Notes under the pieces: model-generated
Databases searched by the model: none
Told to the model about the DNA's origin: nothing
What the model saw: the letters and a program-made list of their open reading frames with translations, nothing else
Shown here: in pieces, positions 1-64,000 of the stretch
How the letters are laid out: every line of letters starts with the position of its first letter
How positions within the stretch are numbered: the first letter of the stretch is position 1
Position numbers and translations under genes: made by a program
Assembly (NCBI GenBank): GCA_902500205.1
Contig: GCA_902500205.1_4868.1
DNA length: 64,000 nucleotides
Source of the DNA: Escherichia coli
Lineage (GTDB): Bacteria > Pseudomonadota > Gammaproteobacteria > Enterobacterales > Enterobacteriaceae
Reading direction: 5' to 3' (one strand)

Positions 1-2026
1 CCGTGTTGCTGCCGAGAGCGCGAAGCCGGAATACGCCAGCTACATGCCGATCGCTATTTCTGGTGCAGCATCTCTGGCTGCTGACTACGGTAAAACTCCG
101 CTGGTCGCAACTGAATACTACACCAACAAAGACCTGGACAAAAACCTGGGTCTGACCTGGACGCTGAACGTGCGTGCTCTGGAAACTCAATCCAAGTTTG
201 CAGAAACCCTGTTCCCGACCATCACTGTGGACACCAACGACGTCGGCATCACCGTTCGTACCAAAGTTACTACTGTAACTCGTGGTATCCTGAACGCCCT
301 GCTGACCAAAGACGTGGTTGAAGACAACCGTCAGCCGCTGCATAACGCGCTGTCTAACCACAAAGTCCTGCAGGACGATGCTATCCGTATCGTACCTTAC
401 GTGATGGAAACCGGTGAGAACGCGAAGTTCTTCGTATCCGAAGACATCATCGAAAACGAAAACGTTCAGCTGGGTCGTGTGCCGGCGTATCCGACCAACT
501 ACCTGAGCTTCTCTGAACGTCGTCTGAACCTGTTCCAGCTGTCTGCCCATCCGGGTATCGTGCAGGAAGGTTACGATGAAACCGACGAAATCGCACCGGG
601 TGCAGCGCTGGGTAGCCTGCTGCTGTCTGTGCGTAAGCCGACCGAAGAAGCGAAAGATGGCGCGCTGATCAAACTGAACGTACGCGACATGCAGTTCGCT
701 ACCTTCCAGCGTCCTCCTGAAGGTGATGGCCGTGAGCTGGTCCTGCAGTTCCGTCGCACTGTGTTCTCCCTGAACGCCAAGTCTCTGGACTGGAAAGGTG
801 CTGAAATCCCGGCACTGGCCGCTCTGGCACAGAACGATTACACCATTCGTTATTCCATGAACATCAGCATGTCTCTGTTCACCAACGGTCAGTTCTCTGG
901 TCGTGTTGACGTGACTGCACCGTCTCTGGAAATCGAAGGTCTGTACGACGCAACTGGTACTGCTGTTGATATCGAAAGCGGCACCGGTAAAGTGATCATC
1001 GACAACCTGAAACTGGAGCTGCTGGGCTGGCGCTTCGACGGTACTCGTACCAACGAGAACCGGAGAACCCAGGGCCTTCTGCTCGACCCGATTTGGGAAC
1101 AAGAGAACTACAAACTGCAGTACGGTTCTCCGATCATGACCAAATCTCCGGTTGGCGTTGAATACGACGACACCGAACGTCTGGACGACCTCGTTTCTGC
1201 GGTTAACATCCGTAACGAAATGCTGGCTATCACTCAGACTCTGTCTTACACCGAAGCGGTTAAGAACGCAGCTGCGTCCATGATCACTCCGTGGGACAAA
1301 CCTGCTATCCGCGGCCTGGGCCGTCACTGGGTTGCTCCGTGGTACAGCGAAAGCGACTACGAAGTGGACAAAGTGATCCAGTCTCTGGATACCAAAGATG
1401 CGCTCATCAACGCCCGTCAGGGTCTGGTACAGCGTATCGGTGACCAGGTAACTCGTGCTATCCAGGACTCTCGCTTCATGCCGGCTCTGCGCCTGCTGAC
1501 TGCGGACCCGAACGCACTGCCGAAAGTTGTTATCGCAACTGACGAACCGACTGCTGCAATGCTGCTGCTGGTTCAGGGTGACCAGCGTCTGCTGGGCGAT
1601 CGCTACGAGTACGAAGTTATCACCACCAACGATGACCGCTGGCGTGTGAAGAACGAAGCTGACGGCAGCTGGACTCGCCGCCTGCAGTGGGTTCTGAAAG
1701 TTCCAACCGCTGATGATGGTTCTTACTGTGTTCTGAACTGGGGTAACCACTTCTGGTCTCCGATCATGGTAACCAACATCAACATCCAGCGTAACGGCGC
1801 TACCAGCAAAGAGCTGGCAGTACAGCCTCGTAACGCGCACATCTGCCACTGCCCGATCACTGGTCTGATCTGGATTAAAGGTATCACCAAGTTCGTGGAA
1901 GAGAAACTGGCGTTCAACGTCACTACTACTTCCAACGGTACCGGCGGTACTAATGGCGGTAATGCGGGTGATGTTGGCGGCGGCGCTACCCAGCCAGGTA
2001 CTGGCGGTGAAGGCGCTGGCGGCTAA
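1..2026 (+). CDS. 5'-truncated, highly expressed virion structural protein (major capsid protein candidate; tail sheath not excluded)
   Basis: Frame is open from the window edge through ATG 44 to TAA 2024-2026; strongly host-optimised codons (CTG, CGT, GGT, AAC, GAA) unlike most neighbours; Gly-rich C-terminal tail; strong terminator directly downstream. Family not verifiable without a search. Confidence 0.6.
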   Translation, partial: RVAAESAKPEYASYMPIAISGAASLAADYGKTPLVATEYYTNKDLDKNLGLTWTLNVRALETQSKFAETLFPTITVDTNDVGITVRTKVTTVTRGILNALLTKDVVEDNRQPLHNALSNHKVLQDDAIRIVPYVMETGENAKFFVSEDIIENENVQLGRVPAYPTNYLSFSERRLNLFQLSAHPGIVQEGYDETDEIAPGAALGSLLLSVRKPTEEAKDGALIKLNVRDMQFATFQRPPEGDGRELVLQFRRTVFSLNAKSLDWKGAEIPALAALAQNDYTIRYSMNISMSLFTNGQFSGRVDVTAPSLEIEGLYDATGTAVDIESGTGKVIIDNLKLELLGWRFDGTRTNENRRTQGLLLDPIWEQENYKLQYGSPIMTKSPVGVEYDDTERLDDLVSAVNIRNEMLAITQTLSYTEAVKNAAASMITPWDKPAIRGLGRHWVAPWYSESDYEVDKVIQSLDTKDALINARQGLVQRIGDQVTRAIQDSRFMPALRLLTADPNALPKVVIATDEPTAAMLLLVQGDQRLLGDRYEYEVITTNDDRWRVKNEADGSWTRRLQWVLKVPTADDGSYCVLNWGNHFWSPIMVTNINIQRNGATSKELAVQPRNAHICHCPITGLIWIKGITKFVEEKLAFNVTTTSNGTGGTNGGNAGDVGGGATQPGTGGEGAGG

Positions 2027-2056
2027 TAATCCGTAAGGATTACGTTGCCTAAGATT

Positions 2057-2096
2057 AGCTTACTCCCTTCGGGGAGTAAGCTTTTTCTTTTTTTCT
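2057..2096 (+). terminator. Intrinsic terminator (11-bp stem, TTCG loop, T-tract)
   Basis: 'agcttactccc-ttcg-gggagtaagct' followed by 'ttttctttttttc'. Confidence 0.85.
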
Positions 2097-2106
2097 AAAA
2101 ATTTAT

Positions 2107-2128
2107 AGATAGATATTATCTTAGGGAG
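2107..2128 (+). promoter_or_regulatory. Conserved 22-bp promoter-like motif, copy 1
   Basis: 'agatagatattatcttagggag'; just after a terminator, 34 nt upstream of ATG 2162. Confidence 0.55.
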
Positions 2129-2161
2129 AAAGTCATCCGGTTTTAACTTAAGGAGACAGTA

Positions 2162-2245
2162 ATGGAAGTCAATTTAGAGAGATCAAGACTAGTTGCACCG
2201 ATGTTTGATGGGCGCGGTTTTATGGCGAACGGTCACCACGTTTGA
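2162..2245 (+). CDS. Micro-ORF (27 aa) with strong Shine-Dalgarno
   Basis: 'taaggagacagtaATG'; MEVNLERSRLVAPMFDGRGFMANGHHV; lies between two promoter-motif copies; too short for the ORF track. Confidence 0.3.
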   Translation: MEVNLERSRLVAPMFDGRGFMANGHHV

Positions 2246-2304
2246 TACCCTAAAGTTTTTTACGTTAAGGGCACTGGGTATGAACCCGTGCCCAAAGTAA
2301 TCTG

Positions 2305-2326
2305 AGATAGATATTATCTACGTGAA
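2305..2326 (+). promoter_or_regulatory. Conserved 22-bp promoter-like motif, copy 2
   Basis: 'agatagatattatctacgtgaa', 33 nt upstream of ATG 2359. Confidence 0.5.
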
Positions 2327-2358
2327 TAATTCTTTTGGTATTATTACTGGGATGTTCA

Positions 2359-3363
2359 ATGAACCGTTATGATTTAGACGTTCAGCCAACGCTAACCCAG
2401 CGGCCCATGCACCGTGGTGCCGTGTCGAAGACTATCACGTACGAAAATAATACCGGGTTTCCCATATACGTCACTGAACTCAGTGGCGGGCATTTTGTTT
2501 TAGCCCCGTCGTCCACCACAGCGGCGGAATTTGGGATTGTGATTTACGTGACCTATACGGTGTTTGCGAACGGTGCTAACCTATCTGGTTTGCGCGACGC
2601 ACATTCGCCAAAGCAGTATGCGCAGATATGTAAGGAATTAACTACGAACGGCGAAACAACGCTGATGTATGTAGTTGATGATATCGGTGCGTTAATGCGA
2701 GGCGACTTGGTGGTGTTGAAGAAGCTAGGAATGGCTTTCTCTACTCAACCAGTAAAACTCGATTCTGAGGTTATTGGTAAGCCAGGAGGGGATCGTAAAG
2801 AATTTGCCTTGGGCGTGGTAGTTGTACAGAAGTACGAAGACCCAGCACCTTTAAAGTGGCTGAGGTTCTATACAACGATGTTGGAAGTCGAACCGATTCG
2901 ATCGAAGTATTACGACGAGGGTATATACATGGTAATCGGTGGTGCGGAGTGCGTCGAAGGGGGTAAGATGATAATGTACTCTTTCGATGACCCGATGTCC
3001 CCGTTCCGGGCGTTTGCATCTGAAGATGAAGCGAGGCGTTATCGGTGGCTCGATAATATTCCAGAGTTGCGAGATGTTCGTGCGAAGCTGGAAGCCACGT
3101 ATCAGGCCAAGTTGCAAGATCTCGATGAGAAAAAGAATCGGCAAGACCTCGATTATCGTACACAACTTAATAATCTGGCGCTAGAGAAGGAGAGGATTAA
3201 CACCCTTAACACAATCCAGACGAATGAGCTTAAGTTGCGTTCCGATGTTCGTAAAGACCAATACGAGTCCCGAGCTTATCAGCGAAAAGATAGCTCGGAG
3301 TTCTTGAAATCCATTCCCGCGTATTTGGCTGCAGGGGTAGCACTCGTTGGGATGATTCTCTGA
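2359..3363 (+). CDS. Hypothetical protein with coiled-coil-like C-terminal half and hydrophobic C-terminal tail
   Basis: ORF-track frame 2335-3363; first ATG at 2359 (track start is TTG); C-terminus 'IPAYLAAGVALVGMIL' looks like a membrane anchor. Confidence 0.7.
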   Translation: MNRYDLDVQPTLTQRPMHRGAVSKTITYENNTGFPIYVTELSGGHFVLAPSSTTAAEFGIVIYVTYTVFANGANLSGLRDAHSPKQYAQICKELTTNGETTLMYVVDDIGALMRGDLVVLKKLGMAFSTQPVKLDSEVIGKPGGDRKEFALGVVVVQKYEDPAPLKWLRFYTTMLEVEPIRSKYYDEGIYMVIGGAECVEGGKMIMYSFDDPMSPFRAFASEDEARRYRWLDNIPELRDVRAKLEATYQAKLQDLDEKKNRQDLDYRTQLNNLALEKERINTLNTIQTNELKLRSDVRKDQYESRAYQRKDSSEFLKSIPAYLAAGVALVGMIL

Positions 3364-3374
3364 GGGAGGCCGGT

Positions 3375-5153
3375 GTGTTTAAAGATGCGATTAGGAAGAT
3401 TAAAGAGGCAGGCGAAATAGTGCCTTTTAATCGTGCAATTGCAGAAGGAGTTGGGTACACACAAGCTAAAGACGGGATACATGATCGTGTGGCAACCATT
3501 CTACGTCGTGAGTTGACGTATGATGAAATCGATAACCCGAAATTACCAGAAGGGTTAACGGTGTTAGGCTGCCGTCAGATGTCCCCGTTTGAAGCTTTTA
3601 TCTTTAAGTTATCGAAGTCGGATAACAATTCACGAAACAATCGTGGCCGGTCAATTATTAACATCTCATCCACTGACACGTATATGGTAATGGCCTCGTT
3701 CCGTGTTCCAGGCGACCCCCGTCCGGTGCAACGACCGATGAGCTTACCATTTATTCGTCGTGGCGGCTTAATGAACTACTACGGTACAACGTACCACGTA
3801 GCACCTGTAATCCACCAACCTGGTATTTGTCGTGAGCACGGTGGTATCTTTATTAACTTTGACTTCACCCGCAAGGTGTCTATCAAGTTCTGTAAGAAAC
3901 CAACGAAGATTCTGGTGAACGGTCGTCCGGAACAACTGTTCTTACCAGGCACGTCGAATCTGTTTGTCTCAACCGGACAGATTGGACACGACACCGATGA
4001 GAAGCCGTTGATGTATTGGCTCTTCGGGCGCTACGGCTTTAAACAAGCTGTGAAGCGTTATGCGGGCGTTGATGTGACGATTTGGCCAGCGATTAAAGTA
4101 CGTGATGTGGACTTAACGAAGTATGTGGTGATTCAGTCCGGTGAGCCACAACTCGCGAAGACCATCCAGTACGTACTGTTGGTTAAACGTGAAGATATGC
4201 CTAACACCGATGCAGGGCGTTGGGATCAGAATGAACATCTGTTGCTGGTAGCGACTGCTGCGTTCTTCAAAGCAGCGCACTACTACGCAGGTAAACAGAA
4301 CAGTAAGAACGGTCGTGCACCAACACTGCCGGGGCTGTTTACACAGATTAACGAAATGGCAATGGACGAAGATATTGCGAACCTCAACTCTGCAGCCTCC
4401 TGGCGCGAAGTGTTGGGTCGTAGTATTCGCGGACTGAAGCCCTCGGATATCGAACTGAGTCGCAGTATGGACAGCCACTTCCAGGAATGTGAACGCTATG
4501 TCAACAGCACCTTCCGTGGTGAGCTGATGGCAAACGATCCGTCCATCCCTGATGATTTGGATATGTTTGATTTCCTCTGGTATACCACGCAGCTGATGGT
4601 GCGTACTCGTCTTACCAAACAAGATGATATTCCGTCTATGTACGGAAAACGTCTCACGGTAACCGATTACTTACTGTTGGGCCAACGTGGCTTTACCACA
4701 ACGATCTCGAAAATACGTTGGAAGCTGGGGCAGTTGGAACATCGGACTCCAGAGACAGCGGCGAAGTCTATTCGAGACGCACTGAACAAACAGATCGTGC
4801 TCAATCTGGTGATGCGCACCATTACGAGCAACGGCGGTATCAGTTTCTTCAATGCCTCTACAGAATCAATGGTATTGGCAGTGTCTACGCACGCCATCGG
4901 TCAAACCGAAACCGATGCTAAGCGTTCGAAGAAAGGAGGCAAGACCGTTAACTTGAACGACCGTACTAAGCACGCATCCGCGTCGCATCTGGAATGTGGT
5001 AACGTCTACTATATTCCTAAGTCGGCACCGTTTAAGGCGAACATCCTCAACCCGTACATGAAGACCAACCCAAGTTTGGTAATGATGCGGAACCCTAAAC
5101 TGGACCCGTACATCAGACCGACCGAAGAAGACATTGCTAAAATCGGCCGCTAA
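3375..5153 (+). CDS. Hypothetical protein (592 aa), possibly virion-associated
   Basis: Long ORF, GTG start after 'gagggagg' SD; no recognisable catalytic motif. Confidence 0.8.
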   Translation: MFKDAIRKIKEAGEIVPFNRAIAEGVGYTQAKDGIHDRVATILRRELTYDEIDNPKLPEGLTVLGCRQMSPFEAFIFKLSKSDNNSRNNRGRSIINISSTDTYMVMASFRVPGDPRPVQRPMSLPFIRRGGLMNYYGTTYHVAPVIHQPGICREHGGIFINFDFTRKVSIKFCKKPTKILVNGRPEQLFLPGTSNLFVSTGQIGHDTDEKPLMYWLFGRYGFKQAVKRYAGVDVTIWPAIKVRDVDLTKYVVIQSGEPQLAKTIQYVLLVKREDMPNTDAGRWDQNEHLLLVATAAFFKAAHYYAGKQNSKNGRAPTLPGLFTQINEMAMDEDIANLNSAASWREVLGRSIRGLKPSDIELSRSMDSHFQECERYVNSTFRGELMANDPSIPDDLDMFDFLWYTTQLMVRTRLTKQDDIPSMYGKRLTVTDYLLLGQRGFTTTISKIRWKLGQLEHRTPETAAKSIRDALNKQIVLNLVMRTITSNGGISFFNASTESMVLAVSTHAIGQTETDAKRSKKGGKTVNLNDRTKHASASHLECGNVYYIPKSAPFKANILNPYMKTNPSLVMMRNPKLDPYIRPTEEDIAKIGR

Positions 5154-5184
5154 TTATTACATCTCTTAAGGAGTATTATTTACA

Positions 5185-6855
5185 ATGAGCATTACTGTTG
5201 AACAAATCAAAAACGTCATCGTTAAACACCTCGATCAGGATGCGGTGCTGTCGCAGCTGAATAACGTGATGCGTAGTCGTAGCATTCCGCCAGATCAGGC
5301 GTTAAAGATTGCGACGTATGTTGCGGCATGGGCAGCATCCAAAGGGGGTAGTGAAGCACAGGTTATCGCATATGCGGTCGACGCGTATAAAGCAGCTGCC
5401 TATCAGCAGGTGCATAACGCGGGCGACGCGTATAACGACGATCGTCACACCAAACTGGTTAATGCTTGGGAACAAGTCGGTAAGATTCTTGCCGAAATTC
5501 GTTCTCAGCAGTCTGGCGGTTTGGGTGGCAGTGGTGGTTTAGGTGGTGGTAGCAACGCAGGTGGGTTACTGGGCGGTAACAGTTCTGGCGGTGTTCGTGT
5601 TACTGATGGCCTGACCATGTCTTCTGCGCCATCTGGTGGTGTTAAGATTGGTAACACAGATGCGGCACTAACCGTGATTGCTGGCGGTGAAGGTCTTAAC
5701 CTGGTCAATGATCCTATTCTGAACCCACAACCGGCGCAAGTAGCCCCAGCACAACAGCCCCGGCCTGAACCAGCACCGGTGCCTGTACAACCAATGCCGG
5801 TGTCTAATGCTACAGTTAATAACCCAGTGCTTTCCCCACTCGGCGCAACAGAAGAAACCGAGAAGGACACTATCAATGGCCCAATTAACAACATTCTGCA
5901 GGAGATTGATTTGATGGAAGACTACGCACTTCACGAGCTGAAAACCCCCGAGCTTAAAATGTCGATTCCAGCGAAGGAAGCTAACAGTCGCATTAAGCAA
6001 TCTGTTTACGCGGAAACGCGTGATTGGGCTACACCGTTGCAAGATATCTTTAACGGTAATGAAGAGGTTGTTTTCTACGACGGGGCTGACCTGATTGTGC
6101 GTGCACGGGATAGTTATCGCGCGTATCTGGTCGGTGTTAACACTGATATGTGCGAACGCATGAAGCAATTTGTTGCTAAGCACGACGCGTTGAAATCCGA
6201 TCTCGACAGCCTGGCGCTGGTAGAAGATGTTGAAACTATCATGGCTAAGGTGAAACGTACGATCGATGAACTGCGTAAGAACACGAAAGAACTGCACGAT
6301 TATGCGATTGCGAACAGCAGCGAAGCAGAAGTGGTTATCAGTGAGATTTCTCGCTTTGCTAATGCGTACCTGGCGAACATCACGTTCTTGGTACACAATG
6401 CGCTGTCGCTGGGCACTAAGCGCGGTAAAGATGTGCCGAAGTTCAAAGCCATCGATTTCGAACGCAAAATCAGCGATATTGATTTCTTCGTAAAAGATCT
6501 GTTCACTGCAACCGCTGGCGACAACGGCGTCAGTGAATATGAAGACTGGTTCCGTGACCTGTTCTTGATGGTGGCGAACTCTCTGCGCAAACTGACTATT
6601 AAGCTGAGCGATTCCGGCAAAGTAGTTAATCTGATTCAGAGCCAGTTCACTATTGTAATTCCAGGCATGTACCATTCCGTTGATAAGCATGATGTGGTTA
6701 CGGTAGCGTCTTTGGGCAATACCGCAGACCCTGTTGTATCTATCTACGAAGCTGTGCAGGAAAACGTGCCACATGCAATTGTATTGATGCAGCTGCCGCA
6801 GCACACCTATCTGCTTCTGAGCAATGGTGAGAAAACTGCACCAGTGTTGTACTAA
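5185..6855 (+). CDS. Hypothetical protein with Gly-rich and Pro-rich low-complexity linkers
   Basis: 'taaggag' SD before ATG 5185; internal 'SGGLGGSGGLGGGSNAGG' and 'PQPAQVAPAQQPRPEPAPVPVQPMP' segments. Confidence 0.8.
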   Translation: MSITVEQIKNVIVKHLDQDAVLSQLNNVMRSRSIPPDQALKIATYVAAWAASKGGSEAQVIAYAVDAYKAAAYQQVHNAGDAYNDDRHTKLVNAWEQVGKILAEIRSQQSGGLGGSGGLGGGSNAGGLLGGNSSGGVRVTDGLTMSSAPSGGVKIGNTDAALTVIAGGEGLNLVNDPILNPQPAQVAPAQQPRPEPAPVPVQPMPVSNATVNNPVLSPLGATEETEKDTINGPINNILQEIDLMEDYALHELKTPELKMSIPAKEANSRIKQSVYAETRDWATPLQDIFNGNEEVVFYDGADLIVRARDSYRAYLVGVNTDMCERMKQFVAKHDALKSDLDSLALVEDVETIMAKVKRTIDELRKNTKELHDYAIANSSEAEVVISEISRFANAYLANITFLVHNALSLGTKRGKDVPKFKAIDFERKISDIDFFVKDLFTATAGDNGVSEYEDWFRDLFLMVANSLRKLTIKLSDSGKVVNLIQSQFTIVIPGMYHSVDKHDVVTVASLGNTADPVVSIYEAVQENVPHAIVLMQLPQHTYLLLSNGEKTAPVLY

Positions 6856-6862
6856 GTAATAC

Positions 6863-6897
6863 GGAGACCTTCGGGTCTCCTATTATTATTTTTTATT
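6863..6897 (+). terminator. Intrinsic terminator (TTCG loop)
   Basis: 'ggagacc-ttcg-ggtctcc' followed by 'tattattattttttatt'. Confidence 0.8.
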
Positions 6898-6920
6898 CTA
6901 CCGTGAAATGGAGTATTAAA

Positions 6921-7187
6921 ATGTCTAGTGTTGAAGCAGTAATCTATTTTGAAAACGATGGGGTCGCAGGGTGTGGCTTCCCGAAGACAACAGGGGTTAA
7001 ATCTCTGTTGGCAAAGTATAAAGAAGAGCTTAAGAAAACGGCAGGGCAGAACCCTGGCGTGCCACTGCGTAGCGTTTTTCCTGAGATGGAGAAGGCCGCA
7101 AAAACTGATCCGGTGCTAGATATGTTCTGCGGGATGATCAAAGAGCGATTCCCTGACATTGATAAGTACCACATTACGCTGGCGTAA
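6921..7187 (+). CDS. Small hypothetical protein
   Basis: ATG 6921 after 'ggag'; ORF-track frame 6903-7187. Confidence 0.6.
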   Translation: MSSVEAVIYFENDGVAGCGFPKTTGVKSLLAKYKEELKKTAGQNPGVPLRSVFPEMEKAAKTDPVLDMFCGMIKERFPDIDKYHITLA

Positions 7188-7221
7188 TTATTATAGAGTA
7201 GCTCTATAATGAGGTTCGAGC

Positions 7222-7524
7222 ATGGTAAAGTTCATTGTTGTCAACATGGATTTTGAGCGTAGTGTGCGTTTTCGCTTTGAGTTACCTGAAAACAAAGCGA
7301 CTGAAGCTTTCTTAGCCGACTTCCACAAAGCCAAAACAGCGATCAGTCATGGACGTCGCTGGCAAATCTTCTATAACGCCCGTAAAGGCCTCCTGAAGGC
7401 GTTAAAAGCAGCAAAGGATACAAAGGTATTGGAAAAGCTAGAACCTTTCCAGAACGACCCTCTGGCGATTGGTATCATGCTCGACGAACTGGTTAATAAA
7501 CCCAAAGCTGCTACAGAAGATTAA
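7222..7524 (+). CDS. Small hypothetical protein (100 aa)
   Basis: ORF with ATG 7222; ends at a bidirectional terminator. Confidence 0.65.
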   Translation: MVKFIVVNMDFERSVRFRFELPENKATEAFLADFHKAKTAISHGRRWQIFYNARKGLLKALKAAKDTKVLEKLEPFQNDPLAIGIMLDELVNKPKAATED

Positions 7525-7582
7525 AAAAGAAAAGGTACCTCTCCCCGAAGGGAGAGGTAAACCTTATTTCTTTTTCTTTTTT
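7523..7582. terminator. Bidirectional intrinsic terminator between convergent genes
   Basis: Stem 'acctctccc/gggagaggt' with 'cgaa' loop, A-tract on the 5' side and 'ttatttctttttcttttttg' on the 3' side. Confidence 0.8.
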
Positions 7583-7584
7583 GT

Positions 7585-10329
7585 TTAGAGGACGTTGTCT
7601 GGGTTGTCGTCGGTAGTTCCTTCACCGCCTTCTGTGCCTTCCGTTCCCTCGGTAGTTGTTTCCGTGGTTTCGGTCGACTCAGTAGTTTCCTCTGTACTAT
7701 CACCACCGGTGCCGTTATCCGTATCGAGATCGAGGTCTAAATCATCGTCACCCCCACCGCCGAGATCCCCATCACCACCGCCGGTGTCACCGCTCGCATC
7801 AAAACCACCACCGAATCCGCCGGAAGCATCGTTAGGATCAAGGTCGGCATTCTTCGCTAACGTTTCCAGTCGCCCGGTGAAACGTTTCGCCAATTGAATC
7901 AGCGTTTTCGAAGCAGCCATCGCTTCATCAGTCATCATGGTGATGTTGTCCTGACGAGAATCATCGTCGTAAACCAGATCGAAGAAGTCGGTTTCAATAC
8001 CTTGTTTACGCAGCCAGTTGCGCGTATAGAAGGATTTGATCATCGTCTTCAGATCGTTCGGGTCCATCGAGATGCCTTCTTGCTGGAGTTGCGCAGCAAT
8101 GTCATCCGTTACAACCAGATCAGCCAGCTTCTCAAAGAACTCCGTACGTTTATCGAACAGCTCCATCTGCGAAGCTGCTGCAGAGGTGTCTGGCGGTGGT
8201 AAGGTTACTTTCATACCGTTGATAAACGCAGCCAGATACTCAGAGACCTTTTTCGTAATCTGGTCAGTAGTCATCCCATTGCCGTTAGCATTGATGTACT
8301 CTGCAATGATTTTAATCATCGCTGATTGCAACGACGGAGAGGCCAACATCCCATTAACTACGTAACGTGTCAGTGGCTTAGAGAGAATCTCTTGCTTCTT
8401 AACAACCTGCTGGGTGACCAGTAACGATTTAGAGAAGATCTGTGAAGCAAACTCGATGTTCTCGGGGGTCATTACCAGGTCAGGGTCAACACCTGCGATG
8501 TGACAAGTACGTCGTAACAGACCTTCGTCGAAATCCTTATCCGGGTATTTATAATCCGGCGTAGTGTCCGACACAGACACTTTGGTACTACCGTAGTAGT
8601 CGTTACCAATAACGTTAAACGCAATACCTGCGTTTGTCGTCATTGCCCAGGTGTCGTTCATGTCCCCCCACATCGGTTGACGACGGTTATAGGAGTTCAT
8701 GATGTCTGTTTTCAGCTGGTCAATTGTTTTCTGACCGTTCATGTCATCTGGTGCCAACTCAATGTCGTACTGCATGTGACGTGCAGAGTTCAACACCGCA
8801 GAGTTCATGGTAGCGAACAACAGCGCCATACGGACAGTAGAGATAACGAACGAGCGTTCGGTAATAGATACACCGATACCATCTTCATCAAAGTCCGTGG
8901 CAAAATAGCAAAGGTTTTCCGCAGGAATATAGATAACCTGCGTATGACGTTTTGCCAGATGGCGCGCCAGCATGATACGGCTGAACGTTTCGGTTACTGT
9001 CATGCTAATCTCAGCACCACCCAACGCCTCACCCAGAGCTTTGGTTAGCTGGTCTTCAGCAATTTCACCATAACGCGCTGTTAAGCGGTTAGCAATGTCT
9101 GGTGTGATTCGGGTTGTGTTGCCCATCCCCAGATTCGCACGGTTGATTGTTGAATCCACCATACCGTCGTTGTTCAGGTAGTTCATGAAGTTCGCATCAC
9201 CGTAAAGTGTGGAGCGCGAGTTAATGAAGTTACCCATTTCGTCAACGATGGCCAGATAACCTATGGGGTTACGAACATCGTCGCCGATAACGAGCGGGAG
9301 TGTGGACTCTGCTGGCAGTAATCGTTCCGTGTATTCGATTTTGTTGGCATCGGAGAAACTCATCTTCGGTACTTCGCCGTAAAGCTTTTGCTCAGGCGTT
9401 TTCTGGTACGCTTCGTTGAGGTCGCCGATGTTGATTAAACCGAGTTTTGCCTTCTCTTGTTCACTGTCTGTGAACTGGTCAGCGTTATACTCTGACGCAC
9501 CTGTCGGCGTAGAAGGTTGTTCATATGCGTACTGCTCTAACTGACCGAACAGGCCGGTGCGAGCATTCTCCTGTGCTACACGGCGATAAGCCTCTGGTAG
9601 CAGGGTAATACGCGGGTTGTCGGTGATAACGATATCCAGGGAAGCTAACATACCGTCTGCTTTAAACGGACTGTTAGGGGCTGCTGCAAAGTTAAGTTTA
9701 ATGGTTTGTGGCTTGGTGGGCTTGTCAGCGCCACGTGCACGACCCAGAATACTTTCTACACCAACCTTCGGTTTGTTTTCACCGCCAATCTTGCCCAGGA
9801 TACCCAACTGACGTTCAAAGAAGTCAGATTGGCTACGGCGCAACGATTCGGTTGCAACAGACGGCTTTAAGCCGAAGAGTTCATCGAATCCGGTATCTGA
9901 AATCAGCAACACCGGGCTCGCGCCTTTGGATTTCAGTGCATCGTAAATCCACTGATACAGTTTGTTGGGTAACTGGCGCGTGTGGTCATGGAATTCACGC
10001 ACAGGTTCCAACAACTGTTGACGCAGGTCGATCGGGATATCAGCCACGTTGTCGTAAATCAGCGTGGTGTTAATCAAATCTTTTGTGGACAGGAGTGAGG
10101 AGGTCGCGATGGTAACAATGACCTCTAACTCAGGGAGCGCATCAAAGATACGTTCGGCATTTTTAACGGTGCGAATGCGGCTACTCGCAATGCCTGTGAG
10201 TTCTGTACGGGTTGGTGTAACGCCGCCATCTTCACGCTTACCGCGTTGCTGCTGAGCCGACGGGCTCGTGGACTTACGCAGTATGGCAGCTACCGCGGGG
10301 TCGCCCGTTAATTTACTAATATCTTCCAT
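7585..10329 (-). CDS. Large protein (914 aa) with acidic low-complexity C-terminal tail; only long minus-strand gene in the window (portal-like candidate, speculative)
   Basis: Uninterrupted 2.7-kb ORF; C-terminus rich in D/G/T/E repeats ('DLDLDLDTDNGTGGDSTEETTESTETTETTTEGTEG'). Confidence 0.8.
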   Translation of the reverse strand: MEDISKLTGDPAVAAILRKSTSPSAQQQRGKREDGGVTPTRTELTGIASSRIRTVKNAERIFDALPELEVIVTIATSSLLSTKDLINTTLIYDNVADIPIDLRQQLLEPVREFHDHTRQLPNKLYQWIYDALKSKGASPVLLISDTGFDELFGLKPSVATESLRRSQSDFFERQLGILGKIGGENKPKVGVESILGRARGADKPTKPQTIKLNFAAAPNSPFKADGMLASLDIVITDNPRITLLPEAYRRVAQENARTGLFGQLEQYAYEQPSTPTGASEYNADQFTDSEQEKAKLGLINIGDLNEAYQKTPEQKLYGEVPKMSFSDANKIEYTERLLPAESTLPLVIGDDVRNPIGYLAIVDEMGNFINSRSTLYGDANFMNYLNNDGMVDSTINRANLGMGNTTRITPDIANRLTARYGEIAEDQLTKALGEALGGAEISMTVTETFSRIMLARHLAKRHTQVIYIPAENLCYFATDFDEDGIGVSITERSFVISTVRMALLFATMNSAVLNSARHMQYDIELAPDDMNGQKTIDQLKTDIMNSYNRRQPMWGDMNDTWAMTTNAGIAFNVIGNDYYGSTKVSVSDTTPDYKYPDKDFDEGLLRRTCHIAGVDPDLVMTPENIEFASQIFSKSLLVTQQVVKKQEILSKPLTRYVVNGMLASPSLQSAMIKIIAEYINANGNGMTTDQITKKVSEYLAAFINGMKVTLPPPDTSAAASQMELFDKRTEFFEKLADLVVTDDIAAQLQQEGISMDPNDLKTMIKSFYTRNWLRKQGIETDFFDLVYDDDSRQDNITMMTDEAMAASKTLIQLAKRFTGRLETLAKNADLDPNDASGGFGGGFDASGDTGGGDGDLGGGGDDDLDLDLDTDNGTGGDSTEETTESTETTETTTEGTEGTEGGEGTTDDNPDNVL

Positions 10330-10340
10330 TGGGGTCTCCG

Positions 10341-12524
10341 ATGCAGAGATTTAACATTTTTCGTGACCAGGCTATCCAGTTAGCGAAATCCCTGATTGTC
10401 AAATCAGAGAGCATCGCACAACAGATGAACCTGGCAATAACCAAAAACGGCGGTTTCGTTTCCGAGAACCGTGAGACGTGGCGGTATTACCTACACTTAG
10501 CAGGTAAACGACATGCAATCGACAAGCCGATATACATTACGTCACTCGACACGCAAGAGCAGATAGAGTTAACGACGCAGAACCTCTCCCGTCATAAAAA
10601 GACCTCAAACGTATATCGTTCTAACCCGGAGTATATCGACGACTTAATCGCCGAGTATCCGGACTACGCAGTATATATTCGAGGCACTTTCAATCCGATT
10701 GATATTGCATATGCGATACGTGTCGATGACTGCTCAATTTTGTATTACGATCCTGCTTTAGTTGAACCGCAGGAGACGTCGTTAATTACACATATTGAGA
10801 ACTTTATTCGTGCAGCACATGTGCGTTTCATGGCCGATGGCTGGAAAGTTCACAACGACTGTTTCGTACTGGCCTTTTACATGCAACAGTACCCGGTGTG
10901 GCCGGGGCTTATCATGTACATCCGCAAACGGTTACAGTTTACGACCGAAACGCACTCCTACTACGTGACCGAGTTCTTGGCTTCGCACCAAGAACTGCAC
11001 GAGTTCATGCCGTACCTGACCCTCAAGCAGAAATTCACACTGTATCGCAACATCCGTTACTGGGAACGTAACTCTGGTAAGGAAGAAATCTTTACCTGGA
11101 TGATTGACACCCTGCTGACGGGTTGGGGTATGCCTGCTGTTGGATATAAGGTCGCCCAGCAGATTCACGACCCGACGACGGGCAGTGATGATGACCTGAC
11201 ACCTCTCCCGATCGGCTACCAGTCATCGCTTAACTATACTGAACGTGACTCGGGTCGTGACCTGGACATTGTTAGCACAACTGACATCATCCAGAAAGAA
11301 ATCAATCTGGCGTACAATAACCCAGTGCACGAACCTGACTATCAGGAAGACCTCGATCGGCGTTTGAGCTTGACGCAGTATCCGAACCTGCCAACGAAGT
11401 TAGTTGAGGTAACGGCGATTGACCCAGAGGCCATCGAACGTTGGGAATTTATGCATGGCTTGTTCAACGAGTGGATGCATATCGTGGCACGCGGACAGTA
11501 CAACATTTACCACGAAATTCTTAACCCAACGAACGGGGATACGCTAAAGCTCACTTCAAAAGAGCTGCTGGCACTGTTCTTGTATGCGAGCTTCAAAGGT
11601 TATTCGGGTGTAGCACTGGATAAAATCCCGGTGTGGAACGTGTTTGGTGTGCTAATCAAACGCTGGGTTGGTTTTGATGAGATGGAGCAGTATCTGCCAA
11701 GCTCATGGCCCGGCCGTTTTAATGCGTTGATTAACTATTACACGGACACGCATCATGAAGTTATCGGCAATTTGATGTCTGCAGATGAGCTGTACGATGA
11801 AATCAGCGAAATCATGGTGCAGAAGCGTCGTCGTTACCGTTACTCGTATAATCGACACAAGCTAGCCGACCGTGCTGCCGGCACAATGCTGTTTACCTAT
11901 CATTACCGTGACTATAAGTGCGATCTTGACCTACCTTACCGCGATTACGACGAGTTCTTCAAAACGTTTGGTTTTGATTACAAGTTAGTCTCCGCGGAAA
12001 CCTGGCAGGATATCGCCACCGACGCTTTAAACGTGGCCACTAATCTGGAAACACGTGCGTCTGTCTCACAAGCTGAAATACAACGCGCGATGGTGCGGTT
12101 AATGACGAAACTCTCGTCGTATACTGTCCATTTTGCCGCACGTATGGGTTCTGACACCTACGATGTCACCGACCCAGTCATCCCGATTCTGGATGATATT
12201 CTCGCAGAGGCTGCCGATACAACAAATATCATTTACCCTCTGACAGACGTGCAGCGTGTGAGCCGTAGTTCATTCATGACGACGGATAAGCCCATCCCTG
12301 TCGCTCCCGTGATAAAGGAAATGGCAATCCCGCAACGTATTAAGTTGCGGATGAATGTCTACCCTGGTATCCGCGTGAAGGTCGAGCAGGATGTTGTGAT
12401 CGATATGGTACAGCCGCCTATTGATGTTATCCGTGTGCGGACGTCATTTGAGGAGTGGACGCTTGCCGAGCGCGTGGCCGACCGTGACATGGATGGCTTC
12501 CGGCTAGACCAATTACCAAAGTGA
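10341..12524 (+). CDS. Hypothetical protein (about 727 aa), divergent from the 914-aa gene
   Basis: ORF-track frame 10329-12524 (TTG); first ATG at 10341. Confidence 0.8.
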   Translation: MQRFNIFRDQAIQLAKSLIVKSESIAQQMNLAITKNGGFVSENRETWRYYLHLAGKRHAIDKPIYITSLDTQEQIELTTQNLSRHKKTSNVYRSNPEYIDDLIAEYPDYAVYIRGTFNPIDIAYAIRVDDCSILYYDPALVEPQETSLITHIENFIRAAHVRFMADGWKVHNDCFVLAFYMQQYPVWPGLIMYIRKRLQFTTETHSYYVTEFLASHQELHEFMPYLTLKQKFTLYRNIRYWERNSGKEEIFTWMIDTLLTGWGMPAVGYKVAQQIHDPTTGSDDDLTPLPIGYQSSLNYTERDSGRDLDIVSTTDIIQKEINLAYNNPVHEPDYQEDLDRRLSLTQYPNLPTKLVEVTAIDPEAIERWEFMHGLFNEWMHIVARGQYNIYHEILNPTNGDTLKLTSKELLALFLYASFKGYSGVALDKIPVWNVFGVLIKRWVGFDEMEQYLPSSWPGRFNALINYYTDTHHEVIGNLMSADELYDEISEIMVQKRRRYRYSYNRHKLADRAAGTMLFTYHYRDYKCDLDLPYRDYDEFFKTFGFDYKLVSAETWQDIATDALNVATNLETRASVSQAEIQRAMVRLMTKLSSYTVHFAARMGSDTYDVTDPVIPILDDILAEAADTTNIIYPLTDVQRVSRSSFMTTDKPIPVAPVIKEMAIPQRIKLRMNVYPGIRVKVEQDVVIDMVQPPIDVIRVRTSFEEWTLAERVADRDMDGFRLDQLPK

Positions 12525-12531
12525 GAGACTT

Positions 12532-13059
12532 ATGGGATACCGTATAGATTTATCAAAAACCCCGAAACAGATTCTGGTTGAGAGAATCAATTACGTTTTT
12601 AAGTTATCGTATAGTGAAAATAACTACGAGTTTAACCCACGTGGGGTGTGGCCGTTAACCCAAGCAGAGCGACGCGCTAAAGGTGTGGAGTCTAAAGTTG
12701 CGGCGCGCTTTGTAAATGGGGTACACGGCACTCAAGAGTTTTACCTGACTCGTGCGGACTTAAACAAGTTACTTAAAGACGTAACGGTTGAAGTTCCGAA
12801 GGGTGCGGCAGAATGGAGCCATGAATTAGTTCCGTATACTGTCGATGAGCTGGGTCTCCAGCTTGACACCTACGATATCATGGTTGAACCGATTACCCCG
12901 GAAATGGAATCGTATGAGGCGCGCTTAATCCCGCACCATCTATCTTTCAAAGGCACGATTGCGATTACTTTTGTTGACCCAACTCCCCGTAAGCTGGCGC
13001 AGCTGGTAACTAAACGGGCACTCGACGGGTTTCGCCCAGGAGAATTTTTAAATGGCTAA
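12532..13059 (+). CDS. Hypothetical protein (175 aa)
   Basis: ORF with ATG start; overlaps next gene by 8 nt. Confidence 0.7.
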   Translation: MGYRIDLSKTPKQILVERINYVFKLSYSENNYEFNPRGVWPLTQAERRAKGVESKVAARFVNGVHGTQEFYLTRADLNKLLKDVTVEVPKGAAEWSHELVPYTVDELGLQLDTYDIMVEPITPEMESYEARLIPHHLSFKGTIAITFVDPTPRKLAQLVTKRALDGFRPGEFLNG

Positions 13060-13939
13060 CACCAAAGTTTACGATGGTAAACTGTCAACAGTGACTCTTA
13101 ACGCGATGCGACTTACGACCGCGTTATTGACAGGTGCTGACGTGCAGTACCCACAGAAATCCACGATGAACGAGTTTTATAAACTCATGACCTCGAAAGT
13201 TCCCGATGGCGCTACACGTCCGCATTTAGGATACATGTGCGTGGGTAACCGTGGTCACATCGTTGATCAGTCTGATGTTGTGGCAGACGTTGTTCCTGTC
13301 GCGAAATCCCCGATTACGTCAGGGATGTTCTCGCGCGTTCCATTGGTACTGCGTACGTTGGATAATGACTTGTCTGATGAGCAACGTAAACAGTACGCTT
13401 TCCGTACTCGTGAAACTATCGGCGCGCGGGATTACTGGGCGTATTATCTGAAACGTATCGACATGCGCGCAGTGAAGACCACTGACCTGGATATCACTCG
13501 CGAAAACGGTGTTGAAACCGTCAAAGATTTCGTCTATACCGATGCGGAACTGAACCCGGTACCGAAAGAACTCCCAGACTACGATTACGACGATGACGGC
13601 ACTGTAGAGATCCCCGACGGTCGTTATGTTGAATCGGGCGCAGACCTGGTGATTCCATGGACTGAGTTTGATGTTCAGGAATACATGAACGTGACGGCGA
13701 TTCTACGTGGTACGCCACGCAGTTCGATTATCTCTGAAATTGCGCTGTGCTCTGGCGTTGATACCCCTGAAACGGGTGAGTCGGCTACCGGTTCACAGTT
13801 CAGCTACGACGAAGCTATCGGTGTGCAGGCGTTGTACTACATCTCCCTGTTCACTAACCTGGCACAGACCAACGATCGTCTGTCACTGACCATCCGTATC
13901 GGCCAGCCGGCACCGTGGTTCTTAGGGACAGCTAACTGA
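13052..13939 (+). CDS. Hypothetical protein (295 aa)
   Basis: ORF; stop overlaps next start (TGATG). Confidence 0.75.
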   Translation: MANTKVYDGKLSTVTLNAMRLTTALLTGADVQYPQKSTMNEFYKLMTSKVPDGATRPHLGYMCVGNRGHIVDQSDVVADVVPVAKSPITSGMFSRVPLVLRTLDNDLSDEQRKQYAFRTRETIGARDYWAYYLKRIDMRAVKTTDLDITRENGVETVKDFVYTDAELNPVPKELPDYDYDDDGTVEIPDGRYVESGADLVIPWTEFDVQEYMNVTAILRGTPRSSIISEIALCSGVDTPETGESATGSQFSYDEAIGVQALYYISLFTNLAQTNDRLSLTIRIGQPAPWFLGTAN

Positions 13940-14589
13940 TGCTGATTCCTGAGCCGAGGTTACCCGACAGTATGGTGAGGATTGCGGCTGTTGACCCCGG
14001 TACTGCCCATCTTGGGATGGCGGTTATCGACTGGGAATTTGGCCAACCTCAAGGTGAAGTTGTCTGGGCGGGAACGGCTCATGTTGCGGACCCTACGCAC
14101 AATGGCTCTTTTGGTGAGTGCGTAGGGAAACGCGATGCGCGTTTGGTAGAATTAGAAGAACGCTTTCGTGAGTTTTTAAAACTGGCAAGGCCGACTTTTG
14201 TCGCTACCGAAACTCCATTCATGCGAAGAGCTAAGCTCTCAGCGTACGAATCTGGGGTGGAATTGCAACTGATGTTGCGGCGAACGCTTTGGGACGTGTT
14301 TCCCGAAAAATATCTCCATGGGTTTAATCCTATTATTGTGAAGTCGTACGTTGGTGTGGAAGCAAAGGGTACAGATAAATCGCATATGCAGCAAGCGGTT
14401 ACCAAGCTCTACGCTAACCATACCCGGTGCGACTTATCGGTATTGGATGAACACAGTATCGATGCCGTGGCGGTGGGTAATATCTTCGTCAGGGTCAACT
14501 TATTAAACCTAAATAGTCTCCTTCCGCCCAAGGTTAAAGTTCCTAAAGCTAAGGCCGGTAAGCGGAAAGGAAGACGCCGGAGGAAATAG
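13939..14589 (+). CDS. RuvC-like Holliday-junction resolvase (putative)
   Basis: N-terminal 'IAAVDPGTAHLGMAVID', central 'ATETPF', C-terminal 'DEHSIDAVAVGN' resemble the RuvC catalytic signature; basic C-terminal tail. Confidence 0.6.
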   Translation: MLIPEPRLPDSMVRIAAVDPGTAHLGMAVIDWEFGQPQGEVVWAGTAHVADPTHNGSFGECVGKRDARLVELEERFREFLKLARPTFVATETPFMRRAKLSAYESGVELQLMLRRTLWDVFPEKYLHGFNPIIVKSYVGVEAKGTDKSHMQQAVTKLYANHTRCDLSVLDEHSIDAVAVGNIFVRVNLLNLNSLLPPKVKVPKAKAGKRKGRRRRK

Positions 14590-14591
14590 CG

Positions 14592-15164
14592 ATGTCGCAG
14601 TCTTTGCAAGAAGCCTCGACGGATGTGTTGGATGTTCTTATCCAGGCGGGCACCAATAAATTAAGCCTGGAGGAGAGTAAACGACTAAAAACAGCCGCCC
14701 AGACCGCTTTGGGAAGTGATGTTGAAATTGATGTCACTAAACCTGCTAACGTGATTCTTACTTCTTTACGCCCCCTCATCCTTGAGCAGGTGGGGAACAT
14801 GGCGAAAACGTTTGAATCGCAAGCAAAAGCCGCAGTAGAAAGCATGGATGAAAAGCTCGCCAAAGAAACGTTATTGACCCTGTGGCCAAATTTGAAAGGT
14901 CCGCAGAAAGTCCTTATCGTTTTGTTGGTGCTGACCACTGTGGTGATTACTGGCGCGATGGCCTGGGACACACACCTGCATTATCCACAAGAGTTAACGG
15001 ATGTGCTGATTGTGGCGCTCTTACCTTTGTTTGCTCAGGCCGTGTTCTTTACATGGCCGATCAAGACGCTTGCTTACAATTCGATGGCCATTGGCGCCAA
15101 AGTCGTTGAATACAAGCTGAATAAGAGCAACGCGAAGCAACAGACTACCGCACCTAAAGAGTAA
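14592..15164 (+). CDS. Hypothetical membrane protein
   Basis: Hydrophobic segments 'VLIVLLVLTTVVITGAMAW' and 'VLIVALLPLFAQAVFF'. Confidence 0.7.
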   Translation: MSQSLQEASTDVLDVLIQAGTNKLSLEESKRLKTAAQTALGSDVEIDVTKPANVILTSLRPLILEQVGNMAKTFESQAKAAVESMDEKLAKETLLTLWPNLKGPQKVLIVLLVLTTVVITGAMAWDTHLHYPQELTDVLIVALLPLFAQAVFFTWPIKTLAYNSMAIGAKVVEYKLNKSNAKQQTTAPKE

Positions 15165-15170
15165 TTAAGC

Positions 15171-15210
15171 CCTCTTCTCCTCCTGGAGAAGAGGCTTCTT
15201 ATTTTTTTTA
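15171..15210 (+). terminator. Intrinsic terminator
   Basis: 'cctcttctcc-tcct-ggagaagagg' followed by 'cttcttatttttttta'. Confidence 0.8.
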
Positions 15211-15261
15211 TTACGTCTACGTAAATTACTGTGTAAGCACGACCCAAAAGGAATATAAAAA

Positions 15262-15900
15262 ATGCAATTACAATTTCGTCAACGGTCTGTACTACTACCG
15301 TTTAGCGCTATATTAGGTTCGTTTACCAAAATGCTGTCTGTGGATTTTACTGCAGCTGAGAAAGAAGCGCTGTTATTGGCGGCAGTCGAAGAAGTATTGT
15401 GGGAGGCATTTTACGTAGTGCCGTTTCGTAGCTGCTTAAACGCCCCGTATGTTGAAGGGCAGTTTGTCAGCGCGCTTTCCGCCGCGATTACCAAACGTAA
15501 ACTAAATGCCATGGCGCATGTCAAAGAGATCACCGCGCAACGAGGACGGATATTCGCTGCCGTCAGAAATGTGTTAATTAAAGAAGGGTTTCTTGCAGAC
15601 TCGCTAGGTCCCGAGGTTCCTTGGGAGCCGGGTCATCCACCGCGTCAGTTCGACCACGGGTACAAGTTAAGTATAATTATGCCACGCGGTAAGCGTGACG
15701 TCTCATTGGGGAAATGGTTACAGATAAGCTGGGTTCGCCCTACTATCGATTGGCAAGAAATGTCGGTCAATCGCTATCTGGAACACCTGGCAAAAACACC
15801 GGCACAGTTTCACCGTTCAACAATCCTGCCGCTACACATGCTGTTAAAACCGTCCCTGTCATTGGCAGAAGCCATATACCTGCTTAGTGGAGAGAAGTGA
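15262..15900 (+). CDS. Hypothetical protein, translationally coupled to the downstream GNAT
   Basis: 'aaaaggaat' SD; stop overlaps the GNAT start. Confidence 0.7.
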   Translation: MQLQFRQRSVLLPFSAILGSFTKMLSVDFTAAEKEALLLAAVEEVLWEAFYVVPFRSCLNAPYVEGQFVSALSAAITKRKLNAMAHVKEITAQRGRIFAAVRNVLIKEGFLADSLGPEVPWEPGHPPRQFDHGYKLSIIMPRGKRDVSLGKWLQISWVRPTIDWQEMSVNRYLEHLAKTPAQFHRSTILPLHMLLKPSLSLAEAIYLLSGEK

Positions 15901-16382
15901 TGCTTGTTATTAATGTGGTCGAGGATAAGATTCCCGCGAATGTTTATCCTGAACTGGTTGAATGGGTACGCGACTTAAACAGTATTCGCGAGGAGCCTAT
16001 TAAACTCACGATGTTTGTTGAGGATGATATCGTACGGGGAATCATGGCATGGGAACCTGGCCATTTGGTCTATATGGTTGTGCCCGAGGAATCGCGACGA
16101 GGCGGTGTCGGTAGATTTATGCTTAAGTATCTTCAGCAGAACTCCGATCGTAAACATGTCAGCTGTCGTGTTCACCCGACCAACATTCCCGCGCTGGGAT
16201 TCTTTCACCAACAAGGCTTCCAGATTGACCGATGGTATATTGCTGCTGACGGCCAACGGTATTTTCGTATGACGAACTACAATGTTATTTCGTCACACAC
16301 GCCACCGGAGGAAAAGCTTTTAACTCATTACGCTGAAAGCGTTCCCATTTTTCTCTCGATGGCAGAAGGTCATTTCGTCTAA
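15900..16382 (+). CDS. GNAT-family N-acetyltransferase (1 of 3)
   Basis: Acetyl-CoA motif 'RRGGVGRFMLKYL'; typical size; GTG 15897 is an alternative start. Confidence 0.75.
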   Translation: MLVINVVEDKIPANVYPELVEWVRDLNSIREEPIKLTMFVEDDIVRGIMAWEPGHLVYMVVPEESRRGGVGRFMLKYLQQNSDRKHVSCRVHPTNIPALGFFHQQGFQIDRWYIAADGQRYFRMTNYNVISSHTPPEEKLLTHYAESVPIFLSMAEGHFV

Positions 16383-16399
16383 ACGAGCGAGAGTGTATA

Positions 16400-16876
16400 A
16401 TGATACGTGTTGCTTACGAAACACGAGATACGGATGGAACCCGTATAAACGTCATCCGCCGTGTGGAGCTTGTTCCTCAGCATGAATTGAATATTGCAGA
16501 CAGTTCGCTTAGGGGCACTCCTGTTAAGATTCTGAATCTTACGAGACGTTCTTTTCATCACAGTAAGACTTCACCAGCAATACGGTCCAGTAAAAGAAAA
16601 AGTTATGCCGATTTAAAACATCGGTTGTCCCGGCATTTTCGTCGGAGTGCCTGGAAGGCTTTAGTTGAGATTTTGGTTGACGAGCACCTTATCCAGAGGT
16701 TGGAGTGGGAAGAAGTTCTCAAGGAAGCGGGCTATCCAACAAAACCTTTCTCTTATCACTGGCATCACTTCAAAAAACAGTTCCATGATGCCTTACAGGT
16801 ATCGCCAAACACTCGCAACATGATTCACCGTTTGGAGAAAATGGACTGGCTTCTACCCTATCTGGAAGAGGACTAG
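16400..16876 (+). CDS. Hypothetical protein (158 aa)
   Basis: ORF with ATG start. Confidence 0.7.
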   Translation: MIRVAYETRDTDGTRINVIRRVELVPQHELNIADSSLRGTPVKILNLTRRSFHHSKTSPAIRSSKRKSYADLKHRLSRHFRRSAWKALVEILVDEHLIQRLEWEEVLKEAGYPTKPFSYHWHHFKKQFHDALQVSPNTRNMIHRLEKMDWLLPYLEED

Positions 16877-16878
16877 AT

Positions 16879-17268
16879 ATGATGCGTGCTGTATTAGCTG
16901 TGTTTATAATTTGCGTTACTACGTCAGTATACGCGTTTACTGTTCAGGACTTCCCGCAATACAAACCAATGTGGGAAACTGACGCACCTGTGAAATTCAG
17001 CGACAAAGATGAACCAGTCGTGACAGTGGAGAAGGGTGAGTTTGCCGTGGTCAACTACGGGCGTTCTGAACTGTGTCCGGGCGGTGGCTTTTATCTCGTT
17101 AACACAAAGCGCAAGACGTACCAGCCAATAGATGCCGGTACGTGTTCGTCGAAAGTTAAAGCGACAATTGCCCCGACAGTACGAAGACATCGCAGCGTTA
17201 ATACCCACCAGTTAACTTTTTGGGTAGGTAAAGAAATTTCCGCGCGGTATCCTTTGTACGATTATTAA
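16879..17268 (+). CDS. Small secreted/periplasmic protein (predicted signal peptide)
   Basis: N-terminus 'MMRAVLAVFIICVTTSVYA' resembles a Sec signal peptide. Confidence 0.7.
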   Translation: MMRAVLAVFIICVTTSVYAFTVQDFPQYKPMWETDAPVKFSDKDEPVVTVEKGEFAVVNYGRSELCPGGGFYLVNTKRKTYQPIDAGTCSSKVKATIAPTVRRHRSVNTHQLTFWVGKEISARYPLYDY

Positions 17269-17276
17269 ACACAGCG

Positions 17277-17312
17277 TATAGGGGCTTCGGCCCCTATACT
17301 GTTTATTATTTT
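17277..17312 (+). terminator. Intrinsic terminator (TTCG loop)
   Basis: 'tataggggc-ttcg-gcccctata' followed by 'ctgtttattatttt'. Confidence 0.8.
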
Positions 17313-17359
17313 CCTGTGAAGTATTATGACCCCCCTTAATCAAATACCAGGAGCGAGGC

Positions 17360-17977
17360 ATGTCTTTTGTTATTGACTTTAACCACCATCATAGTCAAAC
17401 CTTGCTCGATTTAGTCAATGCTTTTAATGCTGAAACCGTTTATACGCCCCTGACCACAGAACGTATCCGAGTGGAGAGTTATGGTCCACCGGAACCGGAC
17501 GGTCGTGTAAGTGCTTTGCTGACTAATAAGAGTAAGCCTGATGACTATGTGGTTGTACGCTACCGCAAATTGAGCCTCAATGATATAATCACGTTGAAGC
17601 CTGAACATCTCACGTGGTTTGATTTGTCGAAAGGTAAACCGGCCGATTTGCGTGTATGGTCCGAAGCCGCGATGGCCAGTTTTGAATCAGCCTGTGCAGA
17701 ACGTGGTATCATCGTAAGTAAGGCGTGGGAAAACCCTGCGCAATGCCACGTAGAGTACGACATCCTGACCGATCGATACATCCTCGTCTATGAATGTGAA
17801 TCGTTTGTTTACGAATCACGCACACGTATTACGCTACCGTACCATATCGGCCAAGACTTAACCAAGACAACGCTGCCTGGTCTGGAATACGACTTGGCTG
17901 GTTTCTGGGGGCGTAAGCTGTTAGAAGAAGTGACTATCACGAAGCTTAACGGTTTTCGTTATCGTGTGTTTGTTTAA
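17360..17977 (+). CDS. Hypothetical protein (205 aa)
   Basis: 'ccaggagcgagg' SD before ATG. Confidence 0.75.
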   Translation: MSFVIDFNHHHSQTLLDLVNAFNAETVYTPLTTERIRVESYGPPEPDGRVSALLTNKSKPDDYVVVRYRKLSLNDIITLKPEHLTWFDLSKGKPADLRVWSEAAMASFESACAERGIIVSKAWENPAQCHVEYDILTDRYILVYECESFVYESRTRITLPYHIGQDLTKTTLPGLEYDLAGFWGRKLLEEVTITKLNGFRYRVFV

Positions 17978-17981
17978 GACA

Positions 17982-18023
17982 CTACCCTCGCCCGTTTAGC
18001 GAGGGTAGGTATTTATTTTTTTC
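17982..18023 (+). terminator. Intrinsic terminator
   Basis: 'ctaccctcgc...gcgagggtag' followed by 'gtatttatttttttc'. Confidence 0.8.
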
Positions 18024-18058
18024 TTACGAATCGTCCACTCCGTATAGGAGGTAAGTCC

Positions 18059-18658
18059 ATGAAAAAGATTTATAAAATTGCGGTAATCGGTTCTCGGAAG
18101 ACTGATGAAGATACCATGTCTGAAATGTACATGCGATTGTTACGTGGGTTTAATGCGCTGCACGCCAAAGATTACACGATTCATTTTTCCTCTGGCGGCT
18201 GCTGGTGTGGTCCAGACCAATTGCAATTCCGATTTGCCCGACAGTGGGCGAATACAATCGACCAAGATACCGGCAAGAAAGTGGTGTGGGATGATGAGTT
18301 CATTTGTTACCTACCCGATGAGAAAAAGCTCTGGCTCAGGAAACAGAATCCCAACGTAGAGTTCCGTGTAATCCCTCAGGATGACCGCTATCGTGAGATA
18401 GTAGGTAAGCTTCATCCCGCGCCAGAAAAGCTCCAGGAGTTCGCCTGGGCGCTTCACGGGCGTAATCTGAATATAATTATGGGCGATGATTTAGCAACGC
18501 CTGTAGACGCAGTCTATTACTCTGCGCCTTTAGATAAACAAGGTAATCCGACCGGCGGTACTGCAATGGGCGTGAAATACGCTAAGCAGTGTGGTATTCC
18601 TTGTTACCACCATGCGCTTGAAGGACATCTGTGGCTTGAGAGCTTGTGCTTATTATGA
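18059..18658 (+). CDS. Rossmann-like protein with DprA/SLOG-like 'IAVIGSRK' motif (tentative)
   Basis: 'KIAVIGSRK' near the N-terminus and 'GNPTGGTAMGVKYAKQCGIPCY' near the C-terminus; 'aggagg' SD. Confidence 0.7.
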   Translation: MKKIYKIAVIGSRKTDEDTMSEMYMRLLRGFNALHAKDYTIHFSSGGCWCGPDQLQFRFARQWANTIDQDTGKKVVWDDEFICYLPDEKKLWLRKQNPNVEFRVIPQDDRYREIVGKLHPAPEKLQEFAWALHGRNLNIIMGDDLATPVDAVYYSAPLDKQGNPTGGTAMGVKYAKQCGIPCYHHALEGHLWLESLCLL

Positions 18659-18688
18659 CCACGTTGCCTTTAATCAGAGGTCGCTATT

Positions 18689-18961
18689 ATGCAAACTACC
18701 AGTTTAGCTCGTCGTTTGTGGGAAGCGTTCTTCCCTACGCCGTCAAAACCCATTAAGAAGGTGACTAGCCTTCGCTTGTTCCCAGGCACTGAAGATGAGT
18801 TCTTCGATTACCTGGAACGTCACGGTTTTGATTCGAAAGTCGCACCACAAGAAAATGACCCAATTCAGACAGTTTACACCACGCCGGATACGGGAGAGAT
18901 ATTTGCCTTGTGTGTTCGATGGCCACATCGCAACTACTACTATACTTTGACGCAGATGTAA
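18689..18961 (+). CDS. Small hypothetical protein (90 aa)
   Basis: ORF with ATG start. Confidence 0.6.
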   Translation: MQTTSLARRLWEAFFPTPSKPIKKVTSLRLFPGTEDEFFDYLERHGFDSKVAPQENDPIQTVYTTPDTGEIFALCVRWPHRNYYYTLTQM

Positions 18962-18971
18962 GGAGCAGGGG

Positions 18972-20105
18972 ATGTCGACGCTCGATTTAGATTTAGAAGT
19001 CCTGACTGACGACTACGATCGCCTGGTCGCACTCGAAGGTCTGGGAGTTAAGCCCGACTTCCCTGCGGTTTGCGCGATTCGTCAGCGTTGGTGCTTAACC
19101 GACGACGGTGAAGATATGTTGGTTGCTCGTGAATCGCGCGAAGCGATGGAGCGTGCTCAGTTTATGACTGATACTGACCCGCGGGCTGGCATCCATCGCG
19201 CAGCAGGGCGCATTACTGCGAAAGCTGTTAAAGGTACTGGAAAGTTAGTGGGAGCTGGACTAGGCGCAACCGCAAAGGGCGCGGGTAAACTTTCGAAAAA
19301 GCTCGCATTACGCTTTTACGATTTCGCGGAAGCGCTAGCGAAAGAACAAGCCGACCGTTTGAAAGAAATAACTTCGAAAGCCGCATTCATGGAACGTAAG
19401 CTCAATAAGCTCAAAGCACGAATGTCGTTATTGGATGACCACAAAACACTCGCTGCGGTCGACGTTCACACGAGTAGCTGGACGTCTAAAGTTTGCTTTG
19501 AAGATCGACCCGATTTTGAAGCGTGTGTTAAGTTTTCTAAACGAACAAATGCGTACGAAGGCGTCGTGCAAAAGTACACGGTTTACACACGCACCGCTCT
19601 GAAGAAAAGCAAAGCATTCGAAGGGCCAGGCTTAAAACAAATCAGCAAGTCCACGAACTGGGCAGTTAAGCGCGCTGCTGGGTTGCTTGGCATCATCGAT
19701 CCCTTTAAAAAGGTGGAAGCTTTTCCTGTCCCTGGAAATATCGTTGTGGTTGAGCACCATAGTGGTAAGGTCAGTTGGGCAATTGCGCGTGACGGTGAGT
19801 ATGGTGAAACCATTAAATCGCTGGATATGCATCAGTGTGGGAAAGCAATAGAGGCTGTGGAAGCACTTATCAAATCTATTGCAGCACGCGGAACAAAGAA
19901 CCGCGTTGTGGGTTACACCGGCATTTACGAAGAAGTGGAAGCGATGAAGTCCGAGCTTAAGAACCTGGAAGGGGATGAGCTGAAAGAAGCCACTTTGCGC
20001 TACCGCAATGCAATGGCAATGGAAGACGCATTCACCACGGCGTTGGTACGCGTGGCGGAGGGTCTAATGGAGTGGACGAAGCAATCGTTGGCTGAGGTGA
20101 AATGA
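18972..20105 (+). CDS. Hypothetical protein (377 aa), translationally coupled to the downstream GNAT
   Basis: 'taaggagcagggg' SD; stop TGA overlaps the GNAT start. Confidence 0.8.
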   Translation: MSTLDLDLEVLTDDYDRLVALEGLGVKPDFPAVCAIRQRWCLTDDGEDMLVARESREAMERAQFMTDTDPRAGIHRAAGRITAKAVKGTGKLVGAGLGATAKGAGKLSKKLALRFYDFAEALAKEQADRLKEITSKAAFMERKLNKLKARMSLLDDHKTLAAVDVHTSSWTSKVCFEDRPDFEACVKFSKRTNAYEGVVQKYTVYTRTALKKSKAFEGPGLKQISKSTNWAVKRAAGLLGIIDPFKKVEAFPVPGNIVVVEHHSGKVSWAIARDGEYGETIKSLDMHQCGKAIEAVEALIKSIAARGTKNRVVGYTGIYEEVEAMKSELKNLEGDELKEATLRYRNAMAMEDAFTTALVRVAEGLMEWTKQSLAEVK

Positions 20106-20569
20106 TGAAAATTGTTTTTGTCACCAAGCCCAACTCTCCGTATGGAAAGAAATACTACGCGGACTTGTTAGGACTACACAACAAGTTATACGACGATCAG
20201 AAAATAAAACTTGCCGACTTAAACGGTCGTGAAGGGTTTAATCAAATCTTAAAACTGGAGGAGGTTTGGGGTGAAGGTACGCTGTGCGCTTGCGCCGTTG
20301 ATGACCGTGGTGTGGCTGTTGGTTTCATCACCTTCGGCTACACCAAAAAGGGACAACGTTTCCTCTGGGTATATAACTTTTTTGTAGATGAATCGGTTCG
20401 TTCACAAGGCGTTGGCCATGAACTAATCGAAGCCGTAGAAAACTACGGCAAATCAAAAGGCTGCGCATGGATGCAGCTTAACGTGCTCGGTAATAATGAC
20501 CGTGCTATTGCGTTTTATGAACGTTTCGGTTTTCGAACTGAATACCAGGATATGGTAAAGGAGCTTTAA
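20102..20569 (+). CDS. GNAT-family N-acetyltransferase (2 of 3)
   Basis: Motif 'VRSQGVGHELIEAV' and 'AFYERFGF'. Confidence 0.8.
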   Translation: MMKIVFVTKPNSPYGKKYYADLLGLHNKLYDDQKIKLADLNGREGFNQILKLEEVWGEGTLCACAVDDRGVAVGFITFGYTKKGQRFLWVYNFFVDESVRSQGVGHELIEAVENYGKSKGCAWMQLNVLGNNDRAIAFYERFGFRTEYQDMVKEL

Positions 20570-20570
20570 C

Positions 20571-21179
20571 ATGGTGGCTGTCCGCAGCGTGCCACATCAG
20601 ACTGGCTCGCGATATACTTTTTGTGTAAAGCGTTTTGGGGCAAGAAATCGCCCTGGTTGGAAGGTGGTACGTGCGATGGGACAGTTCTGGCAAATACCAC
20701 CCGGCACGTTAAAATATTTTTCAGTAGACAGAATAATCCGGTTCTTAAACGCGGCTGACCCAAGTCAACGCTCCAGTTTTATGGCAGGGATTGTTTGTCG
20801 TCCCGATGGGAAAACACGCGATGCAACCACTCGTGGAATCTACTGGACAGGACAGAATGCGTTTCAGGTTGGCTTACCTTGCCTGAAGTGTGAAGTGACA
20901 CCGTTTAATGGTCCCTACGCCGATGCGCACTTCACCGGTATCTTTGTGTCGTTCCCAGACGACCCGTCTTTAAACTACTTTTTATCAGTGGACAAAGACG
21001 TCAGTATTGATACCTTTTACAAATACTTGTTGTTTTACAGCCGGTATATCCGCGTGACTCCTGTGCATGAAGATTGGTATTATAAAAATCCCTTGAACTA
21101 TGGGAGGGACAGGAGACTAGAAGGATGTTCTATCGAGAGCTTCAACTCTGTACCGCAGCGCTCCATGGCGCTAATGTGA
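20571..21179 (+). CDS. Hypothetical protein (202 aa)
   Basis: 'aaaggagc' SD before ATG. Confidence 0.7.
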   Translation: MVAVRSVPHQTGSRYTFCVKRFGARNRPGWKVVRAMGQFWQIPPGTLKYFSVDRIIRFLNAADPSQRSSFMAGIVCRPDGKTRDATTRGIYWTGQNAFQVGLPCLKCEVTPFNGPYADAHFTGIFVSFPDDPSLNYFLSVDKDVSIDTFYKYLLFYSRYIRVTPVHEDWYYKNPLNYGRDRRLEGCSIESFNSVPQRSMALM

Positions 21180-21496
21180 GCAAGAACGGGGACCTGGAAG
21201 ACGTCGCGCAAGCCTTACGGGTTGTGCCGGAGGTTGACCAGGTCGACATCGACGCTAAGTATTTAGGCGACGGCGTAAAGCGTATTCAGTTGACCGTGCG
21301 AGCCAAACATGGCAGCTGCTCGTTACATTTCCGAGTCAGTGCGGATTATTTCCTGGTACTGCGCTCCACATTCAGTCACGATGGTCGGACTCACCGGGTT
21401 CGGTGGATGCACGACATTACTAAATTTGGCTACCCGCTTGCAGAACAACGTAAAGTCGTCCATGACTTTATGGCTGCAGTCGTTGCGGGGTTTTAA
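21125..21496 (+). CDS. Hypothetical protein (123 aa); start uncertain
   Basis: Overlaps upstream gene by 55 nt if ATG 21125 is used; in-frame GTG 21176 is an alternative. Confidence 0.55.
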   Translation: MFYRELQLCTAALHGANVSKNGDLEDVAQALRVVPEVDQVDIDAKYLGDGVKRIQLTVRAKHGSCSLHFRVSADYFLVLRSTFSHDGRTHRVRWMHDITKFGYPLAEQRKVVHDFMAAVVAGF

Positions 21497-21508
21497 GGGG
21501 AAACTGTG

Positions 21509-22105
21509 ATGTCTGAGATGATTCTCGATTCGCTGTTTTTGATTACGGTTGCAAACATCAATAAAAACGGCAATCTTCCAGAATACGTAGACATAAGTCG
21601 TCATGGCTTTAAGCGTCGCTATCAAATCGGTAAGGTGTTAGAAATTGCCTGTTTAGTAACGAACATGCGTAGACCGGTGGAAGGCTGTAGCGTTAAACAT
21701 GCACAGATGATACTCGGACGTGCTATTTCAGAAGTACGTCGTAAGCGTCGTCGTGCACCGTATCGCTTTTATCCTAACTCTACCAAACAGGTGGTGGGCG
21801 AGGGTGAAGGTGTGGTTGATTTGCGCGAGGCCAGTTGTAATGTAGGCGGTATTGCACGTGACTGGTTAATGAGCATTATCAGTAAGCATCCACGTACACC
21901 TACGCCGCAAGAAGGACAGGCGGTACTCGCACTTATGCGTAAGACCCATTTGGTGATTACTGATACACCAAACCAGGCAGCACGAATGCAGCACTATTTG
22001 GCATGTCGTGGCTTCACCACACTTGCAGTACCTTCTGAATACACAGCTGATATTAAACTTCCGCCAGTCCCAGAGTGGTCTGAACCGACAGTTGATCATC
22101 AGTGA
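21509..22105 (+). CDS. Hypothetical protein with basic stretch 'RRKRRRAPYRF'
   Basis: ATG 21509 (track GTG 21506) after 'aagggga'. Confidence 0.7.
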   Translation: MSEMILDSLFLITVANINKNGNLPEYVDISRHGFKRRYQIGKVLEIACLVTNMRRPVEGCSVKHAQMILGRAISEVRRKRRRAPYRFYPNSTKQVVGEGEGVVDLREASCNVGGIARDWLMSIISKHPRTPTPQEGQAVLALMRKTHLVITDTPNQAARMQHYLACRGFTTLAVPSEYTADIKLPPVPEWSEPTVDHQ

Positions 22106-22110
22106 GTTAT

Positions 22111-22149
22111 ACCCACTCCTTCGGGAGTGGGTCGACTCTATTCTTTTTT
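22111..22149 (+). terminator. Intrinsic terminator (TTCG loop)
   Basis: 'acccactcc-ttcg-ggagtgggt' followed by 'cgactctattctttttt'. Confidence 0.85.
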
Positions 22150-22171
22150 GGATAGATGTTATCTTAGGGAG
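22150..22171 (+). promoter_or_regulatory. Conserved 22-bp promoter-like motif, copy 3
   Basis: 'ggatagatgttatcttagggag' abutting the terminator; 95 nt upstream of ATG 22267; leader holds two hairpins. Confidence 0.55.
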
Positions 22172-22266
22172 ACGTGCAAAAATTACGTTTCATCCTTAGC
22201 ATATGCTAGAAGCCGTTGTGAGTCGGTTAAAACTCACCAACTTAAACTTAAAAGCGAGTAAACAAA

Positions 22267-23031
22267 ATGTCAAAACTCAATAAAGCAGCAACCAAAGAAT
22301 GGCTTTCCGTACCTACCGCAGATGGTCAGTATCGCTACGTATTCACGTATGACGAAAATGACCTGACGGCAAAAGGTATTCCGCACATGTTAAGTCACAA
22401 ACTGATTAACAGCGTGACCGGTGCCACCTTAGTAGGTTCCGGCGGAAGGACAATCTTTTGTGCCCCCAGTTGGGATCAAACTGAACTGACCAAGAAAATG
22501 CTCGGTGAACTCCGGGCGGTTTCCGCACGTCTGTTCTTTAAGCTGATTGCCAGAAAACCGGCGCTATGGGATGCATGGTCTCAACACAATCTCGAGGCAT
22601 TGCGTGGGGAGTGTCTGAATTACGTATTGGTCGAAGAAGTGATTGATAACTTCTTCGCTAACGTGATGAAAACCGAACGACTGCGTAAGCCGAACACCGA
22701 CGGTTATTCGTTTGTCTCCGTTAAGAGCAGCGAACTGATTCGGGGTGAGTTTGCAGGGCATGTCCTTTCGGTAACTCGGAACCTGAGTTTCTTTGGCCAG
22801 CCTTTCAGTGAGCCAGTTGTTCAGGTAACTTATGATTTCCGTTTACCGTTTACTGTTCGGAATGAGTTTGACCCAGGTCAAGTTTCGTTGAAGTTTTTAT
22901 ATCCTCTCCAGTCATGGCCGTTATTGAAGAGGTTCTTAGCTGAGCCCCGTGTAGCTGCGGTGCTGCAAGCGTGGATTGATTCATGGCCAGAAGGCATTGA
23001 GGAAAAATCGAAAACGCGAGTTGACTTCTAA
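22267..23031 (+). CDS. Hypothetical protein (254 aa)
   Basis: ORF downstream of promoter motif copy 3. Confidence 0.75.
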   Translation: MSKLNKAATKEWLSVPTADGQYRYVFTYDENDLTAKGIPHMLSHKLINSVTGATLVGSGGRTIFCAPSWDQTELTKKMLGELRAVSARLFFKLIARKPALWDAWSQHNLEALRGECLNYVLVEEVIDNFFANVMKTERLRKPNTDGYSFVSVKSSELIRGEFAGHVLSVTRNLSFFGQPFSEPVVQVTYDFRLPFTVRNEFDPGQVSLKFLYPLQSWPLLKRFLAEPRVAAVLQAWIDSWPEGIEEKSKTRVDF

Positions 23032-23037
23032 GTAAGC

Positions 23038-23073
23038 TAGGCACTCTTCGGAGTGCCTATTATTTTTTTTTTC
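23038..23073 (+). terminator. Intrinsic terminator (TTCG loop)
   Basis: 'taggcactc-ttcg-gagtgccta' followed by 'ttatttttttttttc'. Confidence 0.85.
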
Positions 23074-23136
23074 TTTACGTATGCTCGCTATATTGTGACA
23101 CCACTACAATTAATTAAACTTTTGGGGAAGAATAAA

Positions 23137-23760
23137 ATGTTAAACTCAGTGGCGCTGGATGGTCCAGATTTTTCTGGCAAATCAACACTCGCGAAAATGA
23201 TTCAAGCGATGTTGCGCTCCGCTGGCGTTAATGTCATCATCGTCAATCACCCGACGAATACCACTGAAGCCGGTATTAGTGCACGCTCTCTGGTTATCCA
23301 GCACGCTTCTAACGAACGCATTGCTAAAGCGATGTGTCTGGATTTCCAATACACGATGGATTTCGTTGTACCAGAGCACGATGTCGTTATTTTTGACCGT
23401 TTTTGTCAATCGACTATTGTCTACCAGGGCGTCGATGGTAAAGGGGAAGTTTTCCGTTCGCGGGTATTAGACCACATTAACGCACCAAAGCTTTACGTGG
23501 CAACCGATGTATCTTACGAAACCGCCACAGAACGCTTTAAGAAGCGCGTAGAGGCCCAGGGCAAGAACTGGGATGATGAGGTACTGACAGCGAAGTATCT
23601 GCGCTCACAGACTGATTGGGACGCGTTACGCGACCACTACCGTTTTGCTTTCCACATCACCACAGATGGCGGCGATAAGTTCCCGCTGATGCGTGTTACG
23701 GCTGACGACGATATAGCGTTACAAGCCGCGCGTATCGTTGAACGTATTCTGGCAGGTTAG
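23137..23760 (+). CDS. tmk: Thymidylate (dTMP/dNMP) kinase-like protein
   Basis: P-loop 'LDGPDFSGKSTLA' and 'DRFCQSTIVYQG' match Tmk signatures; 'ggggaag' SD before ATG 23137; track start 23053 lies inside the terminator. Confidence 0.7.
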   Translation: MLNSVALDGPDFSGKSTLAKMIQAMLRSAGVNVIIVNHPTNTTEAGISARSLVIQHASNERIAKAMCLDFQYTMDFVVPEHDVVIFDRFCQSTIVYQGVDGKGEVFRSRVLDHINAPKLYVATDVSYETATERFKKRVEAQGKNWDDEVLTAKYLRSQTDWDALRDHYRFAFHITTDGGDKFPLMRVTADDDIALQAARIVERILAG

Positions 23761-23765
23761 TTGTA

Positions 23766-23805
23766 CCCCTCTTACCTTCGGGTAAGAGGGTATTGTCTTT
23801 TTTAC
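23766..23805 (+). terminator. Intrinsic terminator (TTCG loop)
   Basis: 'ccctcttacc-ttcg-ggtaagaggg' followed by 'tattgtctttttt'. Confidence 0.85.
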
Positions 23806-23851
23806 AGATCGTAACAGTCTTATGCTTTTTGCTTCCAGTCCACTAAATTTC

Positions 23852-23873
23852 AGATATATATTACTTAGGTGAG
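23852..23873 (+). promoter_or_regulatory. Conserved 22-bp promoter-like motif, copy 4
   Basis: 'agatatatattacttaggtgag'; 49 nt upstream of ATG 23923; identical to copy 7. Confidence 0.55.
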
Positions 23874-23922
23874 AGTTACTACTAAACTCTCTAATCGACT
23901 ATTAATCTAAAGGAGTATTCTA

Positions 23923-24288
23923 ATGCGTTTTAAACATCAAACCGTTGTGTTGGCAAAGAAAGCATTTCTGGTTCGTCTCTCTTACATTATTACTCGTGTC
24001 ACTGCGAAGGATGTTACGCAGAAAGACATTGCATTGTTGGTAGGCTGCTCACCGTCACAAATCTCTGCGATTAAAAATGAACGCGAGAAAGCCGTGACTA
24101 TCGAAACTCTGATGCGTGTTGCCGATACACTGCGCCTGAATTACGAAATCGTTTACCGTTCCATTAACGGCAAATGCCGCCATAGCTTCAAAATTGAATC
24201 CTGCACCGACTACATGAATAACTGTCCTATCCGGGTACGAGAAACAGGACTTAAAGTCATGGCACGTAAACCTTCTGCAGTGATGTAG
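23923..24288 (+). CDS. Helix-turn-helix (XRE/Cro-like) transcriptional regulator (putative)
   Basis: 'QKDIALLVGCSPSQISAIKNEREKAVTIETLMRVADTL' resembles an XRE-type HTH; strong 'aaaggag' SD. Confidence 0.65.
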   Translation: MRFKHQTVVLAKKAFLVRLSYIITRVTAKDVTQKDIALLVGCSPSQISAIKNEREKAVTIETLMRVADTLRLNYEIVYRSINGKCRHSFKIESCTDYMNNCPIRVRETGLKVMARKPSAVM

Positions 24289-24299
24289 GGAGCAAACGT

Positions 24300-24686
24300 A
24301 TGAATTGGTTTGTAAATGGTATCACCCGTCGCGTGATGACGGAAGAGGATGATCGATGTAAACATCTTAAAGTGGGCTCTATAGCCCCGCGCTATACGGC
24401 AGAGTGCGACCCATGGGGCCGCGAAACGTACTACATGTGCGAGAACTGCTGGGAAAAGCTGCAGGCTGAAATTGCAGCTGAAGAAGTGGTCTGCGACGAT
24501 TGCAAAGGTACCTTCCCGAAACGAGATACCGTTGAATGGAAATGGTACGACTTTGACCCCAGTCAAGGGGATAAAGAACTTTGTATCTGTAATAACTGCG
24601 TGTCTTTACCGACACATTTAAACCGTGTAGAGAATGACCGTCGGGCATTTGAACACGACTTTCCAGAAGCAGCTTTCTGGGATTAA
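24300..24686 (+). CDS. Cys-rich zinc-ribbon protein
   Basis: Cys pairs 'CENCWEKL', 'CDDCKG', 'CICNNC'. Confidence 0.7.
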   Translation: MNWFVNGITRRVMTEEDDRCKHLKVGSIAPRYTAECDPWGRETYYMCENCWEKLQAEIAAEEVVCDDCKGTFPKRDTVEWKWYDFDPSQGDKELCICNNCVSLPTHLNRVENDRRAFEHDFPEAAFWD

Positions 24687-24712
24687 CTAGTGTAAACCTT
24701 AAGGAGTATACC

Positions 24713-25369
24713 ATGGCGAAGGCCCCTAAAACTGTAGCAAAAGATTCAATGGCAAGCAGCGCGGTTAAATCCACAAAAACGCGCACCACTGAATCCACGC
24801 GTACATCTAGCATTCCTAAACCGGATGTAATTGTACCGATCAGCGAGCGTCTGAAAACAATTCACATCGAGCGCGAATATCCGATTGACCTTGGTCAGGA
24901 AATCGTTGCGGTTAACCTTGGTAGCGACGTACGCTTTACCATCTATAAAGGCGCGCATCTGAACAACATGGTGCTAACCCGTGGCGATGAAGTTATCGGT
25001 CTGTCTCGTTACGACACGCAAATCGAAAACATCTATCCGGTGTTTGCAGTAGCGATGTTGCGTTTGTTTATGCAGGATAAAGCCGACCTTTGTGGTCAGC
25101 TTGCGGGTATGGCGGATCGTGTTGGTCATATTCTGCCGACGCTGGTGAAACTGTACCCAGTTACGATTGACGTGGCGTTTACTACGGTAGACAACAACCA
25201 CGGTTATATCGTACTGACCAAAGACGGTAAAGTTATCGCTGGTAATCTGACTGATAACGAAGTGCAGAAGCATATGGACAAATTTGCGTTCATGGTGAAT
25301 CGCTTGGCGCACGTCAGTGTCAAACATTCCGAAACTTGGACGACGCTTGTCTCCAAACCGGAACTGTAA
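24713..25369 (+). CDS. Hypothetical protein (218 aa)
   Basis: 'ttaaggag' SD before ATG. Confidence 0.75.
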   Translation: MAKAPKTVAKDSMASSAVKSTKTRTTESTRTSSIPKPDVIVPISERLKTIHIEREYPIDLGQEIVAVNLGSDVRFTIYKGAHLNNMVLTRGDEVIGLSRYDTQIENIYPVFAVAMLRLFMQDKADLCGQLAGMADRVGHILPTLVKLYPVTIDVAFTTVDNNHGYIVLTKDGKVIAGNLTDNEVQKHMDKFAFMVNRLAHVSVKHSETWTTLVSKPEL

Positions 25370-25372
25370 TCA

Positions 25373-25410
25373 TTAAGGGGTCTTCGGACCCCTTAATTTT
25401 TTGTCTTTTT
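25373..25410 (+). terminator. Intrinsic terminator (TTCG loop)
   Basis: 'ttaaggggtc-ttcg-gaccccttaa' followed by 'ttttttgtcttttt'. Confidence 0.85.
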
Positions 25411-25458
25411 ACGCATTATCCTCATGTTGTGACAGCAATACCTTTTGAGGGCATTACA

Positions 25459-26457
25459 ATGAAAACTGTGGCTAAATTGTTCCGCAGCAGCATTCGCTCT
25501 GCCGAGTTCCAAAATAACGTCGGTAGCGATACTGTACGAGCACGCCGCCTAAAAGAGTTTCTAAAGGACGAGACTTATTCTGTTTACGTGGTGAAGAATA
25601 AAGAAACCTGGGAGGGTTATTTAGTGGCCACCTATCGACACGGTGACCCTACACTAACCTGTCACTATTTTGAGGAGTTTGTACCTGGGGCGTTCGATAA
25701 AGTTGGTTTGGCCCTTGTGCTCGACCATACCGGATTCGAATATATGTCGTGTCCAGCACCTACTGACGATGTTGAACAAAAACTGGTCGAAAAAGGGTTT
25801 GTTCTTTCAGATATCGTTTGGGCATGTCATTCTAAACTGTTTGACAAAGTAATCACCGCATCGGAAATCAAGATTATTTCTGGTGATGCATACGCAGAAC
25901 TTACCAAGGAAGATAAAGACGTTATCCTGAATTTGATTAGCGGTGCAATTTGCGAAGAGCTAGAATACGATATGCGTGGCTACTATACGCACATTGGCCC
26001 GTTAGCAGAAACAGTAATAGCAAGAATTCAGCACGCTAATGTGGAGACTGCAATTTGGCGAGACGGCCATGATATCGTCGGTATTGCCCAGATGCGCTTG
26101 GTTACACCAGGCGTCGTTGAACTTTCTGGTTTAACCGTTGCACCAACACACCGTAAACGTGGCATTGGCCGCCGGCTAATGGGCGCGCTATTCGATTTCG
26201 CACAACGTCATTCCGACCAAGTCTATATTGAAACAGCTGCTGATAATAATCCAGCAAATCACCTGTACGGCAACATCTTACGTTGCAAGCAGGTACTGCG
26301 TACACTAACGTTGAAACGCGATCCTGAACTTATTAGCTGGAAACGGGTGAATGGGAACCGCGCCGATCGAGTGCTGAAAGAAGAACCTAGCATTCCGGTG
26401 GAGACTACAACCAGGCTGACTATCAGTGATATGTTTCAATCTGGCATGAGAGGATGA
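25459..26457 (+). CDS. Two-domain protein: unknown N-terminal domain fused to a C-terminal GNAT acetyltransferase (3 of 3)
   Basis: C-terminal 'LSGLTVAPTHRKRGIGRRLMGALFDFA'; true start ATG 25459 (track 5' extension overlaps the terminator). Confidence 0.75.
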   Translation: MKTVAKLFRSSIRSAEFQNNVGSDTVRARRLKEFLKDETYSVYVVKNKETWEGYLVATYRHGDPTLTCHYFEEFVPGAFDKVGLALVLDHTGFEYMSCPAPTDDVEQKLVEKGFVLSDIVWACHSKLFDKVITASEIKIISGDAYAELTKEDKDVILNLISGAICEELEYDMRGYYTHIGPLAETVIARIQHANVETAIWRDGHDIVGIAQMRLVTPGVVELSGLTVAPTHRKRGIGRRLMGALFDFAQRHSDQVYIETAADNNPANHLYGNILRCKQVLRTLTLKRDPELISWKRVNGNRADRVLKEEPSIPVETTTRLTISDMFQSGMRG

Positions 26458-26463
26458 TATCGG

Positions 26464-27282
26464 GTGATAAGACCAATTTTAAAATGGATGGGTGGTAAGA
26501 GTCGCGTACTGCCCGAGTTGCTACAGGTGCTTCCAGATGCTGAGTATTTCGTTGAACCGTTTGTGGGTGCAGGGTCAGTGTTTTTAAACACTAAATACCC
26601 GAACTATATTCTCGGCGACACGAACCCAGACTTAATCGAGTTACTGACCATGGCGCGCGATCGTCCGGAAGCGCTGATTCTGGAAGCAAAGGCGCTCTTT
26701 GCAAATGGGCTGGACCGCGGTCTGTACATGAAACGGCGTGAGGAATTTAACAGCGAGACAACCACGGGGAAACCTAATCTCCAGCGCGCTGCGATGTTCC
26801 TGTATCTTACACGTCATGGTTACAACGGCTTGTGCAGATACAATCAGTCAGGTGGATTTAATGTCCCGTATGGTCAACATCCGAACGGTGCCTATTTCCC
26901 TGAAGAGGAAATTCTGGCGTGGGCAAAACGTTGTTCGGAAACCAACGTCGAGCTGCTCTGCGCCGACTTCCGCGACATCCTAAATAAGTGCCCATCTAAC
27001 GCAGTGATATACGCTGACCCGCCATACATCCCACTTTCGGATACGGCTAAACATGCGCAGTATCACAGCAAAGAATTTTCACAAGCTGACCACCGCGAGT
27101 TAGCGAAACTTTTAAAACAACAAGCTGCCGATGGCAATAAGGTCGTTCTGTCAAACGCAGATACGTTACTCACACGCGATATTTATTACGGCTTTACTTG
27201 GCGCGAAGTTCAGGTAGGTCGATATATGTCTGCGGATGCGAATAAGCGTAAAGCGGTGACGGAGCTAATCGGCACCTTATAA
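26464..27282 (+). CDS. dam: DNA adenine methyltransferase (Dam-type, N6-adenine)
   Basis: Near-collinear Dam signatures: 'KWMGGK', 'EPFVGAGSVFLNT', 'FLYLTRHGYNGLCRYN', 'IYADPPY'. Confidence 0.9.
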   Translation: MIRPILKWMGGKSRVLPELLQVLPDAEYFVEPFVGAGSVFLNTKYPNYILGDTNPDLIELLTMARDRPEALILEAKALFANGLDRGLYMKRREEFNSETTTGKPNLQRAAMFLYLTRHGYNGLCRYNQSGGFNVPYGQHPNGAYFPEEEILAWAKRCSETNVELLCADFRDILNKCPSNAVIYADPPYIPLSDTAKHAQYHSKEFSQADHRELAKLLKQQAADGNKVVLSNADTLLTRDIYYGFTWREVQVGRYMSADANKRKAVTELIGTL

Positions 27283-27291
27283 GGTACCAAC

Positions 27292-28095
27292 ATGCAACTA
27301 TTTAATCTATACGGTATGGACAAAAACGACCTGACCGTAGAGTTTAGTGGTCGGTTGACCACCTTGGGGCAACTCCGCGAACGGATTCAAGATTTGCGAC
27401 CCGTCGCAGACCAAGAAGACGATCATTGGTTAGTGTTGAGCAATAGCGGTCGTGCGCAAATGTATTTTCGTGGATGTCGTTCAGGTATTGTTTACTACAT
27501 CTACGAGCTGCACGTGCTCTCCGAGCCCCTGTTCCACGAGTGGAAGCGTTTAACGCGACTCCTGGAAGTGCAGATGCTCGATATTACCTGCTTTCCGCAT
27601 GACACTGAGCACGCAGCACTATACCAGCGCCTGGGGTTCGAAGCTGTAACGAAGCGTGTGGAGATTACTGTCAGTCCGAAATACGGTTTTACGTCAGACC
27701 CATCGGTTGTCCCGTTGGAGACATTGTCATTAGAACAAACCCAGGATGTTTGCTATCTAATGCGACCTACGCTAAAAGACGCAGGTACGCGTGAGATGTT
27801 GGGTGAATTAGCAAATGGTTTTGTCTCTGCGTTCGTGGGGTTGCACGGCCAGAAACCGTTTTCATTAATGCTTTATAAGGAATTCCCGAAGAGCATCATT
27901 ACTGAGCAATTCTGCTGCCAAACTTTTGACCCGGTTGCTTACTCGGTAGAGTTTCTAAAACACTACCACGCTATTTTGCATTTGGCGGGACAGAAAGGTA
28001 AGAAGGTCAACATGGGTGTTGCGATAGAGCACGAGTTTCCTTCTATCGAAGGGTTAGAGTATCGTGTAATCACGCATCACTACACCCTTGCGTAA
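27292..28095 (+). CDS. Hypothetical protein (267 aa)
   Basis: ORF with ATG start. Confidence 0.75.
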   Translation: MQLFNLYGMDKNDLTVEFSGRLTTLGQLRERIQDLRPVADQEDDHWLVLSNSGRAQMYFRGCRSGIVYYIYELHVLSEPLFHEWKRLTRLLEVQMLDITCFPHDTEHAALYQRLGFEAVTKRVEITVSPKYGFTSDPSVVPLETLSLEQTQDVCYLMRPTLKDAGTREMLGELANGFVSAFVGLHGQKPFSLMLYKEFPKSIITEQFCCQTFDPVAYSVEFLKHYHAILHLAGQKGKKVNMGVAIEHEFPSIEGLEYRVITHHYTLA

Positions 28096-28104
28096 GGAGA
28101 GAAT

Positions 28105-28917
28105 ATGCTGAGAGTTATCGAACGCACGGAGAGGATTCTGGACCGAACGTGGTTGGAAGACCGTAAAGCGTTATCGTTGTTAAACGATATCGATCCTTCC
28201 ACGTTACAAGATGAACGTCGTCTTTACTACCGAATCTTTGAAGTTTTCAGTCGGGACACAGTTGCGCCCGACGCGATCGTGCTCTGTCTGGACCACGGAT
28301 ACATGTTAGAAGTTATCAATATGGTTCGTGCTTTAGACGCCCAGTTAACCTCGCTTGCGGATGCTTTACTCCGCTCAGCGGGGTGTAACTACGCGATGCA
28401 TTTTACTCGTTCTGAAGGGGACGAATATGCTCGCATGGGCTTTTGTTGCGAAACGATAAACTACCGCAAAATTAATACATTGGTGCCTAGCCACGATGAG
28501 GATTTCTGTGGGGATGTCAGTTCGTTGTTCGATAGTAAGAAAGCGTTCTTGGATTGGGTTAGAATGCTTTACGGTAAAAGCTCTATCTACTCAACGCTCG
28601 TTACGGGCGGGAGGATGATGTCGTGGCGGAACAGCGATAGTTACAAACTGACAGTGCTCACACATCGTGGACAACGCTGGGTTATTGGTGGATGGTTTAC
28701 CGCAGAAGGGGTGGTTACTCTAAGCCGAGAGGAGTTCGGGCTGTTGATGCACTGTATCCAGTCTGAATTACCGGTGGGGGATGAACTGATTTACACCTAC
28801 CACCAATATACTGGGGGGCCTGCCGCAATGTGGTTATTAGAAAACGGTTGGCTGCCTGAAAGTTATGTGTACGGACGTACTCTGAAAACTAGTAATGGAG
28901 AAGATAATGCAAATTAA
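28105..28917 (+). CDS. Hypothetical protein (270 aa)
   Basis: 'gtaaggagag' SD before ATG. Confidence 0.75.
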   Translation: MLRVIERTERILDRTWLEDRKALSLLNDIDPSTLQDERRLYYRIFEVFSRDTVAPDAIVLCLDHGYMLEVINMVRALDAQLTSLADALLRSAGCNYAMHFTRSEGDEYARMGFCCETINYRKINTLVPSHDEDFCGDVSSLFDSKKAFLDWVRMLYGKSSIYSTLVTGGRMMSWRNSDSYKLTVLTHRGQRWVIGGWFTAEGVVTLSREEFGLLMHCIQSELPVGDELIYTYHQYTGGPAAMWLLENGWLPESYVYGRTLKTSNGEDNAN

Positions 28918-29185
28918 TCGTACAGTGTCGAAGTCTAAAGAAGTCGTTTACAACGTTGAAGACGGTGATGTAATGCAGTTTCGTGCCGTCATTGACGAAC
29001 AGCACGTACTCCAAGTCGTTTATTCGAAAGAAGAAATGACTCGCGCACATAGCCGCGTGTTAGAAAAACTCGTTGCGAAAGCCAAACAGCGCGACGGTAT
29101 TAAATCCTACAACGTCATGTACGGTTATCAGTTACGTGAGGTGGAAGGGGAGCTGTTAATCACCCCTGTTCCGGTAACGGCGTAA
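28907..29185 (+). CDS. Small hypothetical protein
   Basis: ATG 28907 after 'ggaga' (track start 28895). Confidence 0.6.
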   Translation: MQINRTVSKSKEVVYNVEDGDVMQFRAVIDEQHVLQVVYSKEEMTRAHSRVLEKLVAKAKQRDGIKSYNVMYGYQLREVEGELLITPVPVTA

Positions 29186-29225
29186 TTCGCCATTGTATGA
29201 CCCTTAAATACCGTTGAGGTTAACT

Positions 29226-29708
29226 ATGGATATGATCGAATTAGGTCAGCTCCCTCAGCACGATTTTGATTTAGGCGTGCGTCATGAGGAAGGGGCCGAC
29301 GCGAACACACTTATGGCCCGCTACTACGAGCTACTGACCGGTCAACCGTTGGACGATGAGCATATCAACCGTTTTGAAAAACTGTTGGCACAACTCATCA
29401 CCTCTAACGCAGAACGCATTGGCATGTTGAACGAAATGAACTTTGCCGATGTAGAGCCATCAGACGCTCAGAAGATTCTTATCGATGGTCCTGTGCCAAG
29501 CGATGAAGTACAAGACCTTCTGGCAGGTATCCGTGCAGGCTTCGATGAAGCTGCTGAGAAATACGCGGAAGAGCTGGCAGATGTCGATTTGGCTGCGCCG
29601 GTTGACCCGAATCCGTCTGCAGAGGAGACTGCAGCTGCGAAATTGAAACTCGCACGCTTTATCTGTGCTGCTGTCTTGACAGACGACCGTGAAGAAAACC
29701 AACTGTAA
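29226..29708 (+). CDS. Acidic hypothetical protein
   Basis: ATG 29226 (track TTG 29214); D/E-rich. Confidence 0.7.
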   Translation: MDMIELGQLPQHDFDLGVRHEEGADANTLMARYYELLTGQPLDDEHINRFEKLLAQLITSNAERIGMLNEMNFADVEPSDAQKILIDGPVPSDEVQDLLAGIRAGFDEAAEKYAEELADVDLAAPVDPNPSAEETAAAKLKLARFICAAVLTDDREENQL

Positions 29709-29714
29709 GGCCCG

Positions 29715-29750
29715 CCTCCTTGCCCACGGGTGAGGAGGTCCCTTTTTATT
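29715..29750 (+). terminator. Intrinsic terminator
   Basis: 'cctccttgcc-cacg-ggtgaggagg' (two G-U pairs) followed by 'tccctttttattt'. Confidence 0.7.
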
Positions 29751-29804
29751 TACATCAGTCCACTAACTTATGTGAAACAACCCACGTAATGAGGAATTAA
29801 GAGA

Positions 29805-30122
29805 ATGTGGTTAAGTGCTATTCATCGTGACCTGCCAAAACGTGAAGTGACCCTTTCTGTCGATGCGGAACCGATTACCGTTGGTGTCGCTAACTTCGAC
29901 CGTATGGAGGAAGGGCAGTATGTCGTGGTGGACAACGATGAAAACGAATTCATGTTATTCCATCCCGAAGTTGATGCGTCTGAAATCCGCGAGGGTTCTA
30001 TCTTGTTTTCTTGGCAAGACAAAGAAACTAAACAGTGGATGTGGTGCGTTGCTAACACAACCGATGAAAAAGGTACCGCGTATGCCCCAGGACAGCTTCA
30101 TGTCGAACCTAAACCCCATTGA
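29805..30122 (+). CDS. Small hypothetical protein (105 aa)
   Basis: ORF with ATG start. Confidence 0.65.
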   Translation: MWLSAIHRDLPKREVTLSVDAEPITVGVANFDRMEEGQYVVVDNDENEFMLFHPEVDASEIREGSILFSWQDKETKQWMWCVANTTDEKGTAYAPGQLHVEPKPH

Positions 30123-30414
30123 GCCCACGCTGACGCACCAGGAACTGCACGTCCGTTTTATTCGGGCGTTCACACCCCCGTTAGGTGGTGAGGTACACGA
30201 TCGTTCCGTGGTTGCAGAAGTTAAAGGTATCGGCGAAGAACTAATGACACTGTCTAATATTGTGACGGGTGTTGAGTTCACGTTACCGTTAAACGTATTT
30301 CGGTTTATTCCGCGCGTAAACGAAACACTGCTCATCGACCGTGTGCATCATCGGATTATGGCGCAGGTACATCCTAGACGTAAAGAGTATGTGCGCTTAG
30401 AGATGATGGTTTAA
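30082..30414 (+). CDS. Small hypothetical protein; start uncertain
   Basis: Track frame 29863-30414 overlaps the previous gene; ATG 30082 after 'aaagg' (or ATG 30100) is more likely. Confidence 0.5.
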   Translation: MPQDSFMSNLNPIEPTLTHQELHVRFIRAFTPPLGGEVHDRSVVAEVKGIGEELMTLSNIVTGVEFTLPLNVFRFIPRVNETLLIDRVHHRIMAQVHPRRKEYVRLEMMV

Positions 30415-30427
30415 CGCACGACTTTTC

Positions 30428-30449
30428 AGATAGATGTTATTTTACTGAA
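30428..30449 (+). promoter_or_regulatory. Conserved 22-bp promoter-like motif, copy 5
   Basis: 'agatagatgttattttactgaa'; 27 nt upstream of ATG 30477. Confidence 0.5.
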
Positions 30450-30476
30450 CCTAACTGTAAAGAAAGGAAAAAGTAG

Positions 30477-30782
30477 ATGGCTAAACAATACACAATTGTT
30501 AAACGCGCAGGTACAACTCTGCTGTACGTGGAGAAAGGTTGTGAGAACACTACAACCGCCAAGAAACTGAACCTGCAAGGGTTTCTGTATCAAGGTCTCC
30601 GTGCGGGTTTGACCATCACTTTTAAAGGCTTACCACAGGCGAAGAATCTGCGCGTCGTACGTGCAGACGGTGTAGAGCGTGCCTTGGTAGCCGACACCCC
30701 GGTTGATACTATCCCTGCCAGTAAGAAGGCAGCGAAAGCAACCAAGAAAGTCGTCGATAAACGCAAACGCGCTGTCGCTTAA
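30477..30782 (+). CDS. Small basic protein (possible nucleic-acid binding)
   Basis: Lys-rich C-terminus 'KKAAKATKKVVDKRKRAVA'. Confidence 0.7.
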   Translation: MAKQYTIVKRAGTTLLYVEKGCENTTTAKKLNLQGFLYQGLRAGLTITFKGLPQAKNLRVVRADGVERALVADTPVDTIPASKKAAKATKKVVDKRKRAVA

Positions 30783-30788
30783 GTAGTC

Positions 30789-30828
30789 CCCTACCTAACT
30801 TCGGTTAGGTAGGGCTCTTTTTATTTTT
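30789..30828 (+). terminator. Intrinsic terminator (TTCG loop)
   Basis: 'ccctacctaac-ttcg-gttaggtaggg' followed by 'ctctttttattttt'. Confidence 0.85.
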
Positions 30829-30848
30829 AACCCTCTGGGGGATATACC

Positions 30849-31301
30849 ATGTTTCAATGTTCAGTCGTCAATGATGCGGAATTGGCCGTGTACAAGCAGC
30901 GCACAATCCGGGCGCTGGATGCTGAAAAACCAGTCGATGTTAAAACGCGTGCAATCATTAGGGCGTTTAGCGAATGGCCGAATATCGCAACCGTTTGGGC
31001 ATTCACGGGAGAAGTTCGCAAAGACGGAGACAAGCTTCGTACACGTAGACACCACAGCTTAACATTTGTGGCAACCGAGGCGGGTCTTAAAGACATTAAT
31101 CATTTATTAGAAGGATGGCAGCCGCACGAATACGGGAAACGTTTTCAGTTAAACTTTACTTGGCTGCGTCAAGAAGGCAACGCGAATCTCTGTTATCCAA
31201 GCTGGACGTTTAGACTCAACTATCGACCTGACCCAGATGTGATGGAAAGAGTGATGGAGCACTGGCTCGCACTCGCAATTTTTACAGAACATAACCATTA
31301 A
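30849..31301 (+). CDS. Hypothetical protein (150 aa)
   Basis: ORF with ATG start. Confidence 0.7.
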   Translation: MFQCSVVNDAELAVYKQRTIRALDAEKPVDVKTRAIIRAFSEWPNIATVWAFTGEVRKDGDKLRTRRHHSLTFVATEAGLKDINHLLEGWQPHEYGKRFQLNFTWLRQEGNANLCYPSWTFRLNYRPDPDVMERVMEHWLALAIFTEHNH

Positions 31302-31329
31302 ATGAAGACACCCTTAAGGAGAATTAAAG

Positions 31330-31800
31330 ATGCCAGTTTTATACGGTGGCGTGGATCTGAAAGTTTTGGATCGGTTTAAACTACGGGCATCCGAAGCGCT
31401 CGTAAACGGTTGGGTTGAGCGTGGGGTACGGGATGCGTGTGAAGTTATTTGCCGTTACCCCGGCGCGACGACAATGTGGTCATGTCATGGACACGGACCA
31501 TATTCTAAAAAGAACACGCCAGGGGAGTTCCATGTAGTGTTTGTTCTTGGTGTCGGCTTTGAGCACAAAGCGCATGAGCTAGTTGCTGAGTTAATGAAAG
31601 CGGATATTCCACCATTGTGGGATTTATCCATGACGAGACTCATGTACCCTGATGATGATTTCGTTTATGACCTCAGCGAAATCACCCTGAAAAACACGTA
31701 TAACGCGTGGAAGATAACGTATCGTTATCTGCACACCGAACAATCCCTTCGTGAAATTCGTAAAGTATTCCACACAGTTTGCAAAAAGGTTTTTAACTAA
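31330..31800 (+). CDS. Hypothetical protein (156 aa)
   Basis: 'ttaaggag' SD before ATG. Confidence 0.75.
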   Translation: MPVLYGGVDLKVLDRFKLRASEALVNGWVERGVRDACEVICRYPGATTMWSCHGHGPYSKKNTPGEFHVVFVLGVGFEHKAHELVAELMKADIPPLWDLSMTRLMYPDDDFVYDLSEITLKNTYNAWKITYRYLHTEQSLREIRKVFHTVCKKVFN

Positions 31801-32498
31801 TGGCTAAGCAAAAGAAACCCCGTAACAAAAAGTATAACCCGAAAGTTGCCACAGAACGTACGGCACACACCGTCGCTGAAAACGCTCTGAATCGTATCAC
31901 GTTTATCGGCAGTTCGATTCGTCGCCTCGGGCCGTACGCGGGCCGTGGTTTTCACTTTACGGCAAGTCCTCGTATTCGTGCTATCGCCACAGATATGTTA
32001 GTCGGTGGGCTGTTCGACCAACCGCGACCATGGCATCTTTGGGTGATGCACCTCACTGAACTCGACACCGGTGAAATTGTAACAGAAACCGCAGTTGCCA
32101 CACTTGACGATTATACTTTGGCGGACTTCTGCGAACACGCTGAGGAGTTAGTTAAATCGTTACGCCCTGAACAGGAAGAGGGGAAGTATTTCGGTTATGC
32201 ATTTGTGGCTGCACCGAACGAGCGGTACGACTTCAAAGCGGAAGAAGACCAGCTCATTGAAAACTTCATGCATTCTGGACTACTTGATACGTCGTTACAT
32301 CTGTCGGAAGAGCAACAGTTCGTTAGTCGTGCAGAAATGGCAAAGTTACTTGTTGGTTATACTCGGAAGTTTGACGTGACCGTTGAACATGTCAAAGAAG
32401 TACCAGAGATTGTGAGCAAGAAAGACGAGGTGGTACTTCCGGTTGACGAGGTCGTCGGTAAAGTAGCGACTGCGATAGGGGCAACAGGGGATTACTGA
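31800..32498 (+). CDS. Hypothetical protein (232 aa)
   Basis: TAATG stop/start overlap with upstream gene. Confidence 0.75.
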   Translation: MAKQKKPRNKKYNPKVATERTAHTVAENALNRITFIGSSIRRLGPYAGRGFHFTASPRIRAIATDMLVGGLFDQPRPWHLWVMHLTELDTGEIVTETAVATLDDYTLADFCEHAEELVKSLRPEQEEGKYFGYAFVAAPNERYDFKAEEDQLIENFMHSGLLDTSLHLSEEQQFVSRAEMAKLLVGYTRKFDVTVEHVKEVPEIVSKKDEVVLPVDEVVGKVATAIGATGDY

Positions 32499-32707
32499 TG
32501 AATCTACGTTGGCCGATCGTGGCTGCTGTGTTGTTTTGTATCTATATCGCCATCAGCACCAGTACCCGCACTGCAGAACGTCGCGAGACCGCAACCAGTA
32601 CGTTCAGAATGTGTATTGATCGAGTAGACCCGAACAATAGCACTTATCCTGACGCTGTGAACGCGTGTCGCAAAGCGGTTGCTGAGATATTGAAAGAGGA
32701 AAAATAA
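32498..32707 (+). CDS. Small membrane protein (69 aa)
   Basis: TM-like 'IVAAVLFCIYIAISTS'; TGATG overlap. Confidence 0.6.
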   Translation: MNLRWPIVAAVLFCIYIAISTSTRTAERRETATSTFRMCIDRVDPNNSTYPDAVNACRKAVAEILKEEK

Positions 32708-32793
32708 TGGAAAACCTCACGCCGATTGAGATAGTGGTGCTATTAACCCTAGGTTACATGGATTTGATTTTAACCCCATTAATTATCGAGTGA
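32707..32793 (+). CDS. Micro-ORF (28 aa), hydrophobic
   Basis: 'agaggaaaaataATG'; MENLTPIEIVVLLTLGYMDLILTPLIIE; TAATG overlap; too short for the ORF track. Confidence 0.25.
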   Translation: MENLTPIEIVVLLTLGYMDLILTPLIIE

Positions 32794-32797
32794 ATAA

Positions 32798-33283
32798 ATG
32801 AAACTACAAACCGAGGTTAAGGAAATACCCGCACAAACCGTGGCATCCGCGAGTGGACTGATACTGTCTATACCGTGCGACGAATTTAAAGACTCGGCCC
32901 GTCCCGACGAAACGATATCGTTAGCATTACGTCGCGGACACGTTTTCTGTGAATTCGACGCGCCTGTGATTAAACCGTGTCAATCGTTCGGGGAAGTAAA
33001 GGCCGCCATTGATCGGATACGTTGTATTGAACTCGTACGCGTTTGCGGTTATGTATCGAACGTCTGCTATGGCGTTGTCGATGGTTACTTTCAACTCCGC
33101 GGTGAATTCACACCACACGGCCCACTCAAAGCGTTAGCGATTGAAGTGATGCGTGCAGGCACCATCACGATTTCTCCACGTATAGAACTCGATGGATATG
33201 GGAAGATTGTTTGCATCCCATCTTTCGATGTTGTGGCAGAAGAAACCCCACGTTATCAATTTCTACATACGGTGAAACAATGA
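32798..33283 (+). CDS. Hypothetical protein (161 aa)
   Basis: ORF; stop overlaps next start (ATGA). Confidence 0.7.
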   Translation: MKLQTEVKEIPAQTVASASGLILSIPCDEFKDSARPDETISLALRRGHVFCEFDAPVIKPCQSFGEVKAAIDRIRCIELVRVCGYVSNVCYGVVDGYFQLRGEFTPHGPLKALAIEVMRAGTITISPRIELDGYGKIVCIPSFDVVAEETPRYQFLHTVKQ

Positions 33284-34287
33284 CAAAGCTTGTTTCGTTT
33301 TCAGCAGGGTTGGATTCCACCTGGATAATGTATCAGCTGTTGTGCAAAGCACCGGCCAATGAAGCGCGACATGTCCGTCCTGCATATTTCTCCATGTGGA
33401 ATGGAGGTAACGCGAACTTCATGGAAATTCTTTGTAGTGTGGCCATTGTTGAACGGCTAATGGACAGATACCACGCACAAACCGATCGTGTTACATGGGC
33501 GGTGCTCGGGGAAGAGAACTTTCCGCCTGTCGTTAGCGCCGGATACGCTAACGGCTGGTCGCCTCTGGTTCAGCAAGGCAATGTTGTTAACGGCCTCGCT
33601 AAACTGATGTGCGACATTACACGCAAACAGCACCACGCCTATGCAGTTATTGGCTGGAATAAGCTAGATGCGTTGGAGAATAGTCTAGAGCTGGGAGATT
33701 GGACATTAGACGAGTACGCACGCTTAAAGAACCTTTATAGCGAACTGATGTATTTCCAAGATCATGCCGGCCGCGTTCCACCGCTTCTAACACCTGCGTG
33801 GGATAAAGAGAAACTGGAAATGTGGCAGGAGTTGCCGGAAGACATTCGTAGATTGGTGCAGGTCAGTAACTACAACAACTACGAATTCGCGATAGACCGT
33901 GAGAATAACATGCTCATCGTTTATGCCCATCCGTCGGCAAAGTCGCAGAATTATCGTAGTCTTGGTATTACACCGTCTGTGGGATGGGAGATTAAAATTA
34001 ACGATGCTTACAGACGGGTATGGTGCTCTGCTCTCGGTAGTGCTATTTCTGCTATGGGTTTGGACGTACCGACTTTTGCTAACTTTAAGGACCCGAAAAG
34101 AAATCACACAACCTTTACGGTAACTGAAGATACTGAAAGACTATTTATCACGTCATTTACAGCAGAAGAGTGGTGCGAATATGCACCGCATTTTAAAGCG
34201 CTTCAGGAGAAAGAAAAAGAGAGAGCGAATAATGCCAAAGCAAGTAAAGCTGTGGACGCTCCAACTGGCGAAGTGGCGGATAGCTGA
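33280..34287 (+). CDS. PP-loop ATP-pyrophosphatase-like protein (QueC/PAPS-reductase superfamily; tentative)
   Basis: N-terminal 'MTKLVSFSAGLDSTW' resembles the PP-loop (SGGxDS) motif; start ATG 33280 (track frame from 33211). Confidence 0.5.
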   Translation: MTKLVSFSAGLDSTWIMYQLLCKAPANEARHVRPAYFSMWNGGNANFMEILCSVAIVERLMDRYHAQTDRVTWAVLGEENFPPVVSAGYANGWSPLVQQGNVVNGLAKLMCDITRKQHHAYAVIGWNKLDALENSLELGDWTLDEYARLKNLYSELMYFQDHAGRVPPLLTPAWDKEKLEMWQELPEDIRRLVQVSNYNNYEFAIDRENNMLIVYAHPSAKSQNYRSLGITPSVGWEIKINDAYRRVWCSALGSAISAMGLDVPTFANFKDPKRNHTTFTVTEDTERLFITSFTAEEWCEYAPHFKALQEKEKERANNAKASKAVDAPTGEVADS

Positions 34288-34615
34288 AAAACGGAATTTG
34301 CCAAAGCTGGATATAACGGTTAAGTCGGGGCTGAAATATTTGGCACCCGACTGGGACTTTCTGATGGACTACAAGAAGTCTGACAAAGGCCCCGACGCAG
34401 AAGCTGCGTATACCAAACGCTACCTGCAGAAACTTAGTCGGTTGTTTGATGAAGACACTGATAAGTTGATAGAGATTCTCCGCCAGGGCGAGGTCGTACT
34501 AATGTGCTATTGCCCACCGGGGAAATTCTGTCATCGCCACTTGCTAGTTTCTTACCTTATTGAAATCGGTGAGTGGTTCGGTTATGAAGTAATTTACATG
34601 GGCGAGTTATCGTAA
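34232..34615 (+). CDS. Small protein with 'CYCPPGKFCHRHLL' motif (DUF488/DUF4326-like; tentative)
   Basis: C-x-C-P-P-x3-C-H-R motif near the C-terminus; alternative start ATG 34181 gives a basic N-terminal extension. Confidence 0.55.
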   Translation: MPKQVKLWTLQLAKWRIAEKRNLPKLDITVKSGLKYLAPDWDFLMDYKKSDKGPDAEAAYTKRYLQKLSRLFDEDTDKLIEILRQGEVVLMCYCPPGKFCHRHLLVSYLIEIGEWFGYEVIYMGELS

Positions 34616-34626
34616 GGAGAGTCATC

Positions 34627-35022
34627 GTGAAATTGATTATGCCTAAAACCGTTCCCAATCAGGATATGGTTACGACTACACTGTTTTCTGAATCATTACG
34701 CAACTCTGTACGTCAGACCGCTTCACGTCTAGACGTGGCAGTTGAAGAACTCGACCCTGAAGTCTTCATGAAGTATGCGTTTATTGCAGAAGGTTACGCG
34801 ATCGCCCTGAGTTATGCGCGGTATGTCGATGACGTGACAGAAGCTAAACGTTATTTAGAAGGCTGTTGTCAAGTTTTCCGTGAAGAAATCACCGAGATGG
34901 AGATGGTTGACCGTGGCTTACCTGAATTTGTAAAGGTGGGTTACGATAAGCTGTTGCAATCCATCGCGGATGAGATCAAACGTCGCGGGTTAACTGTGGT
35001 GCACAGCGCTACACTACACTAA
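34627..35022 (+). CDS. Hypothetical protein (131 aa)
   Basis: 'aaggagag' SD, GTG start. Confidence 0.7.
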   Translation: MKLIMPKTVPNQDMVTTTLFSESLRNSVRQTASRLDVAVEELDPEVFMKYAFIAEGYAIALSYARYVDDVTEAKRYLEGCCQVFREEITEMEMVDRGLPEFVKVGYDKLLQSIADEIKRRGLTVVHSATLH

Positions 35023-35034
35023 CGGCGTACGAGT

Positions 35035-35080
35035 AGGCTACCACACGATCATATGTGTGGTAGCTTATTTTTTTTTGTTT
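35035..35080 (+). terminator. Intrinsic terminator
   Basis: 'gctaccacac...gtgtggtagc' followed by 'ttattttttttt'. Confidence 0.8.
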
Positions 35081-35092
35081 CTGGAGGCGTTA

Positions 35093-35626
35093 ATGGCAGA
35101 CCGCTATCAGCCCGACCTAACACTCTCGTCGAAAGCGCTTGTCGTGGCGTTGATTAATCACGATAACGGCTTGTCATTATCGCCTGACGAGATTGTGATA
35201 AGCGGAGTAGGGCCAATCGACTTAGGTGTTGAAAGTGCCCGTACCTCGCAAGCGTACATTGCGAAAGCACGTAAACCTAACGGCAAGAAGGTTACCGTCT
35301 ATTACGACCGTCTAGTCGCTAATAAGATTATCGACCCGCAAGGACCGATACTGGTTACTGTAGCTCCCGGCGACACCTATGCTGATTTAGCGACAGTTGT
35401 AAACCAGTTATGCGGTTTAAACTTGTCACGTGAAGACATCTCGACAGGGGTTATTACACCAACAAACGAGCCGTTGATTGCAGCGATGAGTGACGATTCA
35501 CCGGCTTGGACGGCTACCTTTACATTCACGGCGTTTAATGAAAAAGAAGCTGTGGCAAGTCTGGATGAAGAAACTGTTTTATGCATCGGTGATGATGCAG
35601 TGTTAACCTACGGAGACGATGCATAA
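35093..35626 (+). CDS. Hypothetical protein (about 177 aa)
   Basis: ATG 35093 after 'ggagg'; track start 35057 lies inside the terminator. Confidence 0.7.
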   Translation: MADRYQPDLTLSSKALVVALINHDNGLSLSPDEIVISGVGPIDLGVESARTSQAYIAKARKPNGKKVTVYYDRLVANKIIDPQGPILVTVAPGDTYADLATVVNQLCGLNLSREDISTGVITPTNEPLIAAMSDDSPAWTATFTFTAFNEKEAVASLDEETVLCIGDDAVLTYGDDA

Positions 35627-36096
35627 TGGCAACTGTAGTCAAAAAGAAACGTTTGCATGAACTCGATTCTTACGACGGTGATAAGTCGAGCGCAGTAGCG
35701 CTTATTAGCGTTGATGAAAAGGAGTACAAACTTCCTCTCAGTGAAATCGGCGGCGGGGCAGATGCAAACCCTATCCAAAACTTATCCGGTGCTGACGGTA
35801 TCGTTGAAATAGATCCCAATATTGCGGACGACTTCATTATCCGTTTAGGTGACCCCACCACTGCGCTTTCTATCACACCTATTACCGACCCGGTTCCGGG
35901 TACGCGATATGAATTATTACTGACGCTACGTCAGGGTACCGGTGCAAACAAAATCACCTGGCCGGCTTCGGTTAAATGGCCTAACGGTGCAGAACCTCCG
36001 TTATCGTACACGCTAGACGCCGAGGATGTGTTGTCTTTGTCATCTACGGATGGCGGTACAACCTGGAAAGGGGCCATTTGCGGAACAGGATACTAA
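35626..36096 (+). CDS. Hypothetical protein (156 aa)
   Basis: TAATG overlap with upstream gene. Confidence 0.7.
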   Translation: MATVVKKKRLHELDSYDGDKSSAVALISVDEKEYKLPLSEIGGGADANPIQNLSGADGIVEIDPNIADDFIIRLGDPTTALSITPITDPVPGTRYELLLTLRQGTGANKITWPASVKWPNGAEPPLSYTLDAEDVLSLSSTDGGTTWKGAICGTGY

Positions 36097-36099
36097 GCC

Positions 36100-39000
36100 A
36101 TGCGCAAATTTAAAATCTCTGCTAAACGACATGCGTTGAACTATGCGATGTCGCTGGCTTACGGACATCAGGACTTTGTTCGCCGCAATACCGGTCTCAC
36201 AAATGACGCCCACAAAGACCATTATCTGATTAACCCAGAAGGGGTGCTATCTAATAACCGGCATTTCATTGCTGACTCCATGGCAGTGTATCAACCTAAT
36301 GGTGACGCCACCACAGAAGGTCAATCGTTGCTGATTATTGGTTACTGTCACATGTACATTGCTACCAAAAACCGGATGTGGTTAGATGCGGCGATTCGTG
36401 CATGGGAAGCGTACGCTACCTACTATTACGCAGGTCAGGCCATTCCTGAGTCACCGCAACGTTGGATTTGTAACTGGCTAGTTAACGGTAAAGAACCGGT
36501 GCTGGCAGACTATCCGGTGCATCCGACCGAGCCAACCCACGGTGGTTACAAGTGTGTACCGGTAACGTTTACGAACGGGCGTTGTCAGATACCCCAAGGC
36601 GCACCGTTCTTTGGTGAGTATCTGAACAATTTCTTTTCTGCGCATCGTGGCCATCCTACCTGGGGCGCGGTTAATGCTGACGTACAGAAAATTAAGGAAT
36701 CGGAAGACGGGTTAATTGACTGGTCTAAAGTCCCTGATTACTTAATCACCAATCCAGAGAAACCTTACGATGTAAAAGCGTGGGTAGACTGGAACAGGAT
36801 GTTAAACGACCCAACCGGATATACCCCAATATGGGGTGGTTCTACCTCGAAAGGTCCGCGGTACGAACCCGACTGGTTTGTTGTGTGGACGGGTGAGAAG
36901 GTTCAAGACGGCGAAGTCATCGAATCTGGTTTACCTGATGCCCAGAAAGGAACCGTACAATTAAAGGACACCAGTATTAACGGTGTGTATTTGATTAACT
37001 ACGCATCCCAGGTACCTGTAGAACACGGCGGGTATTTGTTTGGCCGCAATGAGCCGTGGCACAACCGTCCAGTTCATACCCCGTTAAAAGGGTCTGTTAA
37101 CCAGATGGGTAACGCGGCAGATGCGGAAGTGTGGTTTATTGATGCCTGTTATCTGCTCTGGCGTATCACAGGTGAACCGCGCTATAAAGCCGCACTAGAC
37201 TCTGTGTTCTATACAGCGCATGAATACACGTATATCGATGCGAAGGACAAGTTTTTCCGACGTTCTAAGCTAGCCGAAACGCCATTTACAGATGGTATCT
37301 CGTACGACTATAAATACCCCAGCACCGTTGAGGTCGCTTACAGTCGTGATGAAAATGGTGATATTGTGTTCCGTTCTGAGAAAGCTGTGCAGAACTTTAT
37401 GGAACAGCAAGCCGTGCGTTTCAGGATAAACAGTCAATCGAAGTTACGTGTGACGTATGGCGGTGTTTGCGACAACGGTGATGCGCTTGCGTGTAAAGTG
37501 ATGGTGGATATCAACCCCGTTAAAGCGGATACTGAAGAAGTAAACTGGTACGGCTGTACGCTTCCAGGATCAACGTCGATGGAAGTAAAACAGCATGACA
37601 TCGGTTTAGGGCATCTGGCCAGAATGACTAATCCGGTCAACGGTGAAGATTACATCATTGCCGATGCGCGAGCATGTTCAGATTACGGTGGGTGTACGTG
37701 GCAGGAGAAGTTTGAGAGTAACATCTACGATGGTCGTTCAGGCACAATCGTAGAAGCGTTATTCCCGAACGACGATGCGGGCTTCATTATCGGTTTCTGG
37801 TTAACCGATGCTGGAGTTGCGCCCCCACAGTCAATTGTCTATCGTGCTGATGCCGATTTCAACTTCCGTTTCGAAGATACCAACAAGTGGCGTTGGTGGT
37901 GGATGTTGCCCGCGACTAACGGGGAATGGAAACAGGTTATTATTCGCCCTGAAGACGCAACACTCTCGGGCTATCAACCTGACCACGATACCGATGTCGA
38001 AACAAAACCGTCTGCGCCAAACTACACAACTATCGATCAGGTAACCATACTGCCCGATTCGGCTGTGGAGAATGCGCACTTTAGCTGGTATTGCGTAAAC
38101 GATGTTCCGCCACTGTTTAATGCAGATGATGGCTGGACATTAACGTTTCGCATCGCAATTCGGGGAGGTTCTGCATTTACGGGTAAAGTGGGCGATTGTA
38201 CGATAAAAGATTACCGTCTTGACTCGCTCGCGTATTGTCCAGGAACGATACCGTTCTCGAACATTTATTCGGAAGGAACGTATCAGCTAGGTGCATGGCA
38301 CGGGATGCCGTATCCTGGCTATCAGTATCCGTTTATGTACACCATACACACCGATGATCGCTACAAAGTCTGGCTCTTAAATCAGATTCGGTTTATGCAC
38401 GATTCACAAACCAACTACCAGGCGCAGTTAGGTGAGTTGGGTCCAGGTTGTGCGGCGTATATTTGGAACCGTTGGGATAACTACACTTACGGACCGGTAG
38501 ATACGTGGACAACGTTCCATTGGGGAGATGGACATCCGTGGGCAGGTTATCAGCCACGCGCGTATAACGCCGCTGCGCGTTGTTGGTACGAATTAGTTGT
38601 GCGTGGTAAAGAGGTTCCACCAGAGCTAGTAGAGTACGTTGAAAATTGGGCTAAGTGGCTCGTAGGGTTCTTAGACCGCTTTGACAACCACACTCCGAAT
38701 GAATTCCCTACGGCACCAAATAAACCGGTATGGGTAGAGAATGATTTCACAGCACATATGTGTGCGCTCTGGATAGCAGGCAGCGCTTATGCGGCAATGG
38801 CTGGCTGTACAGTGGAAGGGTTGAGCCGTATTATGGATATGGGGATGAAGGAGATGGGTGACAACTTCACCGTCACCGACATTCCAGGAAAAGCCATTAA
38901 CGGTGCCTGGTCTCCGTGGGCAAACCCTACTACGGATAACGGTCAGGCTTTTGGGTTTTATACTGGAGAAGCGATGCGTGCAATCGGGTTGTATCTCCTC

Positions 39001-39117
39001 TATAAAGAACACGGCCCAGGACATGATATTTATCGTGACTTGGCAATACCCGACCACACAACAGCTTCACTCGATATAACGTTTACTATCCCAGACGATC
39101 CGCTCGAAACTAATTAA
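36100..39117 (+). CDS. Large hypothetical protein (1005 aa), Trp/Tyr-rich; enzyme-like, function unknown
   Basis: 3-kb uninterrupted ORF inside a block of small genes; no unambiguous catalytic motif. Confidence 0.85.
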   Translation: MRKFKISAKRHALNYAMSLAYGHQDFVRRNTGLTNDAHKDHYLINPEGVLSNNRHFIADSMAVYQPNGDATTEGQSLLIIGYCHMYIATKNRMWLDAAIRAWEAYATYYYAGQAIPESPQRWICNWLVNGKEPVLADYPVHPTEPTHGGYKCVPVTFTNGRCQIPQGAPFFGEYLNNFFSAHRGHPTWGAVNADVQKIKESEDGLIDWSKVPDYLITNPEKPYDVKAWVDWNRMLNDPTGYTPIWGGSTSKGPRYEPDWFVVWTGEKVQDGEVIESGLPDAQKGTVQLKDTSINGVYLINYASQVPVEHGGYLFGRNEPWHNRPVHTPLKGSVNQMGNAADAEVWFIDACYLLWRITGEPRYKAALDSVFYTAHEYTYIDAKDKFFRRSKLAETPFTDGISYDYKYPSTVEVAYSRDENGDIVFRSEKAVQNFMEQQAVRFRINSQSKLRVTYGGVCDNGDALACKVMVDINPVKADTEEVNWYGCTLPGSTSMEVKQHDIGLGHLARMTNPVNGEDYIIADARACSDYGGCTWQEKFESNIYDGRSGTIVEALFPNDDAGFIIGFWLTDAGVAPPQSIVYRADADFNFRFEDTNKWRWWWMLPATNGEWKQVIIRPEDATLSGYQPDHDTDVETKPSAPNYTTIDQVTILPDSAVENAHFSWYCVNDVPPLFNADDGWTLTFRIAIRGGSAFTGKVGDCTIKDYRLDSLAYCPGTIPFSNIYSEGTYQLGAWHGMPYPGYQYPFMYTIHTDDRYKVWLLNQIRFMHDSQTNYQAQLGELGPGCAAYIWNRWDNYTYGPVDTWTTFHWGDGHPWAGYQPRAYNAAARCWYELVVRGKEVPPELVEYVENWAKWLVGFLDRFDNHTPNEFPTAPNKPVWVENDFTAHMCALWIAGSAYAAMAGCTVEGLSRIMDMGMKEMGDNFTVTDIPGKAINGAWSPWANPTTDNGQAFGFYTGEAMRAIGLYLLYKEHGPGHDIYRDLAIPDHTTASLDITFTIPDDPLETN

Positions 39118-39122
39118 GTGTA

Positions 39123-39165
39123 TACCAGCCACCCCGAAGGATGGCTGGTACGCTTTATTTTATTT
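39123..39165 (+). terminator. Intrinsic terminator
   Basis: 'taccagcca...tggctggta' followed by 'cgctttattttatttc'. Confidence 0.75.
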
Positions 39166-39166
39166 C

Positions 39167-39188
39167 AGATAGATGTTATCTCAGTGAA
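39167..39188 (+). promoter_or_regulatory. Conserved 22-bp promoter-like motif, copy 6
   Basis: 'agatagatgttatctcagtgaa'; 56 nt upstream of ATG 39245; leader hairpin 'ctctga...tcagag'. Confidence 0.55.
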
Positions 39189-39244
39189 CCTCTGAAATTT
39201 ACGTTTCAATCAGAGCTTATGTCATGTATTAAGGAGCAATTAAA

Positions 39245-39577
39245 ATGTCCAAAGTCTATCACATTGCGGTATTGCGTCAGGCAACTGACCTTGAAGGCGA
39301 CGGTGAACTTCGAATGCAGGAAGCCATTCTGAGCACCGTTAAAGAACTTAACCAAGCAAACAATTTCGATGCACGCTTCGAGGCGCTGCCTGTAAGCCGT
39401 AACGCTTTCTACGGCAGTCAAATCCTGGCAACCCAGTTTGCGATGGCTTTAAGTGACTTGCGCAATAACCCTAGTCCTGAAACCGCGACGAAGATGAACA
39501 AACTGTCGTTATGGATGAATAACCTGGACGTCCCCGCAGCATCCACTGTAAGTGGTTTGGGGGTGGTTAATGGGTAG
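39245..39577 (+). CDS. Hypothetical protein (110 aa)
   Basis: 'ttaaggagc' SD before ATG. Confidence 0.75.
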   Translation: MSKVYHIAVLRQATDLEGDGELRMQEAILSTVKELNQANNFDARFEALPVSRNAFYGSQILATQFAMALSDLRNNPSPETATKMNKLSLWMNNLDVPAASTVSGLGVVNG

Positions 39578-39905
39578 AGTAATCCGTGTTGCCAGACCAA
39601 TGCGTCTCAATAGGACGCTGATGATAAATCGTGATATCAGTGAAGCTGTAAAACAGTTGTCGAATATCGACGGTTACACCTTTAAAGTGATAACACTGTA
39701 CGACTACCCAGAAGGCAAAGTTCCGCAAGAGGCGCTGGATAAATTCGTTAATGTATTAGACGATTGCCTTAAGAGCCCAACGGACGTAAATCTTATCAAA
39801 CTAAACACCATGTCCCTTGCGCTGTACCGGCTGCGTAAAATGGGCATTCATGCTCGCATCGGTAAAGGCGACCAAACGTTAGCCGAATACTGGGCTAAAC
39901 AGTAA
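39570..39905 (+). CDS. Hypothetical protein (about 111 aa)
   Basis: ATG 39570 in track frame 39552-39905; overlaps upstream stop. Confidence 0.65.
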   Translation: MGRVIRVARPMRLNRTLMINRDISEAVKQLSNIDGYTFKVITLYDYPEGKVPQEALDKFVNVLDDCLKSPTDVNLIKLNTMSLALYRLRKMGIHARIGKGDQTLAEYWAKQ

Positions 39906-39932
39906 GCTATTTTAAATCCTAAGGAGCATTAA

Positions 39933-40451
39933 GTGAATATTATCATGAACCTGTATACCAAACGGGAACGTAACGTTTTAGAATCTGGCGTTGCCCCGGA
40001 AGTATTGGCTGCGGGGGATATTAGTATCGACCCATTGAAAGTGAAAGTCGCAGAACTGTTCCCTCGCGACGAATGGGACATCTGGTATTTCCGTTGTTCG
40101 TCGGTATTAAATGCAATCAAGCAACTGTCTGATTATCAGCCTGGTCCGTATATCGGTACCTGGCACTGGTACGTTCCACGCACACCAAACTTCCTCTACT
40201 TACACGATGACGATAAACGTACCCATATTCGCACTGTAGCGACGCCTGCGCGTTTGGAGCGTTATCTGGAGCTAATCCACGACCGGCCTCGTAACGAGCT
40301 GCAGAGCATCGTAGAGGTGCTCAGACAGGTACCTTTAGACGGTATACTGGAACTGGACATGAAAATCGCCGATCGTCCGAGACATTACTGGGAATTTTCC
40401 TGGGTAGACGCGAAGTACGAAAACCATAACGTTATCTATCTGAAGCGTTAA
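39933..40451 (+). CDS. Hypothetical protein (172 aa)
   Basis: 'aaggag' SD 6 nt before GTG 39933. Confidence 0.75.
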   Translation: MNIIMNLYTKRERNVLESGVAPEVLAAGDISIDPLKVKVAELFPRDEWDIWYFRCSSVLNAIKQLSDYQPGPYIGTWHWYVPRTPNFLYLHDDDKRTHIRTVATPARLERYLELIHDRPRNELQSIVEVLRQVPLDGILELDMKIADRPRHYWEFSWVDAKYENHNVIYLKR

Positions 40452-40461
40452 GGGGGACAGG

Positions 40462-40782
40462 ATGTTGAACTGGTTACTGGCGCTGATTAACAAGCGACAA
40501 AAACAACTGTACGAAGAAAACCGAGAATTAGCTGCCGCTAACCGTCGTGTACAGGCCGATAACTTGCAGTTAAGACACGACCTCGCGGAACTGGGCGTTA
40601 ATGCGAGTAGGCTCTGCACGCACATAAGTCGCTGTCACGACATTATCGAACGTATTGGACACTACCATCTTACGTCTCCTGCGCGTCGCGTCTATGACGC
40701 GGCCGTCCAGGGATTGAAAGATACCAGGAATGTGTACGACGAGATGTTAGAAGAGTTTAGCAAACGTGAGGATAAATACTAA
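40462..40782 (+). CDS. Small coiled-coil protein
   Basis: ORF with ATG start. Confidence 0.65.
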   Translation: MLNWLLALINKRQKQLYEENRELAAANRRVQADNLQLRHDLAELGVNASRLCTHISRCHDIIERIGHYHLTSPARRVYDAAVQGLKDTRNVYDEMLEEFSKREDKY

Positions 40783-41165
40783 TGGAAATGCCAACGAACA
40801 CCGACTTAGCACTGGCAATCGAACACATGAAAAACCATCAGCTGACGTTACTGAATGCAAGCACAGAAGGGCAACGTCAAGGGTATGCGCTCGTTGCAAA
40901 AGCAGCGTTAGAACTTAACAAGATTCTACTCGCTAAACTTTACGGGCTGGAAAACAGCGTGCTCCATGCGTCGCACCTGGGCGAAGCCAGCGAGTTAGTT
41001 ACGAATGTGCGGCTGTATGCAAGTCGTGAAATGGAACGTTTAACCAACGAATGGAATGTCCAGTGTAACGGCGAGCGTGCTGATAAAGATCCGCGTAAAG
41101 TCGCACTGACGCCGGGCGTGTACATCAAAGACGGCACCATTGACGAATACAGCGGATTTAACTGA
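40782..41165 (+). CDS. Hypothetical protein (127 aa)
   Basis: TAATG overlap with upstream gene. Confidence 0.7.
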   Translation: MEMPTNTDLALAIEHMKNHQLTLLNASTEGQRQGYALVAKAALELNKILLAKLYGLENSVLHASHLGEASELVTNVRLYASREMERLTNEWNVQCNGERADKDPRKVALTPGVYIKDGTIDEYSGFN

Positions 41166-41188
41166 TCGGCGGATAAGGGTGATTGTGA

Positions 41189-41614
41189 ATGGTAACCATA
41201 GACGTAGCTATCTCTATCGAGCTTCAACGCATCGGTGTAGGTACACTAAAACTTCGTTATCGTGATTTACCGCATTACAACAAGATGTTTGATGTTGGGG
41301 TGATAAAGTTTTATAACCGGTACGGGCCAAGAGAACTATGTCTATGGTTTGTCGAGTTAGCGATAACTTATGGCGAGTTTTATCATCCTAATGTACCGCA
41401 TGTCGAACATGTGTCAAGAGGGCACCTGGAAACTTCCAGAGAGTTCTATCAGCGATTGTATGGCGCGATGGAGGAGTCCGCACCCATCGACTACGACGTA
41501 CCACCTGAACTGTTATTAATCGACCATGAAGGAGAAGCCGGTGTCTATTTCATTACAGGGACTGACTATTCACGAGATTCAGAAATATTTACTCGAGGGC
41601 GGGAAACTGACTGA
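41189..41614 (+). CDS. Hypothetical protein (141 aa)
   Basis: ORF with ATG start. Confidence 0.65.
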   Translation: MVTIDVAISIELQRIGVGTLKLRYRDLPHYNKMFDVGVIKFYNRYGPRELCLWFVELAITYGEFYHPNVPHVEHVSRGHLETSREFYQRLYGAMEESAPIDYDVPPELLLIDHEGEAGVYFITGTDYSRDSEIFTRGRETD

Positions 41615-41846
41615 CGACTATCAAACCGCAGATATGTTGCTACAGTCATTTGTACCGTTACGTGCTGAGTATTACGAAATCGCGTTCCTGGGCGATGAAT
41701 ATTGTGTCCGCACGCAAGGGCGTGAATACGAAGCAGTTCGCGTACCACGAACACTCGGCGGGGTGATGATACTTATCGCTAATATCGAAGCACTCAATGC
41801 GAAATGTGCGTTATACATCGCACAAGGAGGTCGCAATGGATTTTAA
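41526..41846 (+). CDS. Hypothetical protein; start uncertain
   Basis: Overlaps the upstream ORF by 89 nt; no clear SD. Confidence 0.4.
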   Translation: MKEKPVSISLQGLTIHEIQKYLLEGGKLTDDYQTADMLLQSFVPLRAEYYEIAFLGDEYCVRTQGREYEAVRVPRTLGGVMILIANIEALNAKCALYIAQGGRNGF

Positions 41847-41911
41847 GTGGGAACCGTTAACGTTAGCAGAAATTCGTAACAGAATCGATAGAGCTATTGC
41901 AAGGAGAAAAC

Positions 41912-42313
41912 ATGTTCGGCCTGTTTCAGGAGAAAAAACAGTTGCGTCGCCAATTAGAAATACTGGAATTGGAACTCAGCCTATCAAAGACTGAGTTGGA
42001 AATTTCGAAAGAAGCGTGGAAAAGAAATCTTGATGAATCTTTCGAAGAACGCCGTAAGCTTACGCGATTACTTTCTGAGGAACAGTCTAAGAACCGGAAA
42101 CTCGAAGATGAGCTACGGGATGCCCGACGAGATGCGGATCTGCGTGACAAGATGTTAGGATGGAACCTGGGTGCCCTAATCTATTTCATAGAGCAACGTT
42201 GGGAACCAAAAACACTCCTTGAGTTGCTCTATGAAAAACTCTCCTGTGTAGGTAAACGTTCTGCGGCCATCGAGTATTTCCGTAGTCACGGTTTCGAGGT
42301 AAAAGATGAGTAA
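41912..42313 (+). CDS. Coiled-coil protein (about 133 aa)
   Basis: 'aaggag' SD before ATG 41912 (track TTG 41897). Confidence 0.7.
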   Translation: MFGLFQEKKQLRRQLEILELELSLSKTELEISKEAWKRNLDESFEERRKLTRLLSEEQSKNRKLEDELRDARRDADLRDKMLGWNLGALIYFIEQRWEPKTLLELLYEKLSCVGKRSAAIEYFRSHGFEVKDE

Positions 42314-42391
42314 ATTAGAGGTTGGCAGGCTGTTCGTTAATCCTTAAAAAACAACAGTTTCAAATTAGTTACGACCATAAGGAGTATTAAA

Positions 42392-43195
42392 ATGTTAAAG
42401 CCACGCAAACAGAAAAGATTACAGTTTGTCAAAATAGTACATCCACAGTCCCATCGTGTTACAGGTGGACGTCTCTACGTGGGTAAACACCGTAGTCGTC
42501 TTATCACCTGGTCGGCAATGGCCAACGTAGCCACCCAACTCCAGGCAATGGTTGAAGACCGTTGCCAGTTAAAAGGGGATTTCTTTCAAGAGAAGAAACC
42601 CTATCGTGATATCTTCCGTACACTAAAGGCGTGCTGGGTACTCAGCTGGGTGCCTGGCCGCGAACAACTTTATTTTCTGCGTAAGTTCCCACGCCCTATG
42701 CCGAAGGAAAACATTAACGTTTTCTTAGACAAACTAAAACGCTTTAATGACATCGGCATAAACGCTAATAAAGAGCAAGTTTCTGCTACAGTAGCAGCCC
42801 GAAAACACTTACGCGATTATGTGGCCGATCGAGATGTTGAGTTCGCTTATATGACGCCGACTGTACCGCTGCTAAACGGTGATGCATTGAAAGCGAAGAT
42901 GGAAGAGATCGCGTTGAAGTTTCCTAACATCAGACACATCGCACCAGACGCGGTACTACAGCTGAACACTGAAGGCTGCACGCGTTTACCGACAGTCTCT
43001 GACACGGTGTTAGTATCAACACCTGATGTTCCTGATGGAAAGTCGTTCCTTGAAATGATAAAGAAACGTACAGAGGGTGGATATCAACCGATCTTTCTGG
43101 ATTCCCTTTCACAACATCCTGAAGTAGAACAAGAATTTAACATGAACACTAACAGCCCTTACGACTCCCTATACAAGGACGATAATGATGCTTAA
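42392..43195 (+). CDS. Hypothetical protein (267 aa)
   Basis: 'taaggagtattaaaATG'. Confidence 0.8.
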   Translation: MLKPRKQKRLQFVKIVHPQSHRVTGGRLYVGKHRSRLITWSAMANVATQLQAMVEDRCQLKGDFFQEKKPYRDIFRTLKACWVLSWVPGREQLYFLRKFPRPMPKENINVFLDKLKRFNDIGINANKEQVSATVAARKHLRDYVADRDVEFAYMTPTVPLLNGDALKAKMEEIALKFPNIRHIAPDAVLQLNTEGCTRLPTVSDTVLVSTPDVPDGKSFLEMIKKRTEGGYQPIFLDSLSQHPEVEQEFNMNTNSPYDSLYKDDNDA

Positions 43196-43613
43196 GCCTA
43201 AGAAACGTAAAGATGGTGCGGTCATTTTCTCTCCGAGAATCGCTGTAGCAGTTGGTAAGAAATTACTGGTCCAGGACGGTAAGTGGGTCAGTGACGGATT
43301 CAGTCAGTACACCTCGCTATGCATGTCTTCCGAGATGAATCAGATGCACGGGAAGAAAGTACGTGACCGACGATCTCAGATGCCAAAAGTTATCCGTGTT
43401 GTGGCCGGCTGGTATAAGCGATACATGAAAAAGAACTTCCCACACGCAGCGCCGCCGTTTGAAGAAGGGTCTTTTGTTCGTACAGAACCCACCGAAGCGG
43501 GTGGCGAATTACCGGTGCGTACCGGCACGGCGTATTCGACGCTGACTTCCTTGTGTCGTCAGTCGTACGAAAAGCAGAAGGCGTTGAAGGACACTCTACT
43601 CCACATCAACTAG
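43185..43613 (+). CDS. Hypothetical protein (142 aa)
   Basis: ORF overlapping upstream stop. Confidence 0.7.
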   Translation: MMLKPKKRKDGAVIFSPRIAVAVGKKLLVQDGKWVSDGFSQYTSLCMSSEMNQMHGKKVRDRRSQMPKVIRVVAGWYKRYMKKNFPHAAPPFEEGSFVRTEPTEAGGELPVRTGTAYSTLTSLCRQSYEKQKALKDTLLHIN

Positions 43614-43649
43614 GATGACGCTTATCCCAAGGGTAGCGAATAAAGCAGT

Positions 43650-43688
43650 ACCCTACTCCTTCGGGAGTAGGGTTTCTTCTTTTTTTGC
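43650..43688 (+). terminator. Intrinsic terminator (TTCG loop)
   Basis: 'accctactcc-ttcg-ggagtagggt' followed by 'ttcttctttttttg'. Confidence 0.85.
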
Positions 43689-43711
43689 CTAGTCCGATTA
43701 CAATTATTTTC

Positions 43712-43733
43712 AGATATATATTACTTAGGTGAG
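43712..43733 (+). promoter_or_regulatory. Conserved 22-bp promoter-like motif, copy 7
   Basis: 'agatatatattacttaggtgag', identical to copy 4; 51 nt upstream of ATG 43785. Confidence 0.55.
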
Positions 43734-43784
43734 AGTTAACAATTAACTCTTATCTAATCGACCATTATCTTAAGGAGTTTTAAC

Positions 43785-44231
43785 ATGTACATTCTGAATA
43801 ACGAACTTACTAAATACGCTAGCAAAAACCCGATTATGATTTCTTTCCTAATCGTGATGGCGGCCAACAAACAAGACCCTAGCGAATTCACTACTGAGGA
43901 CTTCGAAGAGATTATCGCCAACGCCAAAGAAGCCACGTTCCAGACCACAGAACCTACTCGCGACGAGTTCCCTCTAGGTGAAGCCGGCGATGTAATGTTT
44001 AACGACATGATTGCTTCGTACTACATCAATAGACGTGGTATGGAAATCGAATACGACGAACTTCCTACTAGCAGCTTTGCTGAAATGATTCGTGATTATC
44101 GTCGTCAAGTTGTCTCTGACGACATCGTAAAGAAATACATGGCACAAATCAGCCCATTCAGTCTTGAATTCGAAAACCGTGCAATCGCCTTAGCGACGCA
44201 TCGCCTGCGTTTAGAAAAAGAAGTACACTAA
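43785..44231 (+). CDS. Hypothetical protein (148 aa)
   Basis: 'cttaaggag' SD; downstream of promoter motif copy 7. Confidence 0.8.
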   Translation: MYILNNELTKYASKNPIMISFLIVMAANKQDPSEFTTEDFEEIIANAKEATFQTTEPTRDEFPLGEAGDVMFNDMIASYYINRRGMEIEYDELPTSSFAEMIRDYRRQVVSDDIVKKYMAQISPFSLEFENRAIALATHRLRLEKEVH

Positions 44232-44292
44232 CAATAACCCGGCGGGCAAAGTCCCGCCAATCAACCTGCAATCTACAAAAAAGGAATATCCC

Positions 44293-44511
44293 ATGCGCAA
44301 CCTCTTCTCCAAATCTGAAATCAAACCTGTTGTTGAAACCACCGCCAAACGTAAGCCTGACATGATTGACCTGCTGCTGAAAATGTCTGCAGCAGAAGCC
44401 AAAGCTTTCATGAAAACAATGAAAGACGGCGATAAAATGATTGACAACGTTGAAGTAACCTACGGTGTTAAAGACCGCCCAAAGAATAACGGCCTTGTGT
44501 GGGTCTGTTAA
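44293..44511 (+). CDS. Small hypothetical protein (72 aa)
   Basis: 'aaaaggaat' SD; host-like codon usage. Confidence 0.7.
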   Translation: MRNLFSKSEIKPVVETTAKRKPDMIDLLLKMSAAEAKAFMKTMKDGDKMIDNVEVTYGVKDRPKNNGLVWVC

Positions 44512-44532
44512 TCGACGATTGAGGATAAAGTC

Positions 44533-44964
44533 GTGAACGTAATCAAAAAGCTGAACGGCGATACTTTCCATGCTCTGATGCCGAAGGGTGCACGTATTCG
44601 GATAAACAACAAAAACAAACCCTATAAGACGGACTACACGTTCGACACCACTGACCACGCATTCGGTATCTGCGACGAAGGGACGAACGATGTCAAATGG
44701 ATTATCGTGGTATACGAAACGTCTAGTGGGTATAAGTTCTGGGATGCCTATGAACTGCAGAAGGGCTATTGGTGGTATGTCAGTTGGGAAGCTTTCAATG
44801 ACAAGGTATCTTATTCGTGGAACGACTTCCCGCACTTTTGCTGGGATAGTTGGTTTCATGATTGCGGGGATAAGATTTCTGATCTTGTCCAGGAACTCTA
44901 CAAACACTACAAAGAACACAATGGAAACTTCGTCTATCCTGAATGGGAGCAGTCGAAGTCGTGA
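44533..44964 (+). CDS. Hypothetical protein (143 aa), Trp-rich
   Basis: 'gaggataaagtcGTG'. Confidence 0.75.
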   Translation: MNVIKKLNGDTFHALMPKGARIRINNKNKPYKTDYTFDTTDHAFGICDEGTNDVKWIIVVYETSSGYKFWDAYELQKGYWWYVSWEAFNDKVSYSWNDFPHFCWDSWFHDCGDKISDLVQELYKHYKEHNGNFVYPEWEQSKS

Positions 44965-44968
44965 AGAA

Positions 44969-45000
44969 AAGGGAGCTTCGGCTCCCCTTCTTTTTTTGTT
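44969..45000 (+). terminator. Intrinsic terminator (TTCG loop)
   Basis: 'gggagc-ttcg-gctccc' followed by 'cttctttttttg' and more T-rich sequence. Confidence 0.8.
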
Positions 45001-45117
45001 TCCTTTTCTTTTTTGTTTGCTCTTGTTCGGATTCTGGTACGCTCTACGCTTTTAATATGCTGGCAGGAGGTCTAAAAATCTTACGACCTCAATAATCCCT
45101 TAACTCGAGTTAACGCG

Positions 45118-45915
45118 ATGTCTTTTACTTCAAAACAGAATCTGCTAAAACTCATCAACGAAGAGAATAAGATAAGCCCACCGCTTACCTTTGACGATGT
45201 TGATATCGGACTGCCGGAGGTTGTGTCAGTAGACGGTCGTGATTCGGAGGTAGTCCTTACCTCGAAGATGCGCGGTGATGAAGGTACGCAAGTGATTGTG
45301 GACTACCATCGTCGTCCATTAGAGGACTACCTTAAAGGCGATGTTGCCTTTGGAGACGAGGACGTGCAAACCACGCACGACTTACTCGCGGCGATTAACG
45401 AGCGTTTTAATCTGTCTATCTTACCTGAGGATATCGAAGATAACCCCATTGATGGACAGACGCACACAGTCGTTGCTGTTGAAACTTCCCACGAGTGGCG
45501 AAGTCAAGCGGTCATCGAGCTGAAACCTGCTACACCTCTGGCAGAAGTAATAACCAATACAGAGTTGAGCGGTCTTCTGTACCCGGATCACCAGGACATC
45601 CAGTTGGGTCAGGCGTATATCTATTCGCGCGACATCGATTGTAGCCACATCTCTCGTTTCCTGAGCCTCTTAGCGGTCGGTATCGAAGTAGATGACACGG
45701 CGTTAGCAATCGAACTCAACAAATGTGTTCCTGAGATTTGGGTGGCTGAAGATACCCCATCCCCGTATAACTTGCGTGGTGCTACTGTCGTATTCGACGG
45801 CGTACCTGCAGACTTACCGGGAGCAAATACGGCGTTCGCGAAAGTCGTGTCAGTGCAACTGACCGATAAATGTACGAACTTCCAGGGCACCCTCAACTTA
45901 CACTTTAACAACTAG
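45118..45915 (+). CDS. Fibre-like paralog 1 (virion appendage family; function inferred)
   Basis: Shares the family N-terminal signature (about 80 aa, '...RNT...YYDR.NL...') and C-terminal '...L.LHFNN'. Confidence 0.8.
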   Translation: MSFTSKQNLLKLINEENKISPPLTFDDVDIGLPEVVSVDGRDSEVVLTSKMRGDEGTQVIVDYHRRPLEDYLKGDVAFGDEDVQTTHDLLAAINERFNLSILPEDIEDNPIDGQTHTVVAVETSHEWRSQAVIELKPATPLAEVITNTELSGLLYPDHQDIQLGQAYIYSRDIDCSHISRFLSLLAVGIEVDDTALAIELNKCVPEIWVAEDTPSPYNLRGATVVFDGVPADLPGANTAFAKVVSVQLTDKCTNFQGTLNLHFNN

Positions 45916-45925
45916 GAGGGTATAG

Positions 45926-46768
45926 GTGTCTATTTACGATAAGCCCTCGAAAGAGATGTTGTTAGATGCTATTAACCGACAGAACGGATTAACGGCCAAT
46001 CCACTCACATGGGAGCAGGTTGCAACTGGCTTCCCTGAGTCTGTCCAAACGCCTGGCGCTGACCGGAATACGCGTGTGCTCTTATACGGGTTGAACGGCA
46101 AGGGCTACAAAGGCAACGTTACGCTCGAATACGACCGTATCGAAATGGAAATTCTGTTCAGGAACGTAATACCGGTAGTCGTTGCCGACCCGGTAAATAA
46201 ACTCTCTGAGTTGTTGCCGTTTCTGAATGCGAAATACGGCTTGTCTTTAGTTGCCGACGATATCGTTGACCAGTCAGTAAAAGATTTGGGAGAAAGCTGG
46301 TTAATCGATGTGACTATTAAGCCCGGTTGCTTGGCCTGGCAAGGTGGTTTCCGTTTACGCTTTGCGAAGTTCTTCCCGAACTTGGCGGATGTGGTGACGG
46401 ATGTTGACCTCAGCGCAATTATCGCGCCGTTCGTGGTTGCTAGTAAACCACAGGCCGAGTATGTGGCGTATGGTTACGATTGGACTGAACTGCAAAAACA
46501 GTTCACCACCGATTGGGTTTACAACCGTGCAATCACTGCAGCGGATGTTGAGTTGTTGAATGAAGTGGTGCCATTAAAGTTTGCATATGTGACGGGGGCG
46601 AATGCGCAACCTGAACAAATTGCACTCCAAGGTGCACGATTTATGGGGATAACTTCAGTCACACCGAACGATAGTTACAACCCCGATTATCAGCGTGTGG
46701 CGATTATCAAGCTAGCTGCGGACAGCAACTACGCCGGTAATCTCATCCTTCATTATCTCCCGATATAA
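45926..46768 (+). CDS. Fibre-like paralog 2
   Basis: 'aggagg' SD before GTG; 'DRNTRVLLYGLNGKGYKGNVTLEYDRIEM'. Confidence 0.8.
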   Translation: MSIYDKPSKEMLLDAINRQNGLTANPLTWEQVATGFPESVQTPGADRNTRVLLYGLNGKGYKGNVTLEYDRIEMEILFRNVIPVVVADPVNKLSELLPFLNAKYGLSLVADDIVDQSVKDLGESWLIDVTIKPGCLAWQGGFRLRFAKFFPNLADVVTDVDLSAIIAPFVVASKPQAEYVAYGYDWTELQKQFTTDWVYNRAITAADVELLNEVVPLKFAYVTGANAQPEQIALQGARFMGITSVTPNDSYNPDYQRVAIIKLAADSNYAGNLILHYLPI

Positions 46769-46778
46769 GGATTTTGAC

Positions 46779-47624
46779 ATGCCACTTTTAGCCACAGCTG
46801 TAAAGATTATTATCGCGGAGGTTAACGTCGAAAACAATCTCGATTTAAAAGTCGAGGATGTTGTTTTTGGTGTCCCTGCGATTCCAACGTCTGACGAAGA
46901 CTTGGCAAAAGCTAACGGTCACAACGCGATGGTGCGCATTCAGGCATTGGCCACGGCTAATGCTATCGGTGCCACTACCGTCTATTACGATCGTGTTGAC
47001 TTCGCAGACATGTTTACCGATCCGGACGGGATTCAACCTTTACGTGTTCCTGCGCGTCTCGATGCTGTTTACCAGATGCATGACGTGGTCGGGTTAATTA
47101 ACCAGTATTACGGTCTCAGCCTTAAACCTGCAGATGTGGTGAATACCGAAATCGACAGGAAGACATGGCGTGTGGATCTGATTGCCACGCCCACTTCCTT
47201 AGGTTGGATAGGGCAACAACAGGTACAGCTGTTACCAGGCGATGCGTTGCTTCCTGCAAACTTCGAACCGTTAACAGTGATGCCTTACGAGTATCCGTAT
47301 TTCAACATCAAGGTCGGTCAAGGTGCAGTTTATTCGTATCCCTGGCGCTTTGATAATTTCGCGGAGGAATTTCAACGACTAGGTGCTGCGATAACCACAG
47401 AACGTCTGGCACAGATTCTCAAAACGGTCACCGGTGATAACTGGACAACATACCGTAACCCTATCGACTTTAACCTTCGTGAAGCCGTCGTCGTCTATAA
47501 CGGGCGTAACAAAGCGGAATTACCAACCAACCCAGCAGTCGACAACGTGCTGATTGTGGAGCTGTCGTTGTACTGTCTGAATTTTGGCGGGCGTTTGTAT
47601 TTGCATTACAACGACCCTGATTAA
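46779..47624 (+). CDS. Fibre-like paralog 3
   Basis: 'TTVYYDRVDFADMF' and C-terminal 'LYLHYNDPD'. Confidence 0.8.
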   Translation: MPLLATAVKIIIAEVNVENNLDLKVEDVVFGVPAIPTSDEDLAKANGHNAMVRIQALATANAIGATTVYYDRVDFADMFTDPDGIQPLRVPARLDAVYQMHDVVGLINQYYGLSLKPADVVNTEIDRKTWRVDLIATPTSLGWIGQQQVQLLPGDALLPANFEPLTVMPYEYPYFNIKVGQGAVYSYPWRFDNFAEEFQRLGAAITTERLAQILKTVTGDNWTTYRNPIDFNLREAVVVYNGRNKAELPTNPAVDNVLIVELSLYCLNFGGRLYLHYNDPD

Positions 47625-47645
47625 TCCTGAGTAAAGGAAGTAAGA

Positions 47646-48557
47646 ATGAAACCTTTAAACAAAACGTCCGATAAGCTGGTTCTGGATTTTATTAATGAGA
47701 AAAACCCAGACGCAGAACTGGAACTTTCTAAAATAACGCTCGGCACACCGACCCCTATTAGCGATGAAGGTGCTGATCGCAATACCAGCATGACCCTGAC
47801 TGCGAAAAAGAACTCCGGGTACATCGGTACTCAGGACGTGACTTATAATCGCCTGGAAGGCGGTGCGCTGTTCCGTAATGTAACAGCATACCTCGACGTT
47901 AAACTGCCGAAAACCACCACAGACCTGCTGACGACCCTGAACACCCAATACGGATTGAAGCTGACCGAAGACGATATCGTTCCGGCGGCTATTCCGGAAA
48001 ATACCAACCCGCCGCTGACTAACCCGAACGATCCGGACCCAGCACCGGTTGACCATGTCATTACCTTCAAAGAAGACTGCTACGCTTATCTGGGCAGCAT
48101 CCCGGTTAAAATCGGTGCTAAGCCTCAGGTTGGTGAACGTCTGAGTCTGGTGGTAACACAAACCAAGCTCGACGGCCTGGTTTACCCAGATGGTCCAAGC
48201 GAAGCGAAGGGTCAGGGCTACATCTACTCTTACGGTGTAGACTGCACAGCAATCGCAGCATTCCTGAAAGTACAGGCGAAAGGTGTTATCGCTGGCGACT
48301 CTGCATTCCCGGTTGAGCTGAATAAAGTTGTGCCGGAACTGTGGGTTGCATCTGATGAGCCTGCGGATTATAACCTGAAAGGCGCTAACGTGTTGTATGT
48401 TGGTTCTACTGCTGACGATGGCACTGCTTCAGGCGACGAACCTAAGAAACCGGTTGAAGGTGCAAACACTGCTTACAACCAGGTTCTGCTGCTGCAGCTG
48501 GATGACACTCTGTGCACCAACTTCCAGGGCATCATGTACCTGCACTTTAATGCCTAA
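47646..48557 (+). CDS. Fibre-like paralog 4 (codon-optimised, probably the most abundant member)
   Basis: Family motifs plus host-optimised codons (runs of CTG, CCG, GGT). Confidence 0.85.
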   Translation: MKPLNKTSDKLVLDFINEKNPDAELELSKITLGTPTPISDEGADRNTSMTLTAKKNSGYIGTQDVTYNRLEGGALFRNVTAYLDVKLPKTTTDLLTTLNTQYGLKLTEDDIVPAAIPENTNPPLTNPNDPDPAPVDHVITFKEDCYAYLGSIPVKIGAKPQVGERLSLVVTQTKLDGLVYPDGPSEAKGQGYIYSYGVDCTAIAAFLKVQAKGVIAGDSAFPVELNKVVPELWVASDEPADYNLKGANVLYVGSTADDGTASGDEPKKPVEGANTAYNQVLLLQLDDTLCTNFQGIMYLHFNA

Positions 48558-48570
48558 TTAGGCCTCGCTG

Positions 48571-48610
48571 GGAGGAGGAAATCCTCCTCCTGGCTACTCC
48601 TTTCTTTTTT
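48571..48610 (+). terminator. Hairpin with distal T-tract (weak internal terminator)
   Basis: 'ggaggagg-aaat-cctcctcc' then 'tggctactcctttcttttttgg'. Confidence 0.45.
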
Positions 48611-48626
48611 GGCCGAGGAGGCTATT

Positions 48627-49466
48627 ATGGCTTTATATAGTCTGTCTCAGCGACAATATCTGTACGATGCGATTAATGCCGAAAACCCGGATGCTGTTCT
48701 ACCGATGGGTTTAGACAATGCTATCATCGGTACGCCGAAAGCAATCACACCGACAGCAAGCGGTGCCAACACCGAGATTATCATTCGTGGTCGTCAAGGT
48801 CGTGGCTATATCGGTCCTCAGACGTTCCGTTATAAGCGCTTGTCGCTGAACGACTTATTTAAGAACATGACACCTCAGGTAACTGCACCGAATGCCTACG
48901 GTTGGTTGAACGTGGAGTCGAAACGTACTGCGTTTGCGCAGAACCTGAACGGTCGTTATGGATTAAACCTGGTTGCAGACGATATCCCAGAACAATACGT
49001 TTATCTGAACGTAAACAACACGATGCGTATTAACGCTAGCTGTATCCAATACACTGGCAGCATCACCTTTATGTCTATCCGGGGTAAGAATAGCCTCGAA
49101 GACCTCGTGGTAAACGACATCTTGTTGGCTTTGAACCACCCTGCAGCAGCAAGCACTGGTAAGAAATACATGGGCTTCTTGACGTACGGGGAAGACTTTA
49201 CCGATGAAGTGCAGGTTATGGCCTCGTTTAAGAACGGGCGAATGGATGTAGGAAGTAACTTTGATTTGGGTTACACGTCCAATCTGATGGCCACATTGGT
49301 CGCACGTGGGGTACCGTCGTTTGATCCGACGAACTGCACAATTACCCGCTACAAAACGAGTGAGTTGGCGACCGCCAATAAAGCGTACGATAACGTATTG
49401 CTGATTACCGGCATTCAGAACGACCCGAAAGTAATCGGCGAGTGTATGTTGCACTACAACAACTAG
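48627..49466 (+). CDS. Fibre-like paralog 5
   Basis: 'gaggagg' SD before ATG 48627; C-terminal 'CMLHYNN'. Confidence 0.8.
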   Translation: MALYSLSQRQYLYDAINAENPDAVLPMGLDNAIIGTPKAITPTASGANTEIIIRGRQGRGYIGPQTFRYKRLSLNDLFKNMTPQVTAPNAYGWLNVESKRTAFAQNLNGRYGLNLVADDIPEQYVYLNVNNTMRINASCIQYTGSITFMSIRGKNSLEDLVVNDILLALNHPAAASTGKKYMGFLTYGEDFTDEVQVMASFKNGRMDVGSNFDLGYTSNLMATLVARGVPSFDPTNCTITRYKTSELATANKAYDNVLLITGIQNDPKVIGECMLHYNN

Positions 49467-49476
49467 GAATTAGCGA

Positions 49477-50364
49477 ATGGCTATTTATCAACCTTCTAAA
49501 GACGTCCTGTTGGCAGCAGTGAACGCACAGAACTCGCTTGCTGTTAAGATGACTGACATCATCTGGTCCACGCCAAAGGACATCCGTGGTACGGAGAAGG
49601 AAACGCTGACTAACCGTAACACGCAAATTAAAATTACGGCAGATGGGGTAACGGGCTCTACCTGGTCGGGTAAGAAAAATGTCTTCTACAACCGCATGAA
49701 AGTCGAAGACTTGTTAGTGCTGATCGGTGACACGTTGGCGATCGGCCCATCCAACGAAACCTTGTATGCGGCCATTCCTGGACTGAACCAACGTTACGGT
49801 TTTGTTCTGGAAGAAGCTGACCTGCAGGACGCAGATATCGAGTGGAACGGTGATAAGACCGAAGGAACTGTGCGCGTTGTTGCACATCCAGAGTCTATCG
49901 GTTGGGTTGGACAGGCGACATTTAAAGTCGTGAAAGGTGATGAGTCGTTAGTCTCTGCAGTCACCACTAACGTCCTGACCGGTCTGAAATACCCGAACGG
50001 TCAGATGGGTTCCGAAACCGTTACTGCGGTCATTGCAGAGGTTTATTCCTACCCGTACAACTTCACTAAGTACCGAGATGCTCTGCTGGCATACAAGCCG
50101 GGTATTCTGTCTGGACAGCCGTTAACGGATATGGTTAACCTGCTGAAAGATATTACGGGTACTGCATGGGTAGCGACCACTTCCGCTTCCTACGGTTTGG
50201 CGGGCGCGGAGGTTATCAGCGTTGGTCTGAATGACCCTGTTGCAATGCCGACAAACGCGAAGTACAAGTATGCGCTGGTGTTGAAACTGCCTGTTACCTG
50301 TACCACCATCGTCGGAACGTTGTATCTCCAGTTCAACGATCTGGACGATCCAAGCGAGGTATAA
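49477..50364 (+). CDS. Fibre-like paralog 6
   Basis: Family N-terminal motif; C-terminal 'LYLQFNDLDDPSEV'. Confidence 0.8.
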   Translation: MAIYQPSKDVLLAAVNAQNSLAVKMTDIIWSTPKDIRGTEKETLTNRNTQIKITADGVTGSTWSGKKNVFYNRMKVEDLLVLIGDTLAIGPSNETLYAAIPGLNQRYGFVLEEADLQDADIEWNGDKTEGTVRVVAHPESIGWVGQATFKVVKGDESLVSAVTTNVLTGLKYPNGQMGSETVTAVIAEVYSYPYNFTKYRDALLAYKPGILSGQPLTDMVNLLKDITGTAWVATTSASYGLAGAEVISVGLNDPVAMPTNAKYKYALVLKLPVTCTTIVGTLYLQFNDLDDPSEV

Positions 50365-50367
50365 TTG

Positions 50368-51195
50368 ATGATCAACTATGCTAAGCCGTCAAACGAGTTG
50401 GTCTTTGACCTCATTAACCGGGATAACCCAAACCTACCTATTAAAGCGTCGCCGGCAAACTGCTACGTGGAGAAAGTGACACAGGTTCCCGTTAATGCAG
50501 CTTCCAACAACCGCAATACGTCGGCACGCTTGCGCGGTATTCAGGGTTCCGGATTTCGAGACGCAATCACCGTTTATTACGACCGTGTGAACTTAGCGCG
50601 GTTATTGCCGTGGGGTCCTTCTGTCCAGGCGCAGTTCGTCACGTTTGACGCTCCCAACCTCCACTCAGCCTTTTCGGTGCTCTTGGATACTTACGGAGTA
50701 AACTTCTCTGCAATCGATATCTATAACCTCCCACTGGCGGGCCCCAATACCCCAAATTACACCAATACACAGAACATCGTAGCGCTATCGACATCTCCGG
50801 CTTATATCGGTTCTGCGACGTTGCGTTATAACCGTGGTTTACCGGTACTAGACACTTCGGTGAAATCGGATGTCTTGAATGCGATTCAAGAGCCTATCTC
50901 GCCGTCTCTCGGTAAGAAGTGTATTGATTTGTTGACGTACGGTATTGACTTTACCGCGTATAAAAACCTACTGACAGTAGATGCTTCTGGCCTACCGCAG
51001 TGGGCTGGTTTGCGTAAGGTGTTGGATGACCTGGGTATTCCGAACTACGCGGGGCCACTGAACAGTAACACCGTTCAGGATGTGCCGACTTCCACCGCTC
51101 AGTTCGCTAACAAATCGTACGACCGCGTGGTTATCCAAACGGGCATCGATGAGGAAGGCGTGAAAGGCGTGGCGTACTACCACTATAACAGCTAA
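50368..51195 (+). CDS. Fibre-like paralog 7
   Basis: 'NRNTSARLRGIQGSGFRDAITVYYDRVNLARLL'; C-terminal 'AYYHYNS'. Confidence 0.8.
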   Translation: MINYAKPSNELVFDLINRDNPNLPIKASPANCYVEKVTQVPVNAASNNRNTSARLRGIQGSGFRDAITVYYDRVNLARLLPWGPSVQAQFVTFDAPNLHSAFSVLLDTYGVNFSAIDIYNLPLAGPNTPNYTNTQNIVALSTSPAYIGSATLRYNRGLPVLDTSVKSDVLNAIQEPISPSLGKKCIDLLTYGIDFTAYKNLLTVDASGLPQWAGLRKVLDDLGIPNYAGPLNSNTVQDVPTSTAQFANKSYDRVVIQTGIDEEGVKGVAYYHYNS

Positions 51196-51200
51196 GTGTA

Positions 51201-51227
51201 GGGGCTCTTCGGAGCCCCCTCTTTTGG
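51201..51227 (+). terminator. Hairpin with short T-tract (weak internal terminator)
   Basis: 'ggggctc-ttcg-gagcccc' followed by 'ctcttttgg'. Confidence 0.5.
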
Positions 51228-51242
51228 CGATGCGGAGTCCCT

Positions 51243-52655
51243 ATGCTATTTTACTCGAAGGAGTCGGCACTGCTTGTATACGACCAAGTCAATCGGGATA
51301 ACCCTGATTTAGTTGTTAAGCTGACGCCGGCTATCGCTGCTTTAACCGGCGGCCCAACTTCAGTTACGTTAAACCAACGTAACACCAAAGCTGTTTTCAC
51401 CGGGTATCCAGGGACAGGTGTACAAGGTAATGTTACCGTGTACTACGACCGGATTAACCTGGCCACTTTATTTAATTTTGTGCCGACTGTGGCTATCAAA
51501 GATACAGTCTTAACGGTACGAGACGCGCTACCTGCAATAAACGACGCATTGGGGCTTACATTAGTTGCTTCTGATTTGCAGTCACCTGACGCAAGTTTAC
51601 CTAAACCGAGCGCTTCGCCGCAGACGTTGAAATTAAATATCTCAGGTAATTGCCCTGCGTTTACAGGCAGCTTAACGATACGTTATACCGTCCCGAGCGG
51701 TGCAATTTACCCCGATTCTGGACCTGGCCCTAAAACGTTGCTGCAAGGTAACACTATCGCGGGTTATTTCGGAACAACCACAATTGCAGAGTTGTTTACA
51801 CACTCTCAACTTCTTAATGCCACTATATCGGCCGGTGCGTTACCACCGGTACATTCTGGTGCCGAAGGTTGGTACAAGTTCTTTTACCAGGGTAGGGTTA
51901 TTTACCTCCCGATCAGTCCTGTCGCTAGCTCCATCTCCTGGAATACGTTATATACAAACGGACTCGTTTACGGAACAGATGATAATGGTAAATACCCTGC
52001 GGCGACGCCCGTTAACCAGGGACGCATCATTAGCTTTACAGGCGCAGACAACAAAAGGTTTTACTTCCGCGTTCGTCTACCTAGTGCTGGGAAGGACCCA
52101 TACGTCAGCGGCACCCCAACTGCCGCTGAGTTAGCAGGTAGTGAGTTTGAGATGTTCAACTTTCTGTATAATGGAACGTGGGACAAACCGATTAACAGTT
52201 ACTGGACGCTGTTCTGTTTATTGAAAGATACACTGAAGACCAACGTCGCCTATCATCGCATGGCGACGTTGTCTGGAGCCAGTTGGACAAACTTAGGAAA
52301 ATCATCGAGCGCAGGCAACTACTACTGGTTCCCGGTGCTGGAGTTGGTGGATAAATCCACAGTTACCTTGGGTTTAGAAGATATCCATGGTGCGGTAGAT
52401 TACAGTCTCCAACCGTGCAGCGTGTCCGCAGAAAACACGTTTAGTCTCAAGCCGTTGGTGCTCGGTAATCCAGATACTACCGATTTCGAACCGGTAGTTG
52501 TTACTTCAGAAAACAGTTTCGCACTGCATCCGCCTGCTTTAATGCTGCCGAAGACAGTCGATTTCCAACCTATTGCGGCTACCGCTGAAATGTATACGCC
52601 CCCTGACAAGACAACGTTAACGTCTCTTAACGGTGAACTGGACGGCTTTAAGTAG
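51243..52655 (+). CDS. Cassette gene A1: long fibre-like protein
   Basis: Family N-domain, 'YPDSGPGPKTLLQGNTIAGYFG', C-terminal repeats ending 'LNGELDGFK'. Confidence 0.85.
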   Translation: MLFYSKESALLVYDQVNRDNPDLVVKLTPAIAALTGGPTSVTLNQRNTKAVFTGYPGTGVQGNVTVYYDRINLATLFNFVPTVAIKDTVLTVRDALPAINDALGLTLVASDLQSPDASLPKPSASPQTLKLNISGNCPAFTGSLTIRYTVPSGAIYPDSGPGPKTLLQGNTIAGYFGTTTIAELFTHSQLLNATISAGALPPVHSGAEGWYKFFYQGRVIYLPISPVASSISWNTLYTNGLVYGTDDNGKYPAATPVNQGRIISFTGADNKRFYFRVRLPSAGKDPYVSGTPTAAELAGSEFEMFNFLYNGTWDKPINSYWTLFCLLKDTLKTNVAYHRMATLSGASWTNLGKSSSAGNYYWFPVLELVDKSTVTLGLEDIHGAVDYSLQPCSVSAENTFSLKPLVLGNPDTTDFEPVVVTSENSFALHPPALMLPKTVDFQPIAATAEMYTPPDKTTLTSLNGELDGFK

Positions 52656-52666
52656 AGGTATCATCT

Positions 52667-53665
52667 ATGTCTTTTACTTTGCGTTGGAAAAATCCAAACG
52701 TAATCCCTACGGTAGTAAAAATCTACCGTGACGTTAAAGATATCACACCAAGCGCTTTGCCTGAACCGATTGCAACGCTCTCAAATGGCGAGACAGAATG
52801 GCGTGATGCCACCGCCAAACCAGGCGCAATCTATTATTACCTTCTAACGGTAACCGCCAACGGTAAAACAGTGGCATCGTCTAGCCAGAAATACACCATT
52901 GAGATAAAGCGTGGGATTGGCCCAATGACTATTCTAAACGGTAACGACCGTTTAGGGTTTATGGGTGCGGTTCCTTACGACGAACAATGGCTTCCGTCGC
53001 AAATGCCACCTGCATTTTTGGCGATGTTCCCTAATCTATTAACCGATCGTGTGGCGTTGTATAAATTTACCCGAAACGGGAAAATCTATTACATGCTATC
53101 TAATACGTCGCAGTTCCCGAATACGCCTGTGGACTGGGCTTCCCTCTATCAAGCCGGTTTAGTCTATGGTACAGGCGATGCTGGCCCAGAGAACGGCCAT
53201 GGAACGCTACCAGACACTCCACAAGACGCTAAGATAGTCCACAAAGGGGATACGTACATTATGCGGCTTCCTCGCGGCCTGACGATGTCTAGCGAGCCTC
53301 CTGCGTATCCTTTCGTAGCTGACTATAATGGGAAAACCCATGATGAAATCGCTTCTCTAACCAACCCGTGTGAGTATAACGATTTACTTTACACGATGGT
53401 TAACGAGGTGCCGTGGAAACAGCGTTGGGCTAACTGGGCAACGAACAGTTATACTTTTCTGGGGCAGGGTACTTTGGGAACCTTGGCAGCGTATTTCGGC
53501 GGTGGTGTTCTCTGTATGGAACACGACACCGCGGAAGACCGTGTGCTCCATCGTGGTATCTTTAACAATGCCGGTGGAACACCCGTATCAGCGATTCAGC
53601 GTATAAACTATTTATCACCCACCACGAAAGGGCGTTACTACCCTATCTTTGAACTGGTCGAGTAA
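52667..53665 (+). CDS. Cassette gene B1: fibronectin-III-like N-terminus plus shared C-domain
   Basis: Paralog of 56121-57107 ('...FTLRWKNPN...IYRD...NGETEW...YYY...'). Confidence 0.85.
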   Translation: MSFTLRWKNPNVIPTVVKIYRDVKDITPSALPEPIATLSNGETEWRDATAKPGAIYYYLLTVTANGKTVASSSQKYTIEIKRGIGPMTILNGNDRLGFMGAVPYDEQWLPSQMPPAFLAMFPNLLTDRVALYKFTRNGKIYYMLSNTSQFPNTPVDWASLYQAGLVYGTGDAGPENGHGTLPDTPQDAKIVHKGDTYIMRLPRGLTMSSEPPAYPFVADYNGKTHDEIASLTNPCEYNDLLYTMVNEVPWKQRWANWATNSYTFLGQGTLGTLAAYFGGGVLCMEHDTAEDRVLHRGIFNNAGGTPVSAIQRINYLSPTTKGRYYPIFELVE

Positions 53666-53674
53666 GGGGCAGTC

Positions 53675-54598
53675 ATGACTATACGGTTAAGCTGGCCGTC
53701 CCAAGCCAGCAAAGGTCTTACCGCGATTGAAATCTACCGCAAGGAAGGTTGGAACGCAACAATCGACGTTTACAATCCAGGCACACCCCACGCAACTTTA
53801 TCAGGCAACGCGGTAGAGTTCGTAGATAATATCGATACCCTGACGAAGAATACAACCTATCGTTATTGGGTAGCTGCTGTGAAGGACAGTGAACGACTTA
53901 TCGGCAATCCGATTACGCAAGGATTCTATCCGGACACCGGGCCGGGTCCGCAAACAATCCTGCGCGGTGACTGGGCTTCAGGTTATTTCGGTACAGTACC
54001 GAATACAGAGTTCTTTAATACTGCCGAGTTAAAACTCATGTTAACTGCGCAGCAGGGAAACATGTTTGTCTACGACCCTCAGGAATGGCACAAGTTTATT
54101 TTCCGTGGGAGAATTGTCTTCTTCCCAGCGACGATGCATTCGAAAACCAACTCGGTACAAATGGCGTATCAGTACGGTATGATGTACGGGACCGATGATG
54201 TCGGAAGTATTGTTCCGCAGGGAGCCACGGCGACTAAACAAGATTGTAAGGTCACGAAGGATGGTCGTACGTACCGTATCCGATTACCTTACGCAGTCCC
54301 GTACGACGCTGTTCTCTCAGGACAGGATTACAACAACGGTGAATGGCGAAACACAATGGGCCGTTTGTATCCTGTCGGTGCAGAGTTCGCAGCCCTCGGT
54401 CTTGGTGCGATTGACTCACTTGCAAGACAAGGCGCGACTGCGCAGCCGAATGAGTCAGGTGCCGCTGTATTAGCTCCTTTGTGGAGCAACAACATATTCG
54501 CTTATGCGTATGGCACCGTGCCTATGGGGATTAGTAACACCGCAGGTGTCGGGAACTCGGCCACGATATTCTTTGCTTTCGAATTAGTCTTACCGTAA
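53675..54598 (+). CDS. Cassette gene C1: FN3-like N-terminus plus GPGP domain
   Basis: Paralog of 57110-58009 ('YPDTGPGPQTILRGDWASGYFGTV'). Confidence 0.85.
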   Translation: MTIRLSWPSQASKGLTAIEIYRKEGWNATIDVYNPGTPHATLSGNAVEFVDNIDTLTKNTTYRYWVAAVKDSERLIGNPITQGFYPDTGPGPQTILRGDWASGYFGTVPNTEFFNTAELKLMLTAQQGNMFVYDPQEWHKFIFRGRIVFFPATMHSKTNSVQMAYQYGMMYGTDDVGSIVPQGATATKQDCKVTKDGRTYRIRLPYAVPYDAVLSGQDYNNGEWRNTMGRLYPVGAEFAALGLGAIDSLARQGATAQPNESGAAVLAPLWSNNIFAYAYGTVPMGISNTAGVGNSATIFFAFELVLP

Positions 54599-54611
54599 CG
54601 GAGTAAAAGCC

Positions 54612-56108
54612 ATGGGGTTGTATACAGAACCTTCAATGGAACTGCTCTGCCAACAAATTGTGCGTGACAATCCCGGTTTAGCAGGAAAAATCACCGCTGA
54701 CTCCGTTGGGGTCAGGGGTGTTCCTGTTGCGAGAAACGTTAACGGACGAAACACACAGATTACGTTGGTAGGAAAACCTGGTAAAGGATTTGCTGGGGAA
54801 ATAACGGTATATTACGACCGGTTGAATCTGGCCAGTCTGTTCAAGTCTGGCCCGAATATGGTGAGTATTCCACGTAGCGCACAAACCCATGCGGAAGCGT
54901 TACCGGCGTTCAATGAATTGAACGGGTTGAACTTAACCGCGAGTGACATCACCAGTCCAAACGTTGCATTAATGAAATACGCTACGCCGGAAACTATAAC
55001 TCTGACGGCGCACGCTAACTCCTTGTGCTATACCGGGTCATGCAAGATGACCTATGTTTACGAACCGATTGCGATGTATCCGAAGTCGGGCCCTGGGCCA
55101 AAAGGATTAATGGCCGGTAATGAGTTATACGGATTCTTTGGGCTGGTAAGCGCGGAAGAGTTATTCACATCTGATGAAATGGTGTATGCCCTCTATAACG
55201 GCACCAACTGGCCTAACCGCTACGCTATCAAGTGGCTCAAATTCTTTCTGAATGGGGCGGTAGTGTTTGTTCCGACCCGTGCGATTTGCAACGTTACCTG
55301 GGCAGACCTGTACAACAAGGGTGCAATATTTGATTCCGGAGACGCAGGACCTCGCCCGAAGTCGACTTACACACCTGTCGATGTTGAACAGTTGAAATAC
55401 ATGGTAAAACGGGATGATGAAGGAACGCATTATTTCAGAATGTCTATCCCGTATTACACCGAGAACGCCGCCGCGCCTGATTGGAGTAAACCGCCGTCAA
55501 TCACCTCTATCCTGTCACTGACCAGCAAATTGGGGTCGGTGAACGTATATGGGGAATGGGGAACTCTTAGCACGACTGATGCTAACTTCCTGGATTCCGT
55601 GTGGTTACGACACCAGTTCGGTGCCGACCAAGCGTATTACCAGTCTATCAGTGGGAGCTATCGTTCATACACCTACATCTACACCTCTTCTGGCTTTTGG
55701 CCAATCCTGGAGATGTTTGATGTTGCCAATGAACCTGTGCCGTTGATTGACGAAGGTGCAGAACTAACATGGGCACCGTCCGTGGTTACTCTGACGGACA
55801 TCGACCAAAATGAATCGCTTCGTGTGGTGCCTATTACGGAAACCTCCGCTGCAGCGAATCCACGTCCGTTAGTTTTCAACACCGACAACACCGAAACTGC
55901 CACCCCTGCCTGGGTGCGGGAAGCGTCATCAGACTCACCACGTCCTCTGCTTGCCACGACGGACAATGATGAACGTGCATATTCCGTCGCGGTAACAGGC
56001 ATGGCTAGCGTTAAGATTAGACCGATTATTCTCACGACTGACCAAATCGCCCAACCTTCAAAAATTACTCTGGGCGATACTAACGGTGAGTTGGATGGAT
56101 TCCAATAA
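54612..56108 (+). CDS. Cassette gene A2: long fibre-like protein
   Basis: Paralog of A1; 'YPKSGPGPKGLMAGNELYGFFG'; ends 'TNGELDGFQ'. Confidence 0.85.
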   Translation: MGLYTEPSMELLCQQIVRDNPGLAGKITADSVGVRGVPVARNVNGRNTQITLVGKPGKGFAGEITVYYDRLNLASLFKSGPNMVSIPRSAQTHAEALPAFNELNGLNLTASDITSPNVALMKYATPETITLTAHANSLCYTGSCKMTYVYEPIAMYPKSGPGPKGLMAGNELYGFFGLVSAEELFTSDEMVYALYNGTNWPNRYAIKWLKFFLNGAVVFVPTRAICNVTWADLYNKGAIFDSGDAGPRPKSTYTPVDVEQLKYMVKRDDEGTHYFRMSIPYYTENAAAPDWSKPPSITSILSLTSKLGSVNVYGEWGTLSTTDANFLDSVWLRHQFGADQAYYQSISGSYRSYTYIYTSSGFWPILEMFDVANEPVPLIDEGAELTWAPSVVTLTDIDQNESLRVVPITETSAAANPRPLVFNTDNTETATPAWVREASSDSPRPLLATTDNDERAYSVAVTGMASVKIRPIILTTDQIAQPSKITLGDTNGELDGFQ

Positions 56109-56120
56109 GAGGTAACGACA

Positions 56121-57107
56121 ATGGCTTTTACAATTCGTTGGACGAACAATAACCCTGGGGCTTCGACCGTGAAGCTGTACCGCGACACCAAACCTCTGGT
56201 GCGTACGGCATTACCTGAACCTCTGGCAACGTTCACTAACGGGGAAACTGAGTATACTGACCGAACAGCGATACTGGGGACAACGTATTACTACATGACC
56301 ACTGTGACAGTGGGAAGCCGAACACTGTTCAGTCCGCAGAAATCAATTCTGATTCAGAACCGTCGCGGTATCGGCATCGTGACTCCACAGTACGGTGATG
56401 ACCGCTTTGCGTATTACGGGTATGTGGCGTACGGTGAATTGCCTAGCGCGGCTGATTATCCGCCAGGGTTTGTGGCCATTTCTGGATATGACCCAACTGT
56501 TAAGCCGGGCTTGATTAAGTTCCAGCTAGACGGTAAAATTCTGTATCTGTTTAGTGGTCTTCGTGTGAACGGCAACACGCTGTATAGCCGTGATGCGATT
56601 TATAACGCGGGTTTGCTGTACGGTGTGGAGGGACCTGGTCCGGAAGGCGGTCATGGTGATTTACCTGACGTTGACCAGGCTGGGGAGTTTACGTGGTTGG
56701 GTGACCGCTATCGGATGCGCCTGCTGCGCGGGTTAACGCTCGACAGTGAAAGCCCGGTCATGACACTCGACGCACAGTGGAACGGTAAACTCCATGACGC
56801 GTCACCGTATACTGCCGATAGCGAATACAACCGACTCATCTATGGGATAAGTAGCTGGTTCCCAGAAAAGAAAAAAGTGATGTCCCTGATAAAGTGGTCG
56901 AACACCAGCATATTCGGAAGTGGATCGCTGGTGGCAGGCCGTGGGGCGCATTGTCAGGAGTTTGACCCAGACAGTAAGTTGGGGCTGACGCGCGGATGGG
57001 CGGCGGCGGATTCCACTGATACCGTGGATAACCTCCAGCGTATACAACATGTCCCTGCGACCGTGGGCGGTATTTGGATTCCAGTAATCGAGCTTATCGA
57101 GGATTAA
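56121..57107 (+). CDS. Cassette gene B2
   Basis: Paralog of B1. Confidence 0.85.
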   Translation: MAFTIRWTNNNPGASTVKLYRDTKPLVRTALPEPLATFTNGETEYTDRTAILGTTYYYMTTVTVGSRTLFSPQKSILIQNRRGIGIVTPQYGDDRFAYYGYVAYGELPSAADYPPGFVAISGYDPTVKPGLIKFQLDGKILYLFSGLRVNGNTLYSRDAIYNAGLLYGVEGPGPEGGHGDLPDVDQAGEFTWLGDRYRMRLLRGLTLDSESPVMTLDAQWNGKLHDASPYTADSEYNRLIYGISSWFPEKKKVMSLIKWSNTSIFGSGSLVAGRGAHCQEFDPDSKLGLTRGWAAADSTDTVDNLQRIQHVPATVGGIWIPVIELIED

Positions 57108-57109
57108 TC

Positions 57110-58009
57110 ATGCCTATTACATTAAACTTTGCACAACGGAAGCCACAGGCGCTCGATAACATTGAAATCTATCGCAAGACGCCGGGCAACGCCACCATTG
57201 ATGTTAATGCACCGGGAACGCCTCTGGCAACCCTTCCGGGTGACGCTACATCGTACGAAGACAACGCTGTGGAAAACAACACCACTTACCGTTATTGGAT
57301 AGCTGCGGTTAAAGACGGTGAGCGTGTCTTCAACACCCCTACCGCCCAAGGGTTCTTTTTAGACACCGGGCCTGGCCCCCAGAAACTGTTATACGGCGAC
57401 TGGCACGCCGGATACTTTGGAACAGTAACGCCAGCAGAGTTATTCACTAACGCGGAACTGAACAGCCTCGTGGTGAATATGTTCAGTTCCGCCGTTGGTG
57501 CCTGGCATAAGTTCATTTACAAAAACCGTATTCTGTTTATGTCCGATAACTCGATAATATACGCTAGCCCGCAGTTCATTTATAACCAGGGGCTGATGTA
57601 CGGCCAGGATGGCAACGGATATGTGCCGAGCTGGGCTAGTGCACGTAACCAACGCCGCACGGTGACGAAAAACGGTTACGAATACGTGGTGCGCTTGCCG
57701 TATTTGTTCGACTACAAATACTGGACGTCTTTCGTTGGAAGCGGTAACACCGAGTTGTATCTCGACGGTGAGTGGTTTAACACCTTCGCGCGCCTGTACA
57801 ACTACAGTGGGCAGTTTCCGCGCTTTGACGACATTCCGGTCGGTCCAATCGATTCGGTTACTGCCCAACAATCTGCATTCTTTGCGGCTATGAATAACTT
57901 GTCCGCTCAGTGGTACAACCGTCCACCCTACCCAGAGTCGCCGTCATGGGGTAACTACGGTACCGATACAATACGCTCTATTGCGGTACTTGAACTCGTT
58001 CTGCCTTAA
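57110..58009 (+). CDS. Cassette gene C2
   Basis: Paralog of C1; ATG 57110 after 'gagga' (track start 57074). Confidence 0.8.
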   Translation: MPITLNFAQRKPQALDNIEIYRKTPGNATIDVNAPGTPLATLPGDATSYEDNAVENNTTYRYWIAAVKDGERVFNTPTAQGFFLDTGPGPQKLLYGDWHAGYFGTVTPAELFTNAELNSLVVNMFSSAVGAWHKFIYKNRILFMSDNSIIYASPQFIYNQGLMYGQDGNGYVPSWASARNQRRTVTKNGYEYVVRLPYLFDYKYWTSFVGSGNTELYLDGEWFNTFARLYNYSGQFPRFDDIPVGPIDSVTAQQSAFFAAMNNLSAQWYNRPPYPESPSWGNYGTDTIRSIAVLELVLP

Positions 58010-58020
58010 CAGGAGACTTC

Positions 58021-58056
58021 ATGGGATTGTATAGCGCACTTTACCATAACAGCTAA
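58021..58056 (+). pseudogene. Vestigial 5' stub of an A-type cassette gene (11 codons)
   Basis: 'aggagacttcATGGGATTGTATAGC...' mirrors the A2 start 'ATGGGGTTGTATAC...' (both MGLY...); runs into TAA after 11 codons, directly before a terminator. Confidence 0.5.
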
Positions 58057-58088
58057 AAATAGGCCCTTCGGGGCCTATTTTCTTTTTT
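58057..58088 (+). terminator. Intrinsic terminator (TTCG loop)
   Basis: 'aaataggccc-ttcg-gggcctattt' followed by 'tcttttttag'. Confidence 0.85.
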
Positions 58089-58099
58089 AGGACGTTGCA

Positions 58100-59419
58100 A
58101 TGATCAACTATAACAAACCTGTCATGCAACTGGTTTGGGATCAGATTAATCGTGATAACCCGCAGCTCAAGAAACCGCTCAACGCAACCAACGTGGCGTT
58201 ATTACAAGGTCCTTTAACCAATGCCTTGCGCGATGGTCGCAACAGCCGTATCGTGGTAAACGGATTACAGGGTGGTGGTTACAGCGGTAAGATGGACATC
58301 TACTACGACCGCTTAAACCTTTCGCAGTATTTTAAAGGCGTCAGCGTACCGGTTAAAGTACCTTATCGGGCGACGGTCTACCGCGACATCATCGATCGGA
58401 TTTCCGCAGCTTGTGGGTTGGTGCTTACTGCTGACGATTTAACGTATCCTGACAGCCAGTTTGCAATGATCACTGTGGCAACGGGCGATCGGACGGTGGC
58501 GATTAAATCGGATAACCCCGCATTCACGGGTTATATTCCTATTAGCTTTATTCGTGAAGAGCCCAGCTTTGCCGACTTGTACCACACCACCGAAACCGGA
58601 GCTTGGGAACCCATGGATGTTTACAGCACGGTCTATCGACTCGACTGGAGCATGTACACTCAACAGATAATCAATATCCCAATGGGTACCCCGCTGCGAC
58701 TAAACAGTAACTCGTACATGACCCAGTTCATCGCGGCGCTGTCGGCATGGTCGGGCATCCCGTTCACTATCGGTAATGCTGCTACTGATAACCCGTATGA
58801 CCTCTATGGGTATGTCGCTACACGCAATAACAACCCAGGCTTAGACCCTGATATGCGTGGGGAGTACAAATACTGCGTGAAGTTGACGCCACCTGAGGAT
58901 ATGGGTAATCTCCGCCGTCCGTTCTTCTTGCACTTTGGTCCGAAAAATAACGTGGCCTATTTGGCGCAGGAAGAGGACGTCGAGCGTTATGCGCGTTACA
59001 TGAGTTTCCGGGAAACCAGCCCAAATTCGATGAGCGTCACGTTGTATCAAAACGAGTACGTGTTGACTCGGGCAGAATCGCCTGAAACAGCGGATGATTT
59101 AACGGGTTCCCCGTATGGCACTCGATACTGTACCGGGAGTATTCGACGGCTGATGCAACACGCGTTTCCGACCGAAGAGATGTTCCAAGAAAGTATTGCT
59201 AACCGACGTCGGGTACTGTACCACACTGCTTACACCACCACGACATCAGCTATTACTTACCAGGGATTATACCGTAACGGATACCAATCCAAACAAATGA
59301 CGAGCCTCTACTCGAATTACTGTAACTATTTCATCTATTACGACCCAAGCAAAGGCGGCTATATGGTCTACAGTCCATATAGCAAAACCGCCCCGGTCCC
59401 TTGGTATCCACCGCTATAG
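58100..59419 (+). CDS. Fibre-like protein (439 aa) with family N-domain and distinct C-terminus
   Basis: 'GRNSRIVVNGLQGGGYSGKMDIYYDRLNLSQYF'; C-terminal 'YSPYSKTAPVPWYPPL'. Confidence 0.85.
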   Translation: MINYNKPVMQLVWDQINRDNPQLKKPLNATNVALLQGPLTNALRDGRNSRIVVNGLQGGGYSGKMDIYYDRLNLSQYFKGVSVPVKVPYRATVYRDIIDRISAACGLVLTADDLTYPDSQFAMITVATGDRTVAIKSDNPAFTGYIPISFIREEPSFADLYHTTETGAWEPMDVYSTVYRLDWSMYTQQIINIPMGTPLRLNSNSYMTQFIAALSAWSGIPFTIGNAATDNPYDLYGYVATRNNNPGLDPDMRGEYKYCVKLTPPEDMGNLRRPFFLHFGPKNNVAYLAQEEDVERYARYMSFRETSPNSMSVTLYQNEYVLTRAESPETADDLTGSPYGTRYCTGSIRRLMQHAFPTEEMFQESIANRRRVLYHTAYTTTTSAITYQGLYRNGYQSKQMTSLYSNYCNYFIYYDPSKGGYMVYSPYSKTAPVPWYPPL

Positions 59420-59433
59420 ACTAAGGTGCCACC

Positions 59434-61611
59434 ATGTCCTACACTCCTGATTTAGTGGCGACCGTGATTCGGTCGCTCAACCGTAAAAACGCGGTCGCCA
59501 GAGCAGTAGACCCCGCTAACGTACGCCTGGTGTCCGTGGCGCATCGTGACGAAAAAACCCTAGACGTCACACTGACAGGGGGTCCGGGGTATTCTAGTTA
59601 CGGTCAAATTACGGCCCAGGTCACGAAGCAAAATATTGCTGATTATTTCGCTAAGGTTAAGTTGGATGCCATTCCCACTTGTGCGTCCATCCACGAACTG
59701 TTGCCACATTTAGACACTCTACTAGGGATTACCTTTTTAACCGACGACTTTGAAGACCTGCCCATCACTTGGACAAACAATGCTGCGCGCATCACGTTCC
59801 AGGCGAAACAGACAAGTCTTATCTGGTACGGCAGCCAAACGCTAGATGTGATAAACGGTGACGTGGATATCAACACTGTCTACACTGTTACCAATATCAT
59901 TTTCACGCTAAAGGCTGCGAATAAACAGCAGTGGATTAACTTCTACTCTAATGCAGCCAAACGGATCGTGGATCTTGATAAAGTCGATGTCAGCGCCCCG
60001 ATGTCCCCGGAGGATATAGGCCAAACCTCTGCGTATAACAGCGTCGTAGCTTTGACCGCTAGACCGGGGAGCGGGATGTTTGGAACGAAGTATGTGTTCT
60101 TCTCACGTAACAAACTCGAGACATATGCAGGCAAAACCACATACGTCCCGGACGATTTCACCGGTAGCCTGCATGATGCTCTGGCCATCGAGACACTCGG
60201 CATTCGGAGTGTTTTTGATGTAAACGAAATTGCTCCTGTAGAGAACCTGACAGGCGAGTGGCCGAGACAAGTGCAATTGGCACCCGTAGAGGGTTCGTAC
60301 AAAGTCATGGGCAGCGCCACGTTGAATGTGGCACGCTATCAAGATAACGAGCAAACCCTTAACCTGAACTACACAACTACGTCGCAACTTTCGGACAGCT
60401 ACTGGGCCACAACGTTGATCAACCATGCGGCCTGCGGGCGTTTGTTTGTTAACGTGACCGTAGATGCGGGGGCTTTCGTTTATCGCGACAGCAACCTGAA
60501 ACCGACGTTCGTTATCGACGAATTGCCGCAAATTGGCGAGGTGGTTTGGAACTTCGTTAACCGGGGAACCATTCTTGGTCGTGGTGGTTCGGGTGTGGTC
60601 TACTCTATGCCTGCGAACACATCAGCGGACGGAGCTGACGCAATCCACATTAGCGATACCTTCCGTGGCAAAGTCACCATCGAAAACTACGGCACCATCG
60701 CCGGTGGTGGGGGTGGGGGCGACTACTATGCGTTTAGCACCACCAAGATCGGTGGAGCTGGTGGTGCGCCTCTCGGGCCAGGCGCGGCGGTGCCCAGCGA
60801 CACCAATAACCGTAACGGCTTAGCTGGGTCCCGTGACAAAGGCGGTGCTACCCAGTTAGTCGTCGCGCAATTTACCGGCTACCAGAGTCGCTACTATGGC
60901 GGTCCGGGTGGGGATTGGGGCCAGCCGGGACGTTATACAGCGTTCGAGCAATGGAACACCCCGGCTACCGGCTCGCCGGTCTATGTCTACGGTCGTGAAG
61001 ACGGGATGTCATGGACTCGCCCTGGGATGGCAGGCGAAGCCGTCGGTGGGAATAAAAGTATCGTCAACTGGGTATCCGTCGGAACGGTGAAACCGAATGT
61101 CACCGACGAGTACCAAGAGTTCCTCGACTACCTCGCAGATTTAGATGCCAACCGACTGGCTAGTGCGGATGGGATAGATAAAGTCACCGACCCAACCAAA
61201 CCTGTAGTTGTGGAGTTCTTAGGTACGATTATTTCAGGTACGCTGTTCAAAAAGCAAAACATACCCGGCGGTTTGGTGGGAACACCATACGGCGATGCTG
61301 TAGCCAACTTACCAGCCACCACATTGTTTGGTATCATGGCACACTGTGTATCGGAGTTTGATATTGTGCACGACACTTGGCGTTACAACCGCGCGGTAAT
61401 GTTCACGCTAAAACCCGCACCTACCGGGGCGATTAGCCTCGCTGTGGAACGCAACCGGGTGAAATCGGCTACCAGTAGTGCACCGGTGGAGAAGTTCTAC
61501 GTCGATCGCTTCGTGTATTACGATGCGTATCTCGGTAAAATGATGGAATGTAATCCGTATACCAAATCTGCCCCTAAACCGTGGGTGCGGCCAACGATAC
61601 CGTTATCGTAA
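59434..61611 (+). CDS. Large fibre-like protein (725 aa) with Gly-rich segment
   Basis: Family-like N-terminus; 'GGGGGGDYYAFSTTKIGGAGGAPLGPGAAVPS'; C-terminal 'NPYTKSAPKPWVRPTIPLS' echoes the previous gene. Confidence 0.85.
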   Translation: MSYTPDLVATVIRSLNRKNAVARAVDPANVRLVSVAHRDEKTLDVTLTGGPGYSSYGQITAQVTKQNIADYFAKVKLDAIPTCASIHELLPHLDTLLGITFLTDDFEDLPITWTNNAARITFQAKQTSLIWYGSQTLDVINGDVDINTVYTVTNIIFTLKAANKQQWINFYSNAAKRIVDLDKVDVSAPMSPEDIGQTSAYNSVVALTARPGSGMFGTKYVFFSRNKLETYAGKTTYVPDDFTGSLHDALAIETLGIRSVFDVNEIAPVENLTGEWPRQVQLAPVEGSYKVMGSATLNVARYQDNEQTLNLNYTTTSQLSDSYWATTLINHAACGRLFVNVTVDAGAFVYRDSNLKPTFVIDELPQIGEVVWNFVNRGTILGRGGSGVVYSMPANTSADGADAIHISDTFRGKVTIENYGTIAGGGGGGDYYAFSTTKIGGAGGAPLGPGAAVPSDTNNRNGLAGSRDKGGATQLVVAQFTGYQSRYYGGPGGDWGQPGRYTAFEQWNTPATGSPVYVYGREDGMSWTRPGMAGEAVGGNKSIVNWVSVGTVKPNVTDEYQEFLDYLADLDANRLASADGIDKVTDPTKPVVVEFLGTIISGTLFKKQNIPGGLVGTPYGDAVANLPATTLFGIMAHCVSEFDIVHDTWRYNRAVMFTLKPAPTGAISLAVERNRVKSATSSAPVEKFYVDRFVYYDAYLGKMMECNPYTKSAPKPWVRPTIPLS

Positions 61612-61614
61612 TTT

Positions 61615-61644
61615 AACGAGGAACTTGACGGGTTTAAAGCCTGA
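61615..61644 (+). pseudogene. Vestigial 3' stub of an A-type cassette gene
   Basis: 'aac gag gaa ctt gac ggg ttt aaa gcc tga' (NEELDGFKA*) mirrors the A1/A2 ends 'NGELDGFK*' / 'NGELDGFQ*'. Confidence 0.5.
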
Positions 61645-61657
61645 AGATAAACCATGC

Positions 61658-61689
61658 CCTCTTCCCCACGGGGAAGAGGCTTTCTTTTT
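61658..61689 (+). terminator. Intrinsic terminator
   Basis: 'cctcttccc-cacg-gggaagagg' followed by 'ctttcttttt'. Confidence 0.8.
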
Positions 61690-61716
61690 ATGACCCTATC
61701 AACTCAGGAGGTTATC

Positions 61717-62307
61717 GTGGTCGATCGTTGGAGTAAAGAGGGCATTATTCGTGCCAAAGTAAACATCGAAGCCGGTTACGTTAATAACCCGAAAGATTTG
61801 GGTAAAGCAACGAACCGTGGTGTCACCGAACTCACGGCGCGTGAATATGGCTATAAAGGGGATATGCGTGACCTGAGCTTAGAAATCGCGTTAGACATTT
61901 ACAACAAGCTCTGGTGGCAGCGAATGCGTTTAGACCAGATTATGAAAATGAATGTCCTGCTAGCTGACCGGATGTTTGACTTCGGCATTAACGCAGGACG
62001 CGGTAACTGTATCAAGTCCCTGCAACGTATTCTGAACGTATTAAACCGTCAGGGTAAACTATACGATGATATCGATGCCGATGGTGGTATCGGGCCACGT
62101 ACGTTAACAGCGTTAGAAGGCTTCATCAAAGCCCGTGGGGAAGAGGGCCTGAATCGACTGATGTTCGCTTTAACCTGTCATCAGGTTGCGTATTACACGG
62201 AAATCAGTGAAGGGCGTGAGGATAACGAAGAGTTTACTTACGGCTGGTATGGCCGCGTCTATCAGGAAATGCCAGACTACGTGGCTAAGTTGGGGATGTG
62301 CAAATGA
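61717..62307 (+). CDS. Endolysin candidate: GH108-type muramidase with peptidoglycan-binding-like C-terminal region
   Basis: 'GYVNNPKDLGKATNRGVT...IYNKLWWQ...FDFGINAG...DADGGIGPRTLTAL' fits the GH108/PG-binding arrangement; 'aggagg' SD before GTG 61717 (ATG 61690 alternative). Confidence 0.6.
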   Translation: MVDRWSKEGIIRAKVNIEAGYVNNPKDLGKATNRGVTELTAREYGYKGDMRDLSLEIALDIYNKLWWQRMRLDQIMKMNVLLADRMFDFGINAGRGNCIKSLQRILNVLNRQGKLYDDIDADGGIGPRTLTALEGFIKARGEEGLNRLMFALTCHQVAYYTEISEGREDNEEFTYGWYGRVYQEMPDYVAKLGMCK

Positions 62308-62405
62308 AACAGAATTGGTTTGCTGCCTTAATGAAAGCTATCTGGCGCGCCCTTGTTTTTGCCGCAAGGAGAAAACGTAATGACCCACCGTCCAACTCCG
62401 CCTAA
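62304..62405 (+). CDS. Micro-ORF (33 aa), amphipathic/basic; lysis-accessory candidate
   Basis: ATGA overlap with endolysin stop; MKQNWFAALMKAIWRALVFAARRKRNDPPSNSA. Confidence 0.25.
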   Translation: MKQNWFAALMKAIWRALVFAARRKRNDPPSNSA

Positions 62406-62532
62406 GTTCCCCGAAGTACAAACCGTTCCGGAAACGTATTACGATTCTGGGTTCTTCAAACTATTACGCGCGATCTTCTGTCGGAGGGTAAAACCATGCA
62501 ATACGACAACGACGACTGGCCGAAAGGCTTAA
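62380..62532 (+). CDS. Small ORF (50 aa) with strong SD
   Basis: 'caaggagaaaacgtaATG'; overlaps the next small ORF in another frame. Confidence 0.3.
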   Translation: MTHRPTPPKFPEVQTVPETYYDSGFFKLLRAIFCRRVKPCNTTTTTGRKA

Positions 62533-62588
62533 TGCCCATTTTACTGGGATTAATGGTCCTCACGATGCTCGTGCGTTATATGACGTGA
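62496..62588 (+). CDS. Micro-ORF (30 aa) with single TM helix; holin/spanin-like candidate
   Basis: 'ggagggtaaaaccATG'; 'GLMPILLGLMVLTMLV'. Confidence 0.3.
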   Translation: MQYDNDDWPKGLMPILLGLMVLTMLVRYMT

Positions 62589-62595
62589 GGTCAGT

Positions 62596-63237
62596 ATGGA
62601 AGCACTTAAGTATAAGTTGTTAGAGAAGCCGTGGTTTATCCTCACGGATGATTTCCATTTCGAGTTTACGTTGCGCAGCCTCTATCGTGAACAGACCGGA
62701 ATGGATGCGATGGTAGCATTAGCAGGTGTGCATCCGGATACCCCGTTATGGGTAACGGTACCGAGAGGATTTGTGACGGACCTGGCAAGCATTCCAGAAG
62801 CGTTACGTCCTATCCTGCATCCGGATGGGCCTTGGGCTGCTGCCGCTTGTGTGCATGATTTGTTTTACCAGAAACGTTCATCGGTAGGCTTTTACCCTGA
62901 CACCGTTGAAGGTAATCTATCTCGTGCTTGCGACAAAACATTCGCTGACCTGATGTTCTTACGCATCATGGAGGCATTAGGCGTTGACACCTTTATTCGT
63001 AAGTCCTTCTACCGTGCCGTTCACGAGTTTGGTTGGCCGTCCTATGTAGACGATAACTCTAAGGTGGTTTATAGCCGGCCGGTAGAAAAGACGTTGTCCT
63101 ATAATCGCAACTACCTGTTCTTTAGAACGTCGCGTACGTTAGCGATTCCTGAACACGAACGTGTTGACATTACTAATGGGCAACCGGTAAACGTGCAGTA
63201 TTTGAATATCAAACGTGCGTTCCTGACTACCCCTTAA
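62596..63237 (+). CDS. DUF1353-like protein
   Basis: 'GFVTDLASIP...AAACVHDLFY...ADLMFLRIMEALGV...YRAVHEFGW' matches the DUF1353 pattern. Confidence 0.6.
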   Translation: MEALKYKLLEKPWFILTDDFHFEFTLRSLYREQTGMDAMVALAGVHPDTPLWVTVPRGFVTDLASIPEALRPILHPDGPWAAAACVHDLFYQKRSSVGFYPDTVEGNLSRACDKTFADLMFLRIMEALGVDTFIRKSFYRAVHEFGWPSYVDDNSKVVYSRPVEKTLSYNRNYLFFRTSRTLAIPEHERVDITNGQPVNVQYLNIKRAFLTTP

Positions 63238-63246
63238 GGAGAGAAA

Positions 63247-63762
63247 ATGTTTCATCCGAATCCTGCCAACTTCGCGTTAAAAGAGTTGATGCCGCAGGAG
63301 TACATCGCGAAATACGGTGAAGGTGCTATTCGTTTCCTTAATCCGTTACTGTTAATCTCGCTCCAACAGATTCGTAATCGTTTTGGGCGGATGGTGATTT
63401 TAACCAGTTCCCAGCAACAGCGTAGTCTGCGTACCCTGCAGTTCTTTATTAATCAAGAGAAACCAAAGGGTGGAGATTGGCAAACTCGTGCAAACAAACT
63501 GTACGCCGAATCAGGCAGTATGCATAAATTCGGTAATGCGTTTGATGCAACAATGCTTGATACTCCGTTGCAGAAAGTACACGACTATATTGCCGCGAAC
63601 CCTAACGAGTTTCCGTTTATTCACTTTATCGAGTGCGATATTACCTGGCTACATGTTGACGTACGCAACCAGCCTGATATCACCTTCTGGTCACCGACAC
63701 GTGGTACCGTTAAAGTGGTTAAGCAACAACCCATCGATTGGAGCAAGCTAGTTAAAATCTAA
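63247..63762 (+). CDS. M15-family (YcbK/DUF882-like) zinc peptidase; possible peptidoglycan endopeptidase
   Basis: 'SMHKFGNAFDA' (H-x6-D) and 'FIHFIECDITWLHVDVR' resemble the LAS/M15 metal-binding signature; 'ttaaggagag' SD. Confidence 0.5.
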   Translation: MFHPNPANFALKELMPQEYIAKYGEGAIRFLNPLLLISLQQIRNRFGRMVILTSSQQQRSLRTLQFFINQEKPKGGDWQTRANKLYAESGSMHKFGNAFDATMLDTPLQKVHDYIAANPNEFPFIHFIECDITWLHVDVRNQPDITFWSPTRGTVKVVKQQPIDWSKLVKI

Positions 63763-63844
63763 GCCACTTTAATCAAAAGTAATATCATTTATCATTTGAT
63801 ACGTTTAATGCGCTTAGAGAGCGTTTTAGAGGGTAAATAAAGCC

Positions 63845-63890
63845 CTTACCCACTCCCGTAAGGGGAGTGGGTAAGCATTATTTATTTTCT
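63845..63890. terminator. Bidirectional intrinsic terminator between convergent genes
   Basis: 'cttacccactccc-gtaa-gggagtgggtaag' flanked by A/T-rich runs on both sides. Confidence 0.7.
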
Positions 63891-64000
63891 TCTAACGGAA
63901 CAATCGTAATCGGAGTAGGAACTTCACCGATAAACCCGCTGCTGCAGCGAAAGAATGTCATCCCTTTACCTTCGCCGGTATACGGGTTCACATCCGAAAA
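63878..64000 (-). CDS. 3' end of a minus-strand gene continuing beyond the window
   Basis: Reverse-complement frame open for 40 codons from the window edge (...GEVPTPITIVPLEENK*), stop at 63878-63880 abutting the terminator. Confidence 0.4.
   Translation of the reverse strand, partial: FSDVNPYTGEGKGMTFFRCSSGFIGEVPTPITIVPLEENK

Follow-up and report, generated by a model that had tools for sequence, protein, structure and literature searches.

Paralogous Virion Proteins in Related Phages

Salmonella phage SPN3US possesses a set of virion proteins published as paralog family B, which comprises gp83, gp138-154, gp160/161, and gp237 (Thomas et al. 2016; Ali et al. 2017; Scheuch/Weintraub et al. 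2023) and which Thomas et al. consider an unusually large family. In phage Goslar, gp22 and gp23 belong to a proposed DUF7941 "fibre cloud", where gp22 forms filaments in vitro as seen by negative stain, head-to-tail dimers were predicted by AF3, and gp23, which consists only of the N-domain and the linker, is the most abundant member (bioRxiv 10.64898/2026.04.21.720040). The ten Goslar members are scattered throughout the genome, and a minority also carry carbohydrate-binding, glycoside hydrolase, or LRR domains as fusions. As for phiKZ, which carries only two or three members (gp126/gp127), gp127 was modelled at the outer periphery of the baseplate (PDB 9xqd; Nat Commun 2026, PMC13250141), with one gp127 per star lobe.

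The locus studied here lies in a 64,000-nt stretch of DNA (hereafter the window; contig GCA_902500205.1_4868.1), which is about 98% identical to phage SPN3US and E. coli phage EC001. By this 98% identity to Seoulvirus SPN3US/EC001, the encoding phage is a chimallivirus, i.e., a phiKZ-like nucleus-forming jumbo phage, and a baseplate wedge gene homologous to phiKZ gp128 is also present in the window. Collinearity extends over SPN3US 115393-135346 (98% DNA identity and 97-99% amino acid identity per gene), and the genes are the same as those of paralog family B. The array corresponds to SPN3US gp138-gp155 without one three-gene cassette, the third (gp151-153; SPN3US 128318-131764), which is likewise missing from E. 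coli phages EC001 and Lh1B. Cassette copy number differs among 98%-identical phages, as seen in a blastn comparison of the window with SPN3US. The array is the Seoulvirus (SPN3US-type) DUF7941 or paralog family B virion-protein set already published in 2016-2017, although gp155, the orthologue of its last gene, is not in the published list despite its N-domain. Newly described here are the three-block anatomy, the X-domain cassettes, the gp38-like domain of the last gene, the ELDGF motif, and a split in conservation.

Organization of the Array

The array (45118-61611) consists of 15 paralogous, co-directional ORFs within 16.5 kb, separated by gaps of 2-90 nt and arranged in three architectural blocks with terminator-like hairpins between them (Table 1). 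A preliminary description had assigned a common N-terminal domain to all 15 genes and had counted eleven consecutive carriers. Paralogy of the fifteen and the count of eleven both hold, but the DUF7941 N-terminal module (Pfam PF25613; 85-292 bits vs. a cut-off of 27, E 1e-24 to 1e-87) is found in g01-g08, g11, g14, and g15, which are not consecutive. The other four genes have no PF25613 match, start with FN3, and are tied to family B only by a separate C-terminal domain (X) that they share with g08 and g11 according to BLASTP. The N-module is about 150 aa long (HMM positions 1-152) rather than about 80 aa as first given, and the INxxNP, RNT, GxGYxG, YYDRxNL, and LF motifs are visible in its alignments; with the Pfam scores and pairwise BLASTP (E 1e-8 to 1e-62, identity 22-42%), this shows homology and not mere similarity of composition.

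Seven genes cover PF25613 profile positions 1-276 of 276, representing a full-length N-domain, linker, and C-domain, while only the N half was matched in g08, g11, and g15. The C-terminal parts of the short genes, formerly viewed as divergent distal domains, thus belong to this Pfam family as well and form its conserved C-terminal half. An LH(Y/F)N-type motif is carried by seven short genes (265-303 aa) at, or no more than 12 residues from, the C-terminus; the eighth member credited with this ending is the 439-aa g14, where the motif is internal (FLHFG, about residue 285). A profile of the array matches phiKZ gp127 (PDB 9xqd) with E 1.8e-24, and this homologue shares the C-terminal ending, as ...LIHYN. 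Two further family members are located in the window beyond the array.

Within 44900-61700, direct repeats exceeded neither 46 nt in length nor 79% in identity, and no invertible segments, DGR-type repeat pairs, or recent duplications were detected, which gives no footing to the switchable specificity proposed earlier. Since long DNA repeats are absent, the array paralogues are old.

Table 1. Coordinates of the array genes and associated features in the window
Feature	Position	Strand	Length (aa)	SPN3US orthologue	Description
Outlying family member	12532..13059	+	175	gp83	N-domain + linker only, end ...LVTKRALDGFRPGEFLNG; PF25613 48.9 bits vs. cut-off 27; HMM E 8e-9
Outlying family member	35093..35626	+	177	probable gp122	N-domain only; PF25613 65.8 bits; HMM E 1.6e-16
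g01	45118..45915	+	265	gp138	Full-length DUF7941; PF25613 E 3e-68 (positions 5-276); 98.5% aa identity to SPN3US
g02	45926..46768	+	280	gp139	Full-length DUF7941; PF25613 E 1e-70; GTG start per EC001 and SPFM13 annotation
g03	46779..47624	+	281	gp140	Full-length DUF7941; PF25613 E 1e-78
g04	47646..48557	+	303	gp141	Full-length DUF7941; PF25613 E 2e-84; linker LVVTQTKLDGLVYP
g05	48627..49466	+	279 (from ATG)	gp142	Full-length DUF7941; PF25613 E 2e-79; ATG start per EC001 and SPN3US annotation, alternative TTG start at 48609 possible
g06	49477..50364	+	295	gp143	Full-length DUF7941; PF25613 E 3e-82
g07	50368..51195	+	275	gp144	Full-length DUF7941; PF25613 E 6e-87
Terminator-like GC hairpin, TTCG loop	51201..51218	+			Between the seven-gene full-length block and the cassette block; consensus scan only
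g08	51243..52655	+	470	gp145	N-domain 1-150 (PF25613 E 3e-31); X domain ~155-375 (HMM E 3e-61); extended tail ending NGELDGFK
g09	52667..53665	+	332	gp146	FN3 (profile match to 3mpc), then X domain; phrog_1062; BLASTP 39% vs. g12, ~30% vs. g08 and g10
g10	53675..54598	+	307	gp147	FN3 1-85; X domain 86-307, predicted C-type-lectin-like fold
g11	54612..56108	+	498	gp148	N-domain, then X domain and a tail that ends in NGELDGFQ; second cassette
g12	56121..57107	+	328	gp149	FN3, then X domain
g13	57110..58009	+	299	gp150	FN3, then X domain; 43% identical to g10
Deletion scar	58021..58039	+		gp151	First 19 nt (ATGGGATTGTATAGCGCAC) of the orthologue; blastn vs. SPN3US
Terminator-like hairpin + T-run	58056..58081	+			Between the cassette block and g14
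g14	58100..59419	+	439	gp154	Full DUF7941 1-287 (phrog_1037); phrog_6409 over 312-436
g15	59434..61611	+	725	gp155	N-domain-like modules 4-146 (PF25613 E 8e-24) and 176-304 (i-E 6.6e-5); Gp38-like ~346-553; g14-type C-terminal domain

Cassettes, Adhesin Domains, and the ELDGF Motif

Each of the two three-gene cassettes encodes one DUF7941-anchored and two FN3-fused copies of the X domain. Structure prediction gives this domain a C-type-lectin-like fold (pLDDT 94); it has no Pfam model, forms at least 1,700 sequence clusters (1,735), and elsewhere occurs in large proteins of surface type, joined to Laminin_G_3, Kelch, Big_6/13, and discoidin domains. The X domain has no detectable sequence similarity to the C-type-lectin-fold receptor binders Mtd of Bordetella phage, Treponema TvpA, Bdellovibrio Bd2740 (a fibre tip), and the C-domain of Legionella Lcl. 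Those binders use one homotrimer-forming gene, whereas each array cassette holds three different paralogues, and, unlike Mtd-type systems, 44900-61700 contains no diversity-generating retroelement or template/variable repeat pair.

In searches against Pfam, the array proteins matched no tail-fibre family except the Gp38 domain of g15 (PF05268, T-even Gp38; E 1.5e-18, 67.9 bits vs. a cut-off of 25), which spans profile positions 51-214, the glycine-rich receptor-recognition domain, and is accompanied by a phmmer match to S16 gp38 (6f45_D, E 0.0025). Positions 1-50, the N-terminal part for attachment to the gp37 tip, are unmatched, and g15 has 725 aa vs. about 250 aa in Gp38; DUF7941 modules take the place of the attachment part, and an additional C-terminal domain follows the adhesin domain. 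Judging from these matches, g15 is a domain relative of the T-even Gp38 adhesin and not a member of that family. The additional domain, about 125 aa long, is common to g14 and g15 (BLASTP, g14 334-438 vs. g15 614-720).

As well, an ELDGF motif is conserved at or near the C-terminus of members without a C-terminal globular domain. Among 51,000 aa of six-frame ORFs, the pattern [LMIV]DGF is found at only five places, and at four of these it lies no more than 12 residues from the C-terminus of a virion protein. NGEL[DNST]GF is the ending of every N-domain + X protein and of the small N-domain-only proteins in SPN3US and phiEaH2. LDGF is invariant across 13 clusters of gp83 orthologues, and the PF25613 match of the gp83 orthologue in the window (profile positions 4-170) reaches into the linker part.

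Compared with phiEaH2, g01-g07 are 58-80% identical and cassette 1 is 45-54% identical, while cassette 2 has no clear orthologue and g14 and g15 are absent. By this comparison, the chain-type genes are kept across genera, while the adhesin-bearing genes diverge or get replaced.

The architecture of N-domain, linker, and C-domain is the same as in Goslar, and so is the composition of abundant full-length and abundant N-domain + linker-only members with a minority fused to binding domains. However, the present genes form a single array, are fused to C-type-lectin-like X and gp38-like domains, and are accompanied by FN3 + X genes; phiKZ has neither a cassette nor an adhesin fusion.

Virion Proteomics and Location

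Association with the virion, as the preliminary description had suggested, is borne out by the SPN3US orthologues (97-99% identical): mass spectrometry of virions purified on CsCl identified all 18 of them (PMC10052503 Table S2). According to the same dataset, gp138-155 are retained in tailless heads with head/WT PSM ratios of 0.89-1.67; the major capsid protein has a ratio of 1.39, and true tail proteins stay below 0.07. The g04 orthologue, gp141, is the most abundant array member (2239 PSM in virions and 2297 in tailless heads), and the family members gp237 and gp122 show tail-associated behaviour (PMC10052503 Table S2). Because the array orthologues stay with virions and tailless heads at unchanged ratios, they are virion proteins but not classical tail fibres; a classical trimeric tail fibre, which is lost in tailless particles, is rejected for this lineage.

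Taking the published PSMs as a crude proxy for copy number, N-domain + X and FN3 + X proteins are present at about 107:249, or roughly 1:2, the three proteins of cassette 1 at about 20:20:27, and family subunits at roughly 1,900 per SPN3US virion. [quoted passage not shown] Against head-borne filaments, the SPN3US capsid map at 30 A displays only a small protrusion per hexamer, and heads of the SPN3US type have shown no filaments.

Proposed Assembly and Alternative Explanations

The best explanation, to which we give a probability of roughly 0.55, is that the DUF7941/paralog family B subunits form thin, flexible heteropolymer filaments bearing predicted host-binding domains. Subunits would join head-to-tail, with the ~150-aa N-domain acting as acceptor; the donor would be either a C-terminal ELxGF peptide or the C-domain of another subunit along with its linker (VT..LDG(L/F)). 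Filament assembly of this kind was shown for Goslar gp22, and the conserved linker and ELDGF motifs agree with it. The products of g01-g07, together with small N-domain + linker proteins encoded elsewhere, would build the chain; the X domains of the three proteins of a cassette, one anchored by an N-domain and two fused to FN3, probably form a binding head in a 1:1:1 ratio, and g14 and g15 would contribute a further domain and a gp38-type adhesin. Such filaments likely function in low-affinity multivalent capture of host surface structures, and thereby in adsorption and host range. Since the array orthologues co-purify stoichiometrically with tailless heads, the capsid or neck probably holds the anchor in this lineage, and not the baseplate only, as proposed for Goslar and phiKZ.

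We also put forward, more tentatively and as less likely than not, that the Seoulvirus array may build a previously unseen kind of phage adhesion organelle, with hundreds of bead-on-string heteropolymer filaments on the capsid or neck instead of the baseplate. Here the donor peptide VT..LDG(L/F) or ELDGF would dock in the next N-domain, each cassette, which could be gained, lost, or exchanged as one unit, would supply a heterotrimeric C-type-lectin-like head, and the place where a chain starts would be set by this donor peptide where it occurs on the baseplate wedge protein (gp82 orthologue) and on small adaptor paralogues.

Presence in tailless heads at the relative level of the capsid protein could also be expected of internal or ejection proteins, which are packed inside the capsid alongside the DNA and reach the host by injection; the SPN3US head holds large amounts of unassigned internal protein, and gp141 and gp143 were tentatively labelled "Head ejection?" (Ali et al. 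2017, Table 1). This explanation is nevertheless improbable, though the strongest of the competing ones. The FN3, C-type-lectin-like, and gp38 adhesin content is typical of extracellular binders, phiKZ gp127 is external and Goslar gp22 forms long filaments, no family member figures among the head proteins that the prohead protease processes in SPN3US, and the inner-body/ejection family PF12699 was found in none of the array proteins.

A model along the lines of the preliminary description would instead have eleven or more alternative tail fibres, each anchored to the baseplate by the common N-domain and carrying its own distal receptor-binding domain for a broad or switchable host range. In favour of such fibres, the phiKZ gp127 N-domain touches the gp139 dimer that lies outermost at the baseplate periphery, anchoring to the baseplate is what the Goslar authors propose, and four array members have extra C-terminal domains; but seven of the 11 end with the conserved DUF7941 C-domain and carry no domain distal to it, the SPN3US orthologues are kept in particles without tails and baseplates, one gp127 per phiKZ lobe is a poor fit to the estimated subunit number in SPN3US, and 44900-61700 lacks switching machinery and repeat structure, so we regard this reading as quite unlikely. 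Fibre formation itself agrees with the filaments of the Goslar homologue. However, the N-domain is not a plain virion anchor in the published model but an acceptor for the linker and C-domain of the next subunit, which argues for one heteropolymer system rather than eleven alternative fibres. A repertoire of host-binding-type domains is borne out for the subset with gp38-like, FN3, or C-type-lectin-like domains, and not for the majority (seven or eight of the 11) without a variable distal domain. Overall, the earlier interpretation is partly supported.

Just as unlikely are Hoc-like decoration or cement proteins on the shell exterior, serving mainly stability or environmental adherence without filaments: FN3/Ig-like domains are typical of Hoc-type proteins, the array proteins co-purify with heads, and SPN3US hexamers bear an unassigned Hoc-like central protrusion (about 260 copies), but in the phiKZ and Goslar capsids, solved at high resolution, the decoration, latch, and vertex proteins come from families other than DUF7941, twenty paralogues of very unequal abundance do not suit a regular lattice site, and Goslar gp22 polymerises alone.

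Implications

Since 2016 it has been asked what about 20 co-resident paralogues do in the virions of giant phages, a question that two structural studies of 2026 are only now addressing. The present locus sharpens this question, because the published evidence conflicts between SPN3US heads by mass spectrometry and the phiKZ/Goslar baseplate. Its anatomy offers tests in the form of chain-extending vs. binding-domain subunits, a candidate docking peptide, and a candidate heterotrimeric lectin-like head, and a natural pair of near-identical phages with two and three cassettes comes from different isolation hosts. As an uncharacterised, extracellular domain, the X domain is of interest by itself. 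If the filaments do mediate adsorption, they would provide a handle for host-range engineering of therapeutic jumbo phages.

Gene Content and Homology of the Array

Along its whole length, the region shares 98% identity with Escherichia coli phage vB_EcoM_EC001 and Salmonella phage SPN3US (genus Seoulvirus), and its array of 15 closely spaced ORFs (g01-g15, in order) corresponds to SPN3US gp138-gp155, where SPN3US carries 18 genes. According to Pfam, the products of g01-g07 (265-303 aa) match the whole of DUF7941 (PF25613; E 1e-68 to 1e-87); in those of g08 (470 aa), g11 (498 aa), g14 (439 aa), and g15 (725 aa), the N-terminal half of the profile, roughly positions 1-170, was matched (E 1e-24 to 1e-31). 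This N-domain is lacking in g09, g10, g12, and g13, which begin with an FN3 domain followed by a domain of about 220 aa (the X domain) that is also present in the middle of g08 and g11. The common N-terminal domain that the preliminary description gave to 15 genes is thus carried by 11 of them by PF25613, the exceptions being the four that start with FN3, and the motifs it had read there were seen in the array alignments.

Protein identities of 20-43%, which in all-against-all BLASTP were 22-43% with E-values down to 1e-62, led us to reject a compositional similarity, and together with the PF25613 E-values they confirm the homology that had been proposed. Since DNA repeats in the array are short and weak (at most 46 nt and 79% identity) and protein-level similarity is strong, the genes are old paralogues, and a recent tandem duplication was rejected on these repeats and the low protein identities. 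Diversification of the lectin-like domains by a diversity-generating retroelement was likewise rejected, because a template/variable repeat pair was not found. HMMs built from the array detected two more N-domain proteins in the window, both above the Pfam cut-off, and the N-domain alignment, used as a profile against a set of 5.8 billion proteins, did not reach beyond Seoulvirus, Erskinevirus, and CR5-type relatives.

Features of the array region and of related loci in the window
Feature	Position	Strand	Remark
Homologue of phiKZ baseplate wedge protein gp128, 731 aa	10329-12524	+	PDB 9xqs_C, E 2e-84
Small DUF7941 gene	12532-13059	+	SPN3US gp83 orthologue, directly 3' of the wedge homologue
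N-domain-only DUF7941 protein without LDGF ending	35093-35626	+	Probably SPN3US gp122 orthologue
Terminator-like GC hairpin	44971-44986	+	Consensus match only
Array g01-g15	45118-61611	+
Terminator-like GC hairpin	51201-51218	+	Consensus match only
X domain, example	53930-54598		Profile search
Remnant of gp151	58021-58039		First 19 nt of the gene
Terminator-like GC hairpin	58056-58081	+	Consensus match only
Common C-terminal domain of g14 and g15	58997-59419 and 61100-61611	+	phrog_6409
Terminator-like GC hairpin	61658-61679	+	Consensus match only
GH108 + PG_binding_3 endolysin	61690-62307	+	Directly downstream of array
DUF1353 protein	62596-63237	+	RefSeq 'tail assembly chaperone'; non-virion by SPN3US mass spectrometry
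Protein with weak Peptidase_M15-like match	63247-63762	+	Downstream of array

Block Anatomy and Domains

Three architectural blocks were recognized, namely the seven full-length genes, two cassettes of the layout N-domain+X, FN3+X, FN3+X (cassette 1, g08-g10; cassette 2, g11-g13), and g14 with g15. Four hairpins, each with a TTCG or similar tetraloop followed by a T-run, bracket these blocks exactly, which suggests that the blocks might be separate transcription units or be divided by attenuation points.

The AlphaFold2 model of g10 reached a pLDDT of 92.6, and a moderate but coherent signal points to a C-type-lectin-like fold for the X domain, for which Pfam has no model. An exhaustive profile search matched 1,735 clusters at 50% identity (1,058 at E ≤ 1e-10), mostly with FN3+X or N-domain+X layouts. 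Among the matches are giant proteins, with up to nine X copies, and fusions in which X adjoins Laminin_G_3, Kelch, bacterial Ig-like (Big_6/Big_13), discoidin, and DUF285 domains, partners that are typical of surface adhesins. X is a widespread, uncharacterised domain of extracellular type. Six FN3+X orthologues are labelled 'glycosyl hydrolase' in MT679221 (Proteus phage 7) and OQ383623. This label, found in the Proteus phage 7 and MET_P1 records, is not supported by a Pfam match, and no evidence of a catalytic domain was found in the FN3+X genes. Their likeness to carbohydrate-active enzymes is confined to the FN3 module, which pectate lyase PelI and CtXyl5A also have, and the label probably derives from this module, which is common in such enzymes.

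In g15, a glycine-rich adhesin domain of the T-even Gp38 type (PF05268, 67.9 bits) occurs together with two N-domain-like modules and with a C-terminal domain, about 110-125 aa long, that g14 also has; both proteins end in ...SKxAPxPW..., and this C-terminal domain had no match among solved structures or Pfam.

Members without a C-terminal globular domain possess, at their C-terminus or close to it, a conserved peptide, as in g08 (...NGELDGFK), g11 (...NGELDGFQ), and SPN3US gp151 (...NGELNGF) and gp160 (...NGELDGFV), and the same kind of end occurs in Erwinia phage phiEaH2, in its three N-domain+X proteins and in two of its small proteins with an N-domain. The gp83 orthologue ends in ...LVTKRALDGFRPGEFLNG, with LDGF invariant across 13 orthologue clusters, and the neighbouring wedge homologue in ...RDMDGFRLDQLPK, an LDGF-like motif. 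The peptide is similar to the linker found in full-length members (g04, LVVTQTKLDGLVYP), and the segment may be a donor that docks on the N-domain of the next subunit.

Conservation Gradient and Cassette Deletion

Identity of g01-g07 is 58-80% to phiEaH2 and 84-91% to SPAsTU, whose record covers only part of the array; for cassette 1, the values are 45-54% and 70-76%, and cassette 2 has no clear orthologue in either. Both g14 and g15 are absent from phiEaH2, and in SPAsTU g14 has only a partial match (38.8% identity across 33% of its length) and g15 has no match. The phiEaH2 array runs directly into a lysozyme gene (record L003, 21815 onward). An annotated EPS depolymerase (L003, 3513-5330), in which no DUF7941 N-domain was found, lies directly upstream of its seven full-length genes.

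The stretch 128318-131764 of SPN3US, exactly gp151-153, is missing from the window in a clean loss, with the two alignments sharing 9 nt where they meet. Because the first 19 nt of gp151 are kept, the loss is a derived one, in which one three-gene cassette was deleted. The arrangement of EC001 is the same, and E. coli phage Lh1B shares the shorter array. A tie to the E. coli host is not claimed, since the loss is seen in just two E. coli phages, which are related, and the Salmonella phages SPLA3 and SPLA5c also have shorter matches to the array.

Virion Location and Proposed Function

Previous studies (Thomas et al. 2016; Ali et al. 2017) defined the array genes as 'paralog family B' and detected every member in tailless particles. 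Quantitative data from 2023 (PMC10052503, Table S2) compared wild-type virions with heads of a tail-tube amber mutant, and the normalised head/WT ratios were 0.89-1.67 for gp138-gp155, 1.39 for the major capsid protein, and below 0.07 for sheath, tube, baseplate, and fibre proteins. Because the SPN3US orthologues thus keep a stoichiometry like that of the capsid when tails are missing, they are probably anchored to the head or neck in the SPN3US-type lineage; literature searches yielded nothing usable on hairs or fibres of such heads.

A preprint on phage Goslar (April 2026; bioRxiv 10.64898/2026.04.21.720040), in which the SPN3US data go unmentioned, named DUF7941 a chimallivirus-specific family, predicted head-to-tail oligomers by AlphaFold3, and reported that purified gp22, a distant homologue, forms filaments; its authors proposed a 'fibre cloud' anchored on the peripheral baseplate. 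The array profile also matches the phiKZ gp127 chain (PDB 9xqd, E 1.8e-24), which the phiKZ structural atlas places externally, one per baseplate lobe, ending a band of gp139 dimers (PMC13250141). The adjacency of wedge homologue and gp83-like gene mirrors the gp126-gp127-gp128 adjacency to which both the phiKZ and the Goslar papers refer; in SPN3US, mass spectrometry assigns gp82 to the tail and gp83 to the head. In the 2023 data, gp237 is tail-associated (head/WT 0.06), and gp122, with 22 PSM in whole virions and none in tailless heads, was classed as non-virion, but its behaviour is that of a tail-associated member of low copy number. The tail association of gp237 and gp122 and the position of phiKZ gp127 suggest that chains may have more than one starting point.

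From published spectral counts, normalised by length, an SPN3US virion was crudely estimated to contain ~1,900 subunits of the family, including ~850 full-length, ~640 N-domain+linker, ~107 N-domain+X, and ~249 FN3+X proteins (the last two near 1:2), with cassette 1 at ~20:20:27. These crude numbers are consistent with a 1:1:1 complex for each cassette and with about eight chain subunits to every subunit that bears an adhesin.

We propose that the array encodes a heteropolymer system, in which N-domains would accept the linker and C-domain of another subunit, or its ELDGF peptide. The chain would be made by g01-g07 and the small paralogues, and the cassettes, g14, and g15 would supply FN3, lectin-like, and gp38-like binding modules, likely for multivalent capture of the host. 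To this reading as a whole, with its head or neck anchor and possible additional start sites, we assign a probability of about 0.55. That the proteins are internal head or ejection proteins would fit their co-purification with heads, but is unlikely in view of their domain content, the absence of protease processing, and the external placement of a homologue. Independent alternative tail fibres, as first suggested, are more doubtful still: the phiKZ gp127 contact and the extra C-terminal domains of four array members agree with this reading, but the tailless-head data, the seven members without distal domains, and the subunit numbers do not. Equally doubtful are lattice decoration proteins, which would suit a location on the head, but high-resolution capsids of phiKZ and Goslar give those sites to other families.

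The preliminary observation stands, with corrections, and its interpretation holds in part. The array itself is already known, its genes and their family having been described before, with proteomics in print and an entry in Pfam; new here are the block anatomy, the FN3 and X domains with the distribution of X, the make-up of g15, the donor motif, the conservation gradient, and the rough copy numbers. The interest that remains lies in the conflict between head and baseplate, in a testable anatomy with a candidate donor peptide and putative lectin-like cassettes, and in a natural cassette deletion.

Follow-up and report, generated by a model that had tools for sequence, protein, structure and literature searches.

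Codon adaptation marks the capsid gene and the most abundant member of a tandem DUF7941 array in an SPN3US-type jumbo phage

Two genes stand apart by codon usage in the window, the whole 64,000-nt stretch of DNA analysed here: the major capsid protein gene, gp75, and gp141, the fourth gene in a tandem array of DUF7941 paralogs. The bias of gp141 is independent of GC3 and matches published virion abundance, and both the bias and a hairpin behind the gene are conserved. We consider it very probable that the whole pattern is explained by translational selection on high-copy virion genes, with gp141 as a bulk subunit and as the end of a hairpin-closed gp138–gp141 unit. Earlier publications already report how abundant gp141 is and establish the general principle, and the finding is correct but ordinary, with no new biology.

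The window is 98–99% identical to the Salmonella jumbo phage SPN3US and its close relatives and comes from a jumbo phage of the SPN3US type (Seoulvirus) with Salmonella and E. coli as hosts. Its array opens SPN3US "paralog family B" (gp138–gp154), belongs to a 17- to 20-member DUF7941 paralog family, and is syntenic one-to-one with four other genera. Matches to PF25613 are full-length in seven of the eight array genes (E 1e-68 to 1e-87) and restricted to the N-terminal 150 aa in gp145. The ORF at the fourth position is SPN3US_0141; 296 of its 303 residues are identical to SPN3US gp141, its predicted mass of 32.6 kDa equals the published value, and residues 1–303 align to profile positions 1–276 of PF25613 (283.9 bits, cut-off 27; E 1.8e-84). 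The genes on which the argument rests are:

1..2026, + strand: gp75, major capsid protein gene, 3' part of 675 codons; annotated as the major head protein in SPN3US
45118..52655, + strand: tandem DUF7941 array of eight genes, gp138–gp145 (Pfam PF25613, alignment, synteny)
47646..48557, + strand: gp141, codon-optimised high-abundance member, fourth in the array (ORF, ATG start, 303 aa, pI 4.5)
49477..50364, + strand: gp143, second paralog in codon adaptation (CAI 0.512, z 4.4) and in virion abundance (3.70)

The codon adaptation index (CAI) was calculated against 31 E. coli K-12 ribosomal-protein, rpoA, tufA, and fusA genes (5222 codons; an E. coli, not a Salmonella, reference) and compared with a null in which synonymous codons are resampled from window-wide usage. 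The capsid gene (2–2026) is the strongest outlier in the window (CAI 0.785 vs. null 0.389, z 22.6). Second of 78 window ORFs is gp141 (0.634 vs. null 0.408, z 9.8), where the window mean is 0.396 (sd 0.084) and neighbouring paralogs range from 0.34 to 0.44, with the exception of gp143. Along gp141, CAI climbs from 0.45 to 0.84, and among SPN3US genes gp141 ranks 11 of 264. ENC, with a median of 53.3 over the 57 genes that reach 150 aa, is lowest in the same two genes (33.1 for gp75 and 40.7 for gp141). In its codon counts, gp141 differs from the seven other paralogs pooled (chi2 90.6, df 40, p 8.5e-6); the same test applied to each other paralog gives p of 0.13–0.86, except for gp143 (p 0.013). 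At 0.540, the GC3 of gp141 lies among the values of its neighbours (0.49–0.59), so the bias is not due to GC3. A sequence-only reading of this DNA had held that the truncated gene at 1–2026 and the fourth paralog use host-optimised codons and had named per-gene CAI as a check; both CAI, which separates the two genes from the rest, and ENC bear it out.

The codons driving the gp141 bias are CTG, GTT, ACC/ACT, GAA, and CAG. Leucine is encoded by CTG at 26 of 33 positions, compared with only 10–31% in paralogs 1–3, 5, 7, and 8, and CCG stands at 59% versus 39% in the window; the codon run CTGCTGCTGCAGCTG lies at 48486. The same reading had listed CTG, CCG, CGT, GGT, and AAC for this gene. The first two hold, but gp141 is not set apart by CGT (2/4 Arg), GGT (11/23 Gly), or AAC (12/19 Asn, under the window mean). 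Usage of these three does distinguish the capsid gene, in which CTG encodes 61 of 65 Leu and AAC 37 of 39 Asn. Paralogs 3 and 5 had been described as using TTA, TTG, and AGA freely; this is so for TTA and TTG together (14/29 and 15/26, respectively, vs. 3/33 in gp141) but not for AGA, which has zero uses in the eight array paralogs.

Codon adaptation follows published virion abundance. Published virion mass spectrometry (PMC5694885) places gp75 first among SPN3US virion proteins (1560 copies; spectral count per mass 22.6) and gp141 fifth of 86 (9.39), a value that reflects incorporation, not synthesis. Densitometry gives more than 300 copies of gp141 per virion, a high abundance, and gp143 is of "middle abundance" (3.70) with the other gp138–gp145 members low (0.9–2.8). 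For family B as a whole, published work (Thomas et al. 2016, PMC5105663; Ali et al. 2017, PMC5694885) rates gp141 and gp160 as high, gp143 as middle, and the remaining members as low. The proposal that genes with outlying codon usage encode the most abundant virion proteins agrees with these spectra, which rank gp75 and gp141 top within the window. The further proposal that the fourth paralog is the dominant array product, for which virion proteomics had been suggested as a check, likewise fits the published mass spectrometry.

With CAI computed on 264 SPN3US genes, its correlation with log10 spectral count per mass across the 86 virion proteins is r = 0.63 (p 6.5e-11), and within family B the rank correlation of CAI with abundance is rho = 0.69 (p 7e-4, n = 20). 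The virion genes with the highest CAI are gp75, gp53, gp172 (68 aa; 0.86), gp54, gp255, and gp141, and five of these six fall among the seven most abundant virion proteins. The correspondence is imperfect in that gp160 has a CAI of only 0.51 though it is as abundant as gp141. A model of abundance that combines CAI, SD strength, start-region folding, and terminator presence has an R2 of 0.42, and the share of CAI is under half of the variance. A literature search found no infected-cell proteomics of SPN3US and no transcriptomes of SPN3US-like phages.

The bias persists across genera. In CR5, Phobos, phiEaH2, and pSal-SNUABM-04, position-4 orthologues have a CAI of 0.61–0.69, always the array maximum, and the others have 0.33–0.54. 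Orthologues of gp143 (0.47–0.54) are second among the DUF7941 genes of the array in four of four relatives. Between the window and these four genera, 61–63% of gp141 synonymous sites differ, compared with 56–85%, mostly 71–85%, in neighbour genes. Because the position-4 bias recurs despite near-saturated synonymous sites, it is maintained and not merely inherited. A lower pS of gp141 than of its neighbours is confined to distant comparisons; in the close relatives SPAsTU, pEa8, Huxley, and Caitlin, pS is mixed with no clear reduction in gp141.

We suggest that a demand for hundreds to thousands of copies per virion would impose translational selection on the genes concerned, driving synonymous codons toward those read by abundant enterobacterial tRNAs and acting, presumably, through translation rate or efficiency. 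The capsid gene, at 1560 copies, would be the strongest case. Within the DUF7941 family, gp141 would be the bulk subunit, gp143 intermediate, and the rest minor, and the gradient of codon adaptation would follow this stoichiometry. Classic cases of such codon selection are T7 gene 10 and T4 gene 23. Enrichment of host-preferred codons in phage structural genes is an established pattern (Lucks et al. 2008, PMC2266997). What is shared with known phage translational selection is that genes for the capsid and other high-copy virion components favour host-preferred codons more than the rest of the phage genome does, to a degree that tracks copy number; the difference is that stoichiometry is resolved here inside one tandem paralog family. 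This phage transcribes with its own RNA polymerases yet depends on host ribosomes and tRNAs. The searchable text of PMC5105663 and PMC5694885 holds no link of gp141 abundance to codon usage or to the 3' hairpin. A reading of codons from sequence alone picks the high-copy virion components of a giant phage, even among look-alike paralogs, and per-gene CAI is a cheap way to nominate the bulk subunit in the DUF7941 arrays of many uncharacterised chimallivirus-like genomes.

The probable unit structure in and around the array is outlined by hairpins and by the start of the gene after gp141:

2058..2096, + strand: canonical terminator behind the capsid gene, a stem-loop GCTTACTCCC-TTCG-GGGAGTAAGC then TTTTTCTTTTTTTCT
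44971..44996, + strand: terminator-like hairpin and T-run after gp137, closing the unit upstream of the array, GGGAGCTTCGGCTCCC then CTTCTTTTTT
48567..48610, + strand: conserved stem-loop and T-rich tract, with a 12-bp stem (48567–48578/48583–48594), loop AAAT, and T-run TTTCTTTTTT at 48601–48610
48615..48629, + strand: gp142 SD GAGGAGG and ATG (48627), SD duplex -11.8 kcal/mol
51201..51227, + strand: hairpin between gp144 and gp145, GGGGCTCTTCGGAGCCCC, whose T-tract is poor

In SPN3US the capsid-gene terminator has a folding energy of -20.9 kcal/mol and a T-run without a spacer, the hairpin after gp137 is also present, and that between gp144 and gp145 failed a stricter T-run filter in the SPN3US scan. 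An Rfam search for known RNA elements gave no match, and a tRNA scan found no tRNA.

The stem-loop behind gp141 begins 10 nt past its stop codon. It had been called a weak terminator, a description contradicted by its core stem of -23.5 kcal/mol and by covariation. The extended fold (-24.7 kcal/mol) is in the top five of 79 such SPN3US elements, and a 72-nt fold at the site has -33.3 kcal/mol (z -3.4 vs. shuffles). Across 11 phages of five genera, pairing in the stem is retained in 132 of 132 cells (100%), compared with 55–70% in slid controls. Two pairs have changed on both sides in a compensatory manner and four on one side, with a covariation score reached by 3 of 500 shuffles, and the RNAalifold consensus of the 11 phages gives the same helix. 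In CR5 this position is taken by another hairpin. The T-run starts 6 nt after the core stem, and a consensus terminator scan did not flag the element; the run adjoins the stem only if a 3-bp lower helix, AGG/CCU, forms. Lower helices that are comparable but different in sequence occur in most relatives.

The element is probably the 3' end or an attenuation point of the gp138–gp141 transcript, by analogy with related phages. Stem-loop terminators of phiKZ and 201phi2-1 are 3' ends mapped by ONT-cappable-seq, and these hairpins are often elongated and often conserved in position relative to homologous genes (PMC11512511, PMC10914365). What those share with the gp141 element is a GC-rich hairpin and a U-rich tract behind it where a transcription unit ends, with many per genome; the difference is that 3' ends were mapped there, whereas here the evidence is sequence and the U-tract is offset by 6 nt from the core stem. 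In the proposed mechanism, gp141 would be the last gene of a four-gene unit, gp138–gp141, and the stem-loop and U-rich tract that close it would most likely end or attenuate transcription by the phage's own RNA polymerase. The element could in addition shield the gp141 message at its 3' end. In virions, the downstream gp142–gp144 are at 2.1–3.7 compared with 1.2–1.3 for the upstream gp138–gp140, such that attenuation is not visible at the protein level. Because the downstream products exceed the upstream ones, the hairpin alone cannot explain the peak at gp141.

A somewhat unlikely alternative is that the stem-loop is not chiefly a transcription terminator but acts at the RNA level, by stabilising a processed gp141 message at its 3' end or by tuning the translation of gp142. 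The arms of the stem carry an SD-like GGAGGAGG and an anti-SD-like CCUCCUCC beside the invariant gp142 SD, and both the arms and GCCGAGGAG of the gp142 initiation region, which is invariant in 11 phages, are conserved beyond what pairing requires. Moreover, gp142 has the strongest SD of the array yet is of low abundance, and in the window the minimum-energy fold at this site pairs this SD with upstream bases. However, the outer helix that would hide the SD appears in the window fold and is missing from the consensus of 11 phages, and we rejected it. Genome-wide, 79 of 264 SPN3US genes precede a hairpin with a T-run, and genes of the highest abundance are often the final one ahead of such an element (gp75, gp54, gp160, gp141, and gp255), a tendency consistent with stabilisation of messages. 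On the other hand, the gp141 element shares its hairpin-plus-T-run anatomy with these gene-end elements and with the terminators mapped in relatives. A stabilising or translational role and termination are not mutually exclusive.

The place of the DUF7941 family in the virion bears on how the abundance of gp141 is read. The fourth paralog had been labelled a fibre protein, and the label is contested. A Pfam search with gp141 returned DUF7941 only, with no fibre or receptor-binding domain, and the SPN3US studies assign family B to the head, from a tailless mutant (PMC5105663, PMC5694885). The phiKZ structure (PDB 9XQD, PMC13250141) and a Goslar preprint (bioRxiv 10.64898/2026.04.21.720040) identify DUF7941 proteins as outer-baseplate filaments. 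In phiKZ, gp127 sits on the outer baseplate, and head-to-tail oligomerisation of gp126 and gp127 was modelled (PMC13250141); for Goslar gp22, such oligomerisation into filaments with attachment to the outer baseplate is reported. Phage phiKZ gp127 and Goslar gp22 and gp23 belong to the same Pfam family as gp141. A profile of the window paralogs matches phiKZ gp127 (E 7.9e-25), and the gp141 structure model (mean pLDDT 65), which is confident for residues 1–160 only, has an N-terminal domain with a fold in common with it (Foldseek match 9xqd_0, E 3.9e-7, TM (target) 0.63); Foldseek returned no other significant PDB match for the model. Like SPN3US, Goslar has one or two dominant paralogs (gp23 with ∼2140 copies, gp22 with ∼580) and many minor ones, some with C-terminal host-recognition domains. 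An outer-baseplate "fibre cloud" is proposed for Goslar and phiKZ, whereas in SPN3US the family is detected in tailless heads.

The last member of the array also bears on this question:

59434..61611, + strand: gp155, DUF7941 module at the N-terminus (PF25613) joined to a tail-fibre adhesin domain of Gp38 type (PF05268)

In gp155, PF25613 matches at aa 11–154 (E 8e-24) and PF05268 (GP38) at aa 362–553 (67.9 bits vs. a cut-off of 25, E 1.5e-18). The protein has poly-glycine motifs and a weak match to the S16 adhesin 6F45_D, its CR5 orthologue has the same architecture, and a terminator directly follows the gene. This fusion matters to the question of whether the family belongs to the head or forms a system of host-recognition fibres, and is more useful than the main result. 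We tentatively raise the possibility, which we hold at less than even, that family B is an external, modular host-recognition filament system of the Goslar kind. In such a system gp141 would be the bulk filament subunit, the minor paralogs would share a DUF7941 N-terminal docking module and carry specialised C-terminal regions, among them the Gp38-type adhesin in gp155, and graded codon adaptation together with the gp141 hairpin would set stoichiometry.

It is unlikely, in our judgement, that gp141 is abundant through self-assembled filaments that co-purify with particles, such that the bias would mark high expression and not necessarily a stoichiometric virion component. Purified Goslar gp22, itself a DUF7941 protein, forms filaments hundreds of nm long, and non-virion assemblies were captured in the same preparations (bioRxiv 10.64898/2026.04.21.720040); co-purification could also reconcile gp141 in tailless SPN3US particles with phiKZ gp127 on the outer baseplate. 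However, in CsCl-purified particles, wild-type as well as tailless, gp141 was high by densitometry and by mass spectrometry (PMC5694885), and co-purifying filaments would leave the inference of high expression standing.

It is highly improbable that gp141 owes its bias to uneven base composition or to a recent horizontal transfer, for example from another phage or a source resembling the host: the capsid gene region is indeed GC-richer (0.54–0.56) than the window (∼0.48), but gp141 matches its neighbours in GC3, several of the codons it favours have A or T in third position (GTT, ACT, GAA, and TCT), and it is a DUF7941 paralog at a fixed syntenic position in five genera whose orthologues all share the bias.

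The rise in virion abundance at gp141 occurs over a short distance: gp140 ends only 21 nt upstream, and gp141 is sevenfold more abundant. Its initiation site is:

47633..47640, + strand: gp141 ribosome-binding site AAAGGAAG, 5 nt before the ATG

Initiation features were considered as a cause of gp141 dominance and rejected, with correlations to abundance of rho 0.06 for SD duplex energy and 0.00 for folding at -25..+25. No promoter was found for gp141; a sigma-70 scan gave 11 sites versus 11.4 expected. Hexamer enrichment in 121 upstream intergenic regions returned only terminator, ribosome-binding-site, and ATAGATATTATCT-type motifs, the last with no copy near gp141. High conservation extends over the final 45 nt of gp140 and the gp141 ribosome-binding site, a signal that is not separable from constraint on the protein (an LHYN C-terminal motif) and on codons. 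SPN3US gp22 and other high-CAI genes of unassigned product have no Pfam or PDB sequence match; gp22, which is not a virion protein, has a CAI of 0.73. The sequence AAAGGAAGTTAGAATGAAA at the gp141 ribosome-binding site hardly varies in 11 of 12 phages, and ribosome-binding sites of this AAGGAA type also precede gp53, gp160, and gp22.

Positions 45000-52000 share 98.3-98.9% identity with the jumbo phages SEGD1, vB_EcoM_EC001, JN03 and SPN3US (genus Seoulvirus; Salmonella and E. coli). Comparison with the SPN3US annotation, whose gene names are used here, identifies the truncated gene at 1-2026 as the one encoding gp75, the major capsid protein, and the ORF at 47646-48557 as SPN3US_0141 (gp141). 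The latter product has 296 of 303 residues identical to SPN3US gp141 and a mass of 32.6 kDa, the published value. gp141 is the fourth paralog of the tandem array gp138-gp145 (45118-52655, + strand), which opens the 17- to 20-member "paralog family B" published for SPN3US. All eight array genes match Pfam DUF7941 (PF25613), over their full length in seven and confined to the N-terminal 150 residues in gp145.

The capsid gene and gp141 are codon-usage outliers. Codon adaptation index (CAI) weights were derived from 31 E. coli K-12 genes (ribosomal-protein genes, rpoA, tufA and fusA; 5222 codons) and applied to 78 non-overlapping ORFs of the window, and compared with a null in which every protein retains its amino acids while synonymous codons are sampled from the usage of the whole window. 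CAI is 0.785 for gp75 and 0.634 for gp141, against a window mean of 0.396 (sd 0.084), and their z scores of 22.6 and 9.8 are the top two of the window. The reference-free measure ENC is likewise lowest in these two (33.1 and 40.7; median 53.3) among 57 genes of at least 150 aa. Per-gene CAI thus sets apart the same two genes for which the sequence-only reading had proposed a host-optimised codon set. Adjacent paralogs have CAIs of 0.34-0.44, and gp143 (49477-50364), the sixth paralog, is alone also raised (0.512; z 4.4). Codon counts of gp141 differ from those of the other paralogs pooled (chi2 90.6, df 40, p 8.5e-6); the same control for each remaining paralog is non-significant save for gp143 (p 0.013). 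A composition effect is ruled out as the cause, since GC3 of gp141 (0.540) lies inside its neighbours' range.

The codon details named in that reading hold in part. CTG supplies 26 of 33 leucines in gp141 versus 10-31% in paralogs 1-3, 5, 7 and 8, and the run CTGCTGCTGCAGCTG lies at 48486, but CGT, GGT and AAC mark the capsid gene and not gp141, in which GTT, ACC/ACT, GAA and CAG are the further drivers. Paralogs 3 and 5 do use TTA and TTG freely (14/29 and 15/26 leucines; 3/33 in gp141), but AGA, also attributed to them, is used in none of the eight paralogs. Along gp141, CAI climbs from ∼0.45 over the opening 75 codons and reaches 0.84 by the 3' end. A 168-aa antisense ORF lies inside the gene (47655-48161, - strand); with stop codons made rare on that strand by the strong codon bias, this ORF is most likely a by-product and not a gene.

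Published abundances follow the codon bias. Mass spectrometry of SPN3US virions quantified 86 proteins, with spectral counts per unit mass of 22.6 for gp75, 9.39 for gp141, 3.70 for gp143 and 0.9-2.8 for gp138-140, gp142, gp144 and gp145; gp141 had the highest sequence coverage (94%) and >300 copies by densitometry (Ali et al. 2017, PMC5694885). Of the virion proteins that the window encodes, the two outliers are therefore the most abundant, and paralog 4 is, as had been proposed, the dominant array product in virions. The third-ranked paralog by CAI also ranks third in abundance. When CAI is calculated for all 264 SPN3US genes, it correlates with log10 abundance across the virion proteins (r = 0.63, p 6.5e-11, n = 86) and with abundance inside family B (rho = 0.69, p 7e-4, n = 20). 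gp141 ranks 11th of 264, and five of the six highest-CAI virion genes (gp75, gp53, gp172, gp54, gp255 and gp141) encode proteins among the seven most abundant; gp172 (68 aa) has a CAI of 0.86 yet low abundance. In a joint abundance model (R2 0.42), CAI is the only useful predictor, and Shine-Dalgarno strength, start-region folding and terminator presence add nothing to it. The observation of codon outliers is confirmed, with a few codon details wrong, and its main interpretation is supported by the checks proposed with it, per-gene CAI and virion proteomics. That structural genes of phages with high-copy products are enriched in host-preferred codons is well established (PMC2266997), and the abundance of gp141 was published; the finding is therefore correct but both of its elements were already known.

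The bias is conserved among relatives. Syntenic arrays with one-to-one orthology are present in Cronobacter phage CR5 and Erwinia phage Phobos (both Derbicusvirus), Erwinia phage phiEaH2 (Erskinevirus) and Salmonella phage pSal-SNUABM-04 (Machinavirus). In each of these phages, CAI within the array peaks at the position-4 orthologue (0.61-0.69 vs 0.33-0.54), and of the DUF7941 genes there the gp143 orthologue comes second. Synonymous sites differ from those of the window at 61-63% in gp141 (Phobos, phiEaH2 and pSal-SNUABM-04) and at 56-85%, mostly 71-85%, in neighbouring genes, near saturation. Each lineage is therefore maintaining the bias of gp141 and has not simply inherited it, which points to selection and away from recent transfer.

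The following features lie downstream of gp141.

48567-48594, + strand: stem-loop GCTGGGAGGAGG-AAAT-CCTCCTCCTGGC, 12-bp stem, -23.5 kcal/mol
48601-48610, + strand: T-run TTTCTTTTTT, after the stem and then a TACTCC spacer
48615-48621, + strand: gp142 Shine-Dalgarno sequence GAGGAGG, with the ATG at 48627

This element had been described as a weak internal terminator (48571-48610). It is real and conserved, but its stability argues against "weak". A consensus scan does not flag it because the T-run is 6 nt off the core stem; a 3-bp lower helix, if formed, would make the T-run adjacent (-24.7 kcal/mol), and this extended fold is in the top five of 79 hairpin-plus-T elements behind SPN3US genes. 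Across 11 phages of five genera, stem pairing is retained in 132 of 132 cells (55-70% in slid controls), with two pairs altered in both partners and four in a single partner, and RNAalifold independently gives the same helix. In most relatives the T-run is abutted by a short lower helix whose sequence varies, and CR5 has a hairpin of other sequence at the equivalent position. Such stem-loops are mapped transcript 3' ends in related chimalliviruses, many very efficient (PMC11512511). The hairpin may attenuate the genes downstream of gp141. Virion levels are nevertheless higher for downstream gp142-144 (2.1-3.7) than for upstream gp138-140 (1.2-1.3), and gp140 ends 21 nt before gp141, so the sevenfold peak needs a factor specific to gp141, which could be the efficiency of its translation, an internal start site or the stability of its message.

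Many gene-end hairpins of SPN3US (genome loci L005-L009; ∼79 genes) share a near-identical stem core, ...TACC(C/T)ACTCCC-TTCG-GGGAGTGGGTA..., and several serve convergent gene pairs both ways (e.g. gp159/gp160/gp161, gp213/gp214 and gp201/gp202). The genes of the abundant gp75, gp54, gp160, gp141 and gp255 are each the last ahead of a hairpin-plus-T element.

A profile built from the paralogs in the window hits phiKZ gp127 (PDB 9XQD; E 7.9e-25), which sits where the "star lobe" of the outer baseplate has its tip (PMC13250141), and for the confident N-terminal half of the AlphaFold gp141 model that chain is the sole PDB match. According to a 2026 preprint on phage Goslar, the most abundant of its unmodelled virion proteins are DUF7941 members (gp23, ∼2140 copies; gp22, ∼580) and gp22, once purified, assembles into long filaments; the preprint proposes a "fibre cloud" anchored to the baseplate that serves host recognition. 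Both agree with the word "fibre" in the sequence-only reading and conflict with the SPN3US literature, which assigns family B to the head on detection in tailless particles. One further gene bears on this question through its fusion of DUF7941 to an adhesin.

59434-61611, + strand: gp155, closing the block; N-terminal DUF7941 module (aa 11-154) and Gp38-type tail-fibre adhesin domain (aa 362-553)

This architecture recurs in the CR5 orthologue. The array may encode an external filament system of modular design, in which gp141 would be the bulk subunit and gp155 a member bearing an adhesin. Existing annotation lists gp155 as hypothetical and as a head protein outside family B. Poly-glycine motifs in its adhesin part (GRGGSG, GGGGGG, GGAGGAPLG and GGPGGDWGQPG) account for a GC bump of 0.557 at 60001-61000. 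DUF7941 is absent by Pfam at E 0.01 from gp146 (52667-53665), gp147 (53675-54598), gp149 (56121-57107) and gp150 (57110-58009), family B members in the SPN3US literature, and gp145, gp148, gp154 and gp83 (12532-13059) have only the N-terminal module of ∼150 aa. The "family" thus has the look of one common docking module joined to diverse C-terminal parts. Directly upstream of the array, phiEaH2 (L012 4546-6363) and pSal-SNUABM-04 (L013 4525-6330) have genes annotated as EPS depolymerase, with fairly high CAI (0.53-0.56) and neither a Pfam match nor a DUF7941 module; the window has no counterpart at this position.

Some non-virion genes also have high CAI (0.52-0.73): SPN3US gp22 (L005 15768-17621), gp252, gp43 and gp29, and window ORFs 5185-6855 and 24713-25369. 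None has a Pfam match, and gp22, the one compared with PDB sequences, has no match there; presumably they encode very highly expressed intracellular proteins. The motif GATAGAT[AG]TTATCT occurs five times, all on the + strand (2108-2121, 2306-2319, 22151-22164, 30429-30442 and 39168-39181), on the coding strand and always intergenic ahead of non-virion genes. Allowing up to two mismatches gives six matches versus 0.37 expected, and ATAGAT, AGATAT and ATATTA are also enriched upstream of genes across the SPN3US genome; the motif is probably a phage-specific early/middle promoter or operator. Two exact copies flank a gap of ∼240 nt (2097-2334) behind the capsid-gene terminator. This gap, unannotated in SPN3US, could be a small gene or small RNA, and contains a 27-codon ORF (ATG at 2163) preceded by AAGGAGA.

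Follow-up and report, generated by a model that had tools for sequence, protein, structure and literature searches.

Tandem A-B-C gene cassettes of a Seoulvirus as candidate modular ligand-binding units of the virion

Two three-gene cassettes, A1-B1-C1 and A2-B2-C2, lie side by side in the 64,000-nt stretch of DNA analyzed here (the window), and they represent not a simple two-copy duplication but the remnant of an array that ancestrally held at least four such cassettes. Each cassette is proposed to encode a single modular unit that the virion displays on its surface for ligand binding, anchored through its A protein and differing in specificity from its neighbors, a reading that we regard as evenly poised between right and wrong. 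The window belongs to a Seoulvirus with 98.4% nucleotide identity to SPN3US, and the source phage is one of the giant Salmonella/E. coli phages in the SPN3US group.

All six open reading frames were found where the original prediction had placed them, on the plus strand, and are orthologues of SPN3US gp145-150: A1 (51243..52655; gp145, 470 aa), B1 (52667..53665; gp146, 332 aa), C1 (53675..54598; gp147, 307 aa), A2 (54612..56108; gp148, 498 aa), B2 (56121..57107; gp149, 328 aa), and C2 (57110..58009; gp150, 299 aa). The start of C2 is the ATG at 57110, which has GAGGA ahead of it and is annotated in SPN3US, not the TTG at 57074 that opens the longest reading frame. Intergenic gaps within the block measure 2-13 nt, every gene has its own ribosome-binding site, and hairpins stand on both sides, with a terminator-like hairpin in the gp144/A1 gap (51201..51218, plus strand) marking the upstream edge and a strong terminator-like hairpin with an 11-bp stem and a T-run (58056..58091, plus strand) closing the block. 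Directly upstream are seven tandem full-length DUF7941 genes (45118..51195, plus strand; SPN3US gp138-144), recognized by full-length matches to Pfam PF25613 (e.g., E values of 6e-87 and 2e-84), mutual blastp matches, and synteny with SPN3US; their products are proposed to be scaffold or filament subunits. Downstream, and also on the plus strand, the gp154 homologue (58100..59419) joins a DUF7941 N-terminal part to an unrelated C-terminal part, and the gp155 homologue (59434..61611) joins a DUF7941 N-domain to an adhesin domain of the T4 Gp38 type that bears glycine-rich motifs (residues 362-553; PF05268, E 1.5e-18).

The two triplets had been predicted to be syntenic and pairwise paralogous, and protein comparisons bear this out. 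By blastp, A1 and A2 are 29% identical over 512 columns (E 4e-62), B1 and B2 are 39% identical (E 5e-56 to 8e-70), and C1 and C2 are 43% identical (E 1e-64), while matches between families run through a common core (A-C, E 1e-19; B-C, E 1e-11; A-B, E 1e-8). When 51243-54598 was compared with 54612-58009, tblastx returned a single collinear chain spanning all three genes, and blastn found just three short patches, also collinear, of 67-74% identity. Hence the duplication is genuine but ancient, its similarity at the DNA level nearly erased. Describing the arrangement as two diverged versions of one complex nevertheless understates it, since the lineage holds at least five cassette types, relatives carry 2-4 cassettes per genome, and in the window itself a third cassette has left a deletion scar.

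That scar (58021..58056, plus strand) was identified by comparison with SPN3US, which has three cassettes and the stub of a fourth, consisting of 30 codons of A4. The window lacks the third cassette. Its A3 remnant is the first 19 nt of the gene (58021-58039, ATGGGATTGTATAGCGCAC), joined to the sequence that in SPN3US lies directly upstream of the terminator, and the result is an open reading frame of 12 codons including the stop. Relative to SPN3US, 3447 bp are absent (locus L001, 15801-19247) across ATAGCG(C/T)AC, a 9-nt microhomology at which the deletion junction of the window and EC001 sits. Other relatives have rearranged differently: in SPLA3, A3 crossed over with the A4 stub and cassette 3 was lost, SPLA5c carries a B2/B3 hybrid gene and an A2 tail short of exactly one 26-aa repeat, and JN03 retains the wreck of cassette 3 together with a complete cassette of the fourth type. 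The A, B, and C gene trees of five genomes are congruent, so each triplet coevolves as one unit. Whole cassettes could be gained, lost, or shuffled when the conserved 5' ends of A genes recombine with one another or when paralogous B genes do, and the window would then be the two-cassette survivor of a four-cassette ancestor.

Whole cassettes are missing from the viable phages represented by the window, EC001, Lh1B, SPLA3, and SPLA5c, and each cassette is thus dispensable. Such losses, along with the broken B gene of SPLA5c and the remnants in SPN3US and JN03, would also be expected if the genes were redundant structural paralogues without a specific ligand, stabilizing or decorative in role and being lost by drift. 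We consider this improbable, because purifying selection acts on the copies that remain, cassette types are kept at 45-63% identity across phage genera, and divergence is confined mainly to one subregion of the core. Values of dN/dS for the cassette genes range from 0.05 to 0.65 and mostly from 0.05 to 0.25, with C2 (0.37-0.64) giving the block maximum; together with the short gaps bearing ribosome-binding sites and the bracketing hairpins, these values indicate that the cassette genes are functional.

The three families differ in architecture. A1 consists of a DUF7941 N-domain (residues 1-150), a core module (residues ~152-376), and a disordered tail (residues 380-470); A2 has the same order of parts, as seen by blastp, Pfam, and repeat analysis. 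Both score far above the PF25613 gathering score of 27 bits (109.5 bits for A1 and 104.4 for A2) but cover only profile positions 1-153 of 276, and no match extends past position 153, so that the DUF7941 linker and C-terminal domain (positions ~154-276) are absent. This N-terminal half, as tested for A1, matches the fold of phiKZ gp127. No PF25613 match was found in B1, B2, C1, or C2, and B and C are accordingly not members of DUF7941. The internal repeats predicted for the A tails, ending in NGELDGF(K/Q), are real and have a period of 26 residues: in A1 they occupy nt 52422-52577, with repeats beginning at residues 394/420 and 413/439 (score 35; shuffled sequences reach 29 at most), and the tail ends in NGELDGFK; in A2 three repeats (nt 55857-56090) begin at residues 416/442/468 (scores 40 and 28; shuffled sequences reach 31 at most), and the tail ends in NGELDGFQ. 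A proposal that the NGELDGF tail is a copy of the DUF7941 linker was set aside, as an HMM built from the seven full-length paralogues and searched against 13 A tails gave nothing significant (best E 0.23). A single hint in its favor comes from phrog_4862, a 177-aa family with a DUF7941-like N-terminal part, the C terminus of which matches A1 residues 437-470 (whole-protein E 7e-5).

FN3-like segments had been expected at the start of B and C, and the models support them, the N termini of both families forming a seven-strand beta-sandwich superposable on FN3. Pfam fn3 (PF00041) gave no match at its gathering score; 8 of the 29 homologues had subthreshold matches, the best at E 0.006. In B1, which was characterized by blastp against B2 and the C proteins and by alignments and which matches phrog_1062 (E 4e-55), residues 1-80 are FN3-like and are followed by a divergent core; B2 likewise combines an FN3-like domain with a core, C1 has FN3 at residues 1-84 and core at residues 85-307, and C2 is also built of an FN3 domain and a core. 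The label "glycosyl hydrolase" that B and C bear in OQ383623 and MT679221 could not be sustained, as the proteins have no recognizable catalytic domain.

The core common to A, B, and C is about 225 aa long, and its alignment contains both sequence signatures that the original prediction had singled out, namely, the DTGPGPQ...GYFGT...ELF motif of A and C and a related terminal strand, (F/I)(P/A)(V/I)(L/F)EL(V/I), which in A2 reads EM. Its fold is probably C-type-lectin-like. Searches of the core against the PDB (phmmer and hmmsearch) yielded noise and marginal FN3 matches, and searches against Pfam at E≤10 yielded subthreshold noise and weak fn3 matches that linked it to no known family. The idea that the core is an expanded DUF7941 C-terminal domain was rejected after hhalign against the seven full-length paralogues (probability 0.14). 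Conservation is about 0.8 in both FN3 and the core's first half, falls to 0.43-0.55 at residues 241-300, and rises to 0.89 in the last strand, a profile that fits a stable scaffold with a variable binding face. The first ~140 core residues are conserved and the C-terminal ~90 are hypervariable. Distant relatives of the core occur as fusions with Laminin_G_3 lectin domains, a Kelch propeller, or BspA-type LRR, and as many as nine cores stand in tandem in one chain; these are adhesion-type contexts and indicate that several cores can function side by side.

From this anatomy we infer how a cassette might work. A would provide the anchor, with its N-terminal DUF7941 half-domain plugging into a scaffold of the seven upstream full-length paralogues, and its disordered C-terminal tail, with the 26-residue repeats and a conserved NGELxGF end, may supply docking strands. 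B and C, which have no anchoring domain of their own, would ride on A as FN3 bearers. The core in all three proteins would bind a host-surface ligand, plausibly LPS or another glycan, with specificity differing among cassette types; LPS synthesis genes have been reported among the factors for susceptibility to two seoulviruses, SPLA1a and SPLA5c.

Where on the particle such units would sit is a matter on which the literature disagrees, proteomics pointing to the head and structural modeling to the baseplate. In the published SPN3US proteomics, all nine cassette proteins were detected in virions, and scaling the published PSM counts to the sheath gives about 10-35 copies of each, a broadly similar, low copy number that is compatible with a three-component complex. 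In the same data, gp145-155 stay with tail-less, CsCl-purified heads, with am107/WT ratios of 0.89-1.67, the level of head proteins; for the nine cassette proteins the head-only/WT ratio is 1.06-1.67, whereas genuine tail and baseplate proteins fall to 0.004-0.03. The original prediction had described the region as a fibre array. If tail fibres are meant, this does not stand, because these proteins remain on tail-less heads from which tail proteins are lost, and a fibrous nature is not apparent in the monomer models of A1 and C1, which show no coiled-coil, beta-helix, or triple-beta-spiral shaft and comprise globular domains and one disordered tail. On current proteomics, the units would therefore be assigned to the head or neck side rather than to the baseplate. 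The Goslar capsid maps, which show no DUF7941 density, speak against this placement.

The same adhesin role could instead be exercised from the tail, the cassette proteins being terminal or side elements of DUF7941 filaments on the outer baseplate, as in the "fibre cloud" model for Goslar, and thus true tail-side fibres. The A1 N-domain matches phiKZ gp127, whose DUF7941 N-domain was placed by cryo-EM on the outer baseplate and modeled at the tip of the outer peripheral baseplate. The Goslar preprint (bioRxiv 10.64898/2026.04.21.720040) argues for baseplate anchoring of DUF7941; purified Goslar gp22, the only DUF7941 protein for which this has been reported, assembles into filaments, and DUF7941 oligomers arranged head to tail are predicted by AlphaFold. 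One SPN3US family B member, gp237, has been reassigned to the tail. Heads might also retain the array because long filaments become entangled with them, with no specific attachment involved. We nevertheless think this location unlikely, if far from negligible, because the whole array copurifies with heads in two SPN3US tail-less mutants, the quantified one of which, 255(am107), shows a 100-fold drop in the baseplate proteins gp167-171 while the array stays at the level of head proteins, and because the preprint reports no DUF7941 density at the Goslar baseplate and leaves the SPN3US data unmentioned. Copurification with heads in SPN3US thus challenges both the tail fibre reading and the Goslar model.

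The cassette proteins, present as they are in DNA-filled, tail-less heads from buoyant-density CsCl gradients, might also be internal, packaged and possibly ejected, and early SPN3US papers tentatively labeled abundant family B members "Head ejection?". This is very improbable, given that FN3 domains, putative lectin-like cores, the Gp38-type adhesin of the neighboring gene, and the lectin, LRR, and Kelch fusions of relatives are features of extracellular adhesion, that the homologous N-domain is external in phiKZ, and that cassettes turn over rapidly, as genes at the host interface typically do. As for the abundant DUF7941 proteins gp141 and gp160, estimated by the same scaling at ~180-250 copies, their candidacy for a Hoc-like density at SPN3US hexamer centers is weakened because the Goslar hexon center is a beta-barrel of the capsid protein's C-terminal arms and Goslar capsid maps show no DUF7941 density.

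The preferred reading, surface-displayed units borne on the head or neck, bears on a poorly understood step, as the chimalliviruses (phiKZ, SPN3US, and Goslar) are leading giant-phage models and therapy candidates, yet how they find their hosts is obscure, and the DUF7941 family was named a host recognition candidate only in 2026. Part of that family now appears as three-gene units with a division of labor, comprising one anchor, two FN3 partners, and putative lectin-like heads throughout, and whole cassettes set apart close relatives that were isolated on different hosts. We would extend the preferred reading only tentatively, and with more doubt than belief, to chimalliviruses of the SPN3US/Erwinia-phage clade as a whole, which would carry interchangeable, head- or neck-borne, three-protein lectin-like adhesin units with B and C mounted on the repeat tail of a DUF7941-anchored A, each type binding a different surface glycan, and host range or encounter efficiency tuned by whole-cassette gain and loss via recombination at A 5' ends. 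In that case, host recognition would be served by a modular system on the head, separate from the baseplate fibres. Natural variants with two, three, or four cassettes, hybrids, and amber-mutant systems offer a genetically tractable handle on binding.

Several known systems invite comparison. The SPN3US "paralog family B" (gp83, gp138-154, gp160, gp161, and gp237; Thomas 2016, Ali 2017, Viruses 2023 [PMC10052503]) has been treated as one undifferentiated family of 17-21 proteins of unknown function (PMC10052503 and earlier papers), and the passages searched do not describe A-B-C triplets, three architectures, FN3 or lectin-like domains, cassette types, or copy number variation. In Goslar, gp86, gp92, and gp161 carry a DUF7941 domain followed by a putative recognition domain, as do A1 and A2 (bioRxiv 10.64898/2026.04.21.720040). 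Unlike the Goslar model, A lacks the linker and C-terminal domain, B and C lack DUF7941, and partner proteins are arranged in cassettes; tblastn detected no core module in Goslar, a second search at E≤10 adding nothing, and SPN3US data favor the head side where the Goslar model favors the baseplate. T4 Hoc, T4 whiskers, and the capsid fibres of phage 7-7-1 are Ig/FN3-type, dispensable, head-side accessory proteins, believed to help in encountering the host, that are analogous in proposed role only; Goslar capsid maps have no such density. The core has no sequence similarity to the C-type-lectin-fold proteins Mtd (Bordetella phage) and TvpA (Treponema denticola), the intimin/invasin tips, the C-terminal domain of Legionella Lcl, or the Bd2740 tip of Bdellovibrio. 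Diversification of the DGR type was also considered and dismissed, as positions 44000-64000 contain no template/variable repeat pair, only 35-46-nt coding-motif repeats, and no reverse transcriptase is annotated in the neighboring SPN3US region. In contrast to Mtd-like DGR targets, which vary by mutagenic retrohoming, cassette diversity arises from whole-cassette paralogy and recombination.

Related phage records matching this region numbered 38, and identity to Salmonella phage SPN3US, a member of the genus Seoulvirus of nucleus-forming "chimalliviruses", was 98.4% over the full 6.8 kb. By matching protein masses and coordinates to published tables, we assigned A1, B1, and C1 (at 51243, 52667, and 53675) to SPN3US gp145, gp146, and gp147; A2, B2, and C2 (54612, 56121, and 57110) to gp148, gp149, and gp150; the seven upstream genes (45118–51195) to gp138–144; and the genes at 58100 and 59434 to gp154 and gp155. 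All the assigned genes lie within or adjoin the Thomas laboratory's "paralog family B". The original prediction of two collinear, pairwise paralogous triplets was borne out: all six open reading frames were present where proposed, and blastp paired A1 with A2 (29% identity, E 4e-62), B1 with B2 (39%, E 5e-56 to 8e-70), and C1 with C2 (43%, E 1e-64), with cross-family matches through a shared core (A-C, E 1e-19; B-C, E 1e-11; A-B, E 1e-8). Comparison of the two cassettes gave a single collinear chain at the protein level (tblastx) and just three short collinear patches of 67–74% nucleotide identity (blastn); thus, judged from these alignments, the duplication is real and old.

The predicted motifs were likewise recovered, as were the tail repeats of A and the FN3-like segments with which B and C begin. 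The A proteins match only the N-terminal half of Pfam DUF7941 (A residues 1–150, 104–110 bits), no Pfam family matched B or C, and PHROG 1062 spans B, C, and the middle part of A. The 26-residue tail repeats (two in A1, three in A2) score well above shuffled controls, and the terminal NGELDGF(K/Q) motif is kept throughout the A family. Among C-family homologues, conservation is about 0.8 across FN3 and the first half of the core, 0.43–0.55 at residues 241–300, and 0.89 in the last strand. A profile built from the six cores retrieved 1713 clusters at E<=1e-3 among 1.84 billion representatives, most commonly as FN3 plus core (about 300 aa), and also as DUF7941 N-domain plus core (about 470 aa), core by itself, and giant proteins of up to nine cores each. 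Some of these giants additionally carry Laminin_G_3 lectin domains, a Kelch propeller, or BspA-type LRR, and two are encoded on contigs of 250–275 kb. The annotated phages that encode the core are all jumbo phages of the chimallivirus type, infecting Erwinia, Salmonella, Pseudomonas, Ralstonia, Serratia, and others. PhiPA3 and RSL2, as read from gene sizes and annotation rather than domain scans, carry two to three tandem FN3+core-sized genes (about 330 aa each) with no A-sized gene adjoining. GenBank records OQ383623 and MT679221 call B- and C-type genes "glycosyl hydrolase"; no catalytic domain was detected, and the label probably stems from the FN3 domain, which is common in glycosidases.

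Cassette number varies from two (this region, EC001, Lh1B, SPLA3, Wellington, and EarlPhillipIV) through three (SPN3US) to four (Erwinia phage pEa_SNUABM_4). Neighbor-joining trees of A, of B, and of C gave identical groupings, namely {W1, SPN1, SNU4-1, WEL1}, {W2, SPN2}, {SPN3, SNU4-2}, {SNU4-3, EPIV-1}, and {SNU4-4, EPIV-2} (the window, SPN3US, pEa_SNUABM_4, Wellington, and EarlPhillipIV, respectively, with cassette number), and therefore the triplets travel and diverge together; at least five cassette types exist. The genes are tightly packed, with gaps of 2–13 nt and one ribosome-binding site each, and terminator-like hairpins at 51201 and 58056 flank the block. Four such plus-strand hairpins (44971, 51201, 58056, and 61658) split the array at 45118–61611 into three apparent transcription units: gp138–144, the cassettes, and gp154–155. 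The longest-ORF start of the endolysin (61654–62307) falls within the last hairpin, a strong one (61658–61679); given that the gene is annotated as 618 nt long in SPN3US, translation probably begins about 36 nt farther downstream.

Read from the aligned genomes, recombination scars reveal how cassette copies get lost. SPN3US retains an unannotated 30-codon stub of a fourth-cassette A gene, A4 (MGFYSSTALELLCRLIQRDNPQHAGRISWS*; 19152–19244 of its locus), after C3, between gp153 and the terminator, and at the corresponding position SPLA5c has a longer, annotated remnant of 276 nt. In SPLA3, a crossover linking the A3 5' end with the A4 stub removed cassette 3. In the window and EC001 the scar is shorter: the initial 19 nt of A3 run, across an ATAGCG(C/T)AC microhomology, into sequence that immediately precedes the terminator (58021–58056), and 3447 bp are missing relative to SPN3US. 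JN03 has a complete fourth-type cassette (54–60% identical to SNU4-4/EPIV-2), a cassette 3 wreck of only about 500 nt, and neither gp154 nor gp155. SPLA5c carries A2, from whose tail exactly one 26-residue repeat was lost, then a frame-broken B2/B3 hybrid, then C3; the hybrid (11772–12846 of its locus), interrupted and put out of frame by a tandem duplication in which GFGPDNGRGDLVGVDQSGLFEWQGDT is present twice, may represent a genuine pseudogene or an artifact of assembly. Many LR5359xx records (SPFM5–12, 14, 15, and 20) match the region only in 3–10 fragments with truncated or odd ORFs, which suggests frameshift-rich assemblies rather than biology. Such losses would suit redundant structural paralogues in decay; set beside the purifying selection that acts on the retained genes (dN/dS 0.05–0.25 for most, 0.37–0.65 for C2 and B2), this explanation is unlikely.

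Published proteomics detected all nine cassette proteins in purified SPN3US virions. With the tail sheath (~264 copies) as the reference for published PSM/kDa values, we estimate roughly 10–35 copies of each per virion, accurate only to about two-fold because the tail tube yields 121 instead of ~264. Heads from 255(am107), an amber mutant of the tail tube, were purified on CsCl gradients (step and buoyant-density); their normalized protein abundances relative to the wild type were 1.06–1.67 for gp145–153, 1.22 for gp154, and 0.89 for gp155, like those of bona fide head proteins, versus 0.004–0.03 for the sheath, tube, and baseplate proteins gp167–171 and gp258. The earlier tail-less mutant, 64(am27), led to the same assignment. 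A cryo-EM study of phiKZ, however, locates gp127, a DUF7941 N-domain protein, at the outer baseplate, and a 2026 Goslar preprint, which makes no reference to the SPN3US data, puts forward a "DUF7941 fibre cloud" anchored at the baseplate; it builds on gp22 filaments in vitro and AlphaFold oligomer models, with no corresponding density observed at the Goslar baseplate. Location is therefore genuinely contested. The same adhesin function in baseplate-anchored units is a less likely alternative; for the SPN3US clade, the direct data favor the head or neck side. Two further DUF7941 proteins, the gp141 homologue (47646–48557) and SPN3US gp160 (encoded outside the window), reach roughly 180–250 copies per virion by published PSM counts, far above the remaining family members and near the 260 hexamer-center densities of the SPN3US capsid at 30 Å; a link is doubtful, since in Goslar maps the hexon center is the capsid protein itself.

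Returning to head- or neck-side adhesins, we propose that the DUF7941 N-domain of A would make this protein the anchor. B and C, with no anchoring domain but comparable abundance in the virion, therefore most probably bind A, for which its conserved repeat tail would be the obvious docking element. Each protein may display a lectin-like core whose variable face would chiefly distinguish cassette types. On this view, a cassette would amount to a single module for binding a ligand, and the array would hold modules of alternative specificity; in this picture we infer ligand binding, the assembly of the subunits and their stoichiometry, and external display. The context fits ligand binding. In the neighboring gp155 homologue (59434–61611), a DUF7941 N-domain occurs together with a T4 Gp38-type adhesin domain with glycine-rich motifs (PF05268, E 1.5e-18), and the susceptibility factors for two seoulviruses include LPS genes; these two phages differ in O-antigen-glucosylation sensitivity and in an insertion affecting a virion-structural-protein region. 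Internal head proteins would also copurify with heads; beside this context, that reading appears unlikely. The presence of gp155 in tail-less heads is odd, since Gp38-type domains are known from tail-fiber tips. Toward their C-termini, the homologues of gp154 (58100–59419) and gp155 resemble each other over ~110 aa (blastp E 2e-7; phrog_6409); this common part bears no relation to the core of the cassette proteins.

The genes, their paralogy, and their presence in the virion are already published. In the portions of the literature on these phages that our searches reached, we found no description of the three-gene organization, the three architectures, the FN3 and lectin-like assignments, the cassette types and their two- to four-copy variation, or the recombination scars; Iyer et al. 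(2021) stated that C-type-lectin-fold FGS domains were not found in jumbo phages. Confirmation of head-side, cassette-swapping adhesins would add to the interest of these proteins, which belong with the DUF7941-family virion proteins or with modular phage recognition genes.
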